NCBI GenBank assembly: GCA_000989765.1
Contig: LBOW01000004.1
Location: 1-51,062 of the forward strand
Direction: 5' to 3'
Length of the DNA: 51,062 bases
Source: Candidatus Woesebacteria bacterium GW2011_GWB1_33_22
GTDB taxonomy: Bacteria; Patescibacteriota; Microgenomatia; UBA8517
In this document: one piece after another, positions 1 through 51,062 of the stretch
Layout of the letters: every line of letters begins with the position of its first letter
How positions within the stretch are numbered: position 1 is the stretch's first letter
Translations under genes and position numbers: made by a program
Notes under the pieces: generated by a model
What the model saw: only the letters and a program-made list of their open reading frames with translations
Databases searched by the model: none
What the model was told of the DNA's origin: nothing

Positions 1-300
1 GAACAGGTAAGCAGACTCGAAAAGGAAGTGCTAGATAAGGAAAAGTATTATAAATCCCTAGTTGACGCACTAAATAAGCAGATTAAAAACGGCGCTGAAG
101 GTCTACCCTTGGCACAGGGTCGTATTAGGGTACTAGAACAGGAGCTAGATGAAGCTAATAAAGCAAAGGGTAGAGCCATATTAGAAGCTCAGGAGAATAA
201 AAGTCAGTTTGAAGCGTGTCAAAAAGGAATAATTACCCCCACCATTCCGTTAATTATCAATTTGATTTTGCAGTATATAGGACAAGGAGTAAAGAAATAA
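1..300 (+). CDS. Partial (5'-truncated) coiled-coil protein, phage-like module
   Basis: Frame is open from base 1 to TAA at 300; E/K/L-rich helical sequence with a hydrophobic C-terminal stretch. Confidence 0.6.
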   Translation, partial: EQVSRLEKEVLDKEKYYKSLVDALNKQIKNGAEGLPLAQGRIRVLEQELDEANKAKGRAILEAQENKSQFEACQKGIITPTIPLIINLILQYIGQGVKK

Positions 301-302
301 TT

Positions 303-779
303 ATGGAAACGCAGCTGCCAAACAATGTTGTAGGACTCGCATCGATGTTCTCAGTTATTATATTGGGCATTTTTGCTCTGATTAGCTTACTAGACAAAAG
401 CCTAAATAATCGGAGAAAAATGATCTCAGATGCGGACAAAGAGCTCATAACCACTTTGCAAGAGCAAGTTAAGACCCTCAAAGAAAAGGCAGAAGGCGCA
501 GAGACACGTTCACTTAATACCCAAATGGATTTCGAGAAACTTAAAACCGAAAACCAAACCTTAAGGGAAATTCTCCAAGGCAGGGATGCCACAACCCTCG
601 AATTTCAAAAAGCAGGAATGGATGCCATAAAGCGAGCTGAGGCATCATATGCTTTGATAGAAAAAACATTTACATTAGTTTCTTCCCACACAGCAAGTAT
701 AGAGAAACTTTATAAAGCCATCGAGAAACACTTAGCCACTATGGAAACAAACAGTAAAGGAGGTGAAAAACATGGGTGA
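303..779 (+). CDS. N-terminal TM plus coiled-coil protein (possible phage lysis accessory)
   Basis: ATG at 303 preceded by AGGAG; one TM helix (VVGLASMFSVIILGIFALISLL) followed by coiled coil. Confidence 0.65.
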   Translation: METQLPNNVVGLASMFSVIILGIFALISLLDKSLNNRRKMISDADKELITTLQEQVKTLKEKAEGAETRSLNTQMDFEKLKTENQTLREILQGRDATTLEFQKAGMDAIKRAEASYALIEKTFTLVSSHTASIEKLYKAIEKHLATMETNSKGGEKHG

Positions 780-1023
780 AATTAACTATCCTTATTACAA
801 AACATTAATCTGGCGCTTCGTCAGAGCTGGAATTGCCGGAGGTGTATCAACAGTCATAGCAGTACAAGTTGTATTGCAACCTGACCTTTCAAATTATAAA
901 GAATACGCTTTAGCAGTTGCTGCTGGTTTTACTGCAGGATTTATATCAGCTATCGCCAAAACGGTAAGAGATTACCTTTCAGAAGGAGACAAAGCACACT
1001 GGACACAGAAGTTGCCTTTATAA
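772..1023 (+). CDS. Small two-TM holin-like protein
   Basis: Strong SD AAGGAGGTG at 757-765; 83 aa with two A/G-rich TM segments and a charged C-terminus, a typical holin layout. Confidence 0.55.
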   Translation: MGEINYPYYKTLIWRFVRAGIAGGVSTVIAVQVVLQPDLSNYKEYALAVAAGFTAGFISAIAKTVRDYLSEGDKAHWTQKLPL

Positions 1024-1029
1024 AAGAGG

Positions 1030-1308
1030 TTATCGCTTACCTTTTTTCTTTTCCTTCGTAGTTGGTTGTTCATTATTTAGTATGCCTTGGAGATCTTTCG
1101 TAAAGCCTTCAAAGGCGTTGGCATTTAACACTGTGAAGTAATTCGCATCCGGAGTCCCTGTAAAAATAAGAGTATCCCCAGGCTGTATATTATGTGCCTT
1201 TCTTAATTTTGCAGGGATAACCATTTGGCCCCGTGAACTTACAGGTGAAGTCCCGAAGACAATCATCTTTGCTTCTTTTTTCTCTTTTTGCTTACTTTTT
1301 TCAACCAT
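1030..1308 (-). CDS. AbrB/MazE/SpoVT-family DNA-binding protein
   Basis: Motif VSSRGQMVIPAKLRKAHNIQPGD. Confidence 0.9.
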   Translation of the reverse strand: MVEKSKQKEKKEAKMIVFGTSPVSSRGQMVIPAKLRKAHNIQPGDTLIFTGTPDANYFTVLNANAFEGFTKDLQGILNNEQPTTKEKKKGKR

Positions 1309-1433
1309 AAAATGAAATTAATTAGGAGGCAGATTATACATCAAATTAAGAAAAATCTTAATAATCTTAACTGAATAGTGTGTATTATACAACAAACCTG
1401 GAGAAAATACGCTCAGAAAATTGTCCATGTAAG

Positions 1434-1442
1434 TGCTATAAT
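1434..1442 (+). promoter_or_regulatory. Extended -10 promoter (TGcTATAAT) for the ncRNA/tRNA-His unit
   Basis: TGCTATAAT lies 6 nt before the start of the closing stem at 1449. Confidence 0.6.
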
Positions 1443-1448
1443 AAAATC

Positions 1449-1562
1449 AGCTGGCGATAGCAAAGGATGTAATGCCCATATGATCTTTAAGAGCTTGAAT
1501 CTGCAATCCCAAATCAGGAGTGATAGCAGTCCTTAGGTTCGAGCTAAGTACGGTCACCAGCT
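1449..1562 (+). ncRNA. Structured ~114-nt RNA of unknown class (divergent 5S rRNA-like candidate)
   Basis: Ends pair (AGCTGGCGA / TCACCAGCT); inner AAGGA/TCCTT helix; GC-richer than flanks; starts right after an extended -10. Confidence 0.45.
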
Positions 1563-1584
1563 CACATTATAGGTCTAGATATTT

Positions 1585-1662
1585 GGTGACTGTAGCTCAG
1601 TTGGTTAGAGCATCTGCTTGTGGAGCAGAGGGTCGGGCGTTCGAATCGCCTCAGTCACCCCA
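1585..1662 (+). tRNA. tRNA-His(GTG)
   Basis: G-1, acceptor GTGACTG/CAGTCAC, D arm GCTC/GAGC, anticodon arm TCTGC-TTGTGGA-GCAGA, T loop TTCGAAT, discriminator C, encoded CCA. Confidence 0.97.
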
Positions 1663-3240
1663 AACGGGAGAAAAGACATAATTTCCCCGAAGTTTAGGTT
1701 CAATTTGTGAGTCCGACACTACTTTTATTTGATTGTCTGCACTTACAGCCTTCTGAATAAGCATAAAAGGAGTATTGGCCTTGATTTCGAGCTTTTTGTT
1801 GTCTAATAACAAGTCCGACCCAATAACTTTGAGGATTGTCTTTCTGTCATCTATCGTCCCATGATTCCATTTATACTTAGCTCTTGATGCAAATTGTAAA
1901 GTATCAAGCATTAAATCAGTCCATGCCTCAACTCCCTCATCTTGAAGTTTAAGTTCCTCATCAAGTTTAAATAGCTTTTGTGTGTATGTTTGTTTCATCT
2001 CTCTATATTCGCTGTCTGTAAGTTGTCCTGAAAGCCACTTGTCATTTAATACATTTAACTTTGATGTCGTTTCTGTATGATCCCTTTTAATAACTGAGTA
2101 TGATATATCTCTAACTGACCTGTCTTGAGATTCTGCCTGTTTAACCCAATACCTAGCCCAGTCAACAAAAGCTTCTGATACTGTCATTGTATCTAAGAAG
2201 GAATCAATTTGTTGATCGAGGTCTTTAAGATTCACTCTCGGTTGAGAACATTCACTTTTTGACTTTCTGCTACATCTCCCGTAATTAAATACCAATCCAC
2301 TCTTTTTTATCTTGGTTTCAAAAGTGAAATGATAGCCACAAGTCTTGCATTTAATTGCTCCTGAGTAAGCAAAACTATGTGTTTGTGTTCTTGGATTAGC
2401 TTTTCCATCCAATACATCCTGCAGGGCGTCAAATTCTGTAGGTGTTAATATTGGCTTGTGAACACCATCGTATATAGATTTGTTGTACATAAACTTTCCA
2501 CAGTAAAACGGATTCCTAAGCATTCTGTAGATTTGACTTCTTGATATTTCTTTTCCGCGTGAGTTTTTAAGCCCCATTCTATTAGCTTGAATTCTTAAAG
2601 CTTCAGTTGAGTATTTTCCTGTCATTGCCATTCTTAACACTTGAGCCATTAAATCAAAATAAACGGGATGAGGTTTAATGTCTCTTTCACCCTGAAGTAG
2701 TGTCATGTCGTTATAATAACCACAGGGCGCAAGTATAGGGGCAATGCCCGCATCAACTTTTTTATTTAAACCTCTCCATGTATTCCTTGTTAAATCTTGA
2801 ATAAATGCTTGTGATTTTCCTCCCTCTACTGCTAAGAGTAGTGATGAATCATCTTTAGTAAATGTTTTAAATGGAGTAACAATAATTTCTATAATCTGAG
2901 AATCTAAAATCCACCGAATGCGCCCCTCATCAACAGGGTTTCTAAAAAGTCTTGAAGTGTCCCATGCCAGTATTCCCTTGATGTCTTTTCGTGTTTCAAG
3001 TAGTTTAACCATTTTGTTAAACTCAACACGATCAGGAGCTTTTGCACTTTTAGATTCTGAAAACTCCTGAAGAATTGGTAAGTTATTTTGTTTTGCATAT
3101 GCACGAAGCACCTCAAATTGAGAATCAATACTAGCCATTTGACGATCATCGCCTTCTGATGACTTTCTACAATATATTACAAACCATGTTTTCATAACTT
3201 CGCTATCCTTGGGCAGGTGTTGAAGGTTAGATAACTTCAT
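1651..3240 (-). CDS. Large serine recombinase (integrase)
   Basis: Catalytic YCRKSSE, DTSRLFRN, recombinase domain (LRNPFYCG), zinc ribbon CKTCG...C...C, coiled coil. Confidence 0.95.
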   Translation of the reverse strand: MKLSNLQHLPKDSEVMKTWFVIYCRKSSEGDDRQMASIDSQFEVLRAYAKQNNLPILQEFSESKSAKAPDRVEFNKMVKLLETRKDIKGILAWDTSRLFRNPVDEGRIRWILDSQIIEIIVTPFKTFTKDDSSLLLAVEGGKSQAFIQDLTRNTWRGLNKKVDAGIAPILAPCGYYNDMTLLQGERDIKPHPVYFDLMAQVLRMAMTGKYSTEALRIQANRMGLKNSRGKEISRSQIYRMLRNPFYCGKFMYNKSIYDGVHKPILTPTEFDALQDVLDGKANPRTQTHSFAYSGAIKCKTCGYHFTFETKIKKSGLVFNYGRCSRKSKSECSQPRVNLKDLDQQIDSFLDTMTVSEAFVDWARYWVKQAESQDRSVRDISYSVIKRDHTETTSKLNVLNDKWLSGQLTDSEYREMKQTYTQKLFKLDEELKLQDEGVEAWTDLMLDTLQFASRAKYKWNHGTIDDRKTILKVIGSDLLLDNKKLEIKANTPFMLIQKAVSADNQIKVVSDSQIEPKLRGNYVFSPVWGD

Positions 3241-3413
3241 TTAACACTAACCCTTTCTAAGGTGTCAATATCCTTTTGGTCTGGTTGTGCTAAAACTTTA
3301 AACATTTCGATAAAATCGTTTGCCTTTTTAACAACTTCTTCGTCTGATAAGGAAACGCTAAATTGTTTAAAATATATTTCTTTAAATTGTTGATATGCTT
3401 CAGTTGGTAACAT
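3237..3413 (-). CDS. 58-aa protein coupled to the integrase (not in ORF track)
   Basis: MLPTEAYQQFKEIYFKQFSVSLSDEEVVKKANDFIEMFKVLAQPDQKDIDTLERVSVK; its TGA overlaps the integrase ATG (ATGA) and it fills the gap between neighbours. Confidence 0.75.
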   Translation of the reverse strand: MLPTEAYQQFKEIYFKQFSVSLSDEEVVKKANDFIEMFKVLAQPDQKDIDTLERVSVK

Positions 3414-3765
3414 TTTTTTTACTTTCTATCTTGTCAATCTTTAAACTCTGATCAACAATGGTTTCAAAAGCCTTTTTCATTTCGTCTAAATAATAACTTT
3501 CTCTCTTTGATGAAGCTTCAATTGAATTTTGCAGTGTAGAGATTAAAGATTCCTTGTCTGCCAAGGTTTGTAAGAGTGTCATAATTGCGGAGTATTTATC
3601 TTTTAACCAATTCTTTAAACAATCCTCACAAACTGTTACATCAGTAATAAAAGCAGGAGATTCACATAATAAAATATCATTTGGAATGTATCTTGCTTTT
3701 GACCCCAGTTTTCCACAATAAAAACAGCTATTTATTCTGACTTCTTTTGTTTGTTGTTTAGTCAT
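3400..3765 (-). CDS. Hypothetical protein, CxxC...CxxC zinc finger plus coiled coil
   Basis: CFYC and CEDC pairs; in operon with the primase. Confidence 0.7.
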   Translation of the reverse strand: MTKQQTKEVRINSCFYCGKLGSKARYIPNDILLCESPAFITDVTVCEDCLKNWLKDKYSAIMTLLQTLADKESLISTLQNSIEASSKRESYYLDEMKKAFETIVDQSLKIDKIESKKNVTN

Positions 3766-3767
3766 AA

Positions 3768-4061
3768 TTAAACAGCTTCCCCTCCAAAAATAATTTCTGC
3801 GTATTGTAAAGTTGAGAGTTTGTCTAAATTAATGTTTCTTGTTTTAATATCCACATCATAATCTGGAGTGTGAATTAGAAAGCTTTTCAGTGCTATTTTT
3901 GAGTTAGTATTTAGTATTCTAATTACTTCTTCTAGTGGGAAATGAATCTTTTGTTTTTTAATAAAACAATTATCACAATTCCTTAATAAATAAGTTCCAA
4001 GGTTTTTTAAACCTACATCTATTTTTTCTGGTCTAAGTGATTTGATAATTAAATATTTCAT
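3768..4061 (-). CDS. Hypothetical protein
   Basis: Tightly packed in operon (1-2 bp gaps). Confidence 0.65.
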   Translation of the reverse strand: MKYLIIKSLRPEKIDVGLKNLGTYLLRNCDNCFIKKQKIHFPLEEVIRILNTNSKIALKSFLIHTPDYDVDIKTRNINLDKLSTLQYAEIIFGGEAV

Positions 4062-4062
4062 A

Positions 4063-6582
4063 TTAAAAAGGTATGTCGTTACTGTCGTCGTCTAAGTCTT
4101 CTACAAAAGGAATAACTTTTGGTTCTGATGGATGGATTGAGGCTGGTGTAGGAACTTTATCAATTTCGTGCCTGAGTGTAGCAACTCGGGTCGTTTTACT
4201 ATCCCTATGTGAGATTGTTTTTTTTCTAGGGAGCGATAGTAAAATGGAGTTAGTTGCTACACCCGTGCCTATTTCTTCAATAGTTCCTACACCTTTTTCA
4301 GTTTTTGGGTCATTTTTAGTCGTTTCTGTCTCCGTCAAAAATGGTGTTTTTTGTTCTGGGGCCACATATCCTTCCTGTAATGTAATTCCTGTATAAAACA
4401 TTCCCGTTTTTTTTCTGTCCCGAGGATGTCTGTCTCCCATTTTGGAGGTAAAAGCATTTCTAGTTAGAGCATCGTTATACTTTAGGCCTGATTCTTCGCA
4501 CCATGTACCATAGGTCTTGAATAATAATGAAGCCTTAACCTCTGCTTCTGGTGATTCAACACACTTATCAGATATAAAGTCAAAAAGATCATCATTTTCT
4601 GCCCTATAAGCGTCTGTTTCTAATCTAATTTCATCAGGAACAGGCTTCAACTCCTCTTTTTGCCAAGTCAAACAAGCTCGAACTAACCATACAAGTATTC
4701 CCTCTGCTTCTTGCTTCAATATTGCTTTTAAATTTTTGTCCTCTTTCTCCCCAGTAAAAGACACATTGAAGGGTATTAACCTAACTCTTCTCCAAAACCC
4801 CTTACTGTCATCATCACTTTTAGGTTTATGGTTTATAAATAACCATAACTTGGCTACTGGTTTAAAAGTAAAGAATTCCTTATTTAAAAATCTCGCCCTG
4901 AAGTTATCCTCACCTGTCAAAATCTTGAATCTCCTTTCATCCATTTTGCCTGTTGTTTGTGTCTCTGAACTTATCAAGAATCTTTTAAACTCTAGCCCTG
5001 CAATATCATTAGTATTTGTGTTTTGTGAATTCTTTTGTAATAAAGAAGCAGGGGCGTCCTGCGTATAATCTCCAAGTACAGTGTTTAAAGTATTAAACAT
5101 AACACCCTTACCATTGCTACCCGTCCCAAAGCAAAAGAAGGCGACCTGTTCCCTTGTATCGCCACTTATTGAATAGCCGAGGGCTTTTGATACAAAATGA
5201 ATAACTTCTTTATTACCGTTAAAAATCTCACTAATAAACCTCTCCCATCGTGGGCAGGTAGCGTTTGGATTAAAATTAATACGAGTACTCATCGTGATCC
5301 GATCCTCAGGTCTTCCGTCTCTTAACAAACCAGTCTTTAGATCAATTACTCCATTTTCACAACACAACAACATTGGATCTTCGTCCCAGTTTTCTCCTGA
5401 GTCAGCTACGGGTAGAGTACTTTTAGTTAATCCTAAACAGGAGTCAATCATCTGTTTGTTTTCACTTTTAATTGCCCATTTGGTTACAAAAAGTCTTTTT
5501 TTAAAGTCTTTTGTCTGAAGAGCTTCTCTTTGTCTAACCCTACTGGCCTTTATAGCTAATCGATTTACACTACCATCTACATCAGGTTGCCATCTATGTC
5601 CTCCCCAAACTAACCACCTACCTCGTTTATTATCAAATCTTAACTTATCTCCATATAGCTTAGCCAAGAATTCTGCATTACTAGCGTCTGTCAAATTTTT
5701 ACCTGCTTCTGCTTTTTCTATTTTTTCGGCCAATTTTTCCTGAGTTTCCTCATCAAACTCTGGAGGATTTTCTTTAACCTTATTCTCGGCGCTTCTCCAA
5801 AGCACTTCAAGATCCTTATCTGGTTCAGGAGGGGTACAGGTTCTATTGTCTGCCCCAAACCTTACCCAGCCAGCTTCTTCATCTATTCTACCCATCACAA
5901 TATCGTTCCAAAGTGAGTCTGCTAACTTTAAATGCAGATTATGTCTTTTTCCTATACTAAGTCCTAAAGCAGAATCCCTATCAAATCTCTCAGTTTCCCT
6001 TATTTCTTCACCCAAAAATGGTAACTTTGGTAATTCACTGTTGGGAGCTTCTTTTTCCCACTCATACTTATATATTTTCCCGTCTCTTTCCGCATAACTG
6101 GGTGTAATTACACAAAAACCCCCGTCTCCTCTTATATCCATTGGTTTATTGCCGATCCTAACTTTATTACGAGTTTCTATTCCTGACCACTTAAAGAATA
6201 CATGTAATCCTCCACTAATTGTTTTATCTACTCTAGTACTTTTTAAATTAAGATTTTTTATTAAATCCAACCCATCGACCTCTACATCTACCACTACTAC
6301 TCCGCTAATCTTTCCTGTGATAATTCCTATTCCGTTTTGGTTTGTATTATCAAACCACTTATGTAATTCTTCTTCTGTTGGTAATCTTCTCTGATATTCC
6401 TTCCATAAATTTAAAGCAGGTTTCTTTTTGAACTTCTGTTCTTTTTTATCCCACCATACTTTAGCTGGTACAACAGACCATCCTAAATCCAAATACTTTT
6501 TGGCGGTCTTAAATGTTATTTCATCAAATGACTGTATGGACTGCGGAGTTTCTGTCTGACTGTTTTGTTTATTGACATCCAT
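4063..6582 (-). CDS. P4-family primase-helicase (Prim-Pol + D5_N + SF3 helicase)
   Basis: Prim-Pol motifs VVVDVE, GGLHVFF, DIRGDGGF; D5_N (TDASNAEFL); Walker A GTGSNGKG; WRRVRLIPF. Confidence 0.93.
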   Translation of the reverse strand: MDVNKQNSQTETPQSIQSFDEITFKTAKKYLDLGWSVVPAKVWWDKKEQKFKKKPALNLWKEYQRRLPTEEELHKWFDNTNQNGIGIITGKISGVVVVDVEVDGLDLIKNLNLKSTRVDKTISGGLHVFFKWSGIETRNKVRIGNKPMDIRGDGGFCVITPSYAERDGKIYKYEWEKEAPNSELPKLPFLGEEIRETERFDRDSALGLSIGKRHNLHLKLADSLWNDIVMGRIDEEAGWVRFGADNRTCTPPEPDKDLEVLWRSAENKVKENPPEFDEETQEKLAEKIEKAEAGKNLTDASNAEFLAKLYGDKLRFDNKRGRWLVWGGHRWQPDVDGSVNRLAIKASRVRQREALQTKDFKKRLFVTKWAIKSENKQMIDSCLGLTKSTLPVADSGENWDEDPMLLCCENGVIDLKTGLLRDGRPEDRITMSTRINFNPNATCPRWERFISEIFNGNKEVIHFVSKALGYSISGDTREQVAFFCFGTGSNGKGVMFNTLNTVLGDYTQDAPASLLQKNSQNTNTNDIAGLEFKRFLISSETQTTGKMDERRFKILTGEDNFRARFLNKEFFTFKPVAKLWLFINHKPKSDDDSKGFWRRVRLIPFNVSFTGEKEDKNLKAILKQEAEGILVWLVRACLTWQKEELKPVPDEIRLETDAYRAENDDLFDFISDKCVESPEAEVKASLLFKTYGTWCEESGLKYNDALTRNAFTSKMGDRHPRDRKKTGMFYTGITLQEGYVAPEQKTPFLTETETTKNDPKTEKGVGTIEEIGTGVATNSILLSLPRKKTISHRDSKTTRVATLRHEIDKVPTPASIHPSEPKVIPFVEDLDDDSNDIPF

Positions 6583-6589
6583 ATTATTT

Positions 6590-6647
6590 AAAAAAAATCC
6601 CTAGGTGCTGGCGGGCAACCTAGGGGTTTTCCTAAACTTCCGCCAGC
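6590..6647 (-). promoter_or_regulatory. Terminator-like hairpin with loop-complementary upstream segment (attenuator/pseudoknot) in the primase leader
   Basis: 13-bp stem 6594-6606/6618-6630 followed by a U-tract on the minus strand; loop GCTGGCGG (6607-6614) is complementary to CCGCCAGC (6640-6647). Confidence 0.65.
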
Positions 6648-6743
6648 TTTATTTGGGGCGAGTATAAACTCGCAACAGTAGGTTAAAGCATTGAAAGATA
6701 TAAATATATTTCAGGAAGATGTGTAAATTGATGAAGAATAACC

Positions 6744-7508
6744 TTATTGATACATTTTCTCAACAAATTTTTTATAACGATTATACAGTCTAGCGATATC
6801 AATATAACTATATTTAGCCTCAATACTATCATCATTTATATTTAAATCCGCATGGTTGTCATTAATATAATTAGAAATTTCTTCGAAAGATTTCCCTTCA
6901 AATTCTCTTTTAAAAAACACAATCTGTGAGATTGCAAGTTTTTGTTCATTTATATTTCTTCCAAACTGTTTGGGAAGATTTTTGGCAATGAGACGCAACT
7001 TATCTGAAATTTCTTTGCTTTTTATCCAAACTGAAAATTCATTAGGTGTAAAATAGCTCTGAAAAATAATTTTAGGTCTTCCATGCGGATCAATAAAAGG
7101 TAATGGAACATCGTGTTCTGGATCATACAAATAAAAGGGCTCTCGTTTAGGCACAGGAAAAAAATGCGTAAGTATTAAAATTTGTATTGACAACTCCCAA
7201 TATAATGGCAAACCCGTCTTTTTAAGCAGAAATTGTGTGGATGAAGATAATTTGGTTTGAAAAGTTAAATCTAATTTTTTAATAAGTGATAATAATATAT
7301 GTTCGCTAGCAATCTCAGGATAATTTAGAGGCTTACCAAGTTTAATTATTTTTCTAATTCCGCCCAAATCCGAATATAGCTTATCTGAATCTTGAAGAAT
7401 CTTAGAAATTATTATTTCATACTTAGTTGCTTCTAATGCTTTATTATCCAAAATAAATTTATAATCTACCCAGATATTCGATTTATTAATCTTGTTCACT
7501 CGCCCCAT
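6744..7508 (-). CDS. Hypothetical protein (possible C-terminal DNA-binding helix bundle)
   Basis: 254-aa ORF; TAAAAT 6 nt upstream of the ATG. Confidence 0.7.
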   Translation of the reverse strand: MGRVNKINKSNIWVDYKFILDNKALEATKYEIIISKILQDSDKLYSDLGGIRKIIKLGKPLNYPEIASEHILLSLIKKLDLTFQTKLSSSTQFLLKKTGLPLYWELSIQILILTHFFPVPKREPFYLYDPEHDVPLPFIDPHGRPKIIFQSYFTPNEFSVWIKSKEISDKLRLIAKNLPKQFGRNINEQKLAISQIVFFKREFEGKSFEEISNYINDNHADLNINDDSIEAKYSYIDIARLYNRYKKFVEKMYQ

Positions 7509-7733
7509 GATTATATTTTACTCTAAATAATATGTATTATGAAAAAGTCAATTAATGAAGAGGAATAACAATTTTTTAAAGCTCGAGTATCGTTAACTCA
7601 TACAATTAATACTATATAGTTACAGTATCAGATACCATATAAGTTTATATACTTTTGAGGCTAAACTTACAACCAATTTTAATGGTACTTATATAGTATT
7701 GATTTAACCACAATTTTATTGAGATGATATCAA

Positions 7734-7949
7734 TTATCTGAAATGAAATAATTCTTTTATGTGAAGTTTAAGTTCTCTCGCTATTTTAAAGATAAGATAT
7801 ATTGAGGTATCAGTAACACCTCTTTCTATATTGCTAATAGTAGCAGTTTGGACACCGATACTAGAGGCTAATTGCTCCTGTGATATACCTTGAGCTTTTC
7901 TGAGCCGTTTGATTTTAGTGCCCAACTGTTTATTTATTTTAAATCCCAC
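7734..7949 (-). CDS. XRE-family HTH regulator
   Basis: IKRLRKAQGISQEQLA...TISNIERG. Confidence 0.92.
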   Translation of the reverse strand: MGFKINKQLGTKIKRLRKAQGISQEQLASSIGVQTATISNIERGVTDTSIYLIFKIARELKLHIKELFHFR

Positions 7950-7987
7950 AATTGAAGATTAATCAATCACAAAGTAAGTCTCTATAC

Positions 7988-8006
7988 GCTAGATTTTATG
8001 TCTAGC
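7988..8006. promoter_or_regulatory. Candidate operator palindrome GCTAGA-N7-TCTAGC
   Basis: Lies between the divergent XRE gene and the cargo operon. Confidence 0.35.
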
Positions 8007-8054
8007 CACAAGTTTATATTTAAAGTAGTGCTATAATATTTCTATCATCATAAA

Positions 8055-8537
8055 ATGGTCAAATATATATTGTTATCAATGTTATCAATTGGAGTTTTCG
8101 TAGCCATGCAATTTATATTAAGGATTTATTTCCCCGATGTTTCTTCTTATTCTGCTTCTAGTTCAAATGAGAACTCAACTATAATCTCCCCGACTACACC
8201 AACTTTCACTTCAGATCCAGACCCAATAATAACCTGTACAACCAGTGTTTCAAACTGTAAAGGTCAAACCTTGATTACGAGAAAAAGCGATTGCTCGAAA
8301 TCCATTTGTTGCGGACTACTGTATAGTGAGTGGAGACTTTTTCCTGACATAAGCTCGTGCCAACATCAACAGCTTATCGAACAACAAGCCACAAGAGTTC
8401 AGCCAATTCCCTATAGAGCACCTTCACAATATATACCATATGTGCCATCAAACCCAATACCTGAAACTCGAATCAATTTAGACCCAAACAGTTCACAATC
8501 ATATCCAGATTATCTTCATATCGATTTAAGCCCTTGA
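8055..8537 (+). CDS. Membrane-anchored Cys-rich hypothetical protein
   Basis: N-terminal TM, S/T/P linker, six Cys. Confidence 0.7.
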   Translation: MVKYILLSMLSIGVFVAMQFILRIYFPDVSSYSASSSNENSTIISPTTPTFTSDPDPIITCTTSVSNCKGQTLITRKSDCSKSICCGLLYSEWRLFPDISSCQHQQLIEQQATRVQPIPYRAPSQYIPYVPSNPIPETRINLDPNSSQSYPDYLHIDLSP

Positions 8538-8576
8538 TGATAAATACATATGTTAAAAAATACTAATTCGAAATAA

Positions 8577-9416
8577 ATGGAAATAATTAATAACAAGTCA
8601 AACAAAGGACATGGAAGAAACTGGCTGGTTATCAGTTTAATTTCATTATTGCTATTAATTGCTGGTGCATTATTAATAAGTTTAGAAGTTGGAACAATTA
8701 ATGGTCGCCCACCTCATTGGATAATGATTCCATCAATTATTTCGCTTGCTTCATTCATTATTTTTCTGATTGTTTGGTTAATAGTTAAGTTAAAAAAGTG
8801 GGCAGTATTACCAATTATCTGTTTAATGCTACTAGTTATTAGTATTTATTATATAGCCCAAAAAGAATTAACTAAACTTGACGGTGGCAACAATAATAAT
8901 AACCTATCTGAAACATTTACACCGACCACCTCTTCGACTTGGAATCGTTTTTATTCAACAATAGGAAATTTTAATATTGAATTTCCCTGTGTAGCTAAAA
9001 CGATGGAGACGAACACTAGTAAAATGGATAATGGTTCCGATATGACGAATACAACTTATGCGTGTATGGGTATTACGGGTTCATATATAGTCAGAGCTGT
9101 TTCTTTCCCAACCGAACCTAACATTCTAGATTCTGCAAAAGAACAAGGATTTCTTGAGCAAATGCTTCAAGCATACATAAGTGCTATGGGTAAAAATAAT
9201 CAACTTGAATCATCTTCATTTTCAGAGTTTAAGGATCATCAGAGTATTGATTTTCTAATATATGACACAAATAAAGAATCTTATACTAAGGGTAAGTTGT
9301 TTTACATACAGACATCAAACATAACATCTTTTTTTGGGCTGTCGGCTACATCAGTTGCTATTGACGACATAGATTTAAACTACTTTATAAATTCATTTCA
9401 GATAACAAACAAATGA
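8577..9416 (+). CDS. Three-TM protein with extracellular domain (possibly PsbP/DcrB-like)
   Basis: Three TM helices, then WNRFYS...FNIEFP and terminal YFINSFQI pattern. Confidence 0.7.
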   Translation: MEIINNKSNKGHGRNWLVISLISLLLLIAGALLISLEVGTINGRPPHWIMIPSIISLASFIIFLIVWLIVKLKKWAVLPIICLMLLVISIYYIAQKELTKLDGGNNNNNLSETFTPTTSSTWNRFYSTIGNFNIEFPCVAKTMETNTSKMDNGSDMTNTTYACMGITGSYIVRAVSFPTEPNILDSAKEQGFLEQMLQAYISAMGKNNQLESSSFSEFKDHQSIDFLIYDTNKESYTKGKLFYIQTSNITSFFGLSATSVAIDDIDLNYFINSFQITNK

Positions 9417-9961
9417 ATCATAAAATTAATATAACAACTGAGACTGATAAAACAGTTGAAAACAATTCGGACAAACTAAGTAATTTAAGTTGGATTTTAA
9501 AATTTATTGGTAAAAGTTTATTAATATTAATAGTTTTATTAGTTTTAAAAACCTTGGATTTTTCGTGGATAAAAGGTGAAGTCGTTGGATATAAAAAAAT
9601 GTGTATTGATTGGAGTAATCATGATGATTGTTTATTATATACGGCTGTGAATACAAAAGAGACATTCAAGGTATATGCAAGTAACCAGACTGTTTTTGAA
9701 TTAAGTGAATATGGAACAGATAAATATACTAAATGCACAGTTGTAGACAATAAAAACTGGGAATGTACATATGACGATGAATCAGCAAGATTCGGTTTCG
9801 CCAGAGGAAAGTACTTTTATCGAGGAATCGAATCTGATTATTCTTTAATTTATAAAGCAGTTCAAGAATATGTTGGTCTATCGAGATTTGAATGGTTAAT
9901 TCAAAAAAATATAGACAGTGGATGTATTCCTATAGACCCGTTATGCTATTTATTACAATAA
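9413..9961 (+). CDS. Membrane-anchored Cys-containing hypothetical protein
   Basis: ATGA overlap with the upstream gene; one TM; paired Cys. Confidence 0.7.
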   Translation: MNHKINITTETDKTVENNSDKLSNLSWILKFIGKSLLILIVLLVLKTLDFSWIKGEVVGYKKMCIDWSNHDDCLLYTAVNTKETFKVYASNQTVFELSEYGTDKYTKCTVVDNKNWECTYDDESARFGFARGKYFYRGIESDYSLIYKAVQEYVGLSRFEWLIQKNIDSGCIPIDPLCYLLQ

Positions 9962-9968
9962 TTTGCTT

Positions 9969-10280
9969 ATGAAAATACTTAATAAGAAAGCAACAGTTTT
10001 GACATTTTTAGTTATATGTATAGTTATTTTTTATTTTGTTAATAAGTTCGAATCTTGGAATTTACTCATTTGCAAAGATCCAATTCTAGTAACTGGAACC
10101 TTACATTGTCAACAAAATGAATATGAATTAAAAGGTTATAAATCACAAGCAAGTTGTATGGAAAAAGGAATAGAATTATCAAAGGGGAAAGATTTTGAAT
10201 GTGGTAAAAATTGCCATGAAAATAACGAAGGATTTAATGTCTGTGACGAAATTTGTAATAAGTACAGAGGGTGTAATTAG
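9969..10280 (+). CDS. Small secreted/anchored Cys-rich protein
   Basis: N-terminal TM; FECGKNC...CDEIC...C. Confidence 0.7.
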   Translation: MKILNKKATVLTFLVICIVIFYFVNKFESWNLLICKDPILVTGTLHCQQNEYELKGYKSQASCMEKGIELSKGKDFECGKNCHENNEGFNVCDEICNKYRGCN

Positions 10281-10293
10281 TATATGCAACAAA

Positions 10294-11853
10294 ATGAAAC
10301 TGTTTCATAAATTCAATTTTACTAGTGAAAAAAGGAGAACTACTCTCGAAAAATCAAGTTTGATTATATGGTTAGCCTCCTTATTTATCCTGTCAGGCTT
10401 AGTTTTACTTGCACAGGTTTTTAAAATTACTTCTACATGGTTTGTAATAGTTGGAATTATTTCATTTTTTATTTTTCTTGCCTCCCTCGTTATTTGGCTA
10501 ATATTGAAATTAGTAAAATATCCGAAATTCAATTTATTCTTCTGGTTAGGTAGTTTACTTATGTTTATTGTTAGTTACATATTTCTTCATATATGGACTT
10601 TTAATATGTCAGAAGTAAATCATGCCTATCTTGTATTATTCAACTTCTTAGTTTTAGTGTTATTTATTACATCTTTTGTTGTTTGGCTTTTAACGATTCT
10701 TAAACAAAAAGGATTTGATCTTATAAAATTATTAGGTAATTTGTTTGGTATTTTATGTTCATTAATTAGAAAATTATTCAAAAAACCTTTACAACCTTTA
10801 TCTGTTATAGGAACAATTTTATTGATTGTTTACATCGGATATCTCAATATTAGACTTACAAACATAGAAAAACATTTTGGAGGACGGAATCTTCTCAAGT
10901 GTTCTCTTGACAATATTCAAAAGGATATGGATAAAAATGTAGTTCGTATTGAAGGAAATTTAAGTGAAGGATCAGGTTTTGCTATAAACGAGAATCAAAT
11001 ATTCACTAATTTCCATGTAATTGAAGGCGAGACCTCACCTAAAATAATATTTTCTAATGGAAACATCGGAACACCAACAAAAATTGTTGGAAATAAAGAA
11101 AAAGACATGGCTATATTAACACTACTAAATCACAACCTTACACCGCTTCCCTTTTTTGGTTATTTAGGTACAGCAAAAGAACCCCTAAACATGGTTTTTG
11201 GCGAACCTCTATATGCAGTAGGTTATGCAATGGGGTCTGATCTCAAGGGCGGAGTTACAATAAATAGTGGTTCATATAATGGGGAAAGATATCAGAAAGC
11301 AAACGATATCAACTATATTCAGACAGGTGCATCGCTTGTTGGAGGCATGAGTGGGGGTCCTCTAATTAATTCTTGTGGACAGGTAATTGGTGCAAATACA
11401 TACGGAGTTGCTGGGCTTTCTATGTTTATTGATATTAGTTCAATTCAAAATTCGATAGGAGAACTTTCCGATAAAGATATATCAAAAATCAAAGTCGATA
11501 CTTCAAATCCTCTAGGCATTGTCAATGCATTTTATACATATATTGGTGCAAGAGATTTAAAAAAAGCATATGATTTAATTGATTCTAAAAGACTTGACGG
11601 ACAAACATTTGAAGAATGGTCTCAAGGATATGCAACAACACTTCAAGTAATGTTGCTTTCTGCGAATGTCGACTCAATTAATAATAATAAAATTAATATA
11701 AAATTAGAATCGCAGGATTGGGTAGATGGTTCAATAGTGTTCAAATATTTTGAAGGCTATTGGATAATTGATGATAATCTCAAATTAAAAGATGTTAGTA
11801 TCAAATCTATTGAAAATCCTGATTATCATTTTTTTTATAATGAAACAATTTAA
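10294..11853 (+). CDS. Multi-TM trypsin-like serine protease
   Basis: GSGF, TNFHVI (His), DMAIL (Asp), GMSGGPL (Ser); about five N-terminal TM helices. Confidence 0.9.
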   Translation: MKLFHKFNFTSEKRRTTLEKSSLIIWLASLFILSGLVLLAQVFKITSTWFVIVGIISFFIFLASLVIWLILKLVKYPKFNLFFWLGSLLMFIVSYIFLHIWTFNMSEVNHAYLVLFNFLVLVLFITSFVVWLLTILKQKGFDLIKLLGNLFGILCSLIRKLFKKPLQPLSVIGTILLIVYIGYLNIRLTNIEKHFGGRNLLKCSLDNIQKDMDKNVVRIEGNLSEGSGFAINENQIFTNFHVIEGETSPKIIFSNGNIGTPTKIVGNKEKDMAILTLLNHNLTPLPFFGYLGTAKEPLNMVFGEPLYAVGYAMGSDLKGGVTINSGSYNGERYQKANDINYIQTGASLVGGMSGGPLINSCGQVIGANTYGVAGLSMFIDISSIQNSIGELSDKDISKIKVDTSNPLGIVNAFYTYIGARDLKKAYDLIDSKRLDGQTFEEWSQGYATTLQVMLLSANVDSINNNKINIKLESQDWVDGSIVFKYFEGYWIIDDNLKLKDVSIKSIENPDYHFFYNETI

Positions 11854-11947
11854 CTTCCTACTTCAGTTCGGACTTAAATAATATTTCATCCCCGCAGCAC
11901 CTGTTAGACACTCCCTGAGCACATTCGCTATTTATTGAGGATCAACT

Positions 11948-12493
11948 TTATATCTCTAAAACTTTTCTTAAATCAGCCTGTGTGTAATGATAATAAAGTG
12001 AGGTAGACGATAAACTAGTATGACCCACAAATCTTTGAACCTGAGGTAAAACTGCACCTTTGTTTAATTTATCCGTTATGAAGTGATGACGAAAGCTATG
12101 AGGTCTAATATTTTTGTTTATTCCAGAAGCAGTAACACGTCTCTTTAAGGCAAAATATGCTGATAATCTACTCATTGGCTTGTCTAACCTACCCTTGAAG
12201 ATATAGCCTGTCTTTCTGCCTCCTACGAGCTCAGTTAAAGCCTTTGAGACCCTATCTGTTACAGGCACGATTCTATCCTGTTTGTTCTTTGTATTTCTTA
12301 ATGTTAAAAACTTTTCATTTGAGTCAAAATCTTCAACTTTTAAATTAGTAACTTCTGAAATTCTTGCTCCACTATCCCAAAGTAATTGAATGATTGTATT
12401 TATAATAAATCTCTGAGAAGGATGACAATTTATAGGAGCATTTAAGATTTTTTCTAGGTCTTTTTCTGTTAGAAATGGGTGTGATTTTACCAT
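11948..12493 (-). CDS. Short tyrosine recombinase (catalytic domain only, Xer-like)
   Basis: GARISE, TKNK, HSFRH, VGH, Y nucleophile; only 181 aa. Confidence 0.9.
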   Translation of the reverse strand: MVKSHPFLTEKDLEKILNAPINCHPSQRFIINTIIQLLWDSGARISEVTNLKVEDFDSNEKFLTLRNTKNKQDRIVPVTDRVSKALTELVGGRKTGYIFKGRLDKPMSRLSAYFALKRRVTASGINKNIRPHSFRHHFITDKLNKGAVLPQVQRFVGHTSLSSTSLYYHYTQADLRKVLEI

Positions 12494-12540
12494 TTTCGTT
12501 ATCCTATAACTGTTAAATTTATTGTTTTGTGCCTAAAGTA

Positions 12541-12568
12541 TATTAACATAATAGGTATTATGTATATA
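12541..12568 (-). other. dif-like recombination site
   Basis: Minus strand TATATACATAA-TACCTA-TTATGTTAATA; 11-6-11 layout; right arm resembles the XerD arm TTATGTTAAAT. Confidence 0.7.
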
Positions 12569-12694
12569 ATAGGCTTAACAACATACATTGTCAATATGAG
12601 TATCTTTTTTAGGGTATTTCGTTAATAAATTCTAGGGTTCTTACTTCTTCAGTAGGCACAATATGCATTTTAGTAAGCTTTTTATCTAAAACAA

Positions 12695-13342
12695 TTATGG
12701 TTTTCTCAATTTCCAAATACTTTTTGCATATATTTTTAATAAAAGTTTATAAATCTCATTATGAATGATAATTAAATATCCTTTCATATTAATTTTTTTA
12801 GGTGGAATTAGAAAAGTTAAGCCCCTACTACCTGTTCTAATTCTTGAATAATAATTAATACCCCTAGCATCCTTAAAAGTAATAAAAAACTTATCCTGAG
12901 GTCGTTTATGTTCTTCTCTTGGATCAATTGAAAATTTCATAAATTCACTCAAATCTTTATTAATTTCTCCATTACTATAAGAATTTGCAACGAGAACTTT
13001 CTTCTCACCTCTTTCAATAACATTTACACCTTTAATCAAAAATTCAAATTCATGAATCTTTTGGTCTTTTAAATAAACATGTAAAATCTTTTCAATTTTA
13101 ATGTTATATGCCGATCCGTTTCCAATATTTTTAATTAAATATTCTAAATCACCAAGCGTTTTTCCTGTTGGTTTAATTACAAGTAGAGGAAGGGTTGATA
13201 ATTCATTAGCTTCACTTGTTCTTTTATTACTTAAAAAACCAGCAATCGCAGTAAGAGATAATAATATTAGCGTTATTAAGTTGATAGAAGAATCAGGTAA
13301 GGAAATAGAAGATAGTCTTAGAAGATAGTTCCAGATTTCCAT
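12695..13342 (-). CDS. Hypothetical membrane-anchored protein
   Basis: TM helix, then IKNIGNGSAYNI motif; TATAAT 6 nt before the ATG at 13342. Confidence 0.7.
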   Translation of the reverse strand: MEIWNYLLRLSSISLPDSSINLITLILLSLTAIAGFLSNKRTSEANELSTLPLLVIKPTGKTLGDLEYLIKNIGNGSAYNIKIEKILHVYLKDQKIHEFEFLIKGVNVIERGEKKVLVANSYSNGEINKDLSEFMKFSIDPREEHKRPQDKFFITFKDARGINYYSRIRTGSRGLTFLIPPKKINMKGYLIIIHNEIYKLLLKIYAKSIWKLRKP

Positions 13343-13428
13343 AGGTTGATTATACTTCTTTCTAATCAAAAATAAAAAAGTGTAGAATAATTTGAATTCT
13401 AGAATCTATTTAAGCTATACTACTAACA

Positions 13429-13848
13429 ATGAATAACAAAACGCAAGACAATGACGACATGCGAGACACTCTTCATCCAGTATTTTCAATAAGTGAAATA
13501 AAAAGTGTCAAAGAAATCTCTGAAGAGTATTACAAAGATTATAGGGAATATTGGGATAGCACTTTAGACTCTATTCATAAAATGACTAATAAGTTAAAAA
13601 CAGACAAAAAATATAAGATCAACGAGGAGGAAAATGAAATCCTTAAAAAAAGATTTGAATTATCTTGTAATTGGGAACATAAACAGAAAGAAATTTCATA
13701 TATGATTGAGACAAATATAAACTTTCTCAATGGTAAAACCAAAGGCTCTCTGTACGACATAGTGTGTAATGCAATTTACCCAGATTTTACAACCTCTAAA
13801 GAAATAGATAAAAGAGTTAATGACTGGTTAAAAGGGCAACTTCTTTAG
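13429..13848 (+). CDS. Hypothetical protein
   Basis: 139-aa ORF; TATACT 7 nt before the ATG. Confidence 0.65.
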   Translation: MNNKTQDNDDMRDTLHPVFSISEIKSVKEISEEYYKDYREYWDSTLDSIHKMTNKLKTDKKYKINEEENEILKKRFELSCNWEHKQKEISYMIETNINFLNGKTKGSLYDIVCNAIYPDFTTSKEIDKRVNDWLKGQLL

Positions 13849-14071
13849 ATGTATCTAATTTGGAGAATCTAGATACTCTTGAAGGAGCAATGCGAGTTTC
13901 ATATTTATTTCTTTTATTTACTCAAACAAATTCTTTTGCTTGTCAGATAGAAATTATAGAATATTTCAAACATTAATCACATATAAATATCGTTGAGATA
14001 AATCTTTCATCAGAAGTTGTTTTCTAGTATAATCATAATCACTATGGAAAGGATCAGTGTGATATTCACCT

Positions 14072-14085
14072 CCTGAGCCACCCCA
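14072..14085 (+). repeat. attR-like copy of the tRNA-His 3' end
   Basis: CCTGAGCCACCCCA vs tRNA CCTCAGTCACCCCA. Confidence 0.75.
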
Positions 14086-14120
14086 TAGTTTGTTGAATTT
14101 ATTCATGATATAATTTAAAT

Positions 14121-15032
14121 ATGCTTCTGGATAAAGTTAATGTTACTTTTAAGGCGGGAGATGGTGGAAATGGCAAAGTTTCTTTCAAGAAAATTGGTCG
14201 TGGCCCTGATGGTGGTAGTGGTGGCAAGGGTGGAGATTTATATGTAGTTACCTCTTCTGATTTAACTCTTCTTAATCAATTTAGTAGGCAAGATTTAGTG
14301 GTTGCTGAACACGGCGTAGATGGTGGAAATAATAACCGACATGGAAAGAAAGGAAATGACATTGAAGTAGTACTACCCGTTGGAACTTCAATTATTAATT
14401 CTGAAACTGGTAAAGAGGTAATTGAGTTAACCGAAATAGATCAAAGAGTAAAACTTCTTAAAGGTGGTAATGGAGGTTGGGGTAATTTTGAGTTCAGAAG
14501 CGCTAGAAACACCACTCCAATGAAGGCGCAATCCGGTTTTCCTGGAGAAACATTAAATGCTACTCTTAATTTAAAATTAATCGCGGATTACGGTTTAATT
14601 GGCTTACCCAATTCTGGTAAAAGTAGTTTACTAAACGAATTAACTGATGCAAAGGCTAAAATTGGAAACTATGCTTTTACTACACTTTCACCAAACCTAG
14701 GTGTGTTTAAAAATAAAATAATTGCAGATATTCCAGGACTAATAGAAGGAGCCGTAGATGGCAAAGGGCTTGGTATTAACTTTTTAAAACACATTGAAAA
14801 GGTCAAGGTATTAATTCATTGTATAGATGCAACTTCTGATAATTACAAACGTGATTATAAAATAGTTAGAGATGAACTTACCAAATATAATTTGGAAATG
14901 TTAAAGAAAAAAGAAATAATTTTACTTACAAAATCTGACTTAGTAAGTGGAAAAAGGAAATTTATGAATTCTATCGGAGTTTCTATTTATGATTTTGAAA
15001 GTATAAAAAACTTAATAAAATTACTTTCTTGA
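14121..15032 (+). CDS. obgE: GTPase ObgE
   Basis: Gly-rich Obg domain; GLPNSGKSS, YAFTT, DIPG, TKSD. Confidence 0.96.
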   Translation: MLLDKVNVTFKAGDGGNGKVSFKKIGRGPDGGSGGKGGDLYVVTSSDLTLLNQFSRQDLVVAEHGVDGGNNNRHGKKGNDIEVVLPVGTSIINSETGKEVIELTEIDQRVKLLKGGNGGWGNFEFRSARNTTPMKAQSGFPGETLNATLNLKLIADYGLIGLPNSGKSSLLNELTDAKAKIGNYAFTTLSPNLGVFKNKIIADIPGLIEGAVDGKGLGINFLKHIEKVKVLIHCIDATSDNYKRDYKIVRDELTKYNLEMLKKKEIILLTKSDLVSGKRKFMNSIGVSIYDFESIKNLIKLLS

Positions 15033-16313
15033 AACTGTGTAAAAAATTGGGTGATAAAGAAAAATTGCGGGAACATCTTCAACAATAAATCTTTGAAAAT
15101 CTAAGTAAATTTTCTTTCTTATTTCAAGATCTAATTCTGTCCTGCCGTCTTCCAAAAGTTTGTCTATTCTTGCATTTTTATACCTACTTATATTTGTTCC
15201 TTCTTGCGTTGAATGCCATAGACTGTATTGATCTGGATCCTTAGGTGTATCAACAGTAGCTAAAAAAACTTCAAAATTTTGCGGGATGTCGGGAGTAACT
15301 TCAATTTCGGTATTTACACCTACTTCTTTCCACTGTTTTGAAATTTTTTCTGCCGTTTCTAGTAAGTTAGGTAAAGTTGAAATTTTAATCAGCATGCCTT
15401 TTGCATCCTTTGCTTTTTCTGTATCAATTAAATATTTTTTAACTTGAGGGTTATAGCTCCAAGAATGTGGTGAAATTGGGCCAAAAGCCCTAATTTCGTT
15501 TAATATTTCTTTGTCAAGCGCATAGGCTAAAGCTTGTCTAATCGATTTATCTCTAAATTTTTCATTATTTGTATTAAAAAATAAAGCAACAAAATTTTCA
15601 TAACTTACTTCTTTGGTCAAATGAAGCGTTTTCCAATTGTTAAATTCACCAACATCTTGTAAACCTTCGATTGTATCCACTTCGCCGAGTTTAAGTGCTA
15701 ATTTAATCCTTTCTTCTGTGGGGTAAAACTTATATATTATTTTTTCATTTTGTTTATTTTTAATTGTCAATTTTTGGACAATACCACCGACCAATGAAAT
15801 ATTTTTGACCTTATAGTCACCTAGACCTAAAAGTCCTTTTTTAAAAATAGGCCTTGATAAAATAATTGGAAAGGCTGAAAAATTACTTTGTAAATTAAAT
15901 TTGAGCTCATTATCACTGAGGACTTCTATGGTTGCATCAGAAAATTCATAGTTTATATCACTAGCAATTAATTTTTTGTCGTCTTGCCACTTTACATTCT
16001 CCATTATTTTGAAAGTCCATGTTTTACCTTCATCGGTAGTTTCCCACGAAGTAGAGATATCGGGAACGACACTGCCATCTGTTTCAACTCTGGTTAATCC
16101 TTTTGAAATTTGATTAGTTATTTTGTCAGGCAAATTATTTGTGGTAAATCTTCCCACTATTCCAATTCTAATTGTTGTAGAGGTGAAATTAGGAATAAAA
16201 AAGATAAAGATTATAAAAAAAAGTATACCAATGCCAACACTAATAACAATAATGGCCTTAAATTTAATTATAAAGGCTTGAATAAGTCGAAATATGTATC
16301 TTGTTGATAACAA
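15021..16313 (-). CDS. ABC transporter substrate-binding protein (family 5-like)
   Basis: N-terminal TM; VVPDISTSW...GKTWTF; IRQALAYALD; DVPAIFLY. Confidence 0.85.
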   Translation of the reverse strand: MLSTRYIFRLIQAFIIKFKAIIVISVGIGILFFIIFIFFIPNFTSTTIRIGIVGRFTTNNLPDKITNQISKGLTRVETDGSVVPDISTSWETTDEGKTWTFKIMENVKWQDDKKLIASDINYEFSDATIEVLSDNELKFNLQSNFSAFPIILSRPIFKKGLLGLGDYKVKNISLVGGIVQKLTIKNKQNEKIIYKFYPTEERIKLALKLGEVDTIEGLQDVGEFNNWKTLHLTKEVSYENFVALFFNTNNEKFRDKSIRQALAYALDKEILNEIRAFGPISPHSWSYNPQVKKYLIDTEKAKDAKGMLIKISTLPNLLETAEKISKQWKEVGVNTEIEVTPDIPQNFEVFLATVDTPKDPDQYSLWHSTQEGTNISRYKNARIDKLLEDGRTELDLEIRKKIYLDFQRFIVEDVPAIFLYHPIFYTVSRK

Positions 16314-16314
16314 G

Positions 16315-16521
16315 TTAGATAAAAAGTAAAATCACCGACATTATTAGAAAAATTGCAGTCACAACAAAGGTTAATTTAAAAACCATTTTTTCTACTCCAC
16401 GCCTGGTAAATGATGAAGAATTAGAACTTCGACCAAAACCTGTACCTCTAACTTGTAATAAAACAAAAATTATAAGTACAAATGCGGACAAACTTTGAAT
16501 TATTTGAAAAGTATTTTTCAT
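16315..16521 (-). CDS. secG: Preprotein translocase subunit SecG
   Basis: VLLQVRGTGFG...TRRGVEK between two TM helices. Confidence 0.85.
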   Translation of the reverse strand: MKNTFQIIQSLSAFVLIIFVLLQVRGTGFGRSSNSSSFTRRGVEKMVFKLTFVVTAIFLIMSVILLFI

Positions 16522-16548
16522 ATAATACATTACTATTATACTCAAAAT

Positions 16549-16950
16549 CTATTTAATTAGCCAATATATGAATGAGGATATAATAGAATGTAAAAAGGAG
16601 AATGCAATAACTGCCAAAAATCCTGTAAAGGCTATAACAGGTAGATCAATCCAGAGGCTAGTGTAGCCTCCAAAATTAAAATTAATTATTTTAAATCCAG
16701 GAACGACCATGATAACAATATAAAGTACAGCTACAGCTGCTACCCAACGGAAAAGACCAAATGTAATTAAATTAACTGGCAAAAGAAGAATGTTAATAAT
16801 TGGCTTAGCAATGAGGGACGCAATTGTTAACCCAAATCCTGTTAACAAAAGTGTCTCGATGCCCTTTTCAAAAACCATGCCAGAAGCTATAGAAGAAACT
16901 AAAAATATGGATACAGAATCAATTACAAAATGCCTCAGAATTCTCTTCAT
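16549..16950 (-). CDS. Four-TM phage holin family (YvlD-like) membrane protein
   Basis: KPIINILLLPVNLITFGLF motif. Confidence 0.85.
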   Translation of the reverse strand: MKRILRHFVIDSVSIFLVSSIASGMVFEKGIETLLLTGFGLTIASLIAKPIINILLLPVNLITFGLFRWVAAVAVLYIVIMVVPGFKIINFNFGGYTSLWIDLPVIAFTGFLAVIAFSFLHSIISSFIYWLIK

Positions 16951-16955
16951 GATTT

Positions 16956-16986
16956 AAGTATCATGTATCAAGTATCAAGTGTCAAG
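16956..16986. repeat. Heptamer tandem array (AAGTATC)x4
   Basis: AAGTATC ATGTATC AAGTATC AAGTGTC AAG. Confidence 0.8.
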
Positions 16987-18214
16987 ACAAAAGATTTTTT
17001 GTAACAAGCAAATGATGGTATCTTCTGGCAAATCTGTGGGCTTCGTCACGAATACGAGATATTAATTGCAAGGTCAGACCTTGCAATTTTATTTTGTTAC
17101 CGTTCACAAAAACTAACCTGTCGGGATTTTTGGCTATGCCAACAACTGGTATTTTAATTTTTTTAAATTCTTTATCAAAAATCTTTACTTGTCCCAATCC
17201 CCCATCAACAATAATTAAATTAGGTTTACCCCAATCATTTAAATGTTTAATTCGACGAATTGCTACTTCACGCATACTATCATAGTCGCTTTGACCTTTT
17301 AATTGTCTAATTTTAAAATGTTTATATTCAGATTTTTCTGCTACCCCGTCTATAAAAACAATCATTGAAGCTGTTGCGGATGAACCTGACAAATGAGCTA
17401 CGTCGAAGCATTCAATTCTTCTTAATTTTTTAATATTAATCAATTTACTTAAATTTTCTAACTCCTCATTCCTGATATCTTGTGTAAGATTTGGGTTTTT
17501 AATAAAACTTTCTGTTTGGATTCTACCTTGTGTAATGTAGTCTAGAGCTTGTATTTTGTCTCTAATTAATTTAGCCTCTTCATATCTCTCTAGTTTAGAA
17601 AGTGCGTTCATCTCTTTTTCAAGAAGTTTTCTAAGTGTATTAAATTTTCTTGATAATATTAATTTAATATTTCTTATATTTTGTTTATATAAAATATTAT
17701 TTATAGCTGTGTTGGGACAGGGATTACAAAGTCCTAAATGACTATATAGACAAGGTTTTTTAGCTAATTTGTGATCTGAGAAAGGAAAAACTCTTCTAAT
17801 AAGTTTAAGTATTGTTTTGACATTTGTTGAATTTGGAAAAGGGCCAAAACTAGCGTATAGGTTATAGGGTATAGCGTATAGTTTACGAACAGCTAAAACA
17901 CGGGGGAATTCTTCTTTAGTGATTACAATATATAAGGCATGTTTATCATCTTTTAATAAAATATTATATTTAGGCTTCCAAGTTTTTATTAAATAGGACT
18001 CTAATAAAAGTGACTCAAGATCAGAAGTTACTTGAATAAAAGTTATTTTATCTGCTTCCTCAACCATTCGCTTGGTTTTTGGACCAAGATTTGTTTGAAA
18101 GTAACTATTTATCCTAGCTCTTAAGTTTATAGATTTACCAATATAAATTCTTACCTCTTTTTGCCAAAAAATGTAAATACCTGGAGTTTGGGGAAAAAGT
18201 TTATTATTTTCCAT
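16982..18214 (-). CDS. uvrC: Excinuclease ABC subunit C (lacks C-terminal HhH)
   Basis: GIY-YIG N-terminus, UVR domain, RIECFDVAH, DGG, RIRDEAHRFA. Confidence 0.93.
   Translation of the reverse strand: MENNKLFPQTPGIYIFWQKEVRIYIGKSINLRARINSYFQTNLGPKTKRMVEEADKITFIQVTSDLESLLLESYLIKTWKPKYNILLKDDKHALYIVITKEEFPRVLAVRKLYAIPYNLYASFGPFPNSTNVKTILKLIRRVFPFSDHKLAKKPCLYSHLGLCNPCPNTAINNILYKQNIRNIKLILSRKFNTLRKLLEKEMNALSKLERYEEAKLIRDKIQALDYITQGRIQTESFIKNPNLTQDIRNEELENLSKLINIKKLRRIECFDVAHLSGSSATASMIVFIDGVAEKSEYKHFKIRQLKGQSDYDSMREVAIRRIKHLNDWGKPNLIIVDGGLGQVKIFDKEFKKIKIPVVGIAKNPDRLVFVNGNKIKLQGLTLQLISRIRDEAHRFARRYHHLLVTKNLLS
17064..17088. repeat. Perfect palindrome in uvrC (encodes LQGLTLQ)
   Basis: AATTGCAAGGTC-A-GACCTTGCAATT. 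Confidence 0.75.
17851..17885. repeat. Heptamer array in uvrC
   Basis: TAGCGTA TAGGTTA TAGGGTA TAGCGTA TAGTTTA, encoding KLYAIPYNLYA. Confidence 0.8.
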
Positions 18215-20022
18215 TTTTTAAGTCTTACAAGTATTGTAACAACAATTGAGATTGTAACAATAAAAACGAACAACAAATTATAGACCAGAATCTCTTTTTT
18301 AGAAGTTTTGACTGTTATTTCTTGATCTTGTATCAAAACTTTAACACTGTTCGGAGTTTTTGTTGCCAAAAATGAAAAGGGGATGTCAACATAAGATTTG
18401 TATGAACTAAAAGGTAGAAGGCTTTGAACTGTTTTTTTAGTATCTATTTCTAACTTGTCAAAATATATTTTCGGGTTTAAATTATAAATAGCGGTAGGTC
18501 CATTATTAACAATTTCAAATTCTAATTTATTAGAAACTAGGGGTATCCAGCCTGACAATTTTGCGTTAAGTGAAAGTTTTGCATTTCTCTCTTTAGGTAA
18601 TTCTCCAAATGATACAAAAACATCTTTTTGTGGATTTGCTCCAAGTTTATAACTTCCTGCAGCATATGGAAGTTTTGAATTTTGGCCATGTATGACAAAT
18701 GTGAAATGCCTTAGATCAAGTTTATTAAAGTAATCAACACCTCCCGTAGTTGAACCCCAAGTTGGATCAATTGGAATCCAGGCATTCTTTTCCGAGTCAA
18801 AATATTCAGGCCAGGCATGCAAGACATCATTAACCAAAGAAAGTGGTTGAATATCAGGATTTTCAGTATATGCAAATCCGTTGACTTCTCTAGCAGGTAT
18901 TCCAGCCGCACGGGAAAGCGCGATAAAAAGGTCAGTAAACTCCATACAAATTGCATTGTTTTCATTCTGAAGTGCCTTAAGAGCGCCAAATCTTTCAACA
19001 TTTGGTTGTACCCTTTCAAAATCATATTTTAACTTCGTCGAAACGAAGTCATAAATTGCCTGTGGAGTTTTTAATTCTTGGGCAAGTTTTACAATTTCAG
19101 GATTATCAGATTCCCAGAACTCGTCAGCTTTTAATGACTCATTTAGAGATTCCTCTGTTGGTTTTAAGAAAGATCTGATTGAAGAAAATATTTGTACATT
19201 ACCTGTTGCAGTTACATCAATTCTTTCTCTTGGTTTTAAATTATATGTAGCTATCCAATTTCCATCTAAGTCTTCTTTAACCTCAAATGGTTTTGGGTTA
19301 ACCGTTTGATAGTAGACTCTCTGAAATGCAGTATCTGGAGGTAAGGTGATTTCTGTTTGAGATTCGTGAGTTAATGGATTTTCAAGGTGATAATTTAGAG
19401 TAAATGAAAAAACTTGAAATTCACCAAAGCCTGCCGTAATCCCAGTTTTTGTAACATCCTCTTTATTAAATTTGTAATGTACAAAGCCATTAGAATTAAA
19501 TTTATCTCGAGGCGAGGGTGAAATATAGGCTTCTTGACCTAATTTTTCAGGAATCAGTAGATTTACATAATAACTATTAAAGGTTGTATTCTCAGATAAT
19601 CTTGGAACTGATATTTCCCATACCTCCCCTGTTCTAATTGCAAATGAACTTTCTTCAAAACTAATCCAGAAGGTTCTTGACTTGTCTTTTCCTACAACAG
19701 CATCTTTGAATTGAATATCTATCATTGTTTTTGATTCATTTGTGGAAGTTTCAACTACTAGTGGGCCGTTTGTGTCATAGCCTAAAATATTTTTAGGATT
19801 AATAGAATCTAAAATAATTGTATAAGAAGTTGCATAGAGATTACTAAAAACATTGGTTAAAATAATTTTATTAGTAACTTCTGTAATTCCTGATTCAGTG
19901 ACTGCATATGTAACATCAACATCTGTTGTAAATTCACCTTCAGCTTTAACACAAGTACTTAGTACAAAGTACATAGTACATAGTGAAATTAAAAAAACAA
20001 AAACTGAAGAAATCTTTTTCAT
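18151..20022 (-). CDS. Transglutaminase-like domain protein
   Basis: CMEFTDLFIALSRAAGIPAR, HAW, DPTWG; signal peptide and C-terminal TM. Confidence 0.92.
   Translation of the reverse strand: MKKISSVFVFLISLCTMYFVLSTCVKAEGEFTTDVDVTYAVTESGITEVTNKIILTNVFSNLYATSYTIILDSINPKNILGYDTNGPLVVETSTNESKTMIDIQFKDAVVGKDKSRTFWISFEESSFAIRTGEVWEISVPRLSENTTFNSYYVNLLIPEKLGQEAYISPSPRDKFNSNGFVHYKFNKEDVTKTGITAGFGEFQVFSFTLNYHLENPLTHESQTEITLPPDTAFQRVYYQTVNPKPFEVKEDLDGNWIATYNLKPRERIDVTATGNVQIFSSIRSFLKPTEESLNESLKADEFWESDNPEIVKLAQELKTPQAIYDFVSTKLKYDFERVQPNVERFGALKALQNENNAICMEFTDLFIALSRAAGIPAREVNGFAYTENPDIQPLSLVNDVLHAWPEYFDSEKNAWIPIDPTWGSTTGGVDYFNKLDLRHFTFVIHGQNSKLPYAAGSYKLGANPQKDVFVSFGELPKERNAKLSLNAKLSGWIPLVSNKLEFEIVNNGPTAIYNLNPKIYFDKLEIDTKKTVQSLLPFSSYKSYVDIPFSFLATKTPNSVKVLIQDQEITVKTSKKEILVYNLLFVFIVTISIVVTILVRLKKWKIINFFPKLQVFTFFGKKR
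19953..19984. repeat. Heptamer array in signal peptide
   Basis: AAGTACT TAGTACA AAGTACA TAGTACA TAGT. Confidence 0.75.
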
Positions 20023-20059
20023 TTAACTATTGTAGCAAATATATAGTAAAATACTTGTT

Positions 20060-20995
20060 ATGGATTCAGGTCAAGACCTCCCAGACACAAAACTTTCAAG
20101 AAGAGATTTTTTAAAATTGGGAGGGCTGGTACTGGGTGGCATGGTTGGTGGACCAATAGTGAGATCTCTAGATAAAGCACTTGAAACATCTGAAAACATT
20201 ACTGTTGGTAATTTAGAACTTACACCTATAATTACTGAGCACAACAAAAAGACATGGCAAGAAAACGGAAGTGATATTTTAAATAGATTAAAAGAATTTA
20301 AAATTGTTATTCCTGAATACTTTCCTCCAGATTATGAACATAGTATGAAAAATAATCAACTTTTAGATAAAGCTATAAACTTAACAAACTATGATGATAG
20401 TAATTATCTATTTACTGAAATATCAAATTATTTACTACGTCAAAGTAAACAAGTTTTAGTTGTAGATCCTGCCTATTCTGAAGCTTTTGTAAAATTAAGA
20501 TTATCCAGAAATTGGTGGATGCCAATACTTGGAGGTTTTGCAACATCAATTCCTTTTTTAACAAAAAAAGATTCTAAAACTGGTGAAATCAATATTAAGA
20601 AAACTTTAGTTGCGGCGACTGTTGGTTTGGTTGCTGGAACGTACACAGCGGGCGGCGACCATGATCCTACAGGAATAGAATTGGACATTAGGCATGTTTT
20701 TATTGCTGAGTCTTTAACCCAAATTGGTAAAGGCCTTGTGACACCAACGAAAGCTGCTCTTATTTATCCTGGGGGTCATTGGAAAGGAGAAATTAAACAG
20801 TCAATGCAATGGACCAATGGTATTTTATTTTATTTACAAAATCCAAAAGAAAGACAAGAAAAATTTAATAAATACTGTGAAACATTTGCAAATAAGAAAA
20901 AGTGGCAAGATTTCTACAAAATCAGACGTTATACTTCAGATAATAATAAGTGGGAAAAACAAACTGAAATTGAACTAAGACCATCGTTTAAATAA
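20060..20995 (+). CDS. Hypothetical protein with twin-arginine-like N-terminus
   Basis: LSRRDFLKLGGL plus hydrophobic stretch. Confidence 0.75.
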   Translation: MDSGQDLPDTKLSRRDFLKLGGLVLGGMVGGPIVRSLDKALETSENITVGNLELTPIITEHNKKTWQENGSDILNRLKEFKIVIPEYFPPDYEHSMKNNQLLDKAINLTNYDDSNYLFTEISNYLLRQSKQVLVVDPAYSEAFVKLRLSRNWWMPILGGFATSIPFLTKKDSKTGEINIKKTLVAATVGLVAGTYTAGGDHDPTGIELDIRHVFIAESLTQIGKGLVTPTKAALIYPGGHWKGEIKQSMQWTNGILFYLQNPKERQEKFNKYCETFANKKKWQDFYKIRRYTSDNNKWEKQTEIELRPSFK

Positions 20996-21011
20996 TAATC
21001 TGAAGTAGATT

Positions 21012-23849
21012 TTATAGGTACTTTCCTGTTATTGAATTTGGGTTTTTCTTAATGTCTTTTGATGTTCCAATCGCAACAACTTCTCCACCTTTGTCCCCTC
21101 CTTCAGGACCCAAATCAATTATCCAGTCTGAATTTTTAACAACATCTAAGTTATGTTCAATCACGCAAACTGTGTTCCCTTTAGAAACTAATAGTCTTAA
21201 TACTTTTAATAACTTTTCTACGTCAGCAAAATGAAGACCTGTTGTAGGTTCATCTAAAATATAAAAAGTATGGCCAGTTGATCTTTTCGAAAGTTCTGTT
21301 GCAAGTTTAACTCTTTGTGCTTCTCCACCTGAAAGAGTTGTTGCTGGTTGGCCTAACTGCATATAACCTAAACCAACACTTTCCAAAGTTTCCAATTTTT
21401 CATAAATTTTAGGGTGAGATTCAAAAAAATTTAGAGCATCACTTACTGTTAAATCTAAAACTTCTGAGATATTTTTGTTTTTGTAGGTAATTTCTAATGT
21501 TTGTGAGTTGTAACGTTTTCCATGACAAACCTCGCAACTAATCCAAATATCACTCATAAACTGCATCTCAATCTTTGTTTGACCTTGGCCTTCACAAGCC
21601 GAACATCTACCACCTTTTAAATTAAATGAAAATTGGCCCTTTTTAAAGCCTAAGGTTTTAGCTTCTCTTGTTAATGCAAAAACGTCCCTAATTGGATCAA
21701 ACAAACCAGTATAGGTTGCTGGGTTACTTCTCGGGGTTCTACCAATTGGAGATTGATCGATTAATATAGCTTTGTCTATGTTCTCAATTCCCTCTATTCT
21801 TTTATGAGCTCCAACATCTCCTTTGAAAAAAGGATTAAAGTGTTGTTGTAATGCTGGGTAGAGCGTTTCGACCAAAAGTGTTGATTTTCCCGAGCCTGAT
21901 ACTCCAGTAATACAGATAAACTTTGCAAGTGGAAATTCTACATTTATAGATTTCAAATTAAATTGTTGTGCACCTGATATTTTCAGATAACCAGAAAACT
22001 CGGATAACTCAGGGAATCGGAATTTCTGATTGTCAGACATTCTGAATTTCAGAGTATTCTGAGTTTTCCGATTATCCGATACTCTGAGTTTCCCAGATAA
22101 ATATTTTCCTGTTAAAGATGTTGGATCTCGCATTATGTGTTCAGGAGTTCCAGAGGCGACCAGTTCTCCACCGTTTTTGCCAGCACCTGGTCCAAAATCA
22201 GCCAAAAAATCAGCTTGTTTCATCATTTCTTCATCATGTTCAACTACCAGCACACTATTACCCAAATCTCTTAAGTGTTTTAAAGTATCAATTAATTTTT
22301 GGTTATCTTTTTGATGAAGTCCGATTGTGGGCTCGTCCAAAACGTAGAGTACGCCTGTTAAACCAGAACCTATTTGACTGGCCAGTCTTATTCTTTGTGC
22401 CTCTCCTCCTGAAAGAGTTCCAGCAACCCGATCAAGAGTTATATATTCCAGTCCGACGGACTGTAAAAAATTAAGTCTACCTAATATTTCACTGATTATC
22501 AATTTGCCAATCTCTATTTCTTTTGGATTAATTAACTTATTTTGTATCAATGAATCAATCCATTGATACAGGTTTGTAACTGAAAGATGGGTAATTTCTG
22601 AAATATTTTTATTCTCAATAGTTATGGCTAAAGATTCTTTTTTAAGTCTTGCACTATTACAACCTTCACAAATTTGCTCGCGCATATATTTTTCAAATTC
22701 TGTTCTTACATATTCTGAGTCAGTTTTTCTGTATCTTGATTCTATTGTCCTGACAACGTCTCTTTCTATAATTTTTCTTTTCTCTTGACTTAAATCTTTA
22801 AAGGGGATATGAGTATTAATGTTGTTTATTTCACATAAATTAATAATTTTTTGTGAATACCATGTTTCTCTTTCAAACATTGATGAAAACGGTAATATAG
22901 CACCTTCCATGATTGATAAATCCTCGGAAAAAACTAAGTTTGGTTCTACTTTTAATAATTTACCAAGACCTGTACAAACAGGACATGCTCCATGAGGCGA
23001 GTTAAATGAAAAGCTTCTGGGTTCTATCTCTGGCAAAGAAATGTTGTCTTTTGGGCAAGAAAACTTTTCAGAATATAAATGATCAATAAAGTCTTTGGGA
23101 TAATCCACAATTGCAAAAGAAGCATCTTTAATTTCAGATAAAATTACATAACCATCTGAAAGTTTTAATGCTTGGCTCACTGAATCAAAAAGTCGTGATT
23201 TTAAGGATAACAAGGATGGTCCTTGTGATGAAAATTTGTCTACAACAACGTCTATCGTATGTTTATTGGTTTTAATAAGAGCAAAATCTTCACTTAAATC
23301 TTTAAACTGGCCATCTATTCTTATTTTTGAATAACCTTTGGATCTAAGATTGTCAAAAAGTGCAGAGAATTCTCCTTTTCTGTCTTTAATTATTGGTGAA
23401 AGTAAATAAAATTTTCCTGTTAATTTAATTACTTGATTAATAATCTCTTCCAAAGATTGTTGAGATATTTCATCTCCACAAATAGGACAATGAGGATGTC
23501 CTACTCTGGCAAATAATAGTCTTAAGTAATCATACACCTCAGTTACTGTTCCAACAGTTGAACGGGGATTTCTGGAAGTTGTTTTTTGATCTATTGAAAT
23601 TGCTGGAGAAAGTCCCGTTATAGAATCAACATCAGGTTTATCCATAATACCTAAAAATTGACGAGCATAGGTTGATAAGCTTTCCACATATCTTCTTTGC
23701 CCTTCAGCATACAAAGTATCAAAGGCAAATGAACTTTTTCCACTACCAGAGACCCCAGTTAATACAACAAGTTTGTTTTTGGGGATATCAAGATTCACAT
23801 TTTTTAAATTATGTTGTCTAGCCCCTTTAACTTTTATGAAATCGTTCAT
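21012..23849 (-). CDS. uvrA: Excinuclease ABC subunit A
   Basis: Two GVSGSGKS Walker A motifs, two LSGGEAQR signatures, zinc fingers. Confidence 0.98.
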   Translation of the reverse strand: MNDFIKVKGARQHNLKNVNLDIPKNKLVVLTGVSGSGKSSFAFDTLYAEGQRRYVESLSTYARQFLGIMDKPDVDSITGLSPAISIDQKTTSRNPRSTVGTVTEVYDYLRLLFARVGHPHCPICGDEISQQSLEEIINQVIKLTGKFYLLSPIIKDRKGEFSALFDNLRSKGYSKIRIDGQFKDLSEDFALIKTNKHTIDVVVDKFSSQGPSLLSLKSRLFDSVSQALKLSDGYVILSEIKDASFAIVDYPKDFIDHLYSEKFSCPKDNISLPEIEPRSFSFNSPHGACPVCTGLGKLLKVEPNLVFSEDLSIMEGAILPFSSMFERETWYSQKIINLCEINNINTHIPFKDLSQEKRKIIERDVVRTIESRYRKTDSEYVRTEFEKYMREQICEGCNSARLKKESLAITIENKNISEITHLSVTNLYQWIDSLIQNKLINPKEIEIGKLIISEILGRLNFLQSVGLEYITLDRVAGTLSGGEAQRIRLASQIGSGLTGVLYVLDEPTIGLHQKDNQKLIDTLKHLRDLGNSVLVVEHDEEMMKQADFLADFGPGAGKNGGELVASGTPEHIMRDPTSLTGKYLSGKLRVSDNRKTQNTLKFRMSDNQKFRFPELSEFSGYLKISGAQQFNLKSINVEFPLAKFICITGVSGSGKSTLLVETLYPALQQHFNPFFKGDVGAHKRIEGIENIDKAILIDQSPIGRTPRSNPATYTGLFDPIRDVFALTREAKTLGFKKGQFSFNLKGGRCSACEGQGQTKIEMQFMSDIWISCEVCHGKRYNSQTLEITYKNKNISEVLDLTVSDALNFFESHPKIYEKLETLESVGLGYMQLGQPATTLSGGEAQRVKLATELSKRSTGHTFYILDEPTTGLHFADVEKLLKVLRLLVSKGNTVCVIEHNLDVVKNSDWIIDLGPEGGDKGGEVVAIGTSKDIKKNPNSITGKYL

Positions 23850-23852
23850 GGA

Positions 23853-23866
23853 TGTATAATTATACA
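23853..23866. promoter_or_regulatory. Palindromic bidirectional -10 element TGTATAATTATACA
   Basis: TATAAT on both strands in the 19-bp uvrA/uppP gap, 8-9 nt from each ATG. Confidence 0.65.
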
Positions 23867-23868
23867 GT

Positions 23869-24633
23869 ATGAATCTATTTCAAACACTGCTGTTATCAAT
23901 TGTTGAAGGTACAACTGAATTTTTGCCTATTTCTTCAACAGGGCATTTGATTTTAGTTGCAAATCTTTTTAAAATTCCTCAAACTGAATTCGTTAAGTCT
24001 TTTGAGATAATTATCCAACTTGGGGCAATTTTAGCAGTCGTAGCTATTTACTTTAGAAAAATTATAACCAATTTAGATGCTAAATTGTGGAAAAACATTA
24101 TAGTTGCCTTTTTACCATCGGCAATATTTGGTCTTATTTTTTACAAGTACATTAAGTTGTACTTGATTGGTAATTCTACAGTTGTAATTTGGAGTTTACT
24201 AATCGGCGGAGTTGCCATGCTTTTGTTTGAGCGTTTTCATAAGTTTTCTTCTATACGCTATACGCTATCACCTATACGCTATCTAGTAATTGGTCTATTC
24301 CAAGTCCTTTCCATGATTCCAGGGGTTTCCCGTGCTTTTGCAACAATTTTTGGAGGCATGGTTGTTGGATTAAATAGAAAAGAAGCCGTAGAATTTTCAT
24401 TTTTTTTGGCAATTCCAACTATGTTTGGAGCAACTGTTTTAGATATTTATAAAACTAAAATTTGGTTAAATCCCACTCCCGATGTGGGATTATTAATTAT
24501 TGGCTTTTTTGCTAGTTTTTTAACTGCTTACTTTGTAATTAAATGGTTTATTAAATTTGTAGAATCTCACAATTTCACAATCTTTGGCTGGTACAGAATC
24601 ATTTTGGCTCTAATTTTCTTATTCTATCTCTGA
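23869..24633 (+). CDS. uppP: Undecaprenyl-diphosphate phosphatase
   Basis: EGTTEFLPISSTGH, PGVSR, EFSFFLAIP. Confidence 0.96.
   Translation: MNLFQTLLLSIVEGTTEFLPISSTGHLILVANLFKIPQTEFVKSFEIIIQLGAILAVVAIYFRKIITNLDAKLWKNIIVAFLPSAIFGLIFYKYIKLYLIGNSTVVIWSLLIGGVAMLLFERFHKFSSIRYTLSPIRYLVIGLFQVLSMIPGVSRAFATIFGGMVVGLNRKEAVEFSFFLAIPTMFGATVLDIYKTKIWLNPTPDVGLLIIGFFASFLTAYFVIKWFIKFVESHNFTIFGWYRIILALIFLFYL
24251..24285. repeat. Heptamer array in uppP
   Basis: CTATACG CTATACG CTATCAC CTATACG CTATCTA, encoding IRYTLSPIRYL. Confidence 0.8.
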
Positions 24634-26569
24634 TTTCAGCAGCAAGTTCAAAGTTTAGGTCGTGGGCAGCTATAATCATTTCTTTCTTTAAATCTTTAAC
24701 TAATTTTCGTTTATCCATAGGTGTTAAACTGCCCGTATCTACTGCAAGGATTGGTGTTACTAATTCCTCATTTCTTTCTACTAATTTCTCTCTTAATGGT
24801 TTTGAAATTGATTTTGGAATTATTCCATATTTTTTATTCATTGCAATTTGATATTCTCTTCTTCTTTTGACTTCACTTAAAGCTCGTTCCATGCTTCCTG
24901 TAATTTTATCTGCATACATAATGACCCGACCTTTAACATGCCTAGCAGCCCTACCCATTGTTTGAATAAGTGAGGTTTGGCTTCTTAAAAAGCCTTCTTT
25001 GTCTGCATCAAGTATGGCCACAAGTCCAACTTCTGGAAGATCTAACCCCTCTCTTAAAAGGTTAATTCCAACAAGTACATCATATGTTCCTTTTCGAAGA
25101 TTATCTAAAATATCAGTTCTATCAAGAGTTTTGACATCCGAGTGTAAATATGCGACTTTTAATCCTTGTTCTTCAAGATATATAGACAGATCTTCAGCTG
25201 TTCTTTTGGTAAGTGTTGTTACCAACACTCTTCTTTTTTCTTTTATCTCTTTTTTTATTTCTTCTATTACATCTGCAACTTGATGAGTTGTTGGTTTAAC
25301 TACTACTTCAGGATCTGAAATTCCCGTAGGTCTTAATAATTGCTCAACAATACAGCCTTCAGACATAGATTGTTCCCATTCATCTGGAGTCGCGCTAAGT
25401 GCTATAAAATTAGGAATTTTTCTCATAAATTCTTCAAATTTTAAGGGTCTGTTATCAAGTGCCGAAGGAAGTCTAAAACCATAGTCAATAAGAGTTGATT
25501 TCCTTGAAAAATCTCCAGCATACATACCCCTTATTTGTGGGAAAGTAATATGAGATTCATCTACAATAACTAAACAGTCTTTTGGAAAGTAATTTAGAAG
25601 TGTAAAGGGAGCGTCTCCAGGCGCCCTCCCATCAAAATATCTTGAGTAGTTTTCAATTCCTTTGACATAGCCAATCTCTTTAATCATTTCAAGGTCATAA
25701 GTAACTCTCTGACTTAATCTTTGTGCCTCAAGTAGTTTGTTTTCTTTTCTTAATTTATTAACTCTTAGATCTAAGTCGTGTTTAATATTATCAAATGCTG
25801 ACCCATGAGTTTTGGGATCGGTTATAAAATGTTTGGCGGGATATAATACATAGGGTATAGCGAACAGGTTATAGGTTATAGATCCTGAAACAGCATTAAT
25901 TTTAGAAATTTTTTTGATTTTTCCTAATTCTAATTCTATGCGTATAGCTTCGTCGGTATAGGCGGGGTAAATATCAATATTTTCTCCTCGAACTCTAAAA
26001 GTTCCTCTTTTAAATTCAAATTCGTTTCTTTCGTACTGTAAATCAAGAAACCTATCAATTATTTGCTCTCTAGTAACTTTCATTCCAGCTACAAATTCAA
26101 AGGCAAATTTGCCATATTCATTCGGGGATCCAATATTATAAATGCAAGAAACAGAGGCAACGACTATTACATCTTTTCTAGTCAAAAGATTTGTAGTCGT
26201 TGCAAGCCTGAGTTTATCTATAAGTTCATTAATTGCAGAGTCTTTTTCAATGTAAGTATCAGTTGATGGAATATAACTTTCAGGTTGGTAATAATCATAG
26301 TAAGAAACAAAGTAACTTACCGCATTTTCAGGAAATAAATCTCTCATCTCTTGGTAAAGCTGGGCTGCAAGAGTTTTATTATGAGAAATAATTAAAGTTG
26401 GTTTTTGAAGCTTTTCAATAACGTTAGCAACTGTAAAAGTTTTTCCACTACCAGTGACTCCAAGTAATGTTTGATATTTAATATTATTTTTGATATTACT
26501 AACCAATTTATTAACAGCCAATTTCTGTTCAGGAATTAGTTTGTGTGGACTATGTAATTTAAAATTCAT
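24599..26569 (-). CDS. uvrB: Excinuclease ABC subunit B
   Basis: GVTGSGKT, YYDYYQPE, DESH, QTMGRAAR, C-terminal UVR domain. Confidence 0.98.
   Translation of the reverse strand: MNFKLHSPHKLIPEQKLAVNKLVSNIKNNIKYQTLLGVTGSGKTFTVANVIEKLQKPTLIISHNKTLAAQLYQEMRDLFPENAVSYFVSYYDYYQPESYIPSTDTYIEKDSAINELIDKLRLATTTNLLTRKDVIVVASVSCIYNIGSPNEYGKFAFEFVAGMKVTREQIIDRFLDLQYERNEFEFKRGTFRVRGENIDIYPAYTDEAIRIELELGKIKKISKINAVSGSITYNLFAIPYVLYPAKHFITDPKTHGSAFDNIKHDLDLRVNKLRKENKLLEAQRLSQRVTYDLEMIKEIGYVKGIENYSRYFDGRAPGDAPFTLLNYFPKDCLVIVDESHITFPQIRGMYAGDFSRKSTLIDYGFRLPSALDNRPLKFEEFMRKIPNFIALSATPDEWEQSMSEGCIVEQLLRPTGISDPEVVVKPTTHQVADVIEEIKKEIKEKRRVLVTTLTKRTAEDLSIYLEEQGLKVAYLHSDVKTLDRTDILDNLRKGTYDVLVGINLLREGLDLPEVGLVAILDADKEGFLRSQTSLIQTMGRAARHVKGRVIMYADKITGSMERALSEVKRRREYQIAMNKKYGIIPKSISKPLREKLVERNEELVTPILAVDTGSLTPMDKRKLVKDLKKEMIIAAHDLNFELAAEIRDRIRKLEPK
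25851..25881. repeat. Heptamer array in uvrB
   Basis: TAGGGTA TAGCGAA CAGGTTA TAGGTTA TAG, encoding ITYNLFAIPY. Confidence 0.75.
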
Positions 26570-26595
26570 AGACGTATTTTAACATAACATCTGTT

Positions 26596-26630
26596 AGGTT
26601 CGGAACCCGTAAGTTACGGGTTCCGAACCT
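26596..26630. repeat. Perfect 17-bp inverted repeat (homologue in gatB)
   Basis: AGGTTCGGAACCCGTAA-G-TTACGGGTTCCGAACCT. Confidence 0.85.
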
Positions 26631-26657
26631 GTAAGCAAATGTACCAGAAAGATATAG

Positions 26658-26686
26658 TTGACTCATTCGGTCTTTGTTTGTATATT
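26658..26686 (+). promoter_or_regulatory. Sigma70 promoter of lexA (leaderless)
   Basis: TTGACT-N17-TATATT, 7 nt before the ATG at 26694. Confidence 0.7.
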
Positions 26687-26693
26687 CATATAT

Positions 26694-27332
26694 ATGACAG
26701 TTTCAAGAACAGCTCCAGTAATCTACAAAAGACAGGCCCAAATTTTGGACTTTATCAAACAGTCGATTGAAAACACAGGGTTTGCACCTACCTTAAGAGA
26801 CATTGCAAATGCAATTGGTGTTAATTCTTTAGCTACCGTTCATGAACACGTACAAGGATTAGTTGAGAAAGGGCTATTAAAGAGAACCTCTGGAAGACTT
26901 CGAAAAATGGAACTTACAACTGACATCAATACCAATAACGAGGGAATAACAGTTCCAATTTTAGGCTACATTGCAGCAGGATCACCTATTGAACCTATGA
27001 CTGATCCTTCTGCTCACATGTCAATTCCTCCAAATTTTGCCAGTAAAACAAAAAGAGTTTATGTTTTGCAAGTTAGAGGCCAATCAATGATTGAAGATCA
27101 TATTGATGATGGAGATTTTGTAATTTGTGAACAAGTAGAAACCGCAAATAATGGTGAAATAGTCGTAGCACTTCTTCGAAATGGTATGGCTACTTTAAAA
27201 AGATACTTTAAAGAAGCGACTCGCATTAGGCTTGAACCAGCAAATGCTAAGATGTCTCCTATCTTTGCAAAGGAAGTAGTAATCCAAGGAAGAGTTGTGG
27301 GACTAATTAGAAAATACCAATCCTTCAAGTAA
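26694..27332 (+). CDS. lexA: SOS repressor LexA
   Basis: Winged HTH (PTLRDIA), IAAG cleavage site, GQSM Ser, TLKR Lys. Confidence 0.96.
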   Translation: MTVSRTAPVIYKRQAQILDFIKQSIENTGFAPTLRDIANAIGVNSLATVHEHVQGLVEKGLLKRTSGRLRKMELTTDINTNNEGITVPILGYIAAGSPIEPMTDPSAHMSIPPNFASKTKRVYVLQVRGQSMIEDHIDDGDFVICEQVETANNGEIVVALLRNGMATLKRYFKEATRIRLEPANAKMSPIFAKEVVIQGRVVGLIRKYQSFK

Positions 27333-28967
27333 ATTTCTGCCCGTCATTTGAGTTGGCACAGTTAAACCCAAAAGATTTAAAATAGTTGGAGCAACATCAG
27401 CCAAGATTCCTGAAGGCAAAGTCTCTCCTCGTCCTGTAAAATCTTTTGATATTACTATTAATGGAACAGGATTACTTGAATGCTCTGTTTCTATCTGACC
27501 AGATTGAGCATCAATCATTTCTTCACAATTGCCGTGATCTGCTGTTATAACTAGACACCCGTCATAGGCCAAGGCAAAATTGGCAAGCCTAGCTACGCAT
27601 TCATCGGTAACCTGACAGGCTTTTACAGCCGAACCAATATTGCCTGTATGACCAACCATGTCAGGGTTGGCATAGTTAATTAGTATGAATTTATAATCAA
27701 AGTTTGATTTAAGTTGGGCAAGTACTGAATCAGTTAATTCAATTGCACTCATTTCAGGTTTTAAATCATAGGTAGCTACTTTAGGGGACGGAACAATTAA
27801 ATGGTCCTCAAGATCAAACGGTGTTTCCTGTTGACCATTAAAATAAAAAGTTACAAATTTTTCCTTTTCACTTTCTGAGGATCTGAGTTGTCTAAAACCA
27901 TTATCTGATATTACACGTCCAAACGGCATATCAACTGTTTCTGGAGGAAAGGCAACTACTGAGCCCTCTTCTACTAAAATTTTTTCATATTCGGTCATAG
28001 TAGCAAAATAGAGATTATTAAGTCTGGATGGTCTATTAAAAGCTACTTCTAATTCTTGTGTTGGATTTGTACTTATATGTTTTTTTAGATATTTAACTCT
28101 AAACGGATCAAAAGAAATATTGGCAGTAGCCTTTGAAAAATCATTAAAAACAAATGCACGGCTTAACTGTCTTGGTCTATCAACCCTGAAGTTAAAAAAT
28201 ATAACAGAATCATTATCAGTTATAAGTTTAAGAGGTTTACCGTCACTACCCATAATTAGAGCAGGATCAATAAATTCGTCAGTTTTACCATTATCATATG
28301 AAGCTGAAATTGCTTCCTCTGGAGTTTTAACTAAATTACCTTGACCTTTAGTTAATGCATTATAAGCTTTTTCAGTTCTATCCCATCTAAAATCTCTATC
28401 CATTGCCCAATAGCGTCCCATAAGAGAGGCTATTTGACCAACATTTTCTCTTTTAATAACTTCCTTTATTTTGTTCAAATATACTTTTGCAGCTGTGGGA
28501 GGAGAATCCCTTCCATCTGTAAAAAGATGTAAAAATACTCTGTCGAATTTATTTCTACTACAAAGCTGGATGAGGGCAAAAAGATGTTCAAGATTTGAAT
28601 GAACTCCACCTGCGCCTGTTAAACCCATTATATGAAGATTTGAGTTAAATTTAGTAGCGTGTTCAATTGAGCCAAGCAAAGTTTGGTTAGAAAAAAATGT
28701 CCCATCAGCTATTGACATATTAATTCTCATTAAATCCTGATAAATGATTCGTCCAGCCCCTAAATTCAGGTGTCCTGTTTCAGTATTTCCAGCTTCGCCT
28801 CGAGGCAATCCAACAGATTCTCCTGCAGCTTGTAATTCAGTATGAGGATATCCAACACTATATCTATTCATATTAATACAATTTGCAATAGAAATTGCAT
28901 TACCTGCTGAAGGAGCAGAAATACCCCAACCGTCTAAAATTGCCAGTATTACAAATTTGGGGATCAT
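27303..28967 (-). CDS. gpmI: 2,3-BPG-independent phosphoglycerate mutase
   Basis: ILDGWG, GNTETGH, DGRD, DMVGHTG, TADHGN. Confidence 0.96.
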   Translation of the reverse strand: MIPKFVILAILDGWGISAPSAGNAISIANCINMNRYSVGYPHTELQAAGESVGLPRGEAGNTETGHLNLGAGRIIYQDLMRINMSIADGTFFSNQTLLGSIEHATKFNSNLHIMGLTGAGGVHSNLEHLFALIQLCSRNKFDRVFLHLFTDGRDSPPTAAKVYLNKIKEVIKRENVGQIASLMGRYWAMDRDFRWDRTEKAYNALTKGQGNLVKTPEEAISASYDNGKTDEFIDPALIMGSDGKPLKLITDNDSVIFFNFRVDRPRQLSRAFVFNDFSKATANISFDPFRVKYLKKHISTNPTQELEVAFNRPSRLNNLYFATMTEYEKILVEEGSVVAFPPETVDMPFGRVISDNGFRQLRSSESEKEKFVTFYFNGQQETPFDLEDHLIVPSPKVATYDLKPEMSAIELTDSVLAQLKSNFDYKFILINYANPDMVGHTGNIGSAVKACQVTDECVARLANFALAYDGCLVITADHGNCEEMIDAQSGQIETEHSSNPVPLIVISKDFTGRGETLPSGILADVAPTILNLLGLTVPTQMTGRNLLEGLVFSN

Positions 28968-30226
28968 GTAATTGCTTCAAGTTCTAACTCTATGGCAGAT
29001 AATCTATTATACTTCGCAACCCTCTCTCCTCGCGCTGGAGCACCAAATTTAGCATAATCTGAGGCAATCCCAACAGCAAAATCTGCAATAAATGAATCAT
29101 TAGTCTCTCCCGATCTGTGAGAGGTAATTAATTTCCAGTTTACGTCTTTGGCCATTTTAACAACTTGTAAGGTTTCAGTAACTGTACCAATTTGATTAGG
29201 TTTAATAACTGCCCCATTACAAGCTTTCTCATCAATTGCTTTTTGCATTCTTTTGGGGTTTGTTACTAAGAGATCATCACCAACCACTGTGACTGAACCT
29301 GAAAGTTCTGTAGTTAATTTTTTCCAACTATCCCAAGCATCCTCCTGAAAAGCATCTTCCAAAATAGCTAATTTATAATTACTGATTAGTTCTTTGTAAT
29401 AATCCAAAAGTTGGTTATCAGAAAGAGAACTGGATCTATCTCTTATAGTGTAGTTTCCATTTTTATAGAAACTATTGGCTGCAACATCTAGACCTAAAAA
29501 GACATCACGACCTAACGAGTAATTTGTTTGTTTAACAGATTCAACAAATACTTCGAACGCATCGGCGTTTGTAAACAAATTTGGAGCATATCCACCCTCA
29601 TGACCCACGGAGTGAATAGCACCACGGCGAGCTAAATTATCACCAATTGTCTGATATATTTCTACTGCCATCTGTAATCCATCAGAAAATTTTTTATTTG
29701 TTGCTGGAATCATCCAGAATTCTTGAAAGTCCAAATTTCCCGCTCCGTGTAGACCGCCATTAATCATATTTAATAATGGTGTTGGAATTTTAACTCCTTT
29801 TTTCATACCACGTTCGACAGATAATTCATTAATCCAAGTATAAAGAGCCTTATTTTGTGATGAGGCTGCGATTTTACAAACAACTTCAGAAATAGCCAAG
29901 ATTGAGTTCCCTCCAAATTTTGTTTTGTTTTCGGTTCCATCAAGAGAAATTAATTTTTGATCAATTTCAGATTGTTTTGTTGGATCCATACCAGTAATTG
30001 CTGGACCTAATATTTTATTTATGTTCTCCACTGCCTTTAAGACTCCTTCACCGTGATATCTAGTTAAATCCTTATCTCTTAATTCTAATGCTTCATGACT
30101 ACCTGTTGACGTACCTGCAGGAACCGAGGCGGTTGCAAACCTACCATCGTCAAGTTGACAATAACATTCAACTGTAGGTACACCTCTACTATCCAAGATT
30201 TCTCTAGACCATATTCTCTTGATCAT
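28964..30226 (-). CDS. eno: Enolase
   Basis: REILDSRG, EALELRD, SHRSGET, ERVAKYN. Confidence 0.97.
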   Translation of the reverse strand: MIKRIWSREILDSRGVPTVECYCQLDDGRFATASVPAGTSTGSHEALELRDKDLTRYHGEGVLKAVENINKILGPAITGMDPTKQSEIDQKLISLDGTENKTKFGGNSILAISEVVCKIAASSQNKALYTWINELSVERGMKKGVKIPTPLLNMINGGLHGAGNLDFQEFWMIPATNKKFSDGLQMAVEIYQTIGDNLARRGAIHSVGHEGGYAPNLFTNADAFEVFVESVKQTNYSLGRDVFLGLDVAANSFYKNGNYTIRDRSSSLSDNQLLDYYKELISNYKLAILEDAFQEDAWDSWKKLTTELSGSVTVVGDDLLVTNPKRMQKAIDEKACNGAVIKPNQIGTVTETLQVVKMAKDVNWKLITSHRSGETNDSFIADFAVGIASDYAKFGAPARGERVAKYNRLSAIELELEAIT

Positions 30227-32489
30227 AAATCACCTTTCTAACTCTATTAATTGCATCAGGATTAACAGATATACTACTAACTCCTGCCTTAACTAAAATT
30301 TCAATCATTTCATCATAACTACTTGCAGCTTGACCACATATTGAAGATGTTATGCCATATTTATGACAGGTTTTAATTATTCTTTTTAATGCCCAAATAA
30401 CTTCAGGGTTCATCTCATTAAATGCTGTCGCTACGGTTGAATTATCTCTATCTGTACCTTGAAGTAACATTGTTAAATCATTACTTCCAATTGATATTCC
30501 ATCGATGCCAACTTTAATAAATTCTTCAAGTAAAATAACATTTACAGGGATCTCAACCATCATCCAAAACTTAAAAGTTGGATCATCAAAAAGACCAGTC
30601 GCGTTAACAAGTCTTCTTACTCTTCGCAACTCTTCAGGGCTTCTTACAAAAGGTATCATAATCTGGAGATTATTGTACTTTTCTCTAACTTTTTTAAGAG
30701 CAGTTAGTTCTAGATTAAAGACTTCTGGATCAGAAATATACCTAAAGGCTCCACGAAATCCAAGCATAGGATTAGGCTCTTGTGGTTCCCAGTTTTTACC
30801 TCCCTCAAGACTTCGATATTCATTAGTTTTGAAATCAGTTGCCCTATAGACAACCTGCCTTGGATAAAATGCGTCGCAAAATGTAGTTAAATTATTAACA
30901 AGTTTATTTATAAAAATATCTTGGGTTTTTCTTTTTATTGCTTCCTTGGGGTGGATTCCAATGCCTGCTATAATAAATTCAGCGCGCAGAAGACCTACAC
31001 CATCTACATTCATCTCAGAAACCTTTTTGGCCAAATCTGGTTCTGCTAAATTAACGTAGACTTTTGTAGCAGTTTTTAAGTTTTGACTTATTTTTATTTC
31101 ATCCTTTTTAACTATTAATTCTTCATTCTTAATTCCTCCTAGAAACACTTCACCTGTTTTACCATTAACTGTCACAATTTGGTCATCTTTTAATGTTTTA
31201 GTGGCCGTCTTTGTTCCCACTACACAAGGAGTTCCCATTTCGCGACTAACAATTGCAGCATGACTTGTCATGCCACCTTCATTAGTAACGATTGCTGAAG
31301 CCTTCTTCATTGCTGGTACATAATCAGGTGATGTCATTGGAGCGACTAAAACATCTCCTTTTTCAATTTTATCAATTTCTTTAGGAGATCGTAAAATTTT
31401 AACAACACCTGTTCCAATACCAGGTGAAGCTGGTATTCCTTTTAAAATAGGTGCTGTATTTTGCGTCAATTTATCATTTAGCTTTTTACCAGCTTCGCTG
31501 GCCAAGCTTCGCTTATCATTTACCTTTTCTATAGTTGTTATTGGCCTTGTTTGTACGATATAAATTTTACCCTTTTCTATTGCCCATTCTGTATCTTGTG
31601 GAAAATAATAATGCTCTTGAAGTTTTTGACCAATTTTAGCTAAAGAGACAATGTCAATATCTGTTAATTTGATTTTATCCCATAATTTCTTTGGTAGATC
31701 TCTTTCTTCAGTTTTATTATTTCTCTTGGTTAAAAGTTTTTCTTGAGTGTTTGCTTCTTTTGAAAGAATTGCAAAAGTTTCTTTTTGAACAACATAATGG
31801 TCGGGAATGTAAGCACCTTGGACAATCATTTCACCTAAACCCCAAACAGCGTCTATCACAATTCTGTCTTTTAGATTAGTCACGGGGTCGATAGAAAACA
31901 TGATTCCAGAGACTTCTGACTGAATCATTTTTTGTACAATTACAGAAATGCCTACCTTGTCATGTTTAATTTTATTTTGTACCCTGTAATAAATTGCCCT
32001 AGGAGTAAAAAGAGATGCCCAACATTCTCTAATTGCAATTTGTAAATTAGCTTCTCCTTTAATGTTTAAAAAAGTTGCTTGTTGACCTGCAAAACTCATC
32101 CCCGGCAAATCTTCCGCAGTTGCAGATGACCTAACGGCAACTAAGGCTTTAGAAAATCTGTTGGAGAGTTTTTTATAATATTTATCAACTTCATGAAATA
32201 CTACTTCAGGGAATTTTGACGTATTAATTAATTTTTGTAGTTTTTTGGAAGCATTTTCAAGCTGTGCTGGATCATTAACATTGGTAACAGCTAATATATC
32301 GTAAATTTTTGAAGATATATCATTTTCTTTCAAGAACAAATCATATGCAGGAACTGTAACAGCAAATCCGTTTGGAACAGGAAAACCTGCTTTGGTCATT
32401 TCACCTAAGTTTGCACCTTTTCCACCAACTAAAGAAAGATCGTCTTTATCTATATTTTTAAATTCAACAACTAACGGCAGTGAGGTCAT
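30204..32489 (-). CDS. ppsA: Phosphoenolpyruvate synthase
   Basis: GGKGANLGEM, VRSSATAED, TSHAAIVSRE, SIGSNDLT. Confidence 0.96.
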   Translation of the reverse strand: MTSLPLVVEFKNIDKDDLSLVGGKGANLGEMTKAGFPVPNGFAVTVPAYDLFLKENDISSKIYDILAVTNVNDPAQLENASKKLQKLINTSKFPEVVFHEVDKYYKKLSNRFSKALVAVRSSATAEDLPGMSFAGQQATFLNIKGEANLQIAIRECWASLFTPRAIYYRVQNKIKHDKVGISVIVQKMIQSEVSGIMFSIDPVTNLKDRIVIDAVWGLGEMIVQGAYIPDHYVVQKETFAILSKEANTQEKLLTKRNNKTEERDLPKKLWDKIKLTDIDIVSLAKIGQKLQEHYYFPQDTEWAIEKGKIYIVQTRPITTIEKVNDKRSLASEAGKKLNDKLTQNTAPILKGIPASPGIGTGVVKILRSPKEIDKIEKGDVLVAPMTSPDYVPAMKKASAIVTNEGGMTSHAAIVSREMGTPCVVGTKTATKTLKDDQIVTVNGKTGEVFLGGIKNEELIVKKDEIKISQNLKTATKVYVNLAEPDLAKKVSEMNVDGVGLLRAEFIIAGIGIHPKEAIKRKTQDIFINKLVNNLTTFCDAFYPRQVVYRATDFKTNEYRSLEGGKNWEPQEPNPMLGFRGAFRYISDPEVFNLELTALKKVREKYNNLQIMIPFVRSPEELRRVRRLVNATGLFDDPTFKFWMMVEIPVNVILLEEFIKVGIDGISIGSNDLTMLLQGTDRDNSTVATAFNEMNPEVIWALKRIIKTCHKYGITSSICGQAASSYDEMIEILVKAGVSSISVNPDAINRVRKVIYDQENMV
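31110..31137. repeat. Heptamer array in ppsA linker
   Basis: AACTATT AATTCTT CATTCTT AATTCCT, encoding GIKNEELIV. Confidence 0.55.
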
Positions 32490-33502
32490 CTATTTAATAT
32501 AGCAGATTTAAGTTTTAATATCCAAGGCTCAGGCCCTGGATCATCATTTCTTAGGATTGAAAGGTGAAATCCAATCCATGTGCAATAATGTACAATCTCA
32601 AAAAGCTGACCTAAAAAGCCTTTTGATTTAAGAATATAACTTTTATAATTTAATCCCATCTCATCAAACAAATCTTTGGTAATTTTATATCTAAGTTTAA
32701 TTCTTTCGTTATCTAATTTACTTTCAAAAAAAAGATATTTATTTTTTAAGACTAAGGCAGGCTCTTTTAAGGCTTCGATTAAAACATGGTTCACTTCAGG
32801 AAAATCATAAAATTGGGTAAACACTCTACCAATTTCACAAACAGCATTACGTCCTGCATTAAGTGCACCTAAAAATATTTTAGAACCAAAAAATACTGGT
32901 AAACTCCCTTCTAACCATTTAGCAGTATCCTGTGCATTCCAAGTCTTTCTAACTTCAACTAATTCATCTAATGCTGAATTTATTTCAGATTCTGCATTTT
33001 TTAAAAACCCAACTTTCTCTAGAACTCCAACTAAGGCTCCAAACGAAACGCCTAGACCTGATTTTGGATAACCAGAAGGATTGGTATCACCTGCCGAAAA
33101 AACGGCACCCTTTATCTCACCAGATTTAATTAAATCTCCAATTTTACCGCCTGTTGATGTACCTACAATTTGGCAATCAAACTTCCTAGCCGTGTCATGG
33201 GCAGAAATTGTCTCTTCAGTATTACCTGAATATGAGTTTAAAATCACTAAAGTCTTTTCATTAACCCAACCAGGGAGTCCATATCCGTTAAATATAGTCA
33301 GTGGAATTTTGTTTGTTTCTTCCTGCCAACTTTGAATTATTTTCCCAGCATTTGAAGAACCTCCCATACCAGAAATAATAATATTTTCATAACCTGTAAC
33401 CTGTAACCTATTACCTATAACCTCTTTATATGTTCTTTTAATTTGTTCAGGGAATAAATTAAGTGAATCCTCAATCCCCAACGAATCTAATTTATTTGTC
33501 AT
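32486..33502 (-). CDS. Bifunctional phosphoglucose/phosphomannose isomerase (SIS domain)
   Basis: GMGGS, SYSGNTEET, PEVNH. Confidence 0.88.
   Translation of the reverse strand: MTNKLDSLGIEDSLNLFPEQIKRTYKEVIGNRLQVTGYENIIISGMGGSSNAGKIIQSWQEETNKIPLTIFNGYGLPGWVNEKTLVILNSYSGNTEETISAHDTARKFDCQIVGTSTGGKIGDLIKSGEIKGAVFSAGDTNPSGYPKSGLGVSFGALVGVLEKVGFLKNAESEINSALDELVEVRKTWNAQDTAKWLEGSLPVFFGSKIFLGALNAGRNAVCEIGRVFTQFYDFPEVNHVLIEALKEPALVLKNKYLFFESKLDNERIKLRYKITKDLFDEMGLNYKSYILKSKGFLGQLFEIVHYCTWIGFHLSILRNDDPGPEPWILKLKSAILNR
33390..33424. repeat. Heptamer array in pgi/pmi
   Basis: TAACCTG TAACCTG TAACCTA TTACCTA TAACCTC, encoding EVIGNRLQVTGY. Confidence 0.85.
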
Positions 33503-34269
33503 AATAACTTTATTATTTCATTATAAATTGTTTTGTTATTAGCAACAACTAACGGGATTTGATTTATTGCGTTATATGCCCCTGCTTCTTTTGCAACCAT
33601 AAGTCCTGGCAAAATGTCATGGTCTTTTGGAGGATTAGAAAGGTTAATGTAGGCTTCACAACCTCCTTGAGCCAACCAACAAAGTGCACTGTTTTCATCT
33701 GCAAGACTTCTTAATCTATAGACATATTTGCCAATTTCTTTTAATTTGTTAAAGCTCCAATCATATTTATCTTGGTTTCTTTTAAAAGAAGGAATGTAGC
33801 AATATACAAAGGCTTCAGTAAGTTTAGTAATTTTAGAAACTTCAATTTGTTTGCCATTTTTGAAACTTCCTAAACTTAAAGCACTTGAATATAGAACATT
33901 TTCGAAAGGCCTGAAAATTGCTGAGCAAATAGTTTTTCGATTCTGTTGTAATGCAATTGAAACATTCCATTGGGGAATATCTCTAACAAACTCCTTTGTT
34001 CCATCTAATGGATCAATTATCCATTTAAATTCTGCATCAGGATTTGTTTCTCCTTGTTCTTCTGAAACAATGCCATGGTTTGGATATTTAGTTAAGATCG
34101 TGTCCACTAAATATTTTTCTGAAGCAAAATCTGCAGTTGTTGCTATATCTTGGATATCTTTTTGATTTATAACTTGGAAATTGTCCTTGTGCTTAAGAAT
34201 TATTTTTCCGGCTTTTAATGCCAAATTCTCCAAAAATATTTTTAACTCTTCAATATTATTCGAACGCAT
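33499..34269 (-). CDS. Inositol monophosphatase family protein (possible IMPase/FBPase)
   Basis: SEE, WIIDPLDGT. Confidence 0.9.
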   Translation of the reverse strand: MRSNNIEELKIFLENLALKAGKIILKHKDNFQVINQKDIQDIATTADFASEKYLVDTILTKYPNHGIVSEEQGETNPDAEFKWIIDPLDGTKEFVRDIPQWNVSIALQQNRKTICSAIFRPFENVLYSSALSLGSFKNGKQIEVSKITKLTEAFVYCYIPSFKRNQDKYDWSFNKLKEIGKYVYRLRSLADENSALCWLAQGGCEAYINLSNPPKDHDILPGLMVAKEAGAYNAINQIPLVVANNKTIYNEIIKLL

Positions 34270-35683
34270 GTATATTTACACCAGATTTCCAGTCAATCTC
34301 TGGATATTTTGTAAGTATTTCTTTAACTTTTAACTTTAGTTCGTCATACTTTTCTTGAGTTTTAGCTTCAAATTTAATTGTTACATATGGACCGTTTTGA
34401 CTAGCTCGAATAATAACCATTTCATCAAGGCTATCTGCCCTAAATCCATCTATATCAATATATTTAGCATCTGGAAATATAGTTTTTATGTCTTGACTTA
34501 TTTTTTCATTTATCAATTTAAATTTAATTGAATCAGCTAAACCTAATTTAATCTCAGGACTTGAAACATATTTAGGAATTTCCAAAACAGCCTCTCTAAA
34601 TGACTGGCTTTTTCGTTTTAAGTATGAGAACAACCTTAAAGTTGCAAAACAAGTGTCGTCATGTCCATAAGCATTATCCATAAAAAATATGTGGCCGGAG
34701 AGTTCACCACCAAATGGAGACCTCATTTCCTTAATTTTTGCTTTTATAAAACTATGACCAGTTAACCACATAACAGGCTTACCGCCTGATGACTCAATTA
34801 CATCTGAAGTAGCTTTCGAACAAAGAGTATTAAAAATAATTGGAGCTCCGGGCATATACTCTAGTATGTCCTTGGCAAAAATGGCTACTAAGACATCGTT
34901 CCAAATGAGATTACCTTCATTGTCAACAATTCCTATTCTATCTCCATCAGAATCATATGAAAGACCCATGTCAGCTTTTTCCTGAATAACTCTTTTTGCT
35001 AGTCTCTCTAATACATCTCGTTCAGTTGGATCTGGAGTACCTAATGGAAAACTTCCATCCAAATTTGTATTTTGTTCAATTACCTCACAGCCTGACTTTC
35101 GTAAAATATCAGGCAAAAATTTACCAGCAGTCGCATTCAAACCTTCGATGACTACTTTAAAACCAGCATTTTCAATAGGAACCCGCTTAAACAAGTCTTT
35201 GACATAGAAAGGAAAAACATCTTCGTTTGTTACTTTGCCTTTAGCGTCAAAGGTTTTAAAGTTCCCACTTTCTGCAATTTTCCTAATTTGTTGCACTTCG
35301 TCCGTTAAGAGAGTATCTGAAAATCCAACTGCGAGCTTCAATCCATTATAATTTGCAGGGTTATGTGAAGCTGTAATCATAGCTGCCCCTTTAGATAAAA
35401 AATGATATTGAGCAAAATAAAGAATTTGAGAAAGTGTTAAACCAATATCAAAAACGTTAATACCAGATTCTAATAAACCTTCAACAAATGCATTTTGATA
35501 TTTTTCTGAAGTTAATCTGACATCTCTTCCAACAACCGCCTCATTAATTCGTCTCTCAAACAAGAAAGTAGCATAAGCCTTACCTAAGGTATAATAAACA
35601 TCCTCATCAAGATCTTTATCTACAATTCCTCGGATATCATAACCTCTGAAGATTTCTGGATTTATATCTTTAATAATATTCAT
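34256..35683 (-). CDS. Phosphomannomutase/phosphoglucomutase
   Basis: FRGYDIRG, TASHNP, DSDGDR, GELSGH. Confidence 0.95.
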   Translation of the reverse strand: MNIIKDINPEIFRGYDIRGIVDKDLDEDVYYTLGKAYATFLFERRINEAVVGRDVRLTSEKYQNAFVEGLLESGINVFDIGLTLSQILYFAQYHFLSKGAAMITASHNPANYNGLKLAVGFSDTLLTDEVQQIRKIAESGNFKTFDAKGKVTNEDVFPFYVKDLFKRVPIENAGFKVVIEGLNATAGKFLPDILRKSGCEVIEQNTNLDGSFPLGTPDPTERDVLERLAKRVIQEKADMGLSYDSDGDRIGIVDNEGNLIWNDVLVAIFAKDILEYMPGAPIIFNTLCSKATSDVIESSGGKPVMWLTGHSFIKAKIKEMRSPFGGELSGHIFFMDNAYGHDDTCFATLRLFSYLKRKSQSFREAVLEIPKYVSSPEIKLGLADSIKFKLINEKISQDIKTIFPDAKYIDIDGFRADSLDEMVIIRASQNGPYVTIKFEAKTQEKYDELKLKVKEILTKYPEIDWKSGVNIHAFE

Positions 35684-35695
35684 TCTCAGTGCCTA

Positions 35696-36241
35696 TTAGC
35701 TTAAACGTTTTAGTATAAATAAGTCAAGAGCTAGCTTTAAATCTAACTTACTAGTTTTTGATTTAACATCAATTTCAGCCAATTCTGAGATCATCTGTCC
35801 CACCCCAGGGGTGGGATTTGTTTGGTATCTTTGCTTTAATTTCCAAGCAATCATGGCAAATATATATTCTACTGCGTTAGTTTTTAAAAGCTCATGAAAA
35901 CCCTTAATTGTCATATTATCCAAAAACTTCCAGAGTAAAATTGGAAGTTCATACTTTTCAACAGTATCGGCGTTCAAAGCTTTGAGCGATATTGCAGGGT
36001 GAAACCCTGCAGTGTAGACTATTAGGGTTCCTGATATTTTTTTGATCAAATTTAATTCATTTTTGCCTATTAGTTTGTAATCTCTAATTATAATTAATTT
36101 TTCAGTTCCAAAAAGTGAAGGTGTGTCTTCAATTTTGTCGTTAACTATGTCCCAACCTCTTTTTTTAGCTTCTGTAATAAATTTAGTGAGCCTTGAGTAA
36201 GACTTTTCTGTATCTGTTCCATGTAAAACTATTATTTTCAT
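35696..36241 (-). CDS. Reduced DNA polymerase III delta (HolA)-like protein
   Basis: IIVLHGTD N-terminus, TPSLFG, ELAEIDVKSKT...LALDLFI C-terminus. Confidence 0.55.
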   Translation of the reverse strand: MKIIVLHGTDTEKSYSRLTKFITEAKKRGWDIVNDKIEDTPSLFGTEKLIIIRDYKLIGKNELNLIKKISGTLIVYTAGFHPAISLKALNADTVEKYELPILLWKFLDNMTIKGFHELLKTNAVEYIFAMIAWKLKQRYQTNPTPGVGQMISELAEIDVKSKTSKLDLKLALDLFILKRLS

Positions 36242-36259
36242 ACTTGTAAGGTTCAACCT

Positions 36260-36706
36260 TTAAAGGTTGTCTAATTTGACAATCATCTGTCGGAGTTTGT
36301 CTTTAAAATTATTATGTCCAGACCTAGTGTGGGGTGTTAGACTTCCTGAAAAATTTTTAGGAATATGACTAAGTTCGTGTAACAGTACTTCATCTTGTTT
36401 TCTTTTATCTAATTTATCGAAATACTCTGAAATAACTTCAACAATGTAGGCGGGCTCAACATTTAAAGTTGTTTGCCAAAGACGAGGTAAACCCCATGTT
36501 CTAGCATAAGCGCGAGCGGTACTACCATGTGACCTGTAAAAAAATATTCTACCATAACTTAACCACTCTAAATCCAAGTCGATAATTAACTTTTTAACTC
36601 TACTTTGTATTTCGCTGTCGAGATCCCATTTAACCCCTGAAGATCTCTGACCCCTCTTTAATTTGTTCATCAAATTTAATGGCAACAGTTTCACCTTTGG
36701 GTGCAA
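36260..36706 (-). CDS. Putative metallopeptidase (start uncertain)
   Basis: AYARTWGL, VLLHELSHIP. Confidence 0.8.
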   Translation of the reverse strand: MHPKVKLLPLNLMNKLKRGQRSSGVKWDLDSEIQSRVKKLIIDLDLEWLSYGRIFFYRSHGSTARAYARTWGLPRLWQTTLNVEPAYIVEVISEYFDKLDKRKQDEVLLHELSHIPKNFSGSLTPHTRSGHNNFKDKLRQMIVKLDNL

Positions 36707-36875
36707 AATTTATTTTTTTAAAACCAACTTGGATAAAGATTATTTTCGGCTGAATAGAATCTTTAAGTCTATCCATTACACGAATATTATCATTAATAGA
36801 CAAATCAGAAATCAAGGTAACAATTGAAACACCAGTTTTTTCATAGTATTTACTAACTGTTCCCACCTTTAGCAT
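36630..36875 (-). CDS. Small beta-barrel protein (translation-factor/U32 C-terminal-like)
   Basis: KVGTVSKYYEKTGVSIV...KGETVAIK...EGSEIF. Confidence 0.6.
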   Translation of the reverse strand: MLKVGTVSKYYEKTGVSIVTLISDLSINDNIRVMDRLKDSIQPKIIFIQVGFKKINFAPKGETVAIKFDEQIKEGSEIFRG

Positions 36876-36879
36876 GACT

Positions 36880-37383
36880 TTAGTCAGAAACATTTGATTT
36901 AAGTTTAAATGCATGAGTAAGAGCTATTGCAAGTGCATCTGCACAATTATCAAAATGCGTTTTTTTATGCTTTTCACTTTTAACTTTATTGCCTAAAATC
37001 TTTCTAATATGCATCTGTACTTCTTTTTTATTAGATCTTCCACTACCCGTTATCATTTTTTTAATAGTTCCAGGAGCATACTCAAAAATGGTAACTTTGC
37101 TTTTGCCTGCAGCTAGTAACATTACTCCTTGTGCTTGACCAACCGCTATTGCTGTTTTAGCGTTAGTTGCAAAAAAAATCTTTTCAATACAAAAAACATC
37201 TGGTTTATGAAGTTTAATTAAAGTAAGTGTTTCTTCATAAATCTTTTCAAGTCTATGTTCCTTGAAGCCGTTCTTGTCAGTTTCTATTAAACCCCATTTG
37301 CCAACTTTAACTCCAGTTTTGCTCAATTCTACGATTCCATAGCCAGTAGTCGCCGTCCCCGGATCAATACCTAAAATTTTCAT
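36880..37383 (-). CDS. ruvC: Holliday junction resolvase RuvC
   Basis: ILGIDPG, IEKIFF, DALAIA. Confidence 0.96.
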   Translation of the reverse strand: MKILGIDPGTATTGYGIVELSKTGVKVGKWGLIETDKNGFKEHRLEKIYEETLTLIKLHKPDVFCIEKIFFATNAKTAIAVGQAQGVMLLAAGKSKVTIFEYAPGTIKKMITGSGRSNKKEVQMHIRKILGNKVKSEKHKKTHFDNCADALAIALTHAFKLKSNVSD

Positions 37384-37395
37384 TAAATAAGTATA

Positions 37396-37794
37396 CTATG
37401 AAGCTTTAACTTTTGTTTTTGAAGTTTTAACCTTTTTTTGTAATTTTGCTTTTTCCCTTACATTACTTCTCCAATATATTTTATCAATCTCTTTCGGAGA
37501 TTTTTCTCTGGTGTAGTAAAGTTTTGCTCGCTTTACTCCACGGGTACCATTCTTAACGACTTCAATTTTTTCAATTGTGGGAAGGTCCACTGGAAAAATC
37601 TTCTCAATTCCAATTGCTGCTTCACCAATTCTTCTAACAGTAAACATTTTTCGTCCTGTTTCACCTTTAATGGCCAAAACCATACCATCAAAGAAAGCAA
37701 CTCTTGTTTTTTCTCCCTCTTTAATTTTTTGGAAAACTTTAATTCTATCTCCAATTCCAAATTCAATTTCCTTATGTTTAATTCTTAAAGCCAT
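37396..37794 (-). CDS. rplS: 50S ribosomal protein L19
   Basis: GDRIKV, IKEGEKTR, GIEKIFP, RAKLYY. Confidence 0.96.
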   Translation of the reverse strand: MALRIKHKEIEFGIGDRIKVFQKIKEGEKTRVAFFDGMVLAIKGETGRKMFTVRRIGEAAIGIEKIFPVDLPTIEKIEVVKNGTRGVKRAKLYYTREKSPKEIDKIYWRSNVREKAKLQKKVKTSKTKVKAS

Positions 37795-37807
37795 GAAGTA
37801 TATTATA

Positions 37808-38182
37808 CTATTTATTTTTAAGCCCGCCTAGTACCATTGGTAAGCTTAGAAGCTGTCTTCTGATTGGATCAAGAATAAGACCCATTGATTCAAGAGTTAC
37901 AGCTCCTAATAAGTTACTATCACCTTTTTCTCCAAAAATAACAGGCGCATGACCTTTTTCCTGACCATAAGAATATAATGCTCCACCCATTTTTCTAGTG
38001 ATTAAATCTCCATTAGCAAGAGAAAACTCTTTTTCAGACATTGGTTTTATACCAAGTTTTTTTAAGATTTGACTATCAACAACTGAGTAAACCGCCCCTG
38101 AGTCAACCATAAAGTGAACACTTTCAAAGACATTAGGTTTTAAAGGATTTGCAATCTTTACTCTCAAGTTAGTTATTCCCAT
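37808..38182 (-). CDS. Clan AA aspartyl protease
   Basis: MVDSGA, LLGAVTLE. Confidence 0.88.
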   Translation of the reverse strand: MGITNLRVKIANPLKPNVFESVHFMVDSGAVYSVVDSQILKKLGIKPMSEKEFSLANGDLITRKMGGALYSYGQEKGHAPVIFGEKGDSNLLGAVTLESMGLILDPIRRQLLSLPMVLGGLKNK

Positions 38183-38201
38183 ATGAATGAATTATACATC
38201 A

Positions 38202-41200
38202 CTACTTCAAGATTATATCTATTTGTTTTTGCAAACTTTCAGACCACATAATTTTCTGTTTTGGAGTAATTTTATGTTTATCTGAATCAAATATTAACAA
38301 GGCTTCATCATTGCCATTATTTTCCTCAAAAAGTTTTTTAAGTTCCAGAAGTTTTTCTTTTGTAGTATCTTTGGGAATATGAATTATATGTTTATCGTCT
38401 TTTTTGTATTCCTCCATAGTCTCAACTAAAAAAGAAATTTCGTCTTCTCTTTGATCGACTTTCCCTGAAATTAAAACAATTTTTCCATCCATTAAAAAGC
38501 TTTTTACATCTTGATAAATTTTAGGAAAAACAACTAAATCTACAATTCCGGTTGTATCCTCAGCCTTAACAAAAGCCATTTCTGAATTGTTTTTCTTAGT
38601 TAATATTACTCTTACTTCTCTAATAACTACTCCTAGTTTAACCATTTTGTCCTTTTGATCTTCAGGATTAAGTTCAAAAATTTTACAAGTTATACTTGCT
38701 TCTAAAGGTTCTAAAAGTTCGTTTATTGGTTTTGCTGAAATAGAAAAACCCAAAAGATCTCGTTCAAATTTCTCTCTTTCATCATCTGAATAATCGTCAA
38801 TAGAATTATCAATTATGGAATCATCTGAAGCGTAAGCTGACATTGCGGAGATGTCTTCCAACGAAAAAAGTCCAGATTGGCCATTATTTTCCTTAGGTTT
38901 AGTTAACTTACTTTTAATTACATCCATAGCAGATAAAAGTGCTGTTCTCTTGCCAAAATTATTCATTGCTCCTACCTTAATTAAACTTTCCAAGACTTTT
39001 TTATTTACTTTTCTACCATCAACTCTATTAATAAAATCTGAAAAAGATTTAAATCCGACAGCTGGCGGACCTTTCCTAGCCTCAAGAATTACATCTATTG
39101 CAATTTTTCCCACATTCTTAACGGCGGACAAGCCAAATCGAATGTCTTTTTCATTTACTATAGTAAAATCAACACCCGATTCGTTAATGTCAGGGGGAAG
39201 TACTTTAATACCCATTCTTCTGCATTCATGCACTGCAAGGCTTACTTTTTCACTATCGTTGCTCTCTGCCGAAAGTAGGGCATTCATATATTCCACTGGA
39301 TAATTTGCTTTCATATAAGCTGTGTAGTAAGCAACCATTCCATACGAGGCGGCGTGTGCTTTATTAAAACCATAAGCCTGGAACGGTTCAAAAAGTTTCC
39401 ATAATTTTTCAGCAAATTCTGCTGTTTGCCCATTTTTAATAATACCTTTTATAAATTTATTTTTTTGGGCAGCCATTTCTTCAGGGATCTTCTTACCAAC
39501 TGCTTTCCTAAATTTATCAGCCTCTTCCCAGCTATAACCTGCCAAATCAAGAGCGCAAAACAAAAGATCATCCTGATAAACAATTAGTCCATATGATTTT
39601 TGTAAAAATTTTTCCATTCTGGGGTCTAAAAATTTGACCAAATTAGGATTATTTTTGCGTTTTATGTATTCTGGTATAACAGCTATTGGGCCAGGTCTAT
39701 AAAGTGCTACCATCGCCATAATATCTTCAACTCTAGTAGGCTTTAGTTCTTTTAAAAATTTTGTCATGCCAGAACCGTTTAGTTGAAAAGTACCCATTGT
39801 TTCACCACGAGAGAGCATCTCAAAAGTTTTTGTATCGTCTATTGGAAGTTTGTGAAGATCTATATCAATATTTCTTGTACTTTTAACAATTTTAATAGCA
39901 TTACCTAAAATTGAAAGGTTTCTTATTCCTAAAACATCAAATTTAATTAAACCAACATCTTCACAAGCATGCATTTCATACTGTGTGATAGTTTTTTCTC
40001 CCGAAGGCTCTTTTTGTATGGGAGCAAAATCTGTTAATTTGGTTGGAGCAACAACTACTCCCGCAGCGTGAACAGACAAATGTCTGGCATTTCCTTCAAC
40101 ACTTCTAGCTAAATCAAAAATTTTTTTGGTGTCTTTATCATTTTCATACAAAGCTTTTAAGTCAGGAGTCTCACTTAAGGCTCTCTCCATAGTCATTGGA
40201 AAACCTTGTGAACCAATTGGAATTAATTTTGCAATTTTATCGCCAATTGCATATGGATAACCCAAAACTCTTGCAATGTCACGAACGGCAGCTTTGGCAA
40301 GCATTCTTCCGAATGTGCAAACCTGGGCAACTTTATCAGTTCCATATACTTTAGTTATATAGCTAATAACATCGTCGCGACTATTATCAGATATATCAAA
40401 ATCAATATCTGGTGGAGATGGTCTAAAGGGATTTAAAAATCTTTCAAAAGGTAACCCGTATGTTAACGGATTTACAGTTGTTATACCCAATACATATGAA
40501 ACCAAACTGCCAGCAGCAGAACCTCTGGTATTGGTTACAATCCCATTTTCAGTAGCCCAGTTAACCATGTCCATGACAATTAAAAAGTAGGGAGCGTAGC
40601 CTTTCTTGTTAATTATGCCAAGCTCATAAGTTAATCTTTCTTTTGTTTCTTTTGTAATGTTTTCGATTTTTTCGGGCAAATATTTCCAGGCTAGTTCCTC
40701 TAAATACACTCCATCTGTCTTTCCTTTTGGCAAGTTAAATTTAGGAAAAGACCAAGAGCCAATTGGGATCTCAAGGTTACATTTATCAGCAATATAAACT
40801 GTATTTTCGATAGCATCAGGTAGATCCTTGAAAACTTCTGCCATTTCATCAGGAGTTTTGATATAAAAATCAGGATTATCAATATATCTTAATCGTTTGA
40901 CATCAGACACATTCTTACCCGTGGCTATACAAACTAAAGCATCCTGCGCTGGAGCATCTTCTCTTTTAATGTAATGGCAATCGTTTGTAGCAACTAAAGG
41001 GATACCCAGATCACGACTGAGCCTAATCGCTCCTTCTTCATATTTTTTACATTCATCCGCAGTTTTTGATAAATTAGTCTTTAATTCTTGATCATTAATA
41101 CTTGATATTATTTTTTCATAGTTATGTCTTTGTATTTCTATGTAGAAATCATCTTTGAAAACGTCGGCATACCACTGAGTTAATTTTTTTGCTTCCTCGT

Positions 41201-41639
41201 AGTTGTTGTCAATTAATAAACTGGGTATCTCAGCAGCTGGACAACCAGAAAAGCAAATCAAACCATCTTTATGTTTACTAAGTATCTCTTTGGTAAATCG
41301 GGGGCGATAATAAAAACCCTCCATGTGAGCAATTGAAGTTAATTGCATCAAGTTTTTGTAGCCTTCATAATTTTTGGCAAGAAGTGTAATGTGAAAGTTA
41401 TCTTTAACTTTTTCAGTCATGTTTCGAGTAACATAACCTTCAAGACCGATAATTGGTTTTATTTCTTGTTTTTTGCCTTCTTTAAAAAATTCAATAGCTC
41501 CATACATTGCTCCATGGTCGGTCATAGCAATTGCATTCATCCTATTTTCTTTAACAAAAGTAAAAAGTTTTCTTATTCGTGAGAGTCCATCAAGAAGCGA
41601 ATATTCTGTGTGGTTATGAAGGTGAACAAACTGCGTCAT
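38202..41639 (-). CDS. dnaE: DNA polymerase III alpha subunit
   Basis: HLHNHTEYSLLDG PHP domain, RGSAAGS, PDIDFD, FNKAH, OB fold. Confidence 0.98.
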   Translation of the reverse strand: MTQFVHLHNHTEYSLLDGLSRIRKLFTFVKENRMNAIAMTDHGAMYGAIEFFKEGKKQEIKPIIGLEGYVTRNMTEKVKDNFHITLLAKNYEGYKNLMQLTSIAHMEGFYYRPRFTKEILSKHKDGLICFSGCPAAEIPSLLIDNNYEEAKKLTQWYADVFKDDFYIEIQRHNYEKIISSINDQELKTNLSKTADECKKYEEGAIRLSRDLGIPLVATNDCHYIKREDAPAQDALVCIATGKNVSDVKRLRYIDNPDFYIKTPDEMAEVFKDLPDAIENTVYIADKCNLEIPIGSWSFPKFNLPKGKTDGVYLEELAWKYLPEKIENITKETKERLTYELGIINKKGYAPYFLIVMDMVNWATENGIVTNTRGSAAGSLVSYVLGITTVNPLTYGLPFERFLNPFRPSPPDIDFDISDNSRDDVISYITKVYGTDKVAQVCTFGRMLAKAAVRDIARVLGYPYAIGDKIAKLIPIGSQGFPMTMERALSETPDLKALYENDKDTKKIFDLARSVEGNARHLSVHAAGVVVAPTKLTDFAPIQKEPSGEKTITQYEMHACEDVGLIKFDVLGIRNLSILGNAIKIVKSTRNIDIDLHKLPIDDTKTFEMLSRGETMGTFQLNGSGMTKFLKELKPTRVEDIMAMVALYRPGPIAVIPEYIKRKNNPNLVKFLDPRMEKFLQKSYGLIVYQDDLLFCALDLAGYSWEEADKFRKAVGKKIPEEMAAQKNKFIKGIIKNGQTAEFAEKLWKLFEPFQAYGFNKAHAASYGMVAYYTAYMKANYPVEYMNALLSAESNDSEKVSLAVHECRRMGIKVLPPDINESGVDFTIVNEKDIRFGLSAVKNVGKIAIDVILEARKGPPAVGFKSFSDFINRVDGRKVNKKVLESLIKVGAMNNFGKRTALLSAMDVIKSKLTKPKENNGQSGLFSLEDISAMSAYASDDSIIDNSIDDYSDDEREKFERDLLGFSISAKPINELLEPLEASITCKIFELNPEDQKDKMVKLGVVIREVRVILTKKNNSEMAFVKAEDTTGIVDLVVFPKIYQDVKSFLMDGKIVLISGKVDQREDEISFLVETMEEYKKDDKHIIHIPKDTTKEKLLELKKLFEENNGNDEALLIFDSDKHKITPKQKIMWSESLQKQIDIILK

Positions 41640-41667
41640 TATCACTATTCTGCCACTATTTATCTGT

Positions 41668-41856
41668 TTAGTCTACCTTCTTTAAATCATTTAAGGGTGT
41701 TTTTTCTTGTAAATATTTTTCTGGATCAATTTCATATTCAAAAGTAGGTTTACCTGGTTCGATTATTTTTCTTTTACGATCTTTAGCTAAAATATAACCT
41801 TTCCCGAAAGTGCCTACTATCTTCCATTCTTTATTTTCATTATTTATTTCTGTCAT
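41668..41856 (-). CDS. Small hypothetical protein
   Basis: 62-aa ORF filling the gap, co-oriented with neighbours. Confidence 0.55.
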   Translation of the reverse strand: MTEINNENKEWKIVGTFGKGYILAKDRKRKIIEPGKPTFEYEIDPEKYLQEKTPLNDLKKVD

Positions 41857-41899
41857 AACTCAATCTGATAATAAAATTATACCATAAATTTAATTTATT

Positions 41900-43102
41900 T
41901 TAGTTGAAATTCTCCTCTATTAATTTTTGGCCGTTACGAATTGAATACATTAAAATTAGAATAACACCAAGAGACATTATTGTTAAGAGGGTTTTTACTC
42001 CAAAAAATTCTGAAACTACTCCAGAAAAAATTATTGGAAAAATTGTTGCAATAGTAATTAAAAACCATAAATTACCAAAAACCCTTCCTCTTAACCATTG
42101 AGGAGTGTTTTCTTGTAAAAAAGTAAGCGTTGGGATATTTACTCCAATAAACCCCATCCCCACCAATAATACTAATATTGGGGTAGAAATAAGTTTGCCA
42201 AAAACTAGCCCCATTACTGAAAGACCTAAAATAGCAAGGCTTAAATCAATAATTTGTTTTTTTCGCCAACCAACTTTGAGTAATTTTGAAACTGAAATTG
42301 ATCCTATAGTCGCACCTATTCCTGCAGGAACAACCACCAATAGTCCAACATATGAGGTTGAAATATGTAAAATTTCTTTAGCAATGCTGGGTAGGTTTGC
42401 TGTAATAATAGAAAGACCCACTTGTATAAAAAAGAGAAGAATTAGGGGGTAAAGTACAGTTTTTTTAGTCTTAATAAATTTATAGCCTTCTATTAAATGA
42501 TCAAAAAAAACTTTCATCAAAGCCTCCCAATCAGTTGGCAATTTTTTACGAGGAGTCACATTTGGAAGAAGGTAAACACTTAAAAAGGCAATAAAAAGCA
42601 TTGATGAAGCAATAATCAGACTTCCCTCAAATCCTACCAGCTTCTCAATTATCCCTGCAAAGCCAAAACCAATGACTAATGCAAGTTGTGAGGTTAGAAA
42701 AAACAAACTGTTAGCCTTTGGCAATTTTTCTTTGCTAATAACTGAAGGTAAACTAGCATTTTCAGCTGGTACATAAAACTGATTTAAAAATGAATAACTT
42801 AAAACAACTGCAAAAAGTAAAAACACAGAGTAGTTATGGCCAAAAATATACAAAAATATAACTACAGCCTGAAGTAAATTGGTAATTACTAAAGTTTTTC
42901 TACGACTAACCAGGTCAACTACCCCTGCTCCAATCGGTCCAAAAAATATCGCAGGTAGAGCATAAGAAACCCAAAGAAGTGAAGTTGCAATTGATGAACC
43001 CGTAGCATTAAAAAGTTTAGCTAAAAGAAGAAAATTCATCATGTTCACCGTCACTTGTGAAAGTATTTGTGAAACCCAAAGATAGTAGAAATTTTTACCC
43101 AT
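41900..43102 (-). CDS. MFS transporter
   Basis: About 12 TM; GVVDLVSRRK, LQENTPQWLRGRVFG. Confidence 0.92.
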   Translation of the reverse strand: MGKNFYYLWVSQILSQVTVNMMNFLLLAKLFNATGSSIATSLLWVSYALPAIFFGPIGAGVVDLVSRRKTLVITNLLQAVVIFLYIFGHNYSVFLLFAVVLSYSFLNQFYVPAENASLPSVISKEKLPKANSLFFLTSQLALVIGFGFAGIIEKLVGFEGSLIIASSMLFIAFLSVYLLPNVTPRKKLPTDWEALMKVFFDHLIEGYKFIKTKKTVLYPLILLFFIQVGLSIITANLPSIAKEILHISTSYVGLLVVVPAGIGATIGSISVSKLLKVGWRKKQIIDLSLAILGLSVMGLVFGKLISTPILVLLVGMGFIGVNIPTLTFLQENTPQWLRGRVFGNLWFLITIATIFPIIFSGVVSEFFGVKTLLTIMSLGVILILMYSIRNGQKLIEENFN

Positions 43103-44402
43103 GTAAAGCTTCTAGCAGTTTAGCACTAATTAATTTTGGGTCACCCTTTCCTGATAGTTTTTTTTGAACTTGTCCGATTAAAAATCCTATTACCTGGCCT
43201 TTGCCATTTTTATAGGAAGTAATTACATCAGGATTTTCAGATAAAACTTCTCTAATTCCTTGCTCAACATCAGAAGCTGGAATAAAATCAGTTTTTGTAA
43301 GTTCTATTATTTTTTTAACTAAACCAGCGGGTTCAAGATATTTTTCATCAAGTTTTTTATTAATCATCAAGTCTGCAATCAGCTTGTAGTTTTTATTTAA
43401 TTTACAAGCCTTCTCAAAATAATTGGCTCTTGTCAAATCAGAAACTAAAATTTCTATGTATTCTTTTGATAGGTTATATTGTTTCTCAAATCCTTCTCGT
43501 TTTTGTTGTGGTAATTCAGGCAAACTAGATTCTAATTCCTGAATTCTAGATTCTTGTATTTCAATTGGAGGAATATCAGGTTCGGGAAAATACCTATAAT
43601 CTTGTGAATCTTCTTTAGATCTTTGTGAAAAAGTCAATTTCGTATTTTCGTCATACCCTCTTGTTTCCTGTTTTATTTTTCTACCTTGACTAAGTTCTAA
43701 TTCCTGTCTTTTTATTTCTGCCTCAATTGCTTTTTCTAAAAACCTAAAACTATTAATGTTTTTAAGTTCTACTTTATAGTCGGGCAACATTACAGGTTCG
43801 GAACCTGTAACAGGTTCCGAACCTAATAGAAGTAATGAGATATTCGCTTCCAGTCTCATAGTTCCTTTTTCCATGTCTGCTCCGCTTATGTCTAAATATC
43901 TGGCAATCAATTGGAGTTCTTTGGTAAAAGCTAAAACTTCAGAAGTCGAATGAAAAACAGGTGCAGTAACAAGTTCTATTAAAGCACAGCCACAGCGATT
44001 GAAATCAACTAGGGAAATATTATTTTGATGTATTAATTTCCCTGCATCTTCTTCAAGGTGTATGTGATTTATAGCTTTACCCAGTAAACTACCCCCTACA
44101 CATAATGGATTGTCTTTTTGACTGGTCTGGAAGCTTTTGGCAAGGTCAGGATAAAAATAATGTTTTCTATAAAATTTACTTTTAGCTGAAATTGTAGATC
44201 CTAGTGCAAGTCCCAACTTTATAACTTTATTTATTGCTTCCTTATTAGCAATCGGTAAAGCTCCAGGAAGTCCTAAACAAATAGGGCAAGTTTGAGAATT
44301 AGGTTTTGCTCCAAAATGGTTTTGAGGGCAACCACAAAACATTTTAGATTTTGTATTTGGTTCTATATGGACTTCAAGTCCAATAATGGTTGTGTATTTC
44401 AT
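43095..44402 (-). CDS. gatB: Asp/Glu-tRNA amidotransferase subunit B
   Basis: IGLEVH, YFYPDL, HLEEDAGK, DYRYFPEPD. Confidence 0.97.
   Translation of the reverse strand: MKYTTIIGLEVHIEPNTKSKMFCGCPQNHFGAKPNSQTCPICLGLPGALPIANKEAINKVIKLGLALGSTISAKSKFYRKHYFYPDLAKSFQTSQKDNPLCVGGSLLGKAINHIHLEEDAGKLIHQNNISLVDFNRCGCALIELVTAPVFHSTSEVLAFTKELQLIARYLDISGADMEKGTMRLEANISLLLLGSEPVTGSEPVMLPDYKVELKNINSFRFLEKAIEAEIKRQELELSQGRKIKQETRGYDENTKLTFSQRSKEDSQDYRYFPEPDIPPIEIQESRIQELESSLPELPQQKREGFEKQYNLSKEYIEILVSDLTRANYFEKACKLNKNYKLIADLMINKKLDEKYLEPAGLVKKIIELTKTDFIPASDVEQGIREVLSENPDVITSYKNGKGQVIGFLIGQVQKKLSGKGDPKLISAKLLEALHG
43526..43553. repeat. Heptamer array in gatB
   Basis: TAGATTC TAATTCC TGAATTC TAGATTC, encoding QESRIQELES. 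Confidence 0.55.
43794..43824. repeat. Perfect 15-bp inverted repeat in gatB (GSEPVTGSEP)
   Basis: AGGTTCGGAACCTGT-A-ACAGGTTCCGAACCT; homologous to 26596-26630. Confidence 0.85.
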
Positions 44403-44403
44403 A

Positions 44404-45792
44404 TTAAAATGCTGTTTTTGGTTTGTAATCTATTTCTTTATGATAAAGTTTCCCTAATTCAAACAATTGATGCTCTGAAAATCTTGGGCCCATTAACTGA
44501 AAGCCTAATGGCAAGTTATTTTTAGTAAAACCCGACGGGAGTGCAAGCGATGGAATACCACATAAATTGGCTGTGGCAGCGTAGACATCTGTTAAATACA
44601 TTGATAATGGATCATTGATTTTTTCACCTAATTTAAATGGTGGAGTTGGAGCAACGGGAGCAATTAAAGCATCAACTTCATCTTTCATAAAAACCTGATC
44701 TACTTCTGAAATTATTTTAGACCTTACCCTCATAGCCTTATCATAGTAGGAATCATAAAAACCAGCTGATAAAACATAACTACCTAGCATAATTCTTCTT
44801 TTAGCTTCTTCACCAAGAAAATCTCTATCATTTCCATATCTAATACCATCAAAACGACCTAAATTACTTGAAACTTCAGCTGGTTGAATAATGTAATAAA
44901 CTGAAATTCCGTACTTTGTGGAAGGTAGACTTACATCTACAAATTCTACATTCTCTTTTTTGTAAACATTTATAACCTCTTGAATATTTTTTTCAATTTC
45001 ACTATCTAAACCCTCTATAAAAAACTCTCTTGGTATTCCAATTTTAAACTTAGATTTTTTTGATTCATCACCTTTTTTATTAACCACTGTCCCATCAAAA
45101 CCATCTTCACCTTTAATTACGTTAAAAATTGTTTCAACGTCTTCAATTGTGCGGGCTAAAGGGCCAACTGTATCCAATGAACTTGCCATAGCAATAACAC
45201 CATATCTTGATACAGCACCATAGGTGGGTTTAAGCGATACTAAGTAGTTGTAATTTGCAGGAAGTCTAATAGATCCACAGGTGTCAGTTCCTGTTGAAAT
45301 AAGACTCATGTTGGCTGAAAGAACAGCACCCGATCCGCTTGAAGAACCACCAGGAATATAATCTTTATCCCAAGGATTTAAAGTTGCTCCAAAGTCTGAA
45401 TTCTCACCACTTGAACCATGCGCAAAGGCATCGCAGTTTAATTTTCCAATTGGTATAGCTCCAGCATTTTCAATCTTTTTAACTGAAGTGGCAGAATAAA
45501 CAGGTACGTAACTTTCTAAAATTTTAGATCCTGCAGTTGTTCGAATATCTTTGGTTAAAAATATATCTTTGTAAGCTATTGTTACACCTGACAAAGGTTC
45601 ATCAAACTTACCAATTTTGTCTAATTCTTTTGCTTTAGCATAAGCTAGATCTTCAGTAACTGTTAGAAAAATATTATATTCTTTGTTGTATTTCTTGATC
45701 TGTGCTAAATAAGCATCAACAAGTTCCACTGCTGAAAACTTTTTCTGTTTTAATCCATCTTGAGTTTCTTTAATTGTTAAAGGTGTATTCAT
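44404..45792 (-). CDS. gatA: Asp/Glu-tRNA amidotransferase subunit A
   Basis: PGGSSSGS, GTDTCGSIR, RRIMLG. Confidence 0.97.
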   Translation of the reverse strand: MNTPLTIKETQDGLKQKKFSAVELVDAYLAQIKKYNKEYNIFLTVTEDLAYAKAKELDKIGKFDEPLSGVTIAYKDIFLTKDIRTTAGSKILESYVPVYSATSVKKIENAGAIPIGKLNCDAFAHGSSGENSDFGATLNPWDKDYIPGGSSSGSGAVLSANMSLISTGTDTCGSIRLPANYNYLVSLKPTYGAVSRYGVIAMASSLDTVGPLARTIEDVETIFNVIKGEDGFDGTVVNKKGDESKKSKFKIGIPREFFIEGLDSEIEKNIQEVINVYKKENVEFVDVSLPSTKYGISVYYIIQPAEVSSNLGRFDGIRYGNDRDFLGEEAKRRIMLGSYVLSAGFYDSYYDKAMRVRSKIISEVDQVFMKDEVDALIAPVAPTPPFKLGEKINDPLSMYLTDVYAATANLCGIPSLALPSGFTKNNLPLGFQLMGPRFSEHQLFELGKLYHKEIDYKPKTAF

Positions 45793-46094
45793 GTTCTGTT
45801 TTCTAAAACAGCTGGAACTTTAAATAAACCGTTGTATGTGTTATCAGTCCCCGACAAAGCCTGGCCTTGTGTTAGAATGTTTTCACTAATCACTTTGTCT
45901 TCACGGAATACGTTAGTAAGCCCTGTTGTTTGATTTGTAGGTTCAACACTGTTAGTATCAACTTCTGATAATTGTCCGACAAAACCAACAATTTTAGATA
46001 GCTGGGGAGTAAACTTTTTTATTTCAGCATCGGTTAATGTGAGATTACTAAGTTTGGCAACATGTAAAACTTCCTTTTTTGTTAATTTTGTCAT
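45789..46094 (-). CDS. gatC: Asp/Glu-tRNA amidotransferase subunit C
   Basis: EVLHVAKLSNL, VFREDK, FKVPAV. Confidence 0.95.
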   Translation of the reverse strand: MTKLTKKEVLHVAKLSNLTLTDAEIKKFTPQLSKIVGFVGQLSEVDTNSVEPTNQTTGLTNVFREDKVISENILTQGQALSGTDNTYNGLFKVPAVLENRT

Positions 46095-46112
46095 GTCAAT
46101 ATAATACTTCAA

Positions 46113-47042
46113 CTAACTCATTTTTTGAAGTACGGCAATTCTTTCTGAAATTGGTGGGTGAGTATTAAAAAGATTTGCAAACAGGCCCACATTGCCTTTA
46201 ATTCCCATTTTAAAAGGACTAACAATATAAAGATGAGCTGTTGCTTTGTTTGCAGCTTCTAAGGGTTCTGTATCGGCCGATATCTTTTCTAAAGCAGTAA
46301 TTAATCCTTGAGGTTGCCTTGTAATAGCAACACTACCAGCATCAGCCATAAACTCTCTTCTTCTTGAAATTGCTAGTTGAATTAATTGGGCAATAATAGG
46401 TGAGAGTATCGCAAATATTATGCCAATTATTAAAACAACCGCACCAAGACCATTTTTTTCATCATTAGATGATCTTCTTCCATGAAAACTGCTTCGGAGG
46501 AAAAAATCTCCAAGAAGCGCAATTAATCCAACCATCACAGAAACAATTGACATTAAACGAATATCATAATTTTTAACATGAGATAATTCATGAGCAATTA
46601 CTCCTTCAAGTTCTGTTCTTGTAAGTTTTTCTAAAAGTCCTGTTGTTACACAGACAACAGCATGGTCTGGATCACGACCAGTTGCAAATGCATTTGGTGC
46701 AGAATCTTCAATTACGAAAAGTTTTGGTCTTGGAAGTCCGGCTCCTATACACAAATTCTCTGCAACTGAAGTAAATAGTTTATCTTCTCTCGAATTTGCT
46801 ATTCTTGCCCTTGAAATGCCAAGAACAATCTTATCTGAAAAATAATAACTTACAAAAGTAGATACACCTGAAATAATTAGAGCAATGCCAGCAAAACCAA
46901 GGCCACTTGCCTCATAACCATTATAAATACCAATAGCTAATGCTATAAAATAAGTAGAAATTGCAACAAACGCAAAAAATAAAACAGCAATTACTGCCGA
47001 CTTTATCTTATTTGCCGACTGCACTTCATATATATTTTTCAT
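46113..47042 (-). CDS. htpX: M48 zinc metalloprotease HtpX
   Basis: PNAFATG, HELSH, SRRREFMAD, THPP. Confidence 0.95.
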   Translation of the reverse strand: MKNIYEVQSANKIKSAVIAVLFFAFVAISTYFIALAIGIYNGYEASGLGFAGIALIISGVSTFVSYYFSDKIVLGISRARIANSREDKLFTSVAENLCIGAGLPRPKLFVIEDSAPNAFATGRDPDHAVVCVTTGLLEKLTRTELEGVIAHELSHVKNYDIRLMSIVSVMVGLIALLGDFFLRSSFHGRRSSNDEKNGLGAVVLIIGIIFAILSPIIAQLIQLAISRRREFMADAGSVAITRQPQGLITALEKISADTEPLEAANKATAHLYIVSPFKMGIKGNVGLFANLFNTHPPISERIAVLQKMS

Positions 47043-47043
47043 A

Positions 47044-47268
47044 TTACTTTATGAATTGCTCAAATTCAGATTTACTCATTCCTGATTGGTTTAAAATACT
47101 TTGAAAAGTACCAAAGGCAATTTGCTTGTGTATTGGAACAATTACTGTTTGTAATTTACCATTCCAAAATCCTCGCATCTTTAGATGACTTCCTTTTTGT
47201 GAAACTTGACTAAAATTAGCTCTTTTAAAAGCATTTACTGTCTCTCTTGAAGTATATAATTTAGGCAT
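47044..47268 (-). CDS. hicA: HicA-family toxin
   Basis: QKGSH, VIVPIH, GTFQSILNQSG. Confidence 0.88.
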   Translation of the reverse strand: MPKLYTSRETVNAFKRANFSQVSQKGSHLKMRGFWNGKLQTVIVPIHKQIAFGTFQSILNQSGMSKSEFEQFIK

Positions 47269-47399
47269 ATATAGCAGATATCTCAGGTTCTGTTGGTACA
47301 AAATAATTTGGAATTTTTACATCTTCATCTTCAAGCAATAATGGCCACAAACCAATTTTCTTCTTGCCATACAATCGCCTTCAAGTCTGTTTTTGACAT
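47261..47399 (-). pseudogene. hicB: HicB antitoxin with internal deletion and frameshift
   Basis: MSKTDLKAIVWQEENWFVA, then stop at 47331-47333; C-terminal LLLEDEDVKIP...AIYA* lies in another frame and overlaps the hicA ATG; central SQG/EA segment missing. Confidence 0.75.
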
Positions 47400-47418
47400 A
47401 AAGATATTATATCATTTC

Positions 47419-47979
47419 TTAAAGATTTACTTTTACAGATTTCATTTCATCAGAACTAACTTTCAAAAAATCTCCTGATTCAACTGTTTCCAAACCTTTT
47501 AGTTCTTCAAATTTAAATAGGTTAGCTATTATGTTTGTAGGAACAGTTGCCCTTTTGACATTGTAATCAGCTGTTAAGTCAATCAAAAGACGTCTTGAAT
47601 ACATGACTTTATCTGATGTATCTCGAAGTTCTCCCATTAAGTTTTCAACTACTGTATTTGCTTTAAGTTCAGGGTTACTTTCAACAACCACTCTAAGTCC
47701 TGATAATACATCAGAAATTTGTTTTGTTGCATCCTTTCCAGCTGAGACTAATTTTCTAGCTTCCGAGAGCATTTCAAGAATTCCTTTTTCGTGTGTTAAA
47801 TAACCTTTAACCGAGGCTTCAAGATTTGGTATTAAATCAGCTTGTCTTTTTAACTGGTTTCCAATTTCTTGGATTGATGCTTTAATTCTAGTTTTACTAG
47901 ATACAAAAAAATTATAAATTGAGACAACCCAAAAAATTACTAATGCTAGTAATCCTAATAATATATAAATAAAATTCAT
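47419..47979 (-). CDS. lemA: LemA family protein
   Basis: QLKRQADLIPNL, PELKAN, YN...PTNIIA; upstream of htpX. Confidence 0.93.
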   Translation of the reverse strand: MNFIYILLGLLALVIFWVVSIYNFFVSSKTRIKASIQEIGNQLKRQADLIPNLEASVKGYLTHEKGILEMLSEARKLVSAGKDATKQISDVLSGLRVVVESNPELKANTVVENLMGELRDTSDKVMYSRRLLIDLTADYNVKRATVPTNIIANLFKFEELKGLETVESGDFLKVSSDEMKSVKVNL

Positions 47980-49655
47980 TTAATATTCACCTCCTTCTTA
48001 AATTCTTCTAACTTCAGACAGTTTACTATATTTTTCTTCTCACACCAACCCCTTCTTGCAACATTTACTCCATATTTCATATTATCCATCATGGAAATTT
48101 CGTGAGTATCTGTACCAAGAGTTAATTTCACACCCAATTTAACAGCATCGCGGACCAAAGTGTCAGGTAAATCGAGTCTCATCGGATCTGCATTAATTTC
48201 CAAGAATTTATTATTTTTAAGACAGAAGTCAAAAATTTTCTCCCAATCAAGTTCAATTCCCTCTCTTTCGTTAATTTTCCGAGCACTAGGGTGAGCAAAA
48301 ATTAATGCTTTGGGGTAGGAGAGTGCTGTTAAAACTCTTTTGGTCATAGCATCTCTTCCTAGGTCAAAAACAGAATGAATTGATACTAAGGCAAAGTCAA
48401 GTGTATTAAGGCCTGCCTCAGGTACGGGTAAACTGCCATCTTTATTAATATCAATCTCAAGAGAATTGAATACTTTTATAGGCCAATTTCTTTCACGAAT
48501 ATATTCTTCTTTTGCTTTGAGTAAATCTGTTATTCGATTAAGGCTATGGCCTTTCTTACTTGGGTTATGTTCCGTGAAAGCTATGTATTCATAACCTAAC
48601 ACCTGTGCCCTATTCGCTATATCTTCTGCCGAGGATACTCCTAAATCATGACTTGTTTCAATATCGAAGTCTGAATGTATTTGAAGATCGCCCTTAATAT
48701 CTTCTTGTTTTACCAAAAGCGGTAGACCATTTGGTTTACCCTGAGCTTGCCGAAGGGACATTTTTATCTCCCCCATATCCTCCCTAAGTTCAGGTTCAAT
48801 ATAGTCTAGTCCTAAAAAATTATATAACTCTTCTTCTGTTTTAAAATTTTTATTAGGTTTAATACCATACTCTGAAAGAGAATATCCTTTGTTATGTGCA
48901 GATTCACGCAAAGCTATATTATGTTCTTTACTTCCTGTGAAATGTTGCAGGGCTGAGCCATATTGTTCTGAAGTTGTAACTAATAAATCAACCTGTACAT
49001 TATTTGGTAATAAAATAGAAGCTGTATGCTCCCCCGCCTCAATTACTTTTTGTGTTTTGGGATATTTTGTAAAATGTTTTATTATTTTTGCATTTTGATT
49101 TTTAAATTTTGATTTTACTAATATATCTATATCCCCTACCGTAGCTGTTTTTCTTCGTAGAGAGCCAAGACAATCTACCTTAAGTGTCTCAGGGCTTTCT
49201 TTTAACCATTCCATGACCTCAGAAGCTATATTTTGGGCATACGGGAGTGGGTGTCTTTTAGTTTTATTTATTACTTTATCAGCTTCTTTGAGTTTTTCTT
49301 TAATTTTTGATTTTGGTAGTTCTTTAAGCATTTTCATAGAAGTTTTAAGACCCACTTTAGGTAAGGCCATTAAAGTAAAGGCTTCTTTTGGAATTCCTTT
49401 CATTACCTCTTCAAAATGCCTGGATTTGCCTGTTTTAAATATTTCATCAAGGTAAGAAGCAATTGAAGGTCCAATTGATGGAACATCGGAAAGCTTTCCA
49501 TCATCCCACAAATCTTTAAGTTCTGAGGTTGAATGTTCTACTGCATCAGTAGCACGATTATAGGCAATAATCTGAAATTTGTATTTCTTTTCGTCTTTTA
49601 ACTGATAACTCGCAGCAACATTTCGTAGTAACTCAGCAATTTGAAGATTGGTCAT
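47976..49655 (-). CDS. polX: DNA polymerase X with PHP domain
   Basis: GSLRR...GDIDIL, FTGSKEHN, PELRE, PHP motifs, GTDTH. Confidence 0.93.
   Translation of the reverse strand: MTNLQIAELLRNVAASYQLKDEKKYKFQIIAYNRATDAVEHSTSELKDLWDDGKLSDVPSIGPSIASYLDEIFKTGKSRHFEEVMKGIPKEAFTLMALPKVGLKTSMKMLKELPKSKIKEKLKEADKVINKTKRHPLPYAQNIASEVMEWLKESPETLKVDCLGSLRRKTATVGDIDILVKSKFKNQNAKIIKHFTKYPKTQKVIEAGEHTASILLPNNVQVDLLVTTSEQYGSALQHFTGSKEHNIALRESAHNKGYSLSEYGIKPNKNFKTEEELYNFLGLDYIEPELREDMGEIKMSLRQAQGKPNGLPLLVKQEDIKGDLQIHSDFDIETSHDLGVSSAEDIANRAQVLGYEYIAFTEHNPSKKGHSLNRITDLLKAKEEYIRERNWPIKVFNSLEIDINKDGSLPVPEAGLNTLDFALVSIHSVFDLGRDAMTKRVLTALSYPKALIFAHPSARKINEREGIELDWEKIFDFCLKNNKFLEINADPMRLDLPDTLVRDAVKLGVKLTLGTDTHEISMMDNMKYGVNVARRGWCEKKNIVNCLKLEEFKKEVNIK
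48738..48757. repeat. REP-like insertion in polX (LRQAQG)
   Basis: ACCCTGAGCTTGCCGAAGGG, GC-rich, at the PolX/PHP junction. Confidence 0.6.
49085..49119. repeat. Heptamer array in polX
   Basis: TTTTTGC ATTTTGA TTTTTAA ATTTTGA TTTTACT, encoding KSKFKNQNAK. Confidence 0.6.
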
Positions 49656-49831
49656 CAAGAACCACGCTTAATTTCATCACTTTCAGGCACACTTGTTGGC
49701 ATATGTATAGATCCAATACCTTCCTTTTCTTTCCTTAATTTTTCATTTAATTCTTCTAAAGTTAGTCTTTCTCGTTGTTCTTGAAGAGAACCTTCTTGAA
49801 TATTTTTCTGTTCTGGTATTAAATTACCCAT
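49655..49831 (-). CDS. 58-aa hypothetical protein (not in ORF track)
   Basis: MGNLIPEQKNIQEG...IKRGS; TGATG overlap with polX; TAATAT 6 nt before the ATG. Confidence 0.55.
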   Translation of the reverse strand: MGNLIPEQKNIQEGSLQEQRERLTLEELNEKLRKEKEGIGSIHMPTSVPESDEIKRGS

Positions 49832-49870
49832 GTTTTAATATTAAAATATTTTTTTATAAAATACAATAGG

Positions 49871-50068
49871 TTATTTTTCCTTTTTATCTTCCTCTTTTTT
49901 CCAAACTTGCCCCTTAGTTCTTTCGTTTTCTAAAATTTGATTTAAAAGGTCAGGATCTACTGGATCATTAAGTTTTTTGCTTTTTTTCTTTTTAGAAAGA
50001 TTTTCAATAATTTTTCTAGTTTCTTCATCGGTTCTTTCACCTGTTGTTTGCGTTTTATTTTCGGACAT
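49871..50068 (-). CDS. Small charged hypothetical protein
   Basis: TGaTATAAT 6 nt before the ATG. Confidence 0.6.
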   Translation of the reverse strand: MSENKTQTTGERTDEETRKIIENLSKKKKSKKLNDPVDPDLLNQILENERTKGQVWKKEEDKKEK

Positions 50069-50096
50069 AATTCAATTATATCAAAATCTAAGCCCT

Positions 50097-50393
50097 TGGC
50101 GGGATCGACGAGACTCGAACTCGCAACCTCTTCCGTGCAAAAAATCTTTCTGTTTCCAAAAAGCTTGGACTATCTCATCCCCGTTAGATGATAACACTAT
50201 CTCACGGGGCCAGGTATATAGTCTCTACACGTTTATCATTCGACTTCGCTCGTGACAAGTTGGTCAAACAAATTTAGCTCGGGATTATCATTTTAAAGAT
50301 TTCCCCGAATTAGCCTGGTTTACATCTAACTATTGCTAGAAAGAGCTGCCACTAAAGACAGGGAAGCGCTCTAACCAATTGAGCTACGACCCC
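50097..50393 (-). tRNA. tRNA-Asp(GTC), intron-split (exons 50393-50358 and 50137-50097)
   Basis: Joined exons give GGGGTCG/CGATCCC acceptor, CTTCC-CTGTCAC-GGAAG anticodon arm, TTCGAGT T loop, G-CCA end. Confidence 0.93.
50138..50357 (-). ncRNA. Group I intron (220 nt, no ORF) at anticodon position 35/36
   Basis: Exon ends in U, intron ends in G; P1 CUGU|C with GGCAG (U.G at splice site); P3 CCAGG/CCUGG; P7 AGAGACUA/GAUAGUCC; P8 CCCCGU/ACGGGG. Confidence 0.92.
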
Positions 50394-50439
50394 GCCAAGA
50401 ACTTTACAAACCAATTTTACTACAAAATACACTCAAACT

Positions 50440-50850
50440 CTACCAATAATAATTCTTGGCAAAAATTACACGGTTTTTTTGATTGTTCTTAGAATCAGCA
50501 ACTCGAATATTTAATTTTCTTTTGTTTAAAAATATACTCTTAGGAAAGTAACAAAGACGATCAATTTTTGGAATAAATACTACTAAGGCGTCAACTTGAT
50601 CATTTTGATATGTATGGACTGAGTTGTGTCGATCTATATATTCCAATTTAACCACAACTACACCACTGGAGTTTGAAGAAATTCCATCTGCATATTTAAC
50701 CTGTACTCGTATAATTTTTGAATCCTTATCAATTAATAAATCATATTTAGTGTCATAAAGGGGTCGGCTCGGGATGTAGCCTAATTCAAAAGCTCTTAAT
50801 TCTGCTTTACTTACTGCCAATTGTCCTTTAATGTTGGATGTAATTTGCAC
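50440..50850 (-). CDS. PD-(D/E)XK endonuclease, group I intron-associated (I-Ssp6803I-like) family
   Basis: KGQLAV, YDLLID...RVQVK, Y...VDALVVF. Confidence 0.82.
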   Translation of the reverse strand: MQITSNIKGQLAVSKAELRAFELGYIPSRPLYDTKYDLLIDKDSKIIRVQVKYADGISSNSSGVVVVKLEYIDRHNSVHTYQNDQVDALVVFIPKIDRLCYFPKSIFLNKRKLNIRVADSKNNQKNRVIFAKNYYW

Positions 50851-51024
50851 TAATTACATCATAAAGTATATTGACACCAGGTGCAAGCTATATACTTAGT
50901 TTCGATATCGTCGATCCCACATTGGAAACTGGGCACAAAAGCTATATTGAAATATATATTTTATATTGTGTAGGATCAGATACTTATTCGACATTGAATA
51001 ATGTCAATTTCAACAGGAGTTAGT

Positions 51025-51062
51025 ATGAAAAGTGAATTTGTGTGGGGTAAAATCAAACACCC
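51025..51062 (+). CDS. Start of a CDS running off the window
   Basis: AGGAG at 51015-51019, then ATG AAA AGT...; open to the window end. Confidence 0.35.
   Translation, partial: MKSEFVWGKIKH

What the first reader, a model, noticed from the sequence alone, without database searches (positions are those of the whole stretch)
1649..14085. Integrase gene runs through its own att site, so excision rewrites its C-terminus
Seen: the serine recombinase ends SPVWGD*, with W-G-D-stop encoded antisense to the tRNA-His acceptor/CCA (1651-1662). Joining the ends within the shared CACCCCA removes that stop. The frame then continues from 14079 down to a TGA at 13966-13968, giving WG+GSGGEYHTDPFHSDYDYTRKQLLMKDLSQRYLYVINV*, 37 new residues with no stop in AT-rich DNA. 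Known: att-in-integrase arrangements exist for tyrosine integrases (Mx8, SSV1). Inference: integrated and circular forms make different serine integrase isoforms, a built-in directionality or stability switch.
Basis: partly seen in the sequence, partly recalled or inferred. Interest (0 to 1): 0.85.

Follow-up and report, generated by a model that had tools for sequence, protein, structure and literature searches.

The report
Serine integrase gene crossing its att site
A mobile element sits at a tRNA-His gene, and its serine integrase gene, like those of its whole family, runs across its own recombination site, so the protein's tail depends on whether the element is integrated; the particular 37-residue tail proposed for this copy is doubtful.

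Summary
tRNA-His lies at 1586-1662. A 529-aa large serine recombinase (LSR) ends SPVWGD* with its last 12 nt antisense to the tRNA 3' end. The minus strand from 14085 reads WG+37 codons to a TGA at 13966-13968.

The core idea holds for the family. In 81 of 164 homologous loci the integrase ORF ends in, or reads into, a convergent tRNA gene. About 30 other loci carry a conserved extra tail (x-x-V-R-T...). In 8 of 68 integrated loci the far end of the element keeps that tail in frame. The V-R-T codons are a T-loop copy (TTCGAACC) placed 5 bp farther from the crossover than the real T-loop, matching the known attP/attB zinc-ribbon-domain offset. My searches found no paper describing a serine integrase that targets tRNA or crosses its own attP.

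The specific tail is uncertain. The repeat at 14070-14085 is real (13/16; 0.04 expected) and coincides with the synteny break. However, its outer arm lacks the family motif and the peptide matches no family tail. No database protein joins it to an integrase. The same small ORF sits between tRNA-His and obgE in relatives that have no integrase there. I rate the 565-aa isoform at about 0.4.

The parts
1586..1662 (+). tRNA-His(GTG) with encoded CCA. It forms the B arm of attB and the tRNA side of attL.
   Evidence: ARAGORN; Rfam RF00005, 67 bits. Its T arm is identical to that of the same-genus genome G001.
1656..1662 (+). Left copy of the shared core CACCCCA. The inferred central dinucleotide lies near 1656-1658 (tRNA positions 70-72).
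   Evidence: The centre was estimated from the symmetry of family half-sites and is uncertain by about 2 nt.
1651..3240 (-). Large serine recombinase (integrase), 529 aa. This is the integrated isoform, ending ...SPVWGD* with its stop inside the tRNA acceptor stem.
   Evidence: All invariant columns of a 32-sequence alignment are present. A modelled relative matches the SPbeta, PhiC31, Bxb1 and LI integrase structures.
3237..3413 (-). 58-aa ORF overlapping the integrase start. It is a candidate accessory or directionality factor, with function unknown.
   Evidence: Homologues lie just upstream of the integrase in 18 of 164 loci. No Pfam or PHROG family matches.
4063..6582 (-). Primase-polymerase / D5-type helicase, the replication module of the element.
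   Evidence: Prim-Pol, D5_N, DUF5906 and Pox_D5 domains.
7734..7949 (-). Cro/CI-type HTH regulator.
   Evidence: HTH_3, E = 1.7e-15.
11948..12493 (-). Small (181-aa) tyrosine recombinase inside the island. It is a second recombinase and a hint that the island may be composite.
   Evidence: Phage_integrase, E = 1.2e-33.
12609..12665 (-). Site B, a candidate alternative P arm with tail. CAT ATT|GTG CCT ACT GAA GAA GTA AGA ACC... is in frame with the integrase and would give WG+VPTEEVRTLEFINEIP*.
   Evidence: It has the best outer-arm PWM score in the island (11.3) with V-R-T at codons 8-10. That score is at noise level, since chance hits reach 11.7 in the window and 18.4 in L198. It also lacks the TGGGG expected to the left of the centre.
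14070..14085 (+). Site A, an imperfect direct copy (13/16) of the tRNA-His 3' end.
   Evidence: 2 matches, 0.04 expected. It is the best core match among 12,600 island positions (11/13). Homology to G002 begins at about 14080-14085.
13966..14106 (-). 46-codon ORF MNKFNKL+WGGSGG...YVINV*. Its last 39 codons are the proposed integrase tail.
   Evidence: Homologues occur in P0123 (74%), G101 and G106. The ORF is open in 4 of 4 lineages.
14121..15032 (+). obgE (GTP1_OBG + MMR_HSR1), the host gene on the right flank.
   Evidence: It is syntenic in G001, G002, G101 and G106.
1530..1557 (+). T-arm plus acceptor-CCA-like fragment (CTTAG GTTCGAG CTAAG TACGGTC A CCA) just left of tRNA-His. A strain breakpoint lies at 1563/1564.
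   Evidence: Read by eye; neither ARAGORN nor Rfam calls it. The breakpoint is seen in contigs of runs X3 and X17-X19 and in the protein variant P0125.

Best explanation
Window 1663 to about 14078 is an island inserted at the 3' end of tRNA-His. At least its left part is an integrative, self-replicating element. It carries a large serine integrase, a small conserved ORF, a primase-polymerase/D5 helicase and an HTH regulator, and has no recognisable virion genes.

The integrase belongs to a large clade that differs from textbook serine integrases in two linked ways. (1) Its attB is the 3' part of a tRNA gene. The crossover lies in the acceptor stem, and the T-loop TTCGAACC serves as the outer motif of the B arm, of the kind bound by the zinc-ribbon domain. 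(2) Its attP lies inside the last 10-40 codons of the integrase gene itself. The P arm carries a T-loop copy 5 bp farther from the centre, and in the integrase frame this copy is translated as V-R-T.

Integration therefore replaces the C-terminal tail by a few antisense-tRNA codons (here G-D-stop), and excision would restore a tail.

Shown: the anatomy of attL in the window; the family-wide pattern; the 5-bp offset; in-frame tails at attR in relatives; and protein-level selection on tails of other subfamilies.

Inferred: that the truncated and full-length forms differ in activity or stability.

Unresolved: which sequence is the partner (attR) of this particular copy. Site A (14070-14085) is an att-type scar with a good core but an atypical outer arm and tail. 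It may be the cognate attR (about 0.4), or an older scar with a conserved small ORF while the true attR is lost or lies at about 12660 (about 0.45).
For: attL in the window: the integrase stop lies 9 nt inside the tRNA, beyond the shared core.

Family pattern: of 164 loci, 81 have a convergent tRNA at the integrase stop (His 33, Asn 19, Gln 7, Ser 5, Arg 4, Gly 3, Trp 3, Asp 3, Tyr 2, Glu 1, Val 1), 18 run off the contig and 65 have no called tRNA. tRNA position 73 is in frame 0 of the integrase ORF in 78 of 81. Of the 83 loci without a called tRNA, 29 by regex plus 2 by eye carry non-tRNA tails with x-[VIF]-R-T.

attR tails: a core-repeat search in 68 integrated loci found in-frame V-R-T tails in 8 (L012, L019, L046, L058, L082, L123, L137, L161). 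L123 and L137 are nearly the same element.

Half-site geometry: the B-arm consensus (n=81) is GGA at 9-11 and TTCGAACC at 12-19. The P-arm consensus (n=30) is TGGA at 8-11 and TTCGAACC at 17-24. In the 8 relatives' pairs, aligned on the shared core, the offset is +5; in the window's own site A pair the shifted motif is degenerate (4 of 7). Rutherford et al. 2013 (PMC3783163, passages read) place the zinc-ribbon-domain (ZD) motif at 16-24 in attP and 11-19 in attB.

Tail homology: the attR tail of L019 is 64% identical over 28 aa (E = 2e-9) to the C-terminus of the 572-aa homologue P0081.

Selection on tails: beyond the P arm, identical residues often differ by synonymous codons (L092/L169: 19 of 21 identical, 11 synonymous). 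Inside the P arm few do.

Structure: an AlphaFold2 model of an attP-form integrase (L106, 584 aa, mean pLDDT 85) has helix 552-567 (pLDDT about 87-91) spanning the crossover codons. Its fold matches solved large serine integrases.

Site A: 13/16 repeat, best core match in the island, and the synteny break with G002. In G106 the homologous tail ORF starts with an 8-bp direct repeat of its own tRNA-His end. Its first 31 nt are 97% identical to the G101 copy (G105 carries a similar 31-nt match at 97%), while the obgE-side flanks are 68-72% identical.
Against: No excision product was seen. Contigs of 4 runs laid on 1-16500 gave no attB or attP joint, and contigs drop rare forms.

The 'attP-form' loci were not shown to be free replicons. 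None of the 29 regex-classed loci has a terminal repeat, though only part of the contig was held for many of them. Several lie on contigs above 150 kb, and their flanks carry defence, relaxase/coupling-protein and other genes.

P' arms show only weak and heterogeneous symmetry.

For the window's own site A: the outer-arm PWM is -5.6 (rank 1772 of 102,088), while the training median is about 21. An HMM of His-subfamily tails does not pick it out among 1286 six-frame segments. BLASTP against P0085 finds nothing. The closest attP-form relatives (P0004, P0006; 49-50% identity) have canonical ..P..[VI]RT tails instead. Searches of 1.84 and 5.8 billion proteins found the tail only as a 46-aa ORF (P0122), as an obgE-linked fragment (P0123) and fused to a 5'-truncated murG (P0121). 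G101 and G106 keep the ORF without any LSR between tRNA-His and obgE.
Confidence: 0.72

Rival explanations
1. Site A (14079-14085) is the cognate attR of this integrase. Excision gives a 565-aa isoform with the tail GSGGEYHTDPFHSDYDYTRKQLLMKDLSQRYLYVINV. The tail-like ORFs in G101, G106 and P0123 are scars of related elements integrated at the same attB.
For: The 13/16 direct repeat has 0.04 expected. It is the best core match in the island, at 11/13, against 7-10/13 in 8 verified pairs. The synteny break with G002 falls within about 5 bp of it. The frame is continuous. By my reading, the reconstructed attP has an inner inverted repeat, CTCCTG..CGGGAG. Tail homologues begin with their host's own tRNA-His end in G101 (12/16) and G106 (8-bp direct repeat) and show a DNA-conserved first 31 nt. 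The G101/G106 copy reads GTTTGCAC where the family has GTTCGAAC, at the P-arm position.
Against: The outer-arm PWM is -5.6. The tail is not recognisable as a family tail. No integrase-plus-tail protein exists in the databases searched. The ORF stays open in genomes without an LSR, and it has its own ATG in the flank. The nearest attP-form relatives have different, canonical tails.
Confidence: 0.4
2. The island is composite. Site A is an older att scar, or an independent small gene that begins in such a scar, retained next to obgE across genera. The present LSR element lies between tRNA-His and an internal boundary. Its own attR is either deleted or is site B (about 12660), which would give a 544-aa isoform ending WG-VPTEEVRTLEFINEIP.
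For: The tail ORF is conserved and open in 4 of 4 lineages, two of which have no LSR at the locus. A second recombinase of tyrosine type lies at 11948-12493. Site B is in frame, has TG at the centre and E-V-R-T at the family's codon positions, and its GTAAGAACC resembles the GTTAGAACC of verified attR arms. Its tail resembles those of the nearest attP-form relatives by eye (RTLEFIN against RTHFIAN and RTSLIN).
Against: The site B PWM score of 11.3 is at noise level, since chance hits reach 11.7 in the window and 18.4 in L198. It has 2/13 core identity and lacks the TGGGG that a simple integration must leave. The 224-aa ORF to its right is not an LSR remnant. The tail HMM did not rank it.
Confidence: 0.45
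3. The ORF crossing the core has no regulatory meaning. attP overlaps the 3' end of the integrase gene only for compactness or because it must mimic a tRNA. The tail is dispensable, and both isoforms behave alike.
For: Tail lengths after R-T vary from 1 to about 28 residues across attP-form loci. The V-R-T conservation is explained by DNA, with few synonymous changes inside the P arm. In the window, a 29-codon open run beyond the P arm in 28% G+C DNA has a chance of about 0.09 by my estimate.
Against: Beyond the P arm, tails of two subfamilies keep their residues through many synonymous changes. The tail is half of a confidently modelled helix. For Mx8, a tyrosine integrase, the title of Tojo et al. 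[quoted passage not shown] I recall, but did not read, that the altered form also behaves differently.
Confidence: 0.35

Closest known systems
Large serine integrases (A118/LI, SPbeta SprA, PhiC31, Bxb1)
   Same: The domain set is the same (Resolvase, Recombinase, Zn-ribbon with coiled coil). The att sites are simple. The outer half-site motif lies 5 bp farther out in attP than in attB.
   Different: The attB is a tRNA gene, with the T-loop as the outer motif. [quoted passage not shown] The attP lies inside the integrase ORF.
Mx8 IntP and SSV-type tyrosine integrases (attP within the integrase gene)
   Same: The integrase ORF extends across attP, so integration alters the gene (Mx8: C-terminal alteration) or splits it (SSV). 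See PMC4383910 (passages and the Tojo 1996 title) and PMC8371274 (passages).
   Different: Those are tyrosine recombinases with long tRNA identity segments. SSV-type integration splits the gene. Here the enzyme is a serine recombinase and only the last 16-40 codons are exchanged.
Integration-dependent immunity of mycobacteriophages BPs, Brujita and Charlie
   Same: attP lies inside an ORF, so the viral and prophage forms of the protein differ at the C-terminus and integration acts as a switch (PMC3694055, passages read).
   Different: There the gene crossed by attP is the repressor, the removed tail is a degradation tag, and the integrase is a tyrosine recombinase. Here the integrase itself is crossed, and no degron was shown. 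The host tmRNA tag predicted by ARAGORN is AKAEL*, which gives no match to test.

Membership tests
Large serine recombinase / serine integrase | N-terminal resolvase catalytic domain with the catalytic serine context | tested here: met
   PF00239, E = 1.1e-15, residues 21-165. R25, K26, S27 and the other invariant columns of 32 homologues are present.
Large serine recombinase / serine integrase | Recombinase domain plus zinc-ribbon domain with an inserted coiled coil | tested here: met
   PF07508 and PF13408 in the window protein. Long paired helices 373-483 within the ZD were seen in the model of a relative (L106), which matches SPbeta, PhiC31, Bxb1 and LI structures. The window protein itself was not modelled.
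Large serine recombinase / serine integrase | attP and attB half-sites share an outer (ZD) motif displaced by about 5 bp | tested here: met
   This is met in the family (consensus; all 8 relatives' core-aligned pairs). For the window's own site A it is inconclusive: ATCACAC against TTCGAAC is 4 of 7, and the PWM score is -5.6.
Large serine recombinase / serine integrase | Catalyses attP x attB recombination; excision needs a directionality factor | not testable with these tools
   No junction was seen in contigs of 4 runs. The only candidate accessory gene is the conserved 58-aa ORF.
att-in-integrase arrangement (Mx8 / SSV kind) | The crossover lies inside the integrase ORF, so the integrated and free genes differ | tested here: met
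   The window's integrase stop lies beyond the core, inside the tRNA. attP-form tails and in-frame attR tails occur in relatives.
att-in-integrase arrangement (Mx8 / SSV kind) | Tyrosine recombinase chemistry | tested here: not met
   The integrase at the tRNA is a serine recombinase. It works like this family but is not a member.
Integration-dependent C-terminal switch (BPs-type) | The removed tail changes the stability or activity of the protein | not tested
   The evidence is only indirect: selection on tails and an ordered helix.

The most novel reading that the evidence does not exclude
A widespread, undescribed clade of large serine integrases is abundant in Patescibacteria-like small genomes (67 of 139 genomes of this order have a hit) and also occurs in other phyla. 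It recognises the universal tRNA T-arm with its zinc-ribbon domain and retargets among at least 11 tRNA isotypes by changing acceptor-stem recognition. It uses integration itself to swap off a conserved C-terminal helix, which gives a built-in switch between an integration-competent free form and a truncated prophage form.
Probability: 0.3. Interest if true: 0.8.

Novelty: new variant of a known kind. Interest (0 to 1): 0.62.

Why it matters
Serine integrases are major genome-engineering tools, and they are generally described as targeting protein-coding or intergenic sites. A clade that reads the conserved tRNA T-arm and acceptor stem would explain how such elements colonise very small genomes. 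It would also offer near-universal, predictable landing sites. Because the att site lies inside the integrase gene, attP can be read directly from the gene's 3' end, which helps predict att sites in metagenomes. If the exchanged tail alters activity or stability, this would be a directionality control that does not rely on a separate factor. That question can now be tested with defined full-length and truncated proteins.

Tried and rejected
Public runs: all 20 runs are kept as contigs. Laying X3, X17, X18 and X19 on 1-16500 gave no attB or attP joint. Only the integrated form was assembled in X3. The small-share runs hold the left flank (70-1504 at 100% identity), which diverges at about 1563-1565, before the tRNA. 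This says nothing about excision.

No empty site was found. G001 and G002 (same genus) carry other genes between tRNA-His and obgE.

A viral-contig search with the single protein found nothing. With the alignment it gave 4 loci.

Circularity of attP-form contigs: 0 of the 29 regex-classed attP-form loci had terminal repeats.

Cargo homology could not show circular permutation, because few element genes are shared.

An HMM of His-subfamily tails against the six-frame window did not recover site A or site B.

The PWM scan has chance hits as high as 18.4, inside an SBP gene encoding LLEDGRTELD, so PWM alone cannot place attR.

I first read GGSGG in the tail as a MurG glycine loop. Pfam aligns P0121 only from residue 40, to profile positions 80-131, so I rejected that reading.

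Rfam found no family in G002 1100-2200, or in window 1300-1700, other than tRNAs.

Literature searches returned no paper on a serine integrase with attP in its own ORF or with a tRNA target. Supplements are closed, so att-site tables of large LSR surveys could not be checked. Earlier findings of this scan were not open.

Full report
WHAT IS THERE

The window comes from an 860-kb, 19-contig genome. tRNA-His(GTG) lies at 1586-1662 on the plus strand. Converging on it, the minus-strand ORF 1651-3240 encodes a 529-aa protein with Resolvase, Recombinase and Zn_ribbon_recom domains. It ends ...SPVWGD*, and its last four codons are antisense to the acceptor/CCA end.

Between this gene and obgE (14121-15032) lie the following:
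- a 58-aa ORF;
- a primase-polymerase/D5 helicase (4063-6582);
- an HTH regulator (7734-7949);
- membrane and unknown ORFs;
- a trypsin-like protease (10195-11853);
- a 181-aa tyrosine recombinase (11948-12493);
- two unknown ORFs.

No virion gene was recognised.

The exact heptamer alone is not significant. The repeat extends to 13 of 16, and at 3 or fewer mismatches it has 2 matches in the window against 0.04 expected.

THE FAMILY

A search with the integrase returned 163 relatives, of which 120 were listed. Their C-termini mostly end in [WVLM]-G-[GDE]*, or run on as antisense-tRNA peptide (..RRDSNPQ..). A few longer ones carry a different tail with x-L-P-x-x-V-R-T.

I fetched 164 loci: 80 from genomes, 4 viral and 80 from metagenomes. 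Their breakdown is as follows:
- In 81, a convergent tRNA overlaps or abuts the integrase stop: His 33, Asn 19, Gln 7, Ser 5, Arg 4, Gly 3, Trp 3, Asp 3, Tyr 2, Glu 1, Val 1.
- 18 run off their contig.
- 65 have no called tRNA.

The reading frame relative to the tRNA is fixed. Position 73 is the first base of a codon in 78 of 81.

Among the 83 loci without a called tRNA, a regex sorted them three ways:
- 29 have tails with [VIF]-R-T (I added 2 by eye);
- 19 show antisense-tRNA-like tails;
- 35 are other or truncated.

WHERE THE TAIL GOES ON INTEGRATION

I searched 68 integrated loci with at least 1.5 kb of upstream flank for a copy of the tRNA end. Eight (L012, L019, L046, L058, L082, L123, L137, L161; L123 and L137 are near-identical) have one 7-10 kb away that continues, in the integrase frame, into x-x-x-x-x-V-R-T.... 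In the other 60 none was found. The flank held is at most 10 kb, so longer elements escape this search.

The attR peptide of L019 is 64% identical over 28 aa (E = 2e-9) to the C-terminus of the 572-aa homologue P0081. So in relatives, the integrase tail is split off to the far end of the element on integration.

WHY V-R-T

I aligned attL and attR on their shared core. In the tRNA arm, TTCGAAC (the T-loop) lies 15-21 nt from the tRNA end. In all 8 relatives' pairs, the tail arm has TT[CA]GAAC, or a degenerate form, 5 nt farther out. In the window's own site A pair the shifted motif is degenerate, at 4 of 7. The consensus arms are:
- B arm (n=81): GGA at 9-11 and TTCGAACC at 12-19.
- P arm (n=30): TGGA at 8-11 and TTCGAACC at 17-24.

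This is the rule established for LI integrase. The zinc-ribbon-domain (ZD) motif sits at positions 16-24 in attP and 11-19 in attB, shifted 5 bp (PMC3783163, passages read).

GTT CGA ACC reads V-R-T, so this part of the 'conserved tail' is DNA. Consistent with that, identical residues inside the P arm rarely differ by synonymous codons. Beyond the P arm they often do: L092/L169 have 19 of 21 residues identical with 11 synonymous differences, and L166/L173 have 10 identical with 7 synonymous. The rest of the tail is therefore selected as protein in those subfamilies.

An AlphaFold2 model of an attP-form integrase (L106, 584 aa, 39-sequence alignment, mean pLDDT 85.2) puts the crossover codons (about 555-556) inside helix 552-567, which has pLDDT about 87-91. 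The fold matches the SPbeta, PhiC31, Bxb1 and LI integrases.

CAVEATS ON THE FAMILY PICTURE

- The attP-form loci were not shown to be free replicons. None of the 29 regex-classed loci has terminal repeats, and some lie on contigs above 150 kb. Their flanks carry defence-type genes, a coupling protein, a relaxase and also histidine kinases.
- P' arms are only weakly symmetric.
- The centre is known to about 2 nt.

THE WINDOW'S OWN RIGHT END

For site A (14070-14085):
- It is the best core match among about 12,600 island positions, at 11/13. The 8 verified pairs score 7-10/13.
- Homology to the same-genus genome G002 starts at about 14080-14085.
- The frame is continuous with the integrase.

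Against site A:
- Its outer arm scores -5.6 with a PWM built from 38 family P arms (rank 1772 of 102,088). The 8 verified pairs score 14.9-26.4.
- An HMM of His-subfamily tails does not find it, and BLASTP against P0085 finds nothing.
- The nearest attP-form relatives (P0004 and P0006, 49-50% identity) have canonical tails.

The 37 codons are part of a 46-codon ORF that starts at an ATG in the obgE-side flank. Database searches with it found only three proteins:
- P0122, the same 46-aa ORF.
- P0121, whose first 42 residues are identical and which then continues into a MurG part that Pfam aligns only to profile positions 80-131. This is a fusion to a 5'-truncated murG.
- P0123, whose tail part is 74% identical with the same stop position. 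Its upstream part is the antisense of the 5' end of obgE.

No protein joins an integrase body to this tail. The members of the integrase's own 90% cluster all end ...SPVWGD or ...SPVWGG, except the odd variant P0125.

In the family, 3 of 125 genomes have the ORF.
- G101 has tRNA-His, then 6.7 kb of methyltransferase, epimerase and glycosyltransferase genes with no LSR, then the ORF, two further genes and obgE.
- G106 has a 433-bp mini-island, flanked by an 8-bp direct repeat of the tRNA-His end, that contains the ORF and a small zinc-ribbon ORF. It also has no LSR there.

The first 31 nt of the ORF are 97% identical between G101 and G106, and G105 carries a similar 31-nt match at 97%. The obgE-side flanks are 68-72% identical. 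The ORF is open in all four lineages.

This pattern fits an att-type scar that always begins with the host's tRNA-His end. It does not fit a tail that is maintained because an integrase needs it. Nor does it exclude that the scars are recent remnants of elements related to the one in the window.

A SECOND CANDIDATE: SITE B

At 12660-12609 on the minus strand, CAT ATT|GTG CCT ACT GAA GAA GTA AGA ACC... is in frame with the integrase. It has TG at the family's centre and E-V-R-T at the family's codon positions. It would give WG-VPTEEVRTLEFINEIP*, a 544-aa isoform.

Its PWM score of 11.3 is the best in the island. That score is at noise level, since chance hits reach 11.7 in the window and 18.4 in L198. 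Site B also lacks the TGGGG that integration into the tRNA must leave to the left of the centre. I keep it as a lead only.

NO DIRECT EVIDENCE OF EXCISION

All public holders are stored as contigs. None of the four runs laid shows an attB or attP joint.

COMPARISON WITH WHAT IS KNOWN

The enzyme is a member of the large serine integrases. All domain features were tested and met, and the att geometry is met in the family.

The arrangement works like Mx8 IntP and the SSV-type integrases, whose ORFs extend across attP (PMC4383910 and PMC8371274, passages read). Those are tyrosine recombinases, so it is not a member of that group. It also works like integration-dependent immunity, in which attP lies in the repressor gene and integration removes a C-terminal tag (PMC3694055, passages read).

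[quoted passage not shown] A review of integrative and mobilizable elements (IMEs) places serine-recombinase sites within genes (PMC5704250, passages read). My searches found no description of a tRNA-targeting serine integrase or of one that crosses its own attP. Subscription papers and supplements were not searchable.

VERDICT

The concept is right and is general for this clade, which is the more interesting result. The particular 565-aa isoform is possible but not the favoured reading (about 0.4). The switch function remains an inference.

Noticed in passing
window 1-1565: The left flank 70-1504 is 100% identical in contigs of runs X17-X19 and is at higher depth in X3 (13-16 against 8). It diverges at about 1563-1565, 20 bp before tRNA-His. 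This 1.5-kb piece, which includes a MazE/AbrB-like gene at 1030-1308, therefore also exists in another context.
   Followed up: partly
window 1530-1557: A T-arm plus acceptor-A-CCA-like fragment sits just left of tRNA-His. ARAGORN and Rfam do not call it. Its antisense peptide (ELVTVLSSNLRTAITPDLGLQ...) has two homologous copies in locus L105 at 4681-5127.
   Followed up: partly
window 1564-1704 (protein P0125): One database variant of the integrase (535 aa, no differences in the first 497 residues) skips 1564-1704 in frame. That removes tRNA-His and the last 17 integrase codons, and the protein then reads on into the left flank. Whether this is a real deletion or an assembly artefact is not known.
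   Followed up: partly
window 3237-3413 (-): A 58-aa ORF overlaps the integrase start. Homologues lie just upstream of the integrase in 18 of 164 loci, and it matches no known family. It is a candidate recombination directionality factor.
   Followed up: partly
window 11948-12493 (-): A 181-aa tyrosine recombinase (catalytic domain only) lies inside the same island as the serine integrase.
   Followed up: no
window 1696-1703 and family integrase C-termini: The conserved [RFL]-[LF]-E-P motif, 13-25 codons upstream of the crossover, is encoded by T-loop-like DNA (TTYGAACC; ATT GAA CCT in the window). Its distance from the centre varies, so it is not a simple half-site.
   Followed up: no
G000 contigs C6, C16 and C19: The 860-kb genome has four LSR genes. 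The one at C6:21078-22670 ends in the antisense of tRNA-Asn (22631-22703). The one on C16 reads into a sequence whose peptide (AQLRFAELRK.KH.RTSRSPH) recurs upstream of tRNA-Gly in G002 (L009 1762-1941), where Rfam finds nothing. In the order, 67 of 139 genomes have LSR hits at E <= 1e-40.
   Followed up: partly
G000 C2:91614-91686 and C13:16177-16511: There is a second, aberrant tRNA-His(GTG) call with an odd T arm. No tRNA-Gly(TCC) is found in the assembly. The tmRNA has an unusually short predicted tag, AKAEL*.
   Followed up: no
L009 (G002) 2128-2790: In G002, a 207-aa ORF of no known family fills the same slot between tRNA-His and obgE. Its right junction, GACAAACCTATAG, resembles a decayed copy of the core (CCACCCCATAG), so this may be another old insertion at the same point.
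   Followed up: partly
window 7781-10783 (run X3): A contig joint that goes back from 10783 to 7781, with 6 extra letters between the two sides, was reported at depth 4. It is unexplained.
   Followed up: no

Follow-up and report, generated by a model that had tools for sequence, protein, structure and literature searches.

Period-7 heptamer arrays in housekeeping genes of a small groundwater bacterium and at the flanks of its four-helix-bundle gene cassettes

Heptamer repeats and S23p elements described so far

To our knowledge, the heptamer repeats of cyanobacteria, Beggiatoaceae and Xanthomonas, although on record for decades, have been assigned neither a mechanism nor a partner protein. 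In heterocystous cyanobacteria they are known as STRR. Few uncharacterised small genes of bacteria are as common as those for S23p or 'four helix bundle' proteins. Among the closest described counterparts of the arrays reported here are the TAACTGA heptamer direct repeats of marine Beggiatoaceae, cyanobacteria and some Bacteroidetes, which have a patchy lineage distribution and whose copies within ORFs lie mostly at the protein periphery (MacGregor 2015, PMC4679880). The GGGAATC repeats of Xanthomonas, with 70-75 close pairs in convergent (inverted) orientation, and the GGGGAYT repeats of Nostoc are G-rich and have been studied as G-quadruplex formers (Rehm 2015, PMC4692102). The S23p intervening sequence of the Coxiella burnetii 23S rRNA is a selfish element of ~0.43 kb with three to four tandem heptamers, in strain-dependent number, directly 5' of the ATG, and with terminal inverted repeats that form a ~28-bp stem inside which RNase III cuts (Warrier 2016, PMC4990558).

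The arrays that we describe lie in a 51,062-nt stretch of DNA, the whole of which was analysed (the window), and elsewhere in its host genome (G000; 0.86 Mb, 33% G+C), that of a small groundwater bacterium which probably belongs to the Patescibacteria. They share with the TAACTGA repeats a 7-nt unit in few copies (two to six there, mostly four to five here), a mostly intergenic placement close before the start codon of one gene and across the stop codon of the gene preceding it, and a polarity by which one orientation stops all three frames and the other is found in frame inside ORFs (PMC4679880). Heptamer repeats built in this way, among them copies in frame within ORFs, have already been described in other phyla, on the account of PMC4679880. 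Unlike the TAACTGA repeats, however, those studied here have a CTA/TAG core, often the palindrome CTAG, with degenerate other positions and many further unit families, are found well inside housekeeping enzymes and have had their units replaced at orthologous sites. As with GGGAATC and GGGGAYT, they are over-represented between genes, in a gene context that is kept between species while length and sequence differ, but the passages of PMC4692102 used here report those repeats neither inside housekeeping ORFs nor in connection with PF05635. What is new with respect to STRR, TAACTGA and GGGAATC is an explicit tie to four-helix-bundle cassettes; the portions of PMC4679880 drawn on here do not mention four-helix-bundle or S23p genes.

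Period-7 arrays in the window and across the genome

Arrays were located with Tandem Repeats Finder (TRF) and scored by their best lag-7 matches within a 21-base window. Nine arrays had been listed in the original prediction, and seven of them are solid (Table 1), with an enrichment that is specific to lag 7. The gatB stretch has to be regarded as chance-level because 0.24% of genome windows attain its score of 13 when the control lags (5, 8, 10 and 11) are applied, and the borderline polX stretch fits period 14 better (89% matches, versus 69% at period 7). At a threshold of 17/21 only the intergenic, uvrC, transglutaminase-like, ppsA and PGI arrays are recovered in the window, with none in positions 1-16900. 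The gene names assigned earlier were borne out by Pfam (UvrC, BacA/UppP, UvrB, PpsA, bacterial PGI, GatB and PolX-PHP), the gene with an array in its signal-peptide region matching a transglutaminase-like protein, and the reading frames are open across all of the listed arrays. The uvrB array is weak by lag score, yet TAG recurs at period 7 in four of its five units.

Table 1. Arrays in the window, with lag-7 scores out of 21 (position scored in brackets) and the state of the orthologous site in the sister species G002
Feature	Positions	Strand	TRF	Lag-7 score	Location	Coding-strand units	Site in G002	Remarks
Solitary intergenic array	16953-16988	-	16956-16986, 4.4 copies	19 (16956)	Fills spacer between uvrC stop codon (16982-16984) and start of holin-like gene (16549-16950)	Gene strand: ACTTGAT ACTTGAT ACATGAT ACTTAAATC, then ATG
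uvrC in-frame array	17851-17885	-	17851-17881, 4.4 copies	17 (17851)	Residues ~109-121, linker between GIY-YIG and UVR domains	CTATACG CTATACC CTATAAC CTATACG CTA	Array-free; host 24 nt longer	Pfam UvrC
Transglutaminase-like protein, in-frame array	19953-19988	-	19954-19984, 4.4 copies	18 (19953)	Residues 11-23, N-terminal signal-peptide region		Array-free; host ~18 nt longer
uppP/bacA in-frame array	24251-24282	+	4.6 copies	15 (24251)	Residues 127-139	CTATACG CTATACG CTATCAC CTATACG CTA	Array-free; 9 nt longer than host	Contains indel; Pfam BacA/UppP
uvrB degenerate in-frame array	25851-25881	-	25866-25881, 2.3 exact copies	14 (25851)	Residues 227-239, variable loop preceding conserved YPAKHF		Period-7 array of another unit (TCACNGT)
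ppsA in-frame array	31108-31135	-	31115-31135, 3.0 copies	17 (31110)	Residues ~448-459	GAATTAA/AAGAATT unit family	Array-free	Pfam PpsA
Bacterial PGI in-frame array	33388-33425	-	33389-33423, 5.0 copies	19 (33390)	Residues 25-37, near N-terminus	AGGTTAT AGGTAAT AGGTTAC AGGTTAC AGGTTA	Array-free
Claimed gatB array	43526-43560	-	No row	13 (43526)				Indistinguishable from chance
Claimed polX array	49084-49116	-	4.7 copies	15 (49085)				A/T-rich; borderline

The genome-wide period-7 scan that had been proposed as a check gave 49 arrays at lag 7 (at least 18/21 matches) against 0-4 at other lags, apart from 17 at the harmonic lag 14, and the genome of the sister species contains 29 against 0-5 at other periods. 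Within coding sequences, 34 arrays were observed, versus a mean of 0.23 with codon order permuted and 0.8 with synonymous codons shuffled and the proteins kept (30 replicates each), which upholds the claim that period 7 is not driven by codons. The arrays are genuine DNA-level elements, spread genome-wide as ~96 blocks of 28-35 nt, each of four to five degenerate heptamers. It could be argued that they are nothing special and reflect chance, codon or protein constraint, low complexity or assembly artefact, as the A/T-rich gatB and polX stretches at or near chance level and the genomic G+C of 33% might suggest. Such a reading is extremely improbable in view of the lag-7 excess, its loss on synonymous shuffling and its recurrence in the sister genome, and the arrays of contig C6 are reproduced without differences in independently assembled contigs from other samples; for seven of the nine arrays these controls rule it out. 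In contigs from four metagenome runs, the arrays did not vary in length by 7 or 21 nt, a result that carries little weight because contigs drop rare variants.

Most arrays read (CTA-N4)4-5, which on the opposite strand becomes (TAG-N4). The uvrC, uvrB, uppP and pgi arrays form a single unit family, as had been proposed, with CTA on the coding strand throughout. Four-copy CTA/TAG chains number 53 at period 7 but 0-1 at periods 5, 6, 8, 9 and 10, and period-7 chains of three, four, five and six copies number 17, 27, 24 and 2, respectively. Copy number thus peaks at four to five, with two- and three-copy arrays only slightly in excess. Array density is about five-fold higher outside genes (4.03 per 10 kb) than in genes (0.79 per 10 kb). 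Extragenic arrays usually have the CTAG core, which is kept while the N3 positions vary and which stops every one of the six frames; these arrays fill short spacers from a stop codon to the next start codon, and 12 called starts have an array ending at most 15 nt upstream. CTAG-core arrays are found only outside ORFs or at ORF edges, and every CTA/TAG-type array called within an ORF has CTA on the coding strand. For annotation, a (TAG-N4)n array is a practical signal of either a gene boundary or the end of a cassette. The repeats of phase-variable contingency loci are perfect and frame-shifting and vary in copy number within a population; most arrays here are degenerate and in frame.

Four-helix-bundle cassettes flanked by inverted arrays

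Four-helix-bundle proteins had been put forward as candidates for genes enriched beside the arrays, and all four PF05635/TIGR02436 genes of the host genome (on contigs C6, C15, C11 and C2) are indeed flanked by inverted heptamer arrays. These cassettes of 0.4-0.5 kb encode a four-helix-bundle protein (S23p, '23S rRNA intervening-sequence protein') and lie between protein-coding genes, none of them within the 23S rRNA gene. Three of the four in the host and three of four in the sister species are precise indels of ~410-500 nt at junctions of otherwise collinear genes, and no target-site duplication was seen by eye at the six polymorphic junctions. The two flanks can pair: over 24 cassettes the mean duplex energy is -34.2 kcal/mol, while 816 control genes give -16.3 +/- 5.6. 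Of the 24, 14 fall below the first percentile of the controls, and the RNA of the C11 cassette is predicted to fold with both arms paired. Since the sense and antisense strands form arm stems of equal stability (46 versus 47 cassettes), there is no sign of an RNA-only arm structure. The cassettes thus resemble the S23p intervening sequence in having a PF05635-family ORF between inverted repeats able to pair, but differ from it in their position between protein-coding genes, in that both arms are heptamer arrays, and in the dozens of solitary arrays, many of them in frame, that the host genome also carries. The window has no PF05635 match, so its arrays are solitary and not cassette arms, and their identification as an S23p intervening-sequence-like cassette was rejected.

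In other genomes of the phylum, ~18 of 20 cassettes (20 genomes, judged by eye) have such arms. In a set of 80 cassettes drawn from many phyla, an array of at least 15/21 is present in one flank or both at 55, and of the flanks scoring at least 15, 76 score best at lag 7, 15 at lag 8 and 3 at lag 9. Across 100 cassettes, TAG recurs at period 7 upstream of the ORF in 33 and downstream in 2, and AGT in 21 and 1, while the reverse holds for CTA (5 upstream, 23 downstream) and ACT (1 and 21). The architecture therefore recurs across many phyla with fixed polarity, TAG/AGT units upstream and CTA/ACT downstream, and in these 100 cassettes heptamer arrays and S23p/four-helix-bundle genes are physically coupled. 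Two puzzles merge in this way into one testable question, namely whether a pentamer binds or propagates heptad arrays.

The association extends to whole genomes. An excess of CTA-N4 arrays is found in none of eight relatives without PF05635 and in 19 of 33 with it (Spearman 0.51), and phylum-wide PF05635 is present in 27 of 28 genomes with CTAG arrays versus 203 of 373 without them; P values at the genome level are overstated because related genomes are not independent, and the pattern tallies include a few counts from the cassette arms themselves. The PF05635 count is also weakly correlated with a reversed control pattern (rho 0.37). Relatives that depart from the association are G018, with an array in the uvrB loop and no PF05635 match, and G023 and G037, with PF05635 present and CTA-N4 arrays absent.

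The cassette protein is homologous to Avd of diversity-generating retroelements (PMC10053308), although it matches the Avd model NF033474 (E = 5e-11) and the bAvd-like model PF22296 only below cut-off. The replacement of sequence in place without change of length is likewise reminiscent of mutagenic retrohoming. However, adenine-directed mutagenesis does not fit the conserved A of the CTAG core, and identity with such a retroelement was rejected, as G000, G001 and G002 contain no match to the reverse transcriptase family PF00078.

Turnover and possible origin of the solitary arrays

At 73 array sites that could be matched in the sister species, 27 carry an array there (0.9% by chance), and in 15 of these 27 it differs in unit or length; in-gene arrays are absent from the sister species at 32 of 52 sites. 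In-gene length differences are mostly not multiples of 21, and many are zero with a wholly different unit, while some interspecies differences amount to exactly 21 nt or to two versus five units. In the uvrB loop, G018 (TCACCAN) and G021 (AAAAATT type) also have period-7 arrays of other units. Sequence comparison thus indicates that in-gene arrays occupy regions prone to indels and have a rapid turnover, in agreement with the variable protein parts to which they had been assigned. Such turnover between two species of one genus implies a process that is recent or ongoing. The original prediction of active seeding is supported to the extent that it is genome-wide and recent or ongoing, but not as to a dedicated repeat-writing enzyme or a role as binding sites; similarly, of the proposed remodelling of protein loops the location in variable parts stands, and nothing beyond a tolerated by-product.

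The arrays could have arisen in a few ways. First, replication slippage favouring 7-base units, an idea attributed to a 2007 survey of simple sequence repeats (cited in PMC4692102), could make arrays everywhere, irrespective of any cassette, and the cassettes would do no more than collect or use them. Diverse units, the common AABB pattern of units within arrays, the 21-nt and two-versus-five-unit differences, the strain-dependent heptamer number in Coxiella (PMC4990558) and the heptamer excess reported for many bacteria (PMC4692102) are all compatible with slippage. We nevertheless consider it unlikely as the general explanation, given that it predicts a geometric decay of copy number rather than the observed peak, that most in-gene length differences do not fit it, that an identical unit is common to 100 array pairs against a null mean of 10.1, a ten-fold excess over random heptamers, and that it accounts neither for the strict polarity around PF05635 genes nor for the lack of CTA-N4 excess in the eight relatives without them.

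Second, the arrays could be DNA or RNA sites kept by selection and read by a heptad-binding factor, such as the four-helix-bundle protein as a pentamer with one protomer per unit. Binding would then control termination, RNase III processing or translation re-initiation at gene junctions, and in-gene copies would be functional or near-functional sites. Four to five units would suit a pentamer: five chains are present in each of the PDB entries 2GSC and 2RLD, and a homopentamer is stated in PMC4990558. Conservation of the extragenic CTAG core, arrays ending ~6-7 nt before start codons, an RNase III gene in the genome, the post-transcriptional regulator proposed by MacGregor for TAACTGA repeats (PMC4679880) and the better preservation of some arrays than of their flanks (C6 26942-26977, 36/36 identical versus 89%) point the same way. 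Against it, units differ widely between arrays and even at the same site between species, most in-gene arrays are missing from the sister species and the arm stems are as stable on one strand as on the other, so that selected sites, too, appear improbable.

Finally, and as the reading that we favour, at about even odds, the solitary arrays are cassette arms, as copies or remnants, or products of the same array-forming step, filtered by selection. From there arrays would reach gene junctions and, less often, ORFs. Within ORFs, selection would pass only frame-keeping copies that have CTA and not TAG on the coding strand and that lie in indel-tolerant loops, linkers or signal peptides. Once inserted, they would quickly be lost, replaced or re-homogenised, and the remodelling of loops would be a by-product and not a service to the host protein. 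No PF05635 pseudogene remnant adjoins any solitary array, so a route from cassette to solitary array by ORF loss is without intermediates, and the in-gene families CTACATT, AAATCAA, CTATACG and TTAGCAT have no arm-matched cassette in the host genome. MITEs, REP elements and solo-LTR-like remnants are likewise short, ORF-less derivatives that resemble the ends of larger elements, outnumber them and lie in intergenic spacers. In contrast to these, the arrays are tandem heptamers rather than hairpin-forming inverted-repeat pairs and occur in frame inside genes, and no transposase or RAYT partner was identified for them.

A wider proposal, which we regard as tentative and rather doubtful, is that PF05635/TIGR02436 (S23p, Avd-like) cassettes form a pan-bacterial class of mobile elements whose pentamer recognises or propagates blocks of four to five heptads, seeding solitary copies at junctions and in frame into genes. 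This could explain STRR, TAACTGA and GGGAATC repeats alike, and the surface loops of housekeeping proteins would be continually rewritten. The in-gene arrays also show that new in-frame peptide sequence in protein loops can originate at the DNA level. In the host genome, solitary arrays outnumber cassettes by ~20:1 and, tiny as the genome is, reach essential enzymes; in the window, the ppsA array shares its unit family with the arms of the C15 cassette.

Period-7 arrays in the window and across the genome

The original prediction had listed nine arrays of four to five degenerate heptamers in the window and had held that period 7 is not driven by codons. Each was scored with Tandem Repeats Finder (TRF) at period 7 and by the lag-7 matches in its best 21-base window (Table). 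Seven stood; the gatB candidate is at chance level, because 0.24% of all windows at control lags reach its score of 13, and the polX candidate is not convincing, being A/T-rich and fitting a period of 14 better than one of 7. Reading the bases returned the predicted units, Pfam returned the predicted host genes, and translation agreed that frames stay open across all in-gene arrays. No Rfam family matched at the arrays; at gathering score, Rfam matched the window only at a tRNA gene (1586-1659).

The genome containing the window (19 contigs, 860,025 bases, 33% G+C, rated 97% complete) is small in a phylum whose sampled members span 0.4-2.1 Mb, and its DNA is present in groundwater and soil metagenome runs. 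With the many Patescibacteria records among the nearest relatives of one of its genes, these features indicate a member of the Patescibacteria (CPR). A genome-wide scan bore out the period-7 excess: 49 arrays scored at least 18/21 at lag 7, compared with 0-4 at each of the lags 2-15 other than 14, and 17 at lag 14, a harmonic of 7. At a stricter threshold, 27 lag-7 arrays remained vs 0-1 at non-harmonic lags and 2 at lag 14. A crude call of 830 ORFs contained 34 arrays at lag 7 and 1, 1, 1 and 3 at lags 5, 6, 8 and 9. Codon-order permutation left a mean of 0.23 arrays in coding sequence, and a synonymous-codon shuffle that kept the proteins left a mean of 0.8 (range 0-3; 30 replicates each), far from the 34 observed. 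The periodicity therefore sits in the DNA and is not the shadow of a peptide, and the refuting condition that the original prediction had set for itself does not refute it. The sister species (G002) has the same excess, with 29 lag-7 arrays vs 0-5 at other lags.

Contigs assembled from other samples are identical to the C6 arrays at every base, which rules out an assembly artefact; no 7- or 21-nt variants occurred at these arrays in contigs from four DNA runs, although rare variants do not show in contigs. Chance, protein-level causes and artefact are excluded for seven of the nine listed arrays. The observation is real and stronger than could be told from the window by eye, and its interpretation, a genome-wide process that writes repeats and remodels protein loops, was right in part.

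Arrays, cassette arms and hairpin-bracketed genes. C4 is the window; other C numbers are contigs of the same genome.
Feature	Contig and position	Lag-7 score	Details
Spacer array, uvrC stop to next gene start	C4 16953-16988 (TRF 16956)	19/21	TRF
UvrC array	C4 17851	17/21	TRF, Pfam; linker between GIY-YIG and UVR domains
Transglutaminase-like protein array	C4 19954 (TRF)	18/21	Pfam; residues 11-23
BacA/UppP array	C4 24251	15/21	TRF, Pfam
UvrB array	C4 25866 (TRF, exact core)	14/21	Pfam; within UvrB interaction domain
PpsA array	C4 31115 (TRF)	17/21	Pfam
Bacterial PGI array	C4 33389 (TRF)	19/21	Pfam; N-terminal of SIS domain
GatB candidate	C4 43526	13/21	no TRF row; Pfam
PolX-PHP candidate	C4 49084 (TRF)	15/21	Pfam
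Arrays at junctions, sugar-metabolism run	C6 25670, 26947, 27640, 28029, 30652, 36584		
Array inside class-I aldolase gene	C6 34703		
Array in nucleotidyltransferase ORF	C9 30345		TACTACA x4
Array in nucleotidyltransferase ORF	C9 30591		inverse AGTAGTA type
Array in nucleotidyltransferase ORF	C9 30629		CATTCTA x4
Cassette arms			(TAG-N4)5 upstream, (CTA-N4)4 downstream
Cassette arms			AAGAATT units upstream, AATTCTT units downstream
Cassette arms			TCAG-type upstream, ACTGA-type downstream
Cassette arms			CTAA-type upstream, TTAG-type downstream
Hairpin-bracketed genes	C2 145679-146350; C2 66183-66818; C7 19767-20408; C1 150594-151271; C8 9652-10335		

Anatomy and placement

Four-copy chains of the main family, CTA-N4 on one strand and TAG-N4 on the other, numbered 53 at period 7 and 0, 0, 0, 1 and 0 at periods 5, 6, 8, 9 and 10. 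Chains of 3, 4, 5 and 6 copies at period 7 numbered 17, 27, 24 and 2; copy number thus peaks at four to five rather than decaying geometrically, and the excess of two- and three-copy runs is slight. In perfect arrays one unit is repeated exactly three or four times, four in the case of CTACATT, TATATAC and CAAGTAT. A general heptamer excess has been ascribed to polymerase slippage (PMC4692102); generic slippage would be an unlikely maker of arrays with this copy-number profile.

Merging the 80 arrays found at the 17/21 threshold with CTA chains of at least four copies gave 96 loci, 61 within ORFs and 35 outside or at ORF edges, with densities per 10 kb of 0.79 and 4.03, respectively. In the non-genic arrays the core is mostly the palindrome CTAG and the N3 positions vary; three or more CTAG-N3 units place TAG in all six frames, and a CTAG core at period 7 is incompatible with an ORF. 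These arrays occupy very short spacers, starting at or overlapping the upstream stop codon and ending about 6-7 nt before the next ATG (e.g., before recG, before tpiA and after gapA), or lie between two convergent stop codons. The spacer array of the window has the stop-to-start placement, and other arrays lie 9-30 nt upstream of fusA, pnp and dnaB. The in-gene cores are CTAC, CTAT or CTAA, the coding strand always carrying CTA, and further in-gene units include AAATCAA, CACCAAT and GAATTAA. In-gene arrays had no bias to protein ends (9/61 in the N-terminal and 8/61 in the C-terminal 40 residues; 12.8% expected per end). Identical units were shared by 100 pairs of arrays at unrelated loci vs 10.1 for random heptamers, a ten-fold excess; single-linkage clustering at no more than one mismatch lumped 94 of the 96 loci into one cluster and had no discriminating power.

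The arrays could be read as heptad binding sites selected in place, a reading we consider improbable; the original prediction had allowed for binding sites. HutP-like UAG-N4 binding, omega-repressor heptad operators, TRAP, promoter -10 look-alikes (TAGAAT) and telomerase-like addition were all dropped because the units are too variable. An SD-like 4-mer lies at -18 to -4 in only 8.1% of called genes, a low baseline for asking whether arrays replace Shine-Dalgarno sites, and translation seems to start largely without such pairing in this genome.

In the sugar-metabolism run tpiA, rpiB, gapA, class-I aldolase and pfkB (C6 25,600-36,700; locus L061 5600-16700), arrays lie at many gene junctions. 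A Pol-beta-type nucleotidyltransferase ORF (C9 30012-30806; locus L063 10012-10806) carries three, and G002 is 21 nt shorter at both 30591 and 30629; IleRS and TopA also contain three each. The dnaB gene, with a CTAG array 30 nt upstream of its start, encodes an intein with a LAGLIDADG endonuclease domain (C2 87229-89826; locus L066 17229-19826).

Cassettes bounded by inverted arrays

Pfam annotation of array neighbours identified a PF05635 gene, flanked on either side by CTAG-type arrays, in the interval from tpiA to rpiB. The enrichment of four-helix-bundle genes beside arrays that had been suggested was indeed found: all four PF05635 genes of the genome lie between short tandem arrays in inverted orientation (Table). 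Compared with G002, three of these four cassettes are exact inserts of about 410-500 nt in very short spacers. G002 has four cassettes of its own, three of them absent from the present genome at otherwise collinear sites and one common to both species; cassettes have therefore been gained or lost between species of one genus. No duplication was seen at six polymorphic junctions, and a transposon with 7-bp target duplications was rejected.

By eye, about 18 of 20 top-scoring PF05635 genes, drawn from 20 other genomes in the phylum, had the same architecture, one of them with nonamers. We further considered 80 PF05635 loci from Bacteroidota, Planctomycetota, Acidobacteriota, Clostridia, Gammaproteobacteria, one archaeal bin and other phyla. 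At least one flank had a lag-7 array (at least 15/21) at 55 of these loci, the upstream flank at 41, the downstream flank at 35 and both at 21, compared with control-gene rates of 3.1% upstream, 2.3% downstream and 0.25% on both sides. Arm polarity was marked among 100 cassettes: at period 7, TAG recurred in 33 upstream and 2 downstream arms and AGT in 21 and 1, whereas CTA recurred in 5 upstream and 23 downstream arms and ACT in 1 and 21; neither TAG nor CTA recurred at periods 5 or 6. Several of these arms have units that also occur in the window's genes (e.g., TAGGGTA/CTATACC and CTGTAAC).

Upstream and downstream flanks of 24 cassettes pair with a mean of -34.2 kcal/mol vs -16.3 +/- 5.6 for 816 control genes. 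In one cassette RNA, the arms were paired in both the minimum-energy and centroid folds, with a modest whole-sequence z-score of -1.86. Stem stability did not differ between sense and antisense strands (46 vs 47 cassettes, Wilcoxon P = 0.9), and the stem can thus not be assigned to RNA over DNA. An RNase III gene is present in the genome, and processing of arm stems by this enzyme is possible.

Cassettes and arrays also go together across genomes. The pattern of three CTAGNNN units followed by CTAG occurs patchily, in 28 of the 401 genomes sampled from the phylum, and PF05635 occurs in 230; the family is present in 27 of the 28 array-bearing genomes vs 203 of the 373 others (Fisher P = 3.5e-6, with kinship ignored), and leaving out G193, a genome flagged as unpublished that has PF05635 and no array, gives 202/372 and the same outcome. 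In a control panel, PF05635 also matched in Bacteroides thetaiotaomicron. Among 41 close relatives, themselves not independent, a CTA-N4 excess over the reversed control pattern occurs in none of the 8 without PF05635 and in 19 of the 33 with it (P = 0.004). Cassette-free genomes are mostly without arrays. Across these relatives, PF05635 correlates with CTA-N4 arrays (Spearman 0.51), although the reversed control pattern also correlates weakly (0.37) and cassette arms themselves supply a few of the CTA-N4 matches. One relative has an array without PF05635 (G018), and two have PF05635 without an array (G023 and G037).

Heptamer repeats of such anatomy have been described before. Those with the unit TAACTGA come in 2-6 copies immediately before start codons and overlap upstream stop codons, supplying stops in three frames, and are found in reverse orientation in frame within ORFs (PMC4679880); the text of that paper does not mention four-helix-bundle or S23p genes. 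Xanthomonas has 70-75 convergent GGGAATC array pairs (PMC4692102). In Coxiella, the 23S intervening sequence is a selfish element of 428 nt that carries an S23p ORF and has a terminal stem of 28 bp, which RNase III cleaves; three tandem GACAGAT heptamers and a degenerate fourth, in strain-variable number, directly precede its ATG (PMC4990558). S23p is a homopentamer of four-helix bundles (PMC4990558), and the cassette protein matches PDB 2GSC and 2RLD, each with five chains. PF05635 also resembles Avd of diversity-generating retroelements (PMC10053308); no reverse transcriptase (PF00078) was found in the genome, in G002 or in the related genome G001. Within the portions of the literature consulted, we found a single-species note (PMC4990558), no general coupling of heptamer arrays to four-helix-bundle or S23p genes, and no account of such arrays in Patescibacteria. 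The arrays belong to a kind of repeat that is known yet unexplained, and that can now be paired with a specific gene family.

Turnover and the origin of solitary arrays

G002 was compared almost whole, with flanks matched for 73 of the 96 loci. An array is present at 27 of these sites (chance rate 0.9%), with the same unit at 12 and a different unit or length at 15. Some of the same-unit arrays exceed the conservation of their flanks, one being 36/36 identical vs 89% in its flanks. Elsewhere the unit changed at equal total length, as in ileS (AAAAATC vs CACTAAT) and a Wzy-like gene (CTACATT vs ATTACTT). G002 lacks an array at the other 46 sites, among them those that the window has in uvrC, the signal peptide, uppP, ppsA and pgi. 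At such sites outside genes the difference is mostly a clean insertion of 21-46 nt; within genes, length differences were reported as multiples of 3, from -42 to +77 with many at 0, which ruled out a clean 21-nt (three-unit) insertion as the rule. The original prediction had asked whether arrays insert into or replace loops; in genes, they more often replace sequence and less often add to it. In-gene arrays also turn over faster than the surrounding sequence.

In UvrB, the array lies in a variable loop preceding the conserved YPAKHF, and the proteins of 19 relatives align around it with no insertion of 7 residues. Period-7 arrays of other units occupy this loop in G002 (TCACNGT), in G018, of a different genus (TCACCAN), and in G021 (AAAAATT type). 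In five further relatives (G003, G024, G034, G035 and G039), the UvrB match is split in two inside a single open frame of 693-743 residues, implying a putative in-frame insert, about 40-90 residues long, close to residue 405.

The arrays are a DNA-level repeat class common to cassette arms and solitary copies, and both cassettes and arrays turn over between sister species. The solitary arrays could derive from cassette arms, as copies or as remnants, or could come from the same array-forming step, a proposal that we hold to be as probable as its negation. Selection would then filter them after they arise, and such filtering is proposed to explain why only the CTA orientation, and no CTAG, occurs in ORFs, why arrays there keep to indel-tolerant loops, linkers and signal peptides, and why density in genes is five-fold lower. 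The palindromic CTAG core would also let two arms serve as direct repeats, through which the ORF could be lost and one array remain. Such loss would fit the dominance of CTAG among solitary non-genic arrays; no intermediates were found, a whole-genome search in which stops were translated as X having returned no PF05635 pseudogene remnant beside a solitary array.

In each of the four runs, metagenome contigs join C6 36607, inside the solitary array downstream of pfkB, to 27677, the start of the four-helix-bundle ORF, with three letters between (L061 16607 and 7677). In one run the depth of this joint is above that of the genome's own sequence, and the joint may come from a related strain with a cassette where this genome has only an array. 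Apart from the heptamers, the genome contains another family of short repeated elements that has no relation to them, in which genes are bracketed by the same perfect palindromic hairpin (Table), with a copy on both sides of the gene built, for example, on TTGCAAGGTC-GACCTTGCAA or on AAGGTTGAACCTT.

Follow-up and report, generated by a model that had tools for sequence, protein, structure and literature searches.

To our knowledge, almost all known cases of free-standing homing endonucleases and of collaborative homing come from phages, and the sole characterised homing enzyme of the PD-(D/E)XK type, I-Ssp6803I (PDB 2OST), is intron-encoded and cyanobacterial, its gene lying in the tRNA-fMet intron of Synechocystis. 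The psbA intron system of a cyanophage is reportedly an example of collaborative (trans) homing, and the phage enzyme SegB is said to belong to the GIY-YIG family and to spread with flanking tRNA DNA; we know of no one-to-one match between lineage and tRNA, and of no replacement-tRNA or fossil-half architecture, for SegB. In collaborative homing the endonuclease target corresponds to the intron insertion site (PMC3984707), mobE of phage T4 with the nrdB intron represents a phage free-standing endonuclease combined with an ORF-less or defunct intron (PMC2790892), and SegB of phages T4/T6 is a free-standing homing endonuclease in a tRNA gene cluster (PMC13096335). A full-text literature search found no published description of cassettes that join a nuclease to a tRNA gene.

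The window analysed here is a 51,062-nt stretch of contig LBOW01000004.1 from Candidatus Woesebacteria bacterium GW2011_GWB1_33_22, an ultra-small uncultured bacterium with an 860-kb, 97% complete genome (G000 below; other G numbers are relative or class genomes, L numbers metagenome loci and C numbers contigs of G000). The features considered lie at its far end:

50097 to 50137, minus strand: exon 2 of the tRNA-Asp gene, 41 nt, CCA encoded (ARAGORN and sequence reading)
50138 to 50357, minus strand: group I intron of 220 nt lacking an ORF, insertion site after anticodon U35, last base G (RF00028)
50358 to 50393, minus strand: exon 1 of tRNA-Asp(GTC), 36 nt, positions 1 to U35 (ARAGORN and sequence reading)
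50394 to 50439, minus strand: spacer of 46 nt between the nuclease stop and the tRNA, containing a -10-like box, TAGTAAAAT, at 50414-50422
50440 to 50850, minus strand: gene for a free-standing homing endonuclease of PD-(D/E)XK type (PDDEXK_5, I-Ssp6803I-type), 136 aa, beginning with GTG and ending with TAG (ORF list, PF11645, 2OST)
50858 to 50886, minus strand: putative nuclease promoter, TTGCAC (50881-50886), 17 nt, TATGAT (50858-50863), then 7 nt to the GTG
50901 to 50918, plus strand, opposite to the live tRNA: apparent fossil of the tRNA-Asp 3' third, covering the T arm and the 3' strand of the acceptor, roughly positions 55-73 (local alignment)
50967 to 51062, no strand assigned: end of a repeat about 1.1 kb long, which occurs in multiple copies and interrupts the assembly (shared contig ends and read depth)

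Residues 7-134 of the nuclease ORF fall on positions 5-135 of the 138-position Pfam profile PF11645 (PDDEXK_5) with 76 bits against a cut-off of 26.1, and 2OST is its sole sequence match in the PDB (E 3e-8, protein identity 22-25%), with the YDL and VQVK stretches aligned. A Foldseek search with the AF2 model of the protein (pLDDT 82.8) returned 2OST chains at ranks 1-4 (TM 0.69-0.76, top about 0.75) and SPARDA chains among the weaker matches. Residues E22, D37, Q50 and K52, which with the YDL and VQVK stretches we take to correspond to the catalytic residues of 2OST, are invariant in eight Asp-lineage sequences. These matches agree with the initial annotation, which had placed the nuclease in the I-Ssp6803I family, on the same strand as the tRNA and outside its intron; the stop at 50440 stands 46 nt before tRNA position 1. 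The gene is the only PF11645 copy in the genome and the only ORF adjoining the intron, upstream of exon 1, and in none of 46 Asp-lineage loci does the nuclease lie within an intron. No conserved partner gene adjoining the nuclease was found. From the sequence and the structural model we read the ORF as an intact gene for a free-standing homing endonuclease of the I-Ssp6803I (PD-(D/E)XK) family, with predicted cleavage activity, and it has the attributes of such genes in its sporadic presence, its single fixed site beside a conserved gene and its decaying copies.

With introns allowed, ARAGORN reports a minus-strand tRNA-Asp(GTC) at 50097-50393 that contains an insert of 220 nt, and the Rfam group I intron model RF00028 matches at 50146-50373 (minus strand) over its full length, model positions 1-253, with 86.7 bits against a gathering threshold of 50 (E 3e-22). 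Reading the sequence gives a P1 helix in which exon CUGU together with intron c pairs with intron GGCAG, with U35 paired to G (U.G) at the splice site; the rules for group I introns hold, the 5' exon ending in a U paired with G in P1 and the intron ending in G. No ORF was found within the 220-nt intron, as had also been claimed initially, and the only nearby ORF is the one upstream of exon 1. Self-splicing of the intron is implied, because this split gene is the only tRNA-Asp that ARAGORN found in the 97% complete genome. The range given in the initial annotation, 50138-50850, leaves out the 3' exon (50097-50137).

Both the -10-like box in the spacer and the TTGCAC/TATGAT motif upstream of the nuclease are putative promoters. 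In 33 of 37 Asp-lineage metagenome loci a TAAAAT-type box is found in the stretch from the last two nuclease codons to the tRNA, and TTGCAC occurs at most 70 nt upstream of the nuclease start in 19 of 39 (25 of 39 for the looser CTTGNNC). A consensus promoter scan listed neither motif; it found seven matches against a shuffle mean of 5.6, counts like those of the shuffles. The same 96-99 nt of the repeat at 50967-51062 stand at both ends of C11 and of C2 and at ends of C19, C5 and C1, and a 1105-nt contig in public runs that covers the repeat has a depth of 195 versus 27 for neighbouring DNA. This repeat probably lies outside the cassette proposed below. The two ORFs at the end of C1 matched no Pfam family.

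The locus is like I-Ssp6803I in protein family, fold and approximate size, and in its linkage to a tRNA gene whose anticodon loop holds a group I intron. Unlike that of I-Ssp6803I, the gene has a promoter-like motif of its own and stands outside the intron, upstream of the tRNA; moreover, the host tRNA is tRNA-Asp of an ultra-small uncultured bacterium rather than tRNA-fMet of a cyanobacterium, and most near relatives of the nuclease adjoin intron-less tRNAs. As in collaborative homing in phages, a free-standing nuclease adjoins a gene whose group I intron, lacking an ORF, lies at the presumed target; the present case differs in being chromosomal and bacterial, in involving a PD-(D/E)XK enzyme and a tRNA gene, in a partnership that is facultative, and in a unit that seems to include a whole replacement tRNA gene. 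With SegB it shares a free-standing homing endonuclease gene among tRNA genes, but the nuclease family is another and the setting is a cellular chromosome rather than a phage.

A position beside tRNA genes characterises the family as a whole. Among 75 related metagenome loci, defined as those with at least 100 nt of downstream sequence, 70 have a same-strand tRNA starting within 200 nt downstream of the nuclease, and because so many loci share it the placement is not due to chance. Each lineage of the nuclease family lies 4-63 nt upstream of one particular tRNA gene, and clades of the nuclease tree track tRNA identity. In class genomes the nuclease stands 4-61 nt upstream, on the same strand, of tRNA genes for Asp, Pro(CGG), Tyr(GTA) or Arg, the exceptions being two loci by a tRNA-Ser cluster and three weak matches; a search of the genome contigs with the single protein gave four loci only. 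A tRNA-Asp is present downstream in all 46 Asp-lineage loci with downstream sequence. The G000 nuclease belongs to a lineage dedicated to tRNA-Asp(GTC), inside a family of one-tRNA lineages, and the proposal in the initial annotation that tRNA-Asp genes are its target receives indirect support from sequence comparison.

Some ARAGORN calls made in intron mode were rejected. The 'tRNA-Ala(TGC) with intron' of L052, L019, L094, L096 and L098 is really tRNA-Asp with intron, the 'tRNA-Asp with intron' of L029 is really tRNA-Asn, and a 'tRNA-Pro(TGG) with 275-nt intron' called in C1 falls within a glycosyltransferase ORF, where Rfam gives no match.

Our preferred reading, to which we give about half of our confidence, is that the nuclease and its own tRNA-Asp form a cut-and-replace homing cassette in which the intron is an optional module for immunity and hitch-hiking. 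Nuclease gene, nuclease promoter and neighbouring tRNA-Asp gene would move together as one cassette; the nuclease would break tRNA-Asp genes already present, within the anticodon loop or close to it, and the cassette would be copied or captured at the break, bringing a working tRNA that resists the nuclease. In G000 and the nearest sub-lineage, the replacement tRNA would consist of the native exons split by the intron exactly at the presumed break site; since it occupies that site in native exons, the intron would be the likely shield and would also be carried along, an arrangement that joins the cassette model with collaborative homing. Most other cassettes would bring an intron-less replacement tRNA, distinguished by base changes. 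The intron is probably an optional module and not an obligatory partner of the nuclease.

Dead pieces of tRNA-Asp, found just upstream of the nuclease promoter at several loci, bear on where such cassettes arrive. L114 carries the 5' half of a standard tRNA-Asp, 35 nt long, in direct orientation and with a -10 box of its own (score 60 versus a null maximum of 26); this half ends at G34, one base from the intron site after U35, and directly abuts the conserved left end of the cassette, and L101 carries a 29-nt 5' part (score 53). Inverted 3' thirds occupy the same relative place in L096 (45), L092 (38) and L102 (32), where the null for the panel reaches at most 26; the G000 piece, with a score of 25 against a shuffle-null 99th percentile of 22 and maximum of 26, is marginal alone. 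Because these loci hold fossil tRNA halves, cassettes of this family appear to land in tRNA-Asp genes. The fossil ends suggest a cut site near the anticodon, though such ends may be moved by end-joining or later decay. A search for a 5'-half fossil downstream of G000's live tRNA, and at the end of C1, was negative (scores of at most 17). Upstream of the Pro, Tyr, Arg and Ser loci taken from genomes, no tRNA fossil exceeded the shuffles, and none stood out from background in the Pro, Tyr, Arg or Gly lineages; of 33 non-Asp metagenome loci three drew flags, with scores of only 16-28, and were not counted as fossils.

In both L114 and L101 the live and the dead tRNA differ in the D stem and anticodon stem, and this within-locus contrast of old and new tRNA is the only D-arm evidence that we retain. 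An enrichment of unusual D arms in nuclease-linked tRNA-Asp was considered more generally: among the 61 relatives, D arms are non-standard in two of three intron-less nuclease-linked alleles versus 1 of 22 nuclease-less ones. It was dropped as general evidence after a class-wide baseline, in which only 61 of 141 genomes have a standard-type match of at least 87 bits to the tRNA-Asp model (the tally includes G117, flagged unpublished, on which no claim depends). In the next score tier, the top matches of 20 genomes include 14 tRNA-Asp, 11 of them with non-standard D arms.

The PF11645 nuclease family is sporadic: it was found in 8 of the 61 relatives and in 21 of the 401 genomes of the class, and in the genus one genome of three has it. 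Homologous introns occupy the same tRNA-Asp site in G002, G014, G021, G025, G027, G028, G350 and G226. The congener G001 has neither intron nor nuclease, its old leader directly adjoining the tRNA, and its allele is identical to the G000 exons at 75 of 75 positions, so the intron is the only possible protective difference in G000. G002 retains the intron and, of the nuclease, only the last nine codons and the stop, 100% identical to G000 in protein. Two public groundwater runs contain a G002-like deleted allele alongside the G000 form, and intron-less tRNA-Asp genes sharing exon 1 occur in those samples.

Decayed nuclease remnants were identified in four genomes, G002 and G014 being the only ones accepted from tblastn, with its noise floor of E about 0.007 on control flanks, and G028 and G010 being added by a DNA-level test; a match in G033 is low-complexity and was discounted. 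Traces of the nuclease 3' end occur in three of six intron-bearing nuclease-less alleles versus one firm case in 22 intron-less ones, small counts that are not independent among kin. No nuclease trace was found at the intron-bearing G021 and G025; in G021 the start codon of PolX lies about 20 nt from the tRNA.

It is possible, if on balance unlikely, that two independent selfish elements share the tRNA gene. The recognition site of the nuclease would then not span the intron site, lying perhaps in the 5' flank, the acceptor/D arm or the T arm, the intron would neither protect nor depend on the nuclease, and their meeting would be a matter of coincidence and linkage. Such independence accords with the pairing counts, where the co-occurrence of nuclease and intron anticipated by the initial annotation did not materialise: the intron is missing from 32 of the 46 Asp-lineage loci and present in 14, and among the 61 relatives the nuclease is at tRNA-Asp in four and the intron in seven, with six carrying the intron without the nuclease and one carrying both, where 0.46 would be expected by chance. 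It accords also with five nuclease loci, representing three distinct sequences, beside intron-less tRNA-Asp genes (G018 with its duplicates L108 and L109, and L100/L130): from the D stem's 3' strand up to and including the anticodon arm these match the spliced G000 exons, the nuclease here standing beside an uninterrupted anticodon arm identical to that of G000, and the cassette model leaves their immunity unaccounted for. Against independence stand the end of the L114 fossil so close to the intron site, the excess of nuclease traces in intron-bearing alleles, and the congeners, of which G001 is without both elements whereas G000 and G002 have or had both. The sole characterised family member, moreover, cuts the anticodon region of a tRNA gene, going by the title of reference B105.

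An obligate two-part unit, in which the nuclease is there to mobilise the intron and cannot do without the immunity that the intron gives, is improbable. The layout fits collaborative homing as published, a free-standing endonuclease and an ORF-less intron on one site (PMC3984707), the exons of G000 are those of the empty G001 allele, and all seven rows of the G000 clade on the nuclease tree bear the intron. This clustering is also expected of linked loci inherited jointly, and over the whole tree the intron state changes at least five times, compared with 12 in shuffles. As a general rule the obligate unit is contradicted by the 32 same-lineage loci beside intron-less tRNA-Asp, as well as by the Pro, Tyr, Arg and Gly lineages of the family, in which no introns were found; and a nuclease upstream of exon 1 would not be carried by intron homing with short conversion tracts. 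Of the chromosomal two-part homing unit put forward in the initial annotation, a free-standing nuclease adjoining an ORF-less intron stands, and obligate pairing does not, the nuclease commonly sitting beside intron-less copies of the same tRNA, an outcome that the initial annotation had itself named as refuting it. A non-mobile gene, that is, a domesticated or defence-type PD-(D/E)XK nuclease with a cellular role, expressed for example from the tRNA region, would suit the intact ORF, the conserved catalytic positions and the occurrence of PD-(D/E)XK domains of the same fold in defence systems (the weaker SPARDA fold matches), but is very improbable given the sporadic distribution, the decay remnants at the same site, the fossil tRNA halves at the cassette edge and the absence of a conserved neighbour partner.

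Under the preferred cassette reading, the enzyme family known from a cyanobacterial intron would be present here as chromosomal cassettes in uncultured ultra-small bacteria, with lineages matched to single tRNA genes. The empty, filled, decaying and fossil-bearing alleles form a natural series on how mobile introns and nucleases join and part, and the old idea that an intron can earn its keep by protecting the host gene against a nuclease becomes directly testable. Intron-aware tRNA callers mislabelled several genes, and the cassettes would alter the sequence and orientation of tRNAs, which affects annotation and completeness checks of such genomes. In a wider and more doubtful extension, the I-Ssp6803I-type family in ultra-small bacteria would consist of gene-drive cassettes that overwrite tRNA genes, each lineage killing one isotype at the anticodon loop and installing an uncuttable copy, with introns kept and spread as immunity. 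If this is true, tRNA introns, some odd tRNA diversity and orientation flips would be products of an arms race between tRNAs and nucleases.

The nuclease gene lies 46 bases upstream of an intron-bearing tRNA gene, on the same strand and outside the intron, as the initial annotation had stated and as ARAGORN, Rfam, ORF and PF11645 (PDDEXK_5) results confirm. The features concerned are as follows:

50097-50393, minus strand: tRNA-Asp(GTC) with a 220-nt insert (ARAGORN, introns allowed)
50358-50393, minus strand: exon 1, ending in U35, which pairs with a G in P1 (read by group I rules)
50138-50357, minus strand: group I intron, last base G (read by group I rules)
50097-50137, minus strand: exon 2, CCA encoded (read by group I rules)
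50440-50850, minus strand: 136-aa nuclease ORF (PF11645 match, 76 bits)

The Rfam group I intron model matches the insert over its full length (86.7 bits; gathering score 50), and the 220-nt intron contains no ORF. This is the sole tRNA-Asp gene called by ARAGORN in the 97%-complete genome (860 kb in 19 contigs, ~33% G+C), so its intron presumably splices. The window corresponds to one entire contig of that assembly, C4.

Among solved structures, the only relative of the 136-aa product is I-Ssp6803I (2OST, E 3e-8), and 2OST chains fill ranks 1-4 of a search with its AlphaFold model (pLDDT 82.8), the highest TM being 0.76. The ORF is the single PF11645 copy in the genome, and a public record of a close relative of the nuclease carries the label Patescibacteria. 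Judged by sequence and predicted fold, the gene encodes a free-standing homing endonuclease of the I-Ssp6803I type and belongs to a lineage specific to tRNA-Asp (the Asp lineage).

PF11645 is present in eight of 61 related genomes, including the source genome and neither of the other two genomes of its genus, and across the class in 21 of 401 genomes. In the loci fetched, the nuclease gene stands 4-61 nt upstream of a tRNA gene on the same strand, the neighbor being tRNA-Asp(GTC), tRNA-Pro(CGG) (n = 7), tRNA-Tyr(GTA) (n = 5) or tRNA-Arg (n = 2). The exceptions are two loci adjoining a tRNA-Ser cluster and three weak matches (L058-L060) with no adjacent tRNA; a weak match from a single-protein genome scan (L043) also has none. 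A metagenome scan seeded with eight aligned Asp-type proteins yielded 80 loci, and 70 of the 75 having at least 100 nt of downstream sequence carry a same-strand tRNA no more than 200 nt away. At 21 metagenome loci (L132, L136-L139, L141, L142, L144-L146, L149-L152, L154-L157, L160, L161 and L169) the nuclease lies 25-41 nt, mostly 39-41 nt, upstream of tRNA-Gly(CCC), and these proteins form a separate clade of the family with 37-42% identity. Nuclease protein clades track the identity of the adjoining tRNA. Five loci of the tRNA-Gly group (L138, L142, L149, L155 and L160) carry, 38-43 nt ahead of the nuclease start, a sequence copying the tRNA-Gly anticodon stem-loop; these copies score no better than the margin of the shuffle null. 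More distant family members (L133/L135, L143, L153, L164, L165 and L167) sit inside dense many-tRNA arrays resembling phage tRNA clusters.

Full-text searches, which mostly do not cover subscription journals, turned up no account of PDDEXK_5 genes next to tRNA genes, nor of cassettes comprising the nuclease gene, its own putative promoter and the adjoining tRNA-Asp gene; that tRNAs of such bacteria carry group I introns is mentioned in passing (PMC8172020). The promoter assignments were read by eye: a -10-like box precedes the tRNA at 33 of 37 loci, and 19 of 39 have TTGCAC ahead of the nuclease start; a consensus promoter scan listed neither. In Asp-lineage loci with spacers of 10-15 nt (e.g. 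L092, L094 and L103), the final Trp and stop codons with the next bases read TGGTAAAAT, which resembles an extended -10 box 9-12 nt before the tRNA, so at these short-spacer loci the last codons of the nuclease may also serve as promoter for the tRNA.

The initial annotation had proposed a two-part homing unit in which the intron confers immunity, akin to collaborative homing, described in a passage of PMC3984707 as the convergence of a free-standing endonuclease and an ORF-less intron on one site. tRNA-Asp(GTC) adjoins the nuclease in all 46 Asp-lineage loci having downstream sequence (seven from genomes and 39 from metagenome contigs, several duplicating one sequence), and a group I intron occupies the same site in 14 of them and is absent from 32. 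Strict pairing of nuclease and intron is therefore not supported; the nuclease is commonly found beside intron-less tRNA-Asp genes, the very arrangement that the annotation had named as refuting its proposal. Five intron-less loci with three distinct sequences (G018/L108/L109 and L100/L130) are identical to the spliced exons of the source genome from the D-stem 3' strand through the anticodon arm. Split BLAST matches and exon reading also place the intron in tRNA-Asp genes of six relatives without the nuclease gene (G002, G014, G021, G025, G027 and G028). Across the 61 relatives, the nuclease occurs at tRNA-Asp in four, the intron in seven and both in one, against 0.46 expected under independence. 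Intron state is clustered on the nuclease tree (5 changes versus 12 in shuffles), the source genome falling in a seven-row clade whose every row bears the intron; such clustering would arise anyway from linked loci inherited together.

Reading the exons further showed that ARAGORN tRNA-Ala(TGC) labels on several intron-bearing genes belong to tRNA-Asp, and that one tRNA-Asp label belongs to tRNA-Asn. An apparent surplus of unusual D arms at nuclease-linked tRNAs disappeared against the class-wide baseline. Because tRNA-Asn(GTT) genes of relatives (L029 = G018:C13; L015, L023 and L024) carry group I introns that likewise follow U35 and form a similar P1 helix, their sequences suggest that one intron lineage serves GUN-anticodon tRNAs.

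Several Asp-lineage loci retain fossil pieces of a tRNA, which we judged against a shuffled-sequence maximum score of 26. At L114, a 35-nt 5' half of a standard tRNA-Asp (score 60), preceded by its own -10-like box and ending at G34, abuts the motif marking the left end common to these cassettes, and differs in D stem and anticodon stem from the live tRNA downstream of the nuclease. L101 is arranged likewise (29 nt, score 53), and L103 and L115 hold decayed versions. In the intron-bearing sub-lineage, the fossil is an inverted 3' third of tRNA-Asp (T arm and acceptor strand) 45-68 nt before the nuclease start, scoring 45 in L096, 38 in L092 and 32 in L102 and weaker in L093 and L098. The source genome has a marginal counterpart:

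50901-50918: inverted tRNA-Asp fossil, score 25 (above the 99th percentile of its own null, not above the null maximum)

The Pro, Tyr, Arg and Gly lineages yielded no fossils. The L114 break, a putative cut site, is one base from the intron site and fits I-Ssp6803I, the only characterized member of the family, whose target, according to a title cited in PMC3984707, is the anticodon region of a tRNA gene. The fossils may be scars of cassettes landing in resident tRNA-Asp genes in either orientation, once the gene had been broken somewhere from the anticodon to the T arm. A gene for a PolX-type DNA polymerase with a PHP domain (47976-49658, minus strand) adjoins tRNA-Asp in 13 of the 17 loci compared among relatives. 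Because the tRNA faces this gene in some genomes and the opposite way in others, the small tRNA segment has flipped during evolution; replacement in inverted orientation would yield such differences.

Within the genus, one congener (G001) has no nuclease and an intron-less tRNA-Asp with 75 bases equal to the source exons, directly abutted by its leader. The other (G002) carries a near-identical intron apart from two replaced peripheral segments, and in this genome a G001-type leader stands upstream of a 228-nt insert. Since the 76 nt before its tRNA correspond to the source spacer plus the last nine codons (protein identical) and stop of the nuclease ORF, the nuclease was deleted in G002. Contigs of public groundwater runs contain the source form of the locus, and two of the four runs examined also hold a second form that matches the tRNA, the spacer and 30 nt of the ORF before diverging at 50469 like the G002 allele, together with intron-less tRNA-Asp genes sharing exon 1. 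G014 and G028, whose tRNAs have the intron, and G010, whose tRNA lacks it, keep shorter traces of the ORF 3' end upstream of that tRNA. Such traces thus mark three of six intron-bearing nuclease-less alleles versus one firm case in 22 intron-less ones, small numbers from kin genomes.

Elsewhere in the assembly, a second group I intron (C3:38505-38710, plus strand; L003:1501-1706; RF00028, 81.6 bits) interrupts a CAU-anticodon tRNA missed by ARAGORN. An 83-aa GIY-YIG ORF (L003:1769-2020) starts ~25 nt past this tRNA and a divergent 226-aa helix-turn-helix ORF (L003:716-1396) lies upstream, so that here, too, an intron-bearing tRNA has nuclease-like neighbors. ARAGORN's tRNA-Pro(TGG) with a 275-nt intron (C1 c[49172,49543]) is a false positive, as it falls within a glycosyltransferase-like ORF of 329 aa on the opposite strand and lacks an Rfam match; tRNA-Pro(TGG) was not found elsewhere in the assembly. 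The last 96-99 nt of the window (50967-51062) recur at seven ends of five other contigs (C1, C2, C5, C11 and C19), and a 1105-nt contig of public runs spans this repeat at ~7x the neighboring depth. The window end is one end of a multi-copy ~1.1 kb repeat, at which the assembly breaks a short way upstream of the cassette; an ORF starting at 51026 (plus strand) runs into it. The probable neighbor of the window end, judged by synteny with G002 and G350, is C1:186904-187725. This segment, which extends from the conserved leader on the side of the LysM gene to the repeat, holds two ORFs (60 aa and ~131 aa) with no Pfam family and absent from G002.

The best reading, to which we give an even chance, is a cut-and-replace homing cassette, a broader model that keeps the target and intron-immunity idea as one option and drops strict pairing. 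The replacement tRNA would be immunized either by the intron or by base changes. Because the exons of the source cassette tRNA are those native to the genus, nothing but the intron could render it uncuttable, and at L114 and L101 the cassette tRNA departs from the destroyed one by base changes. The nucleases of G018, L100 and L130, beside an uninterrupted standard anticodon arm, do not fit this model; nor do the lack of fossils in the four lineages at other tRNAs, the marginal score of the source-genome fossil and the loss of the D-arm surplus against the baseline. An ORF-less intron could also be copied into cut tRNA-Asp alleles, and intron-only alleles with no nuclease trace (G021 and G025) would be expected products of short repair tracts. 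Independent intron spread fits these two alleles equally well. The chief rival account, that two selfish elements independent of each other share the gene, is rather unlikely. The nuclease family is bound to tRNA genes rather than to introns.
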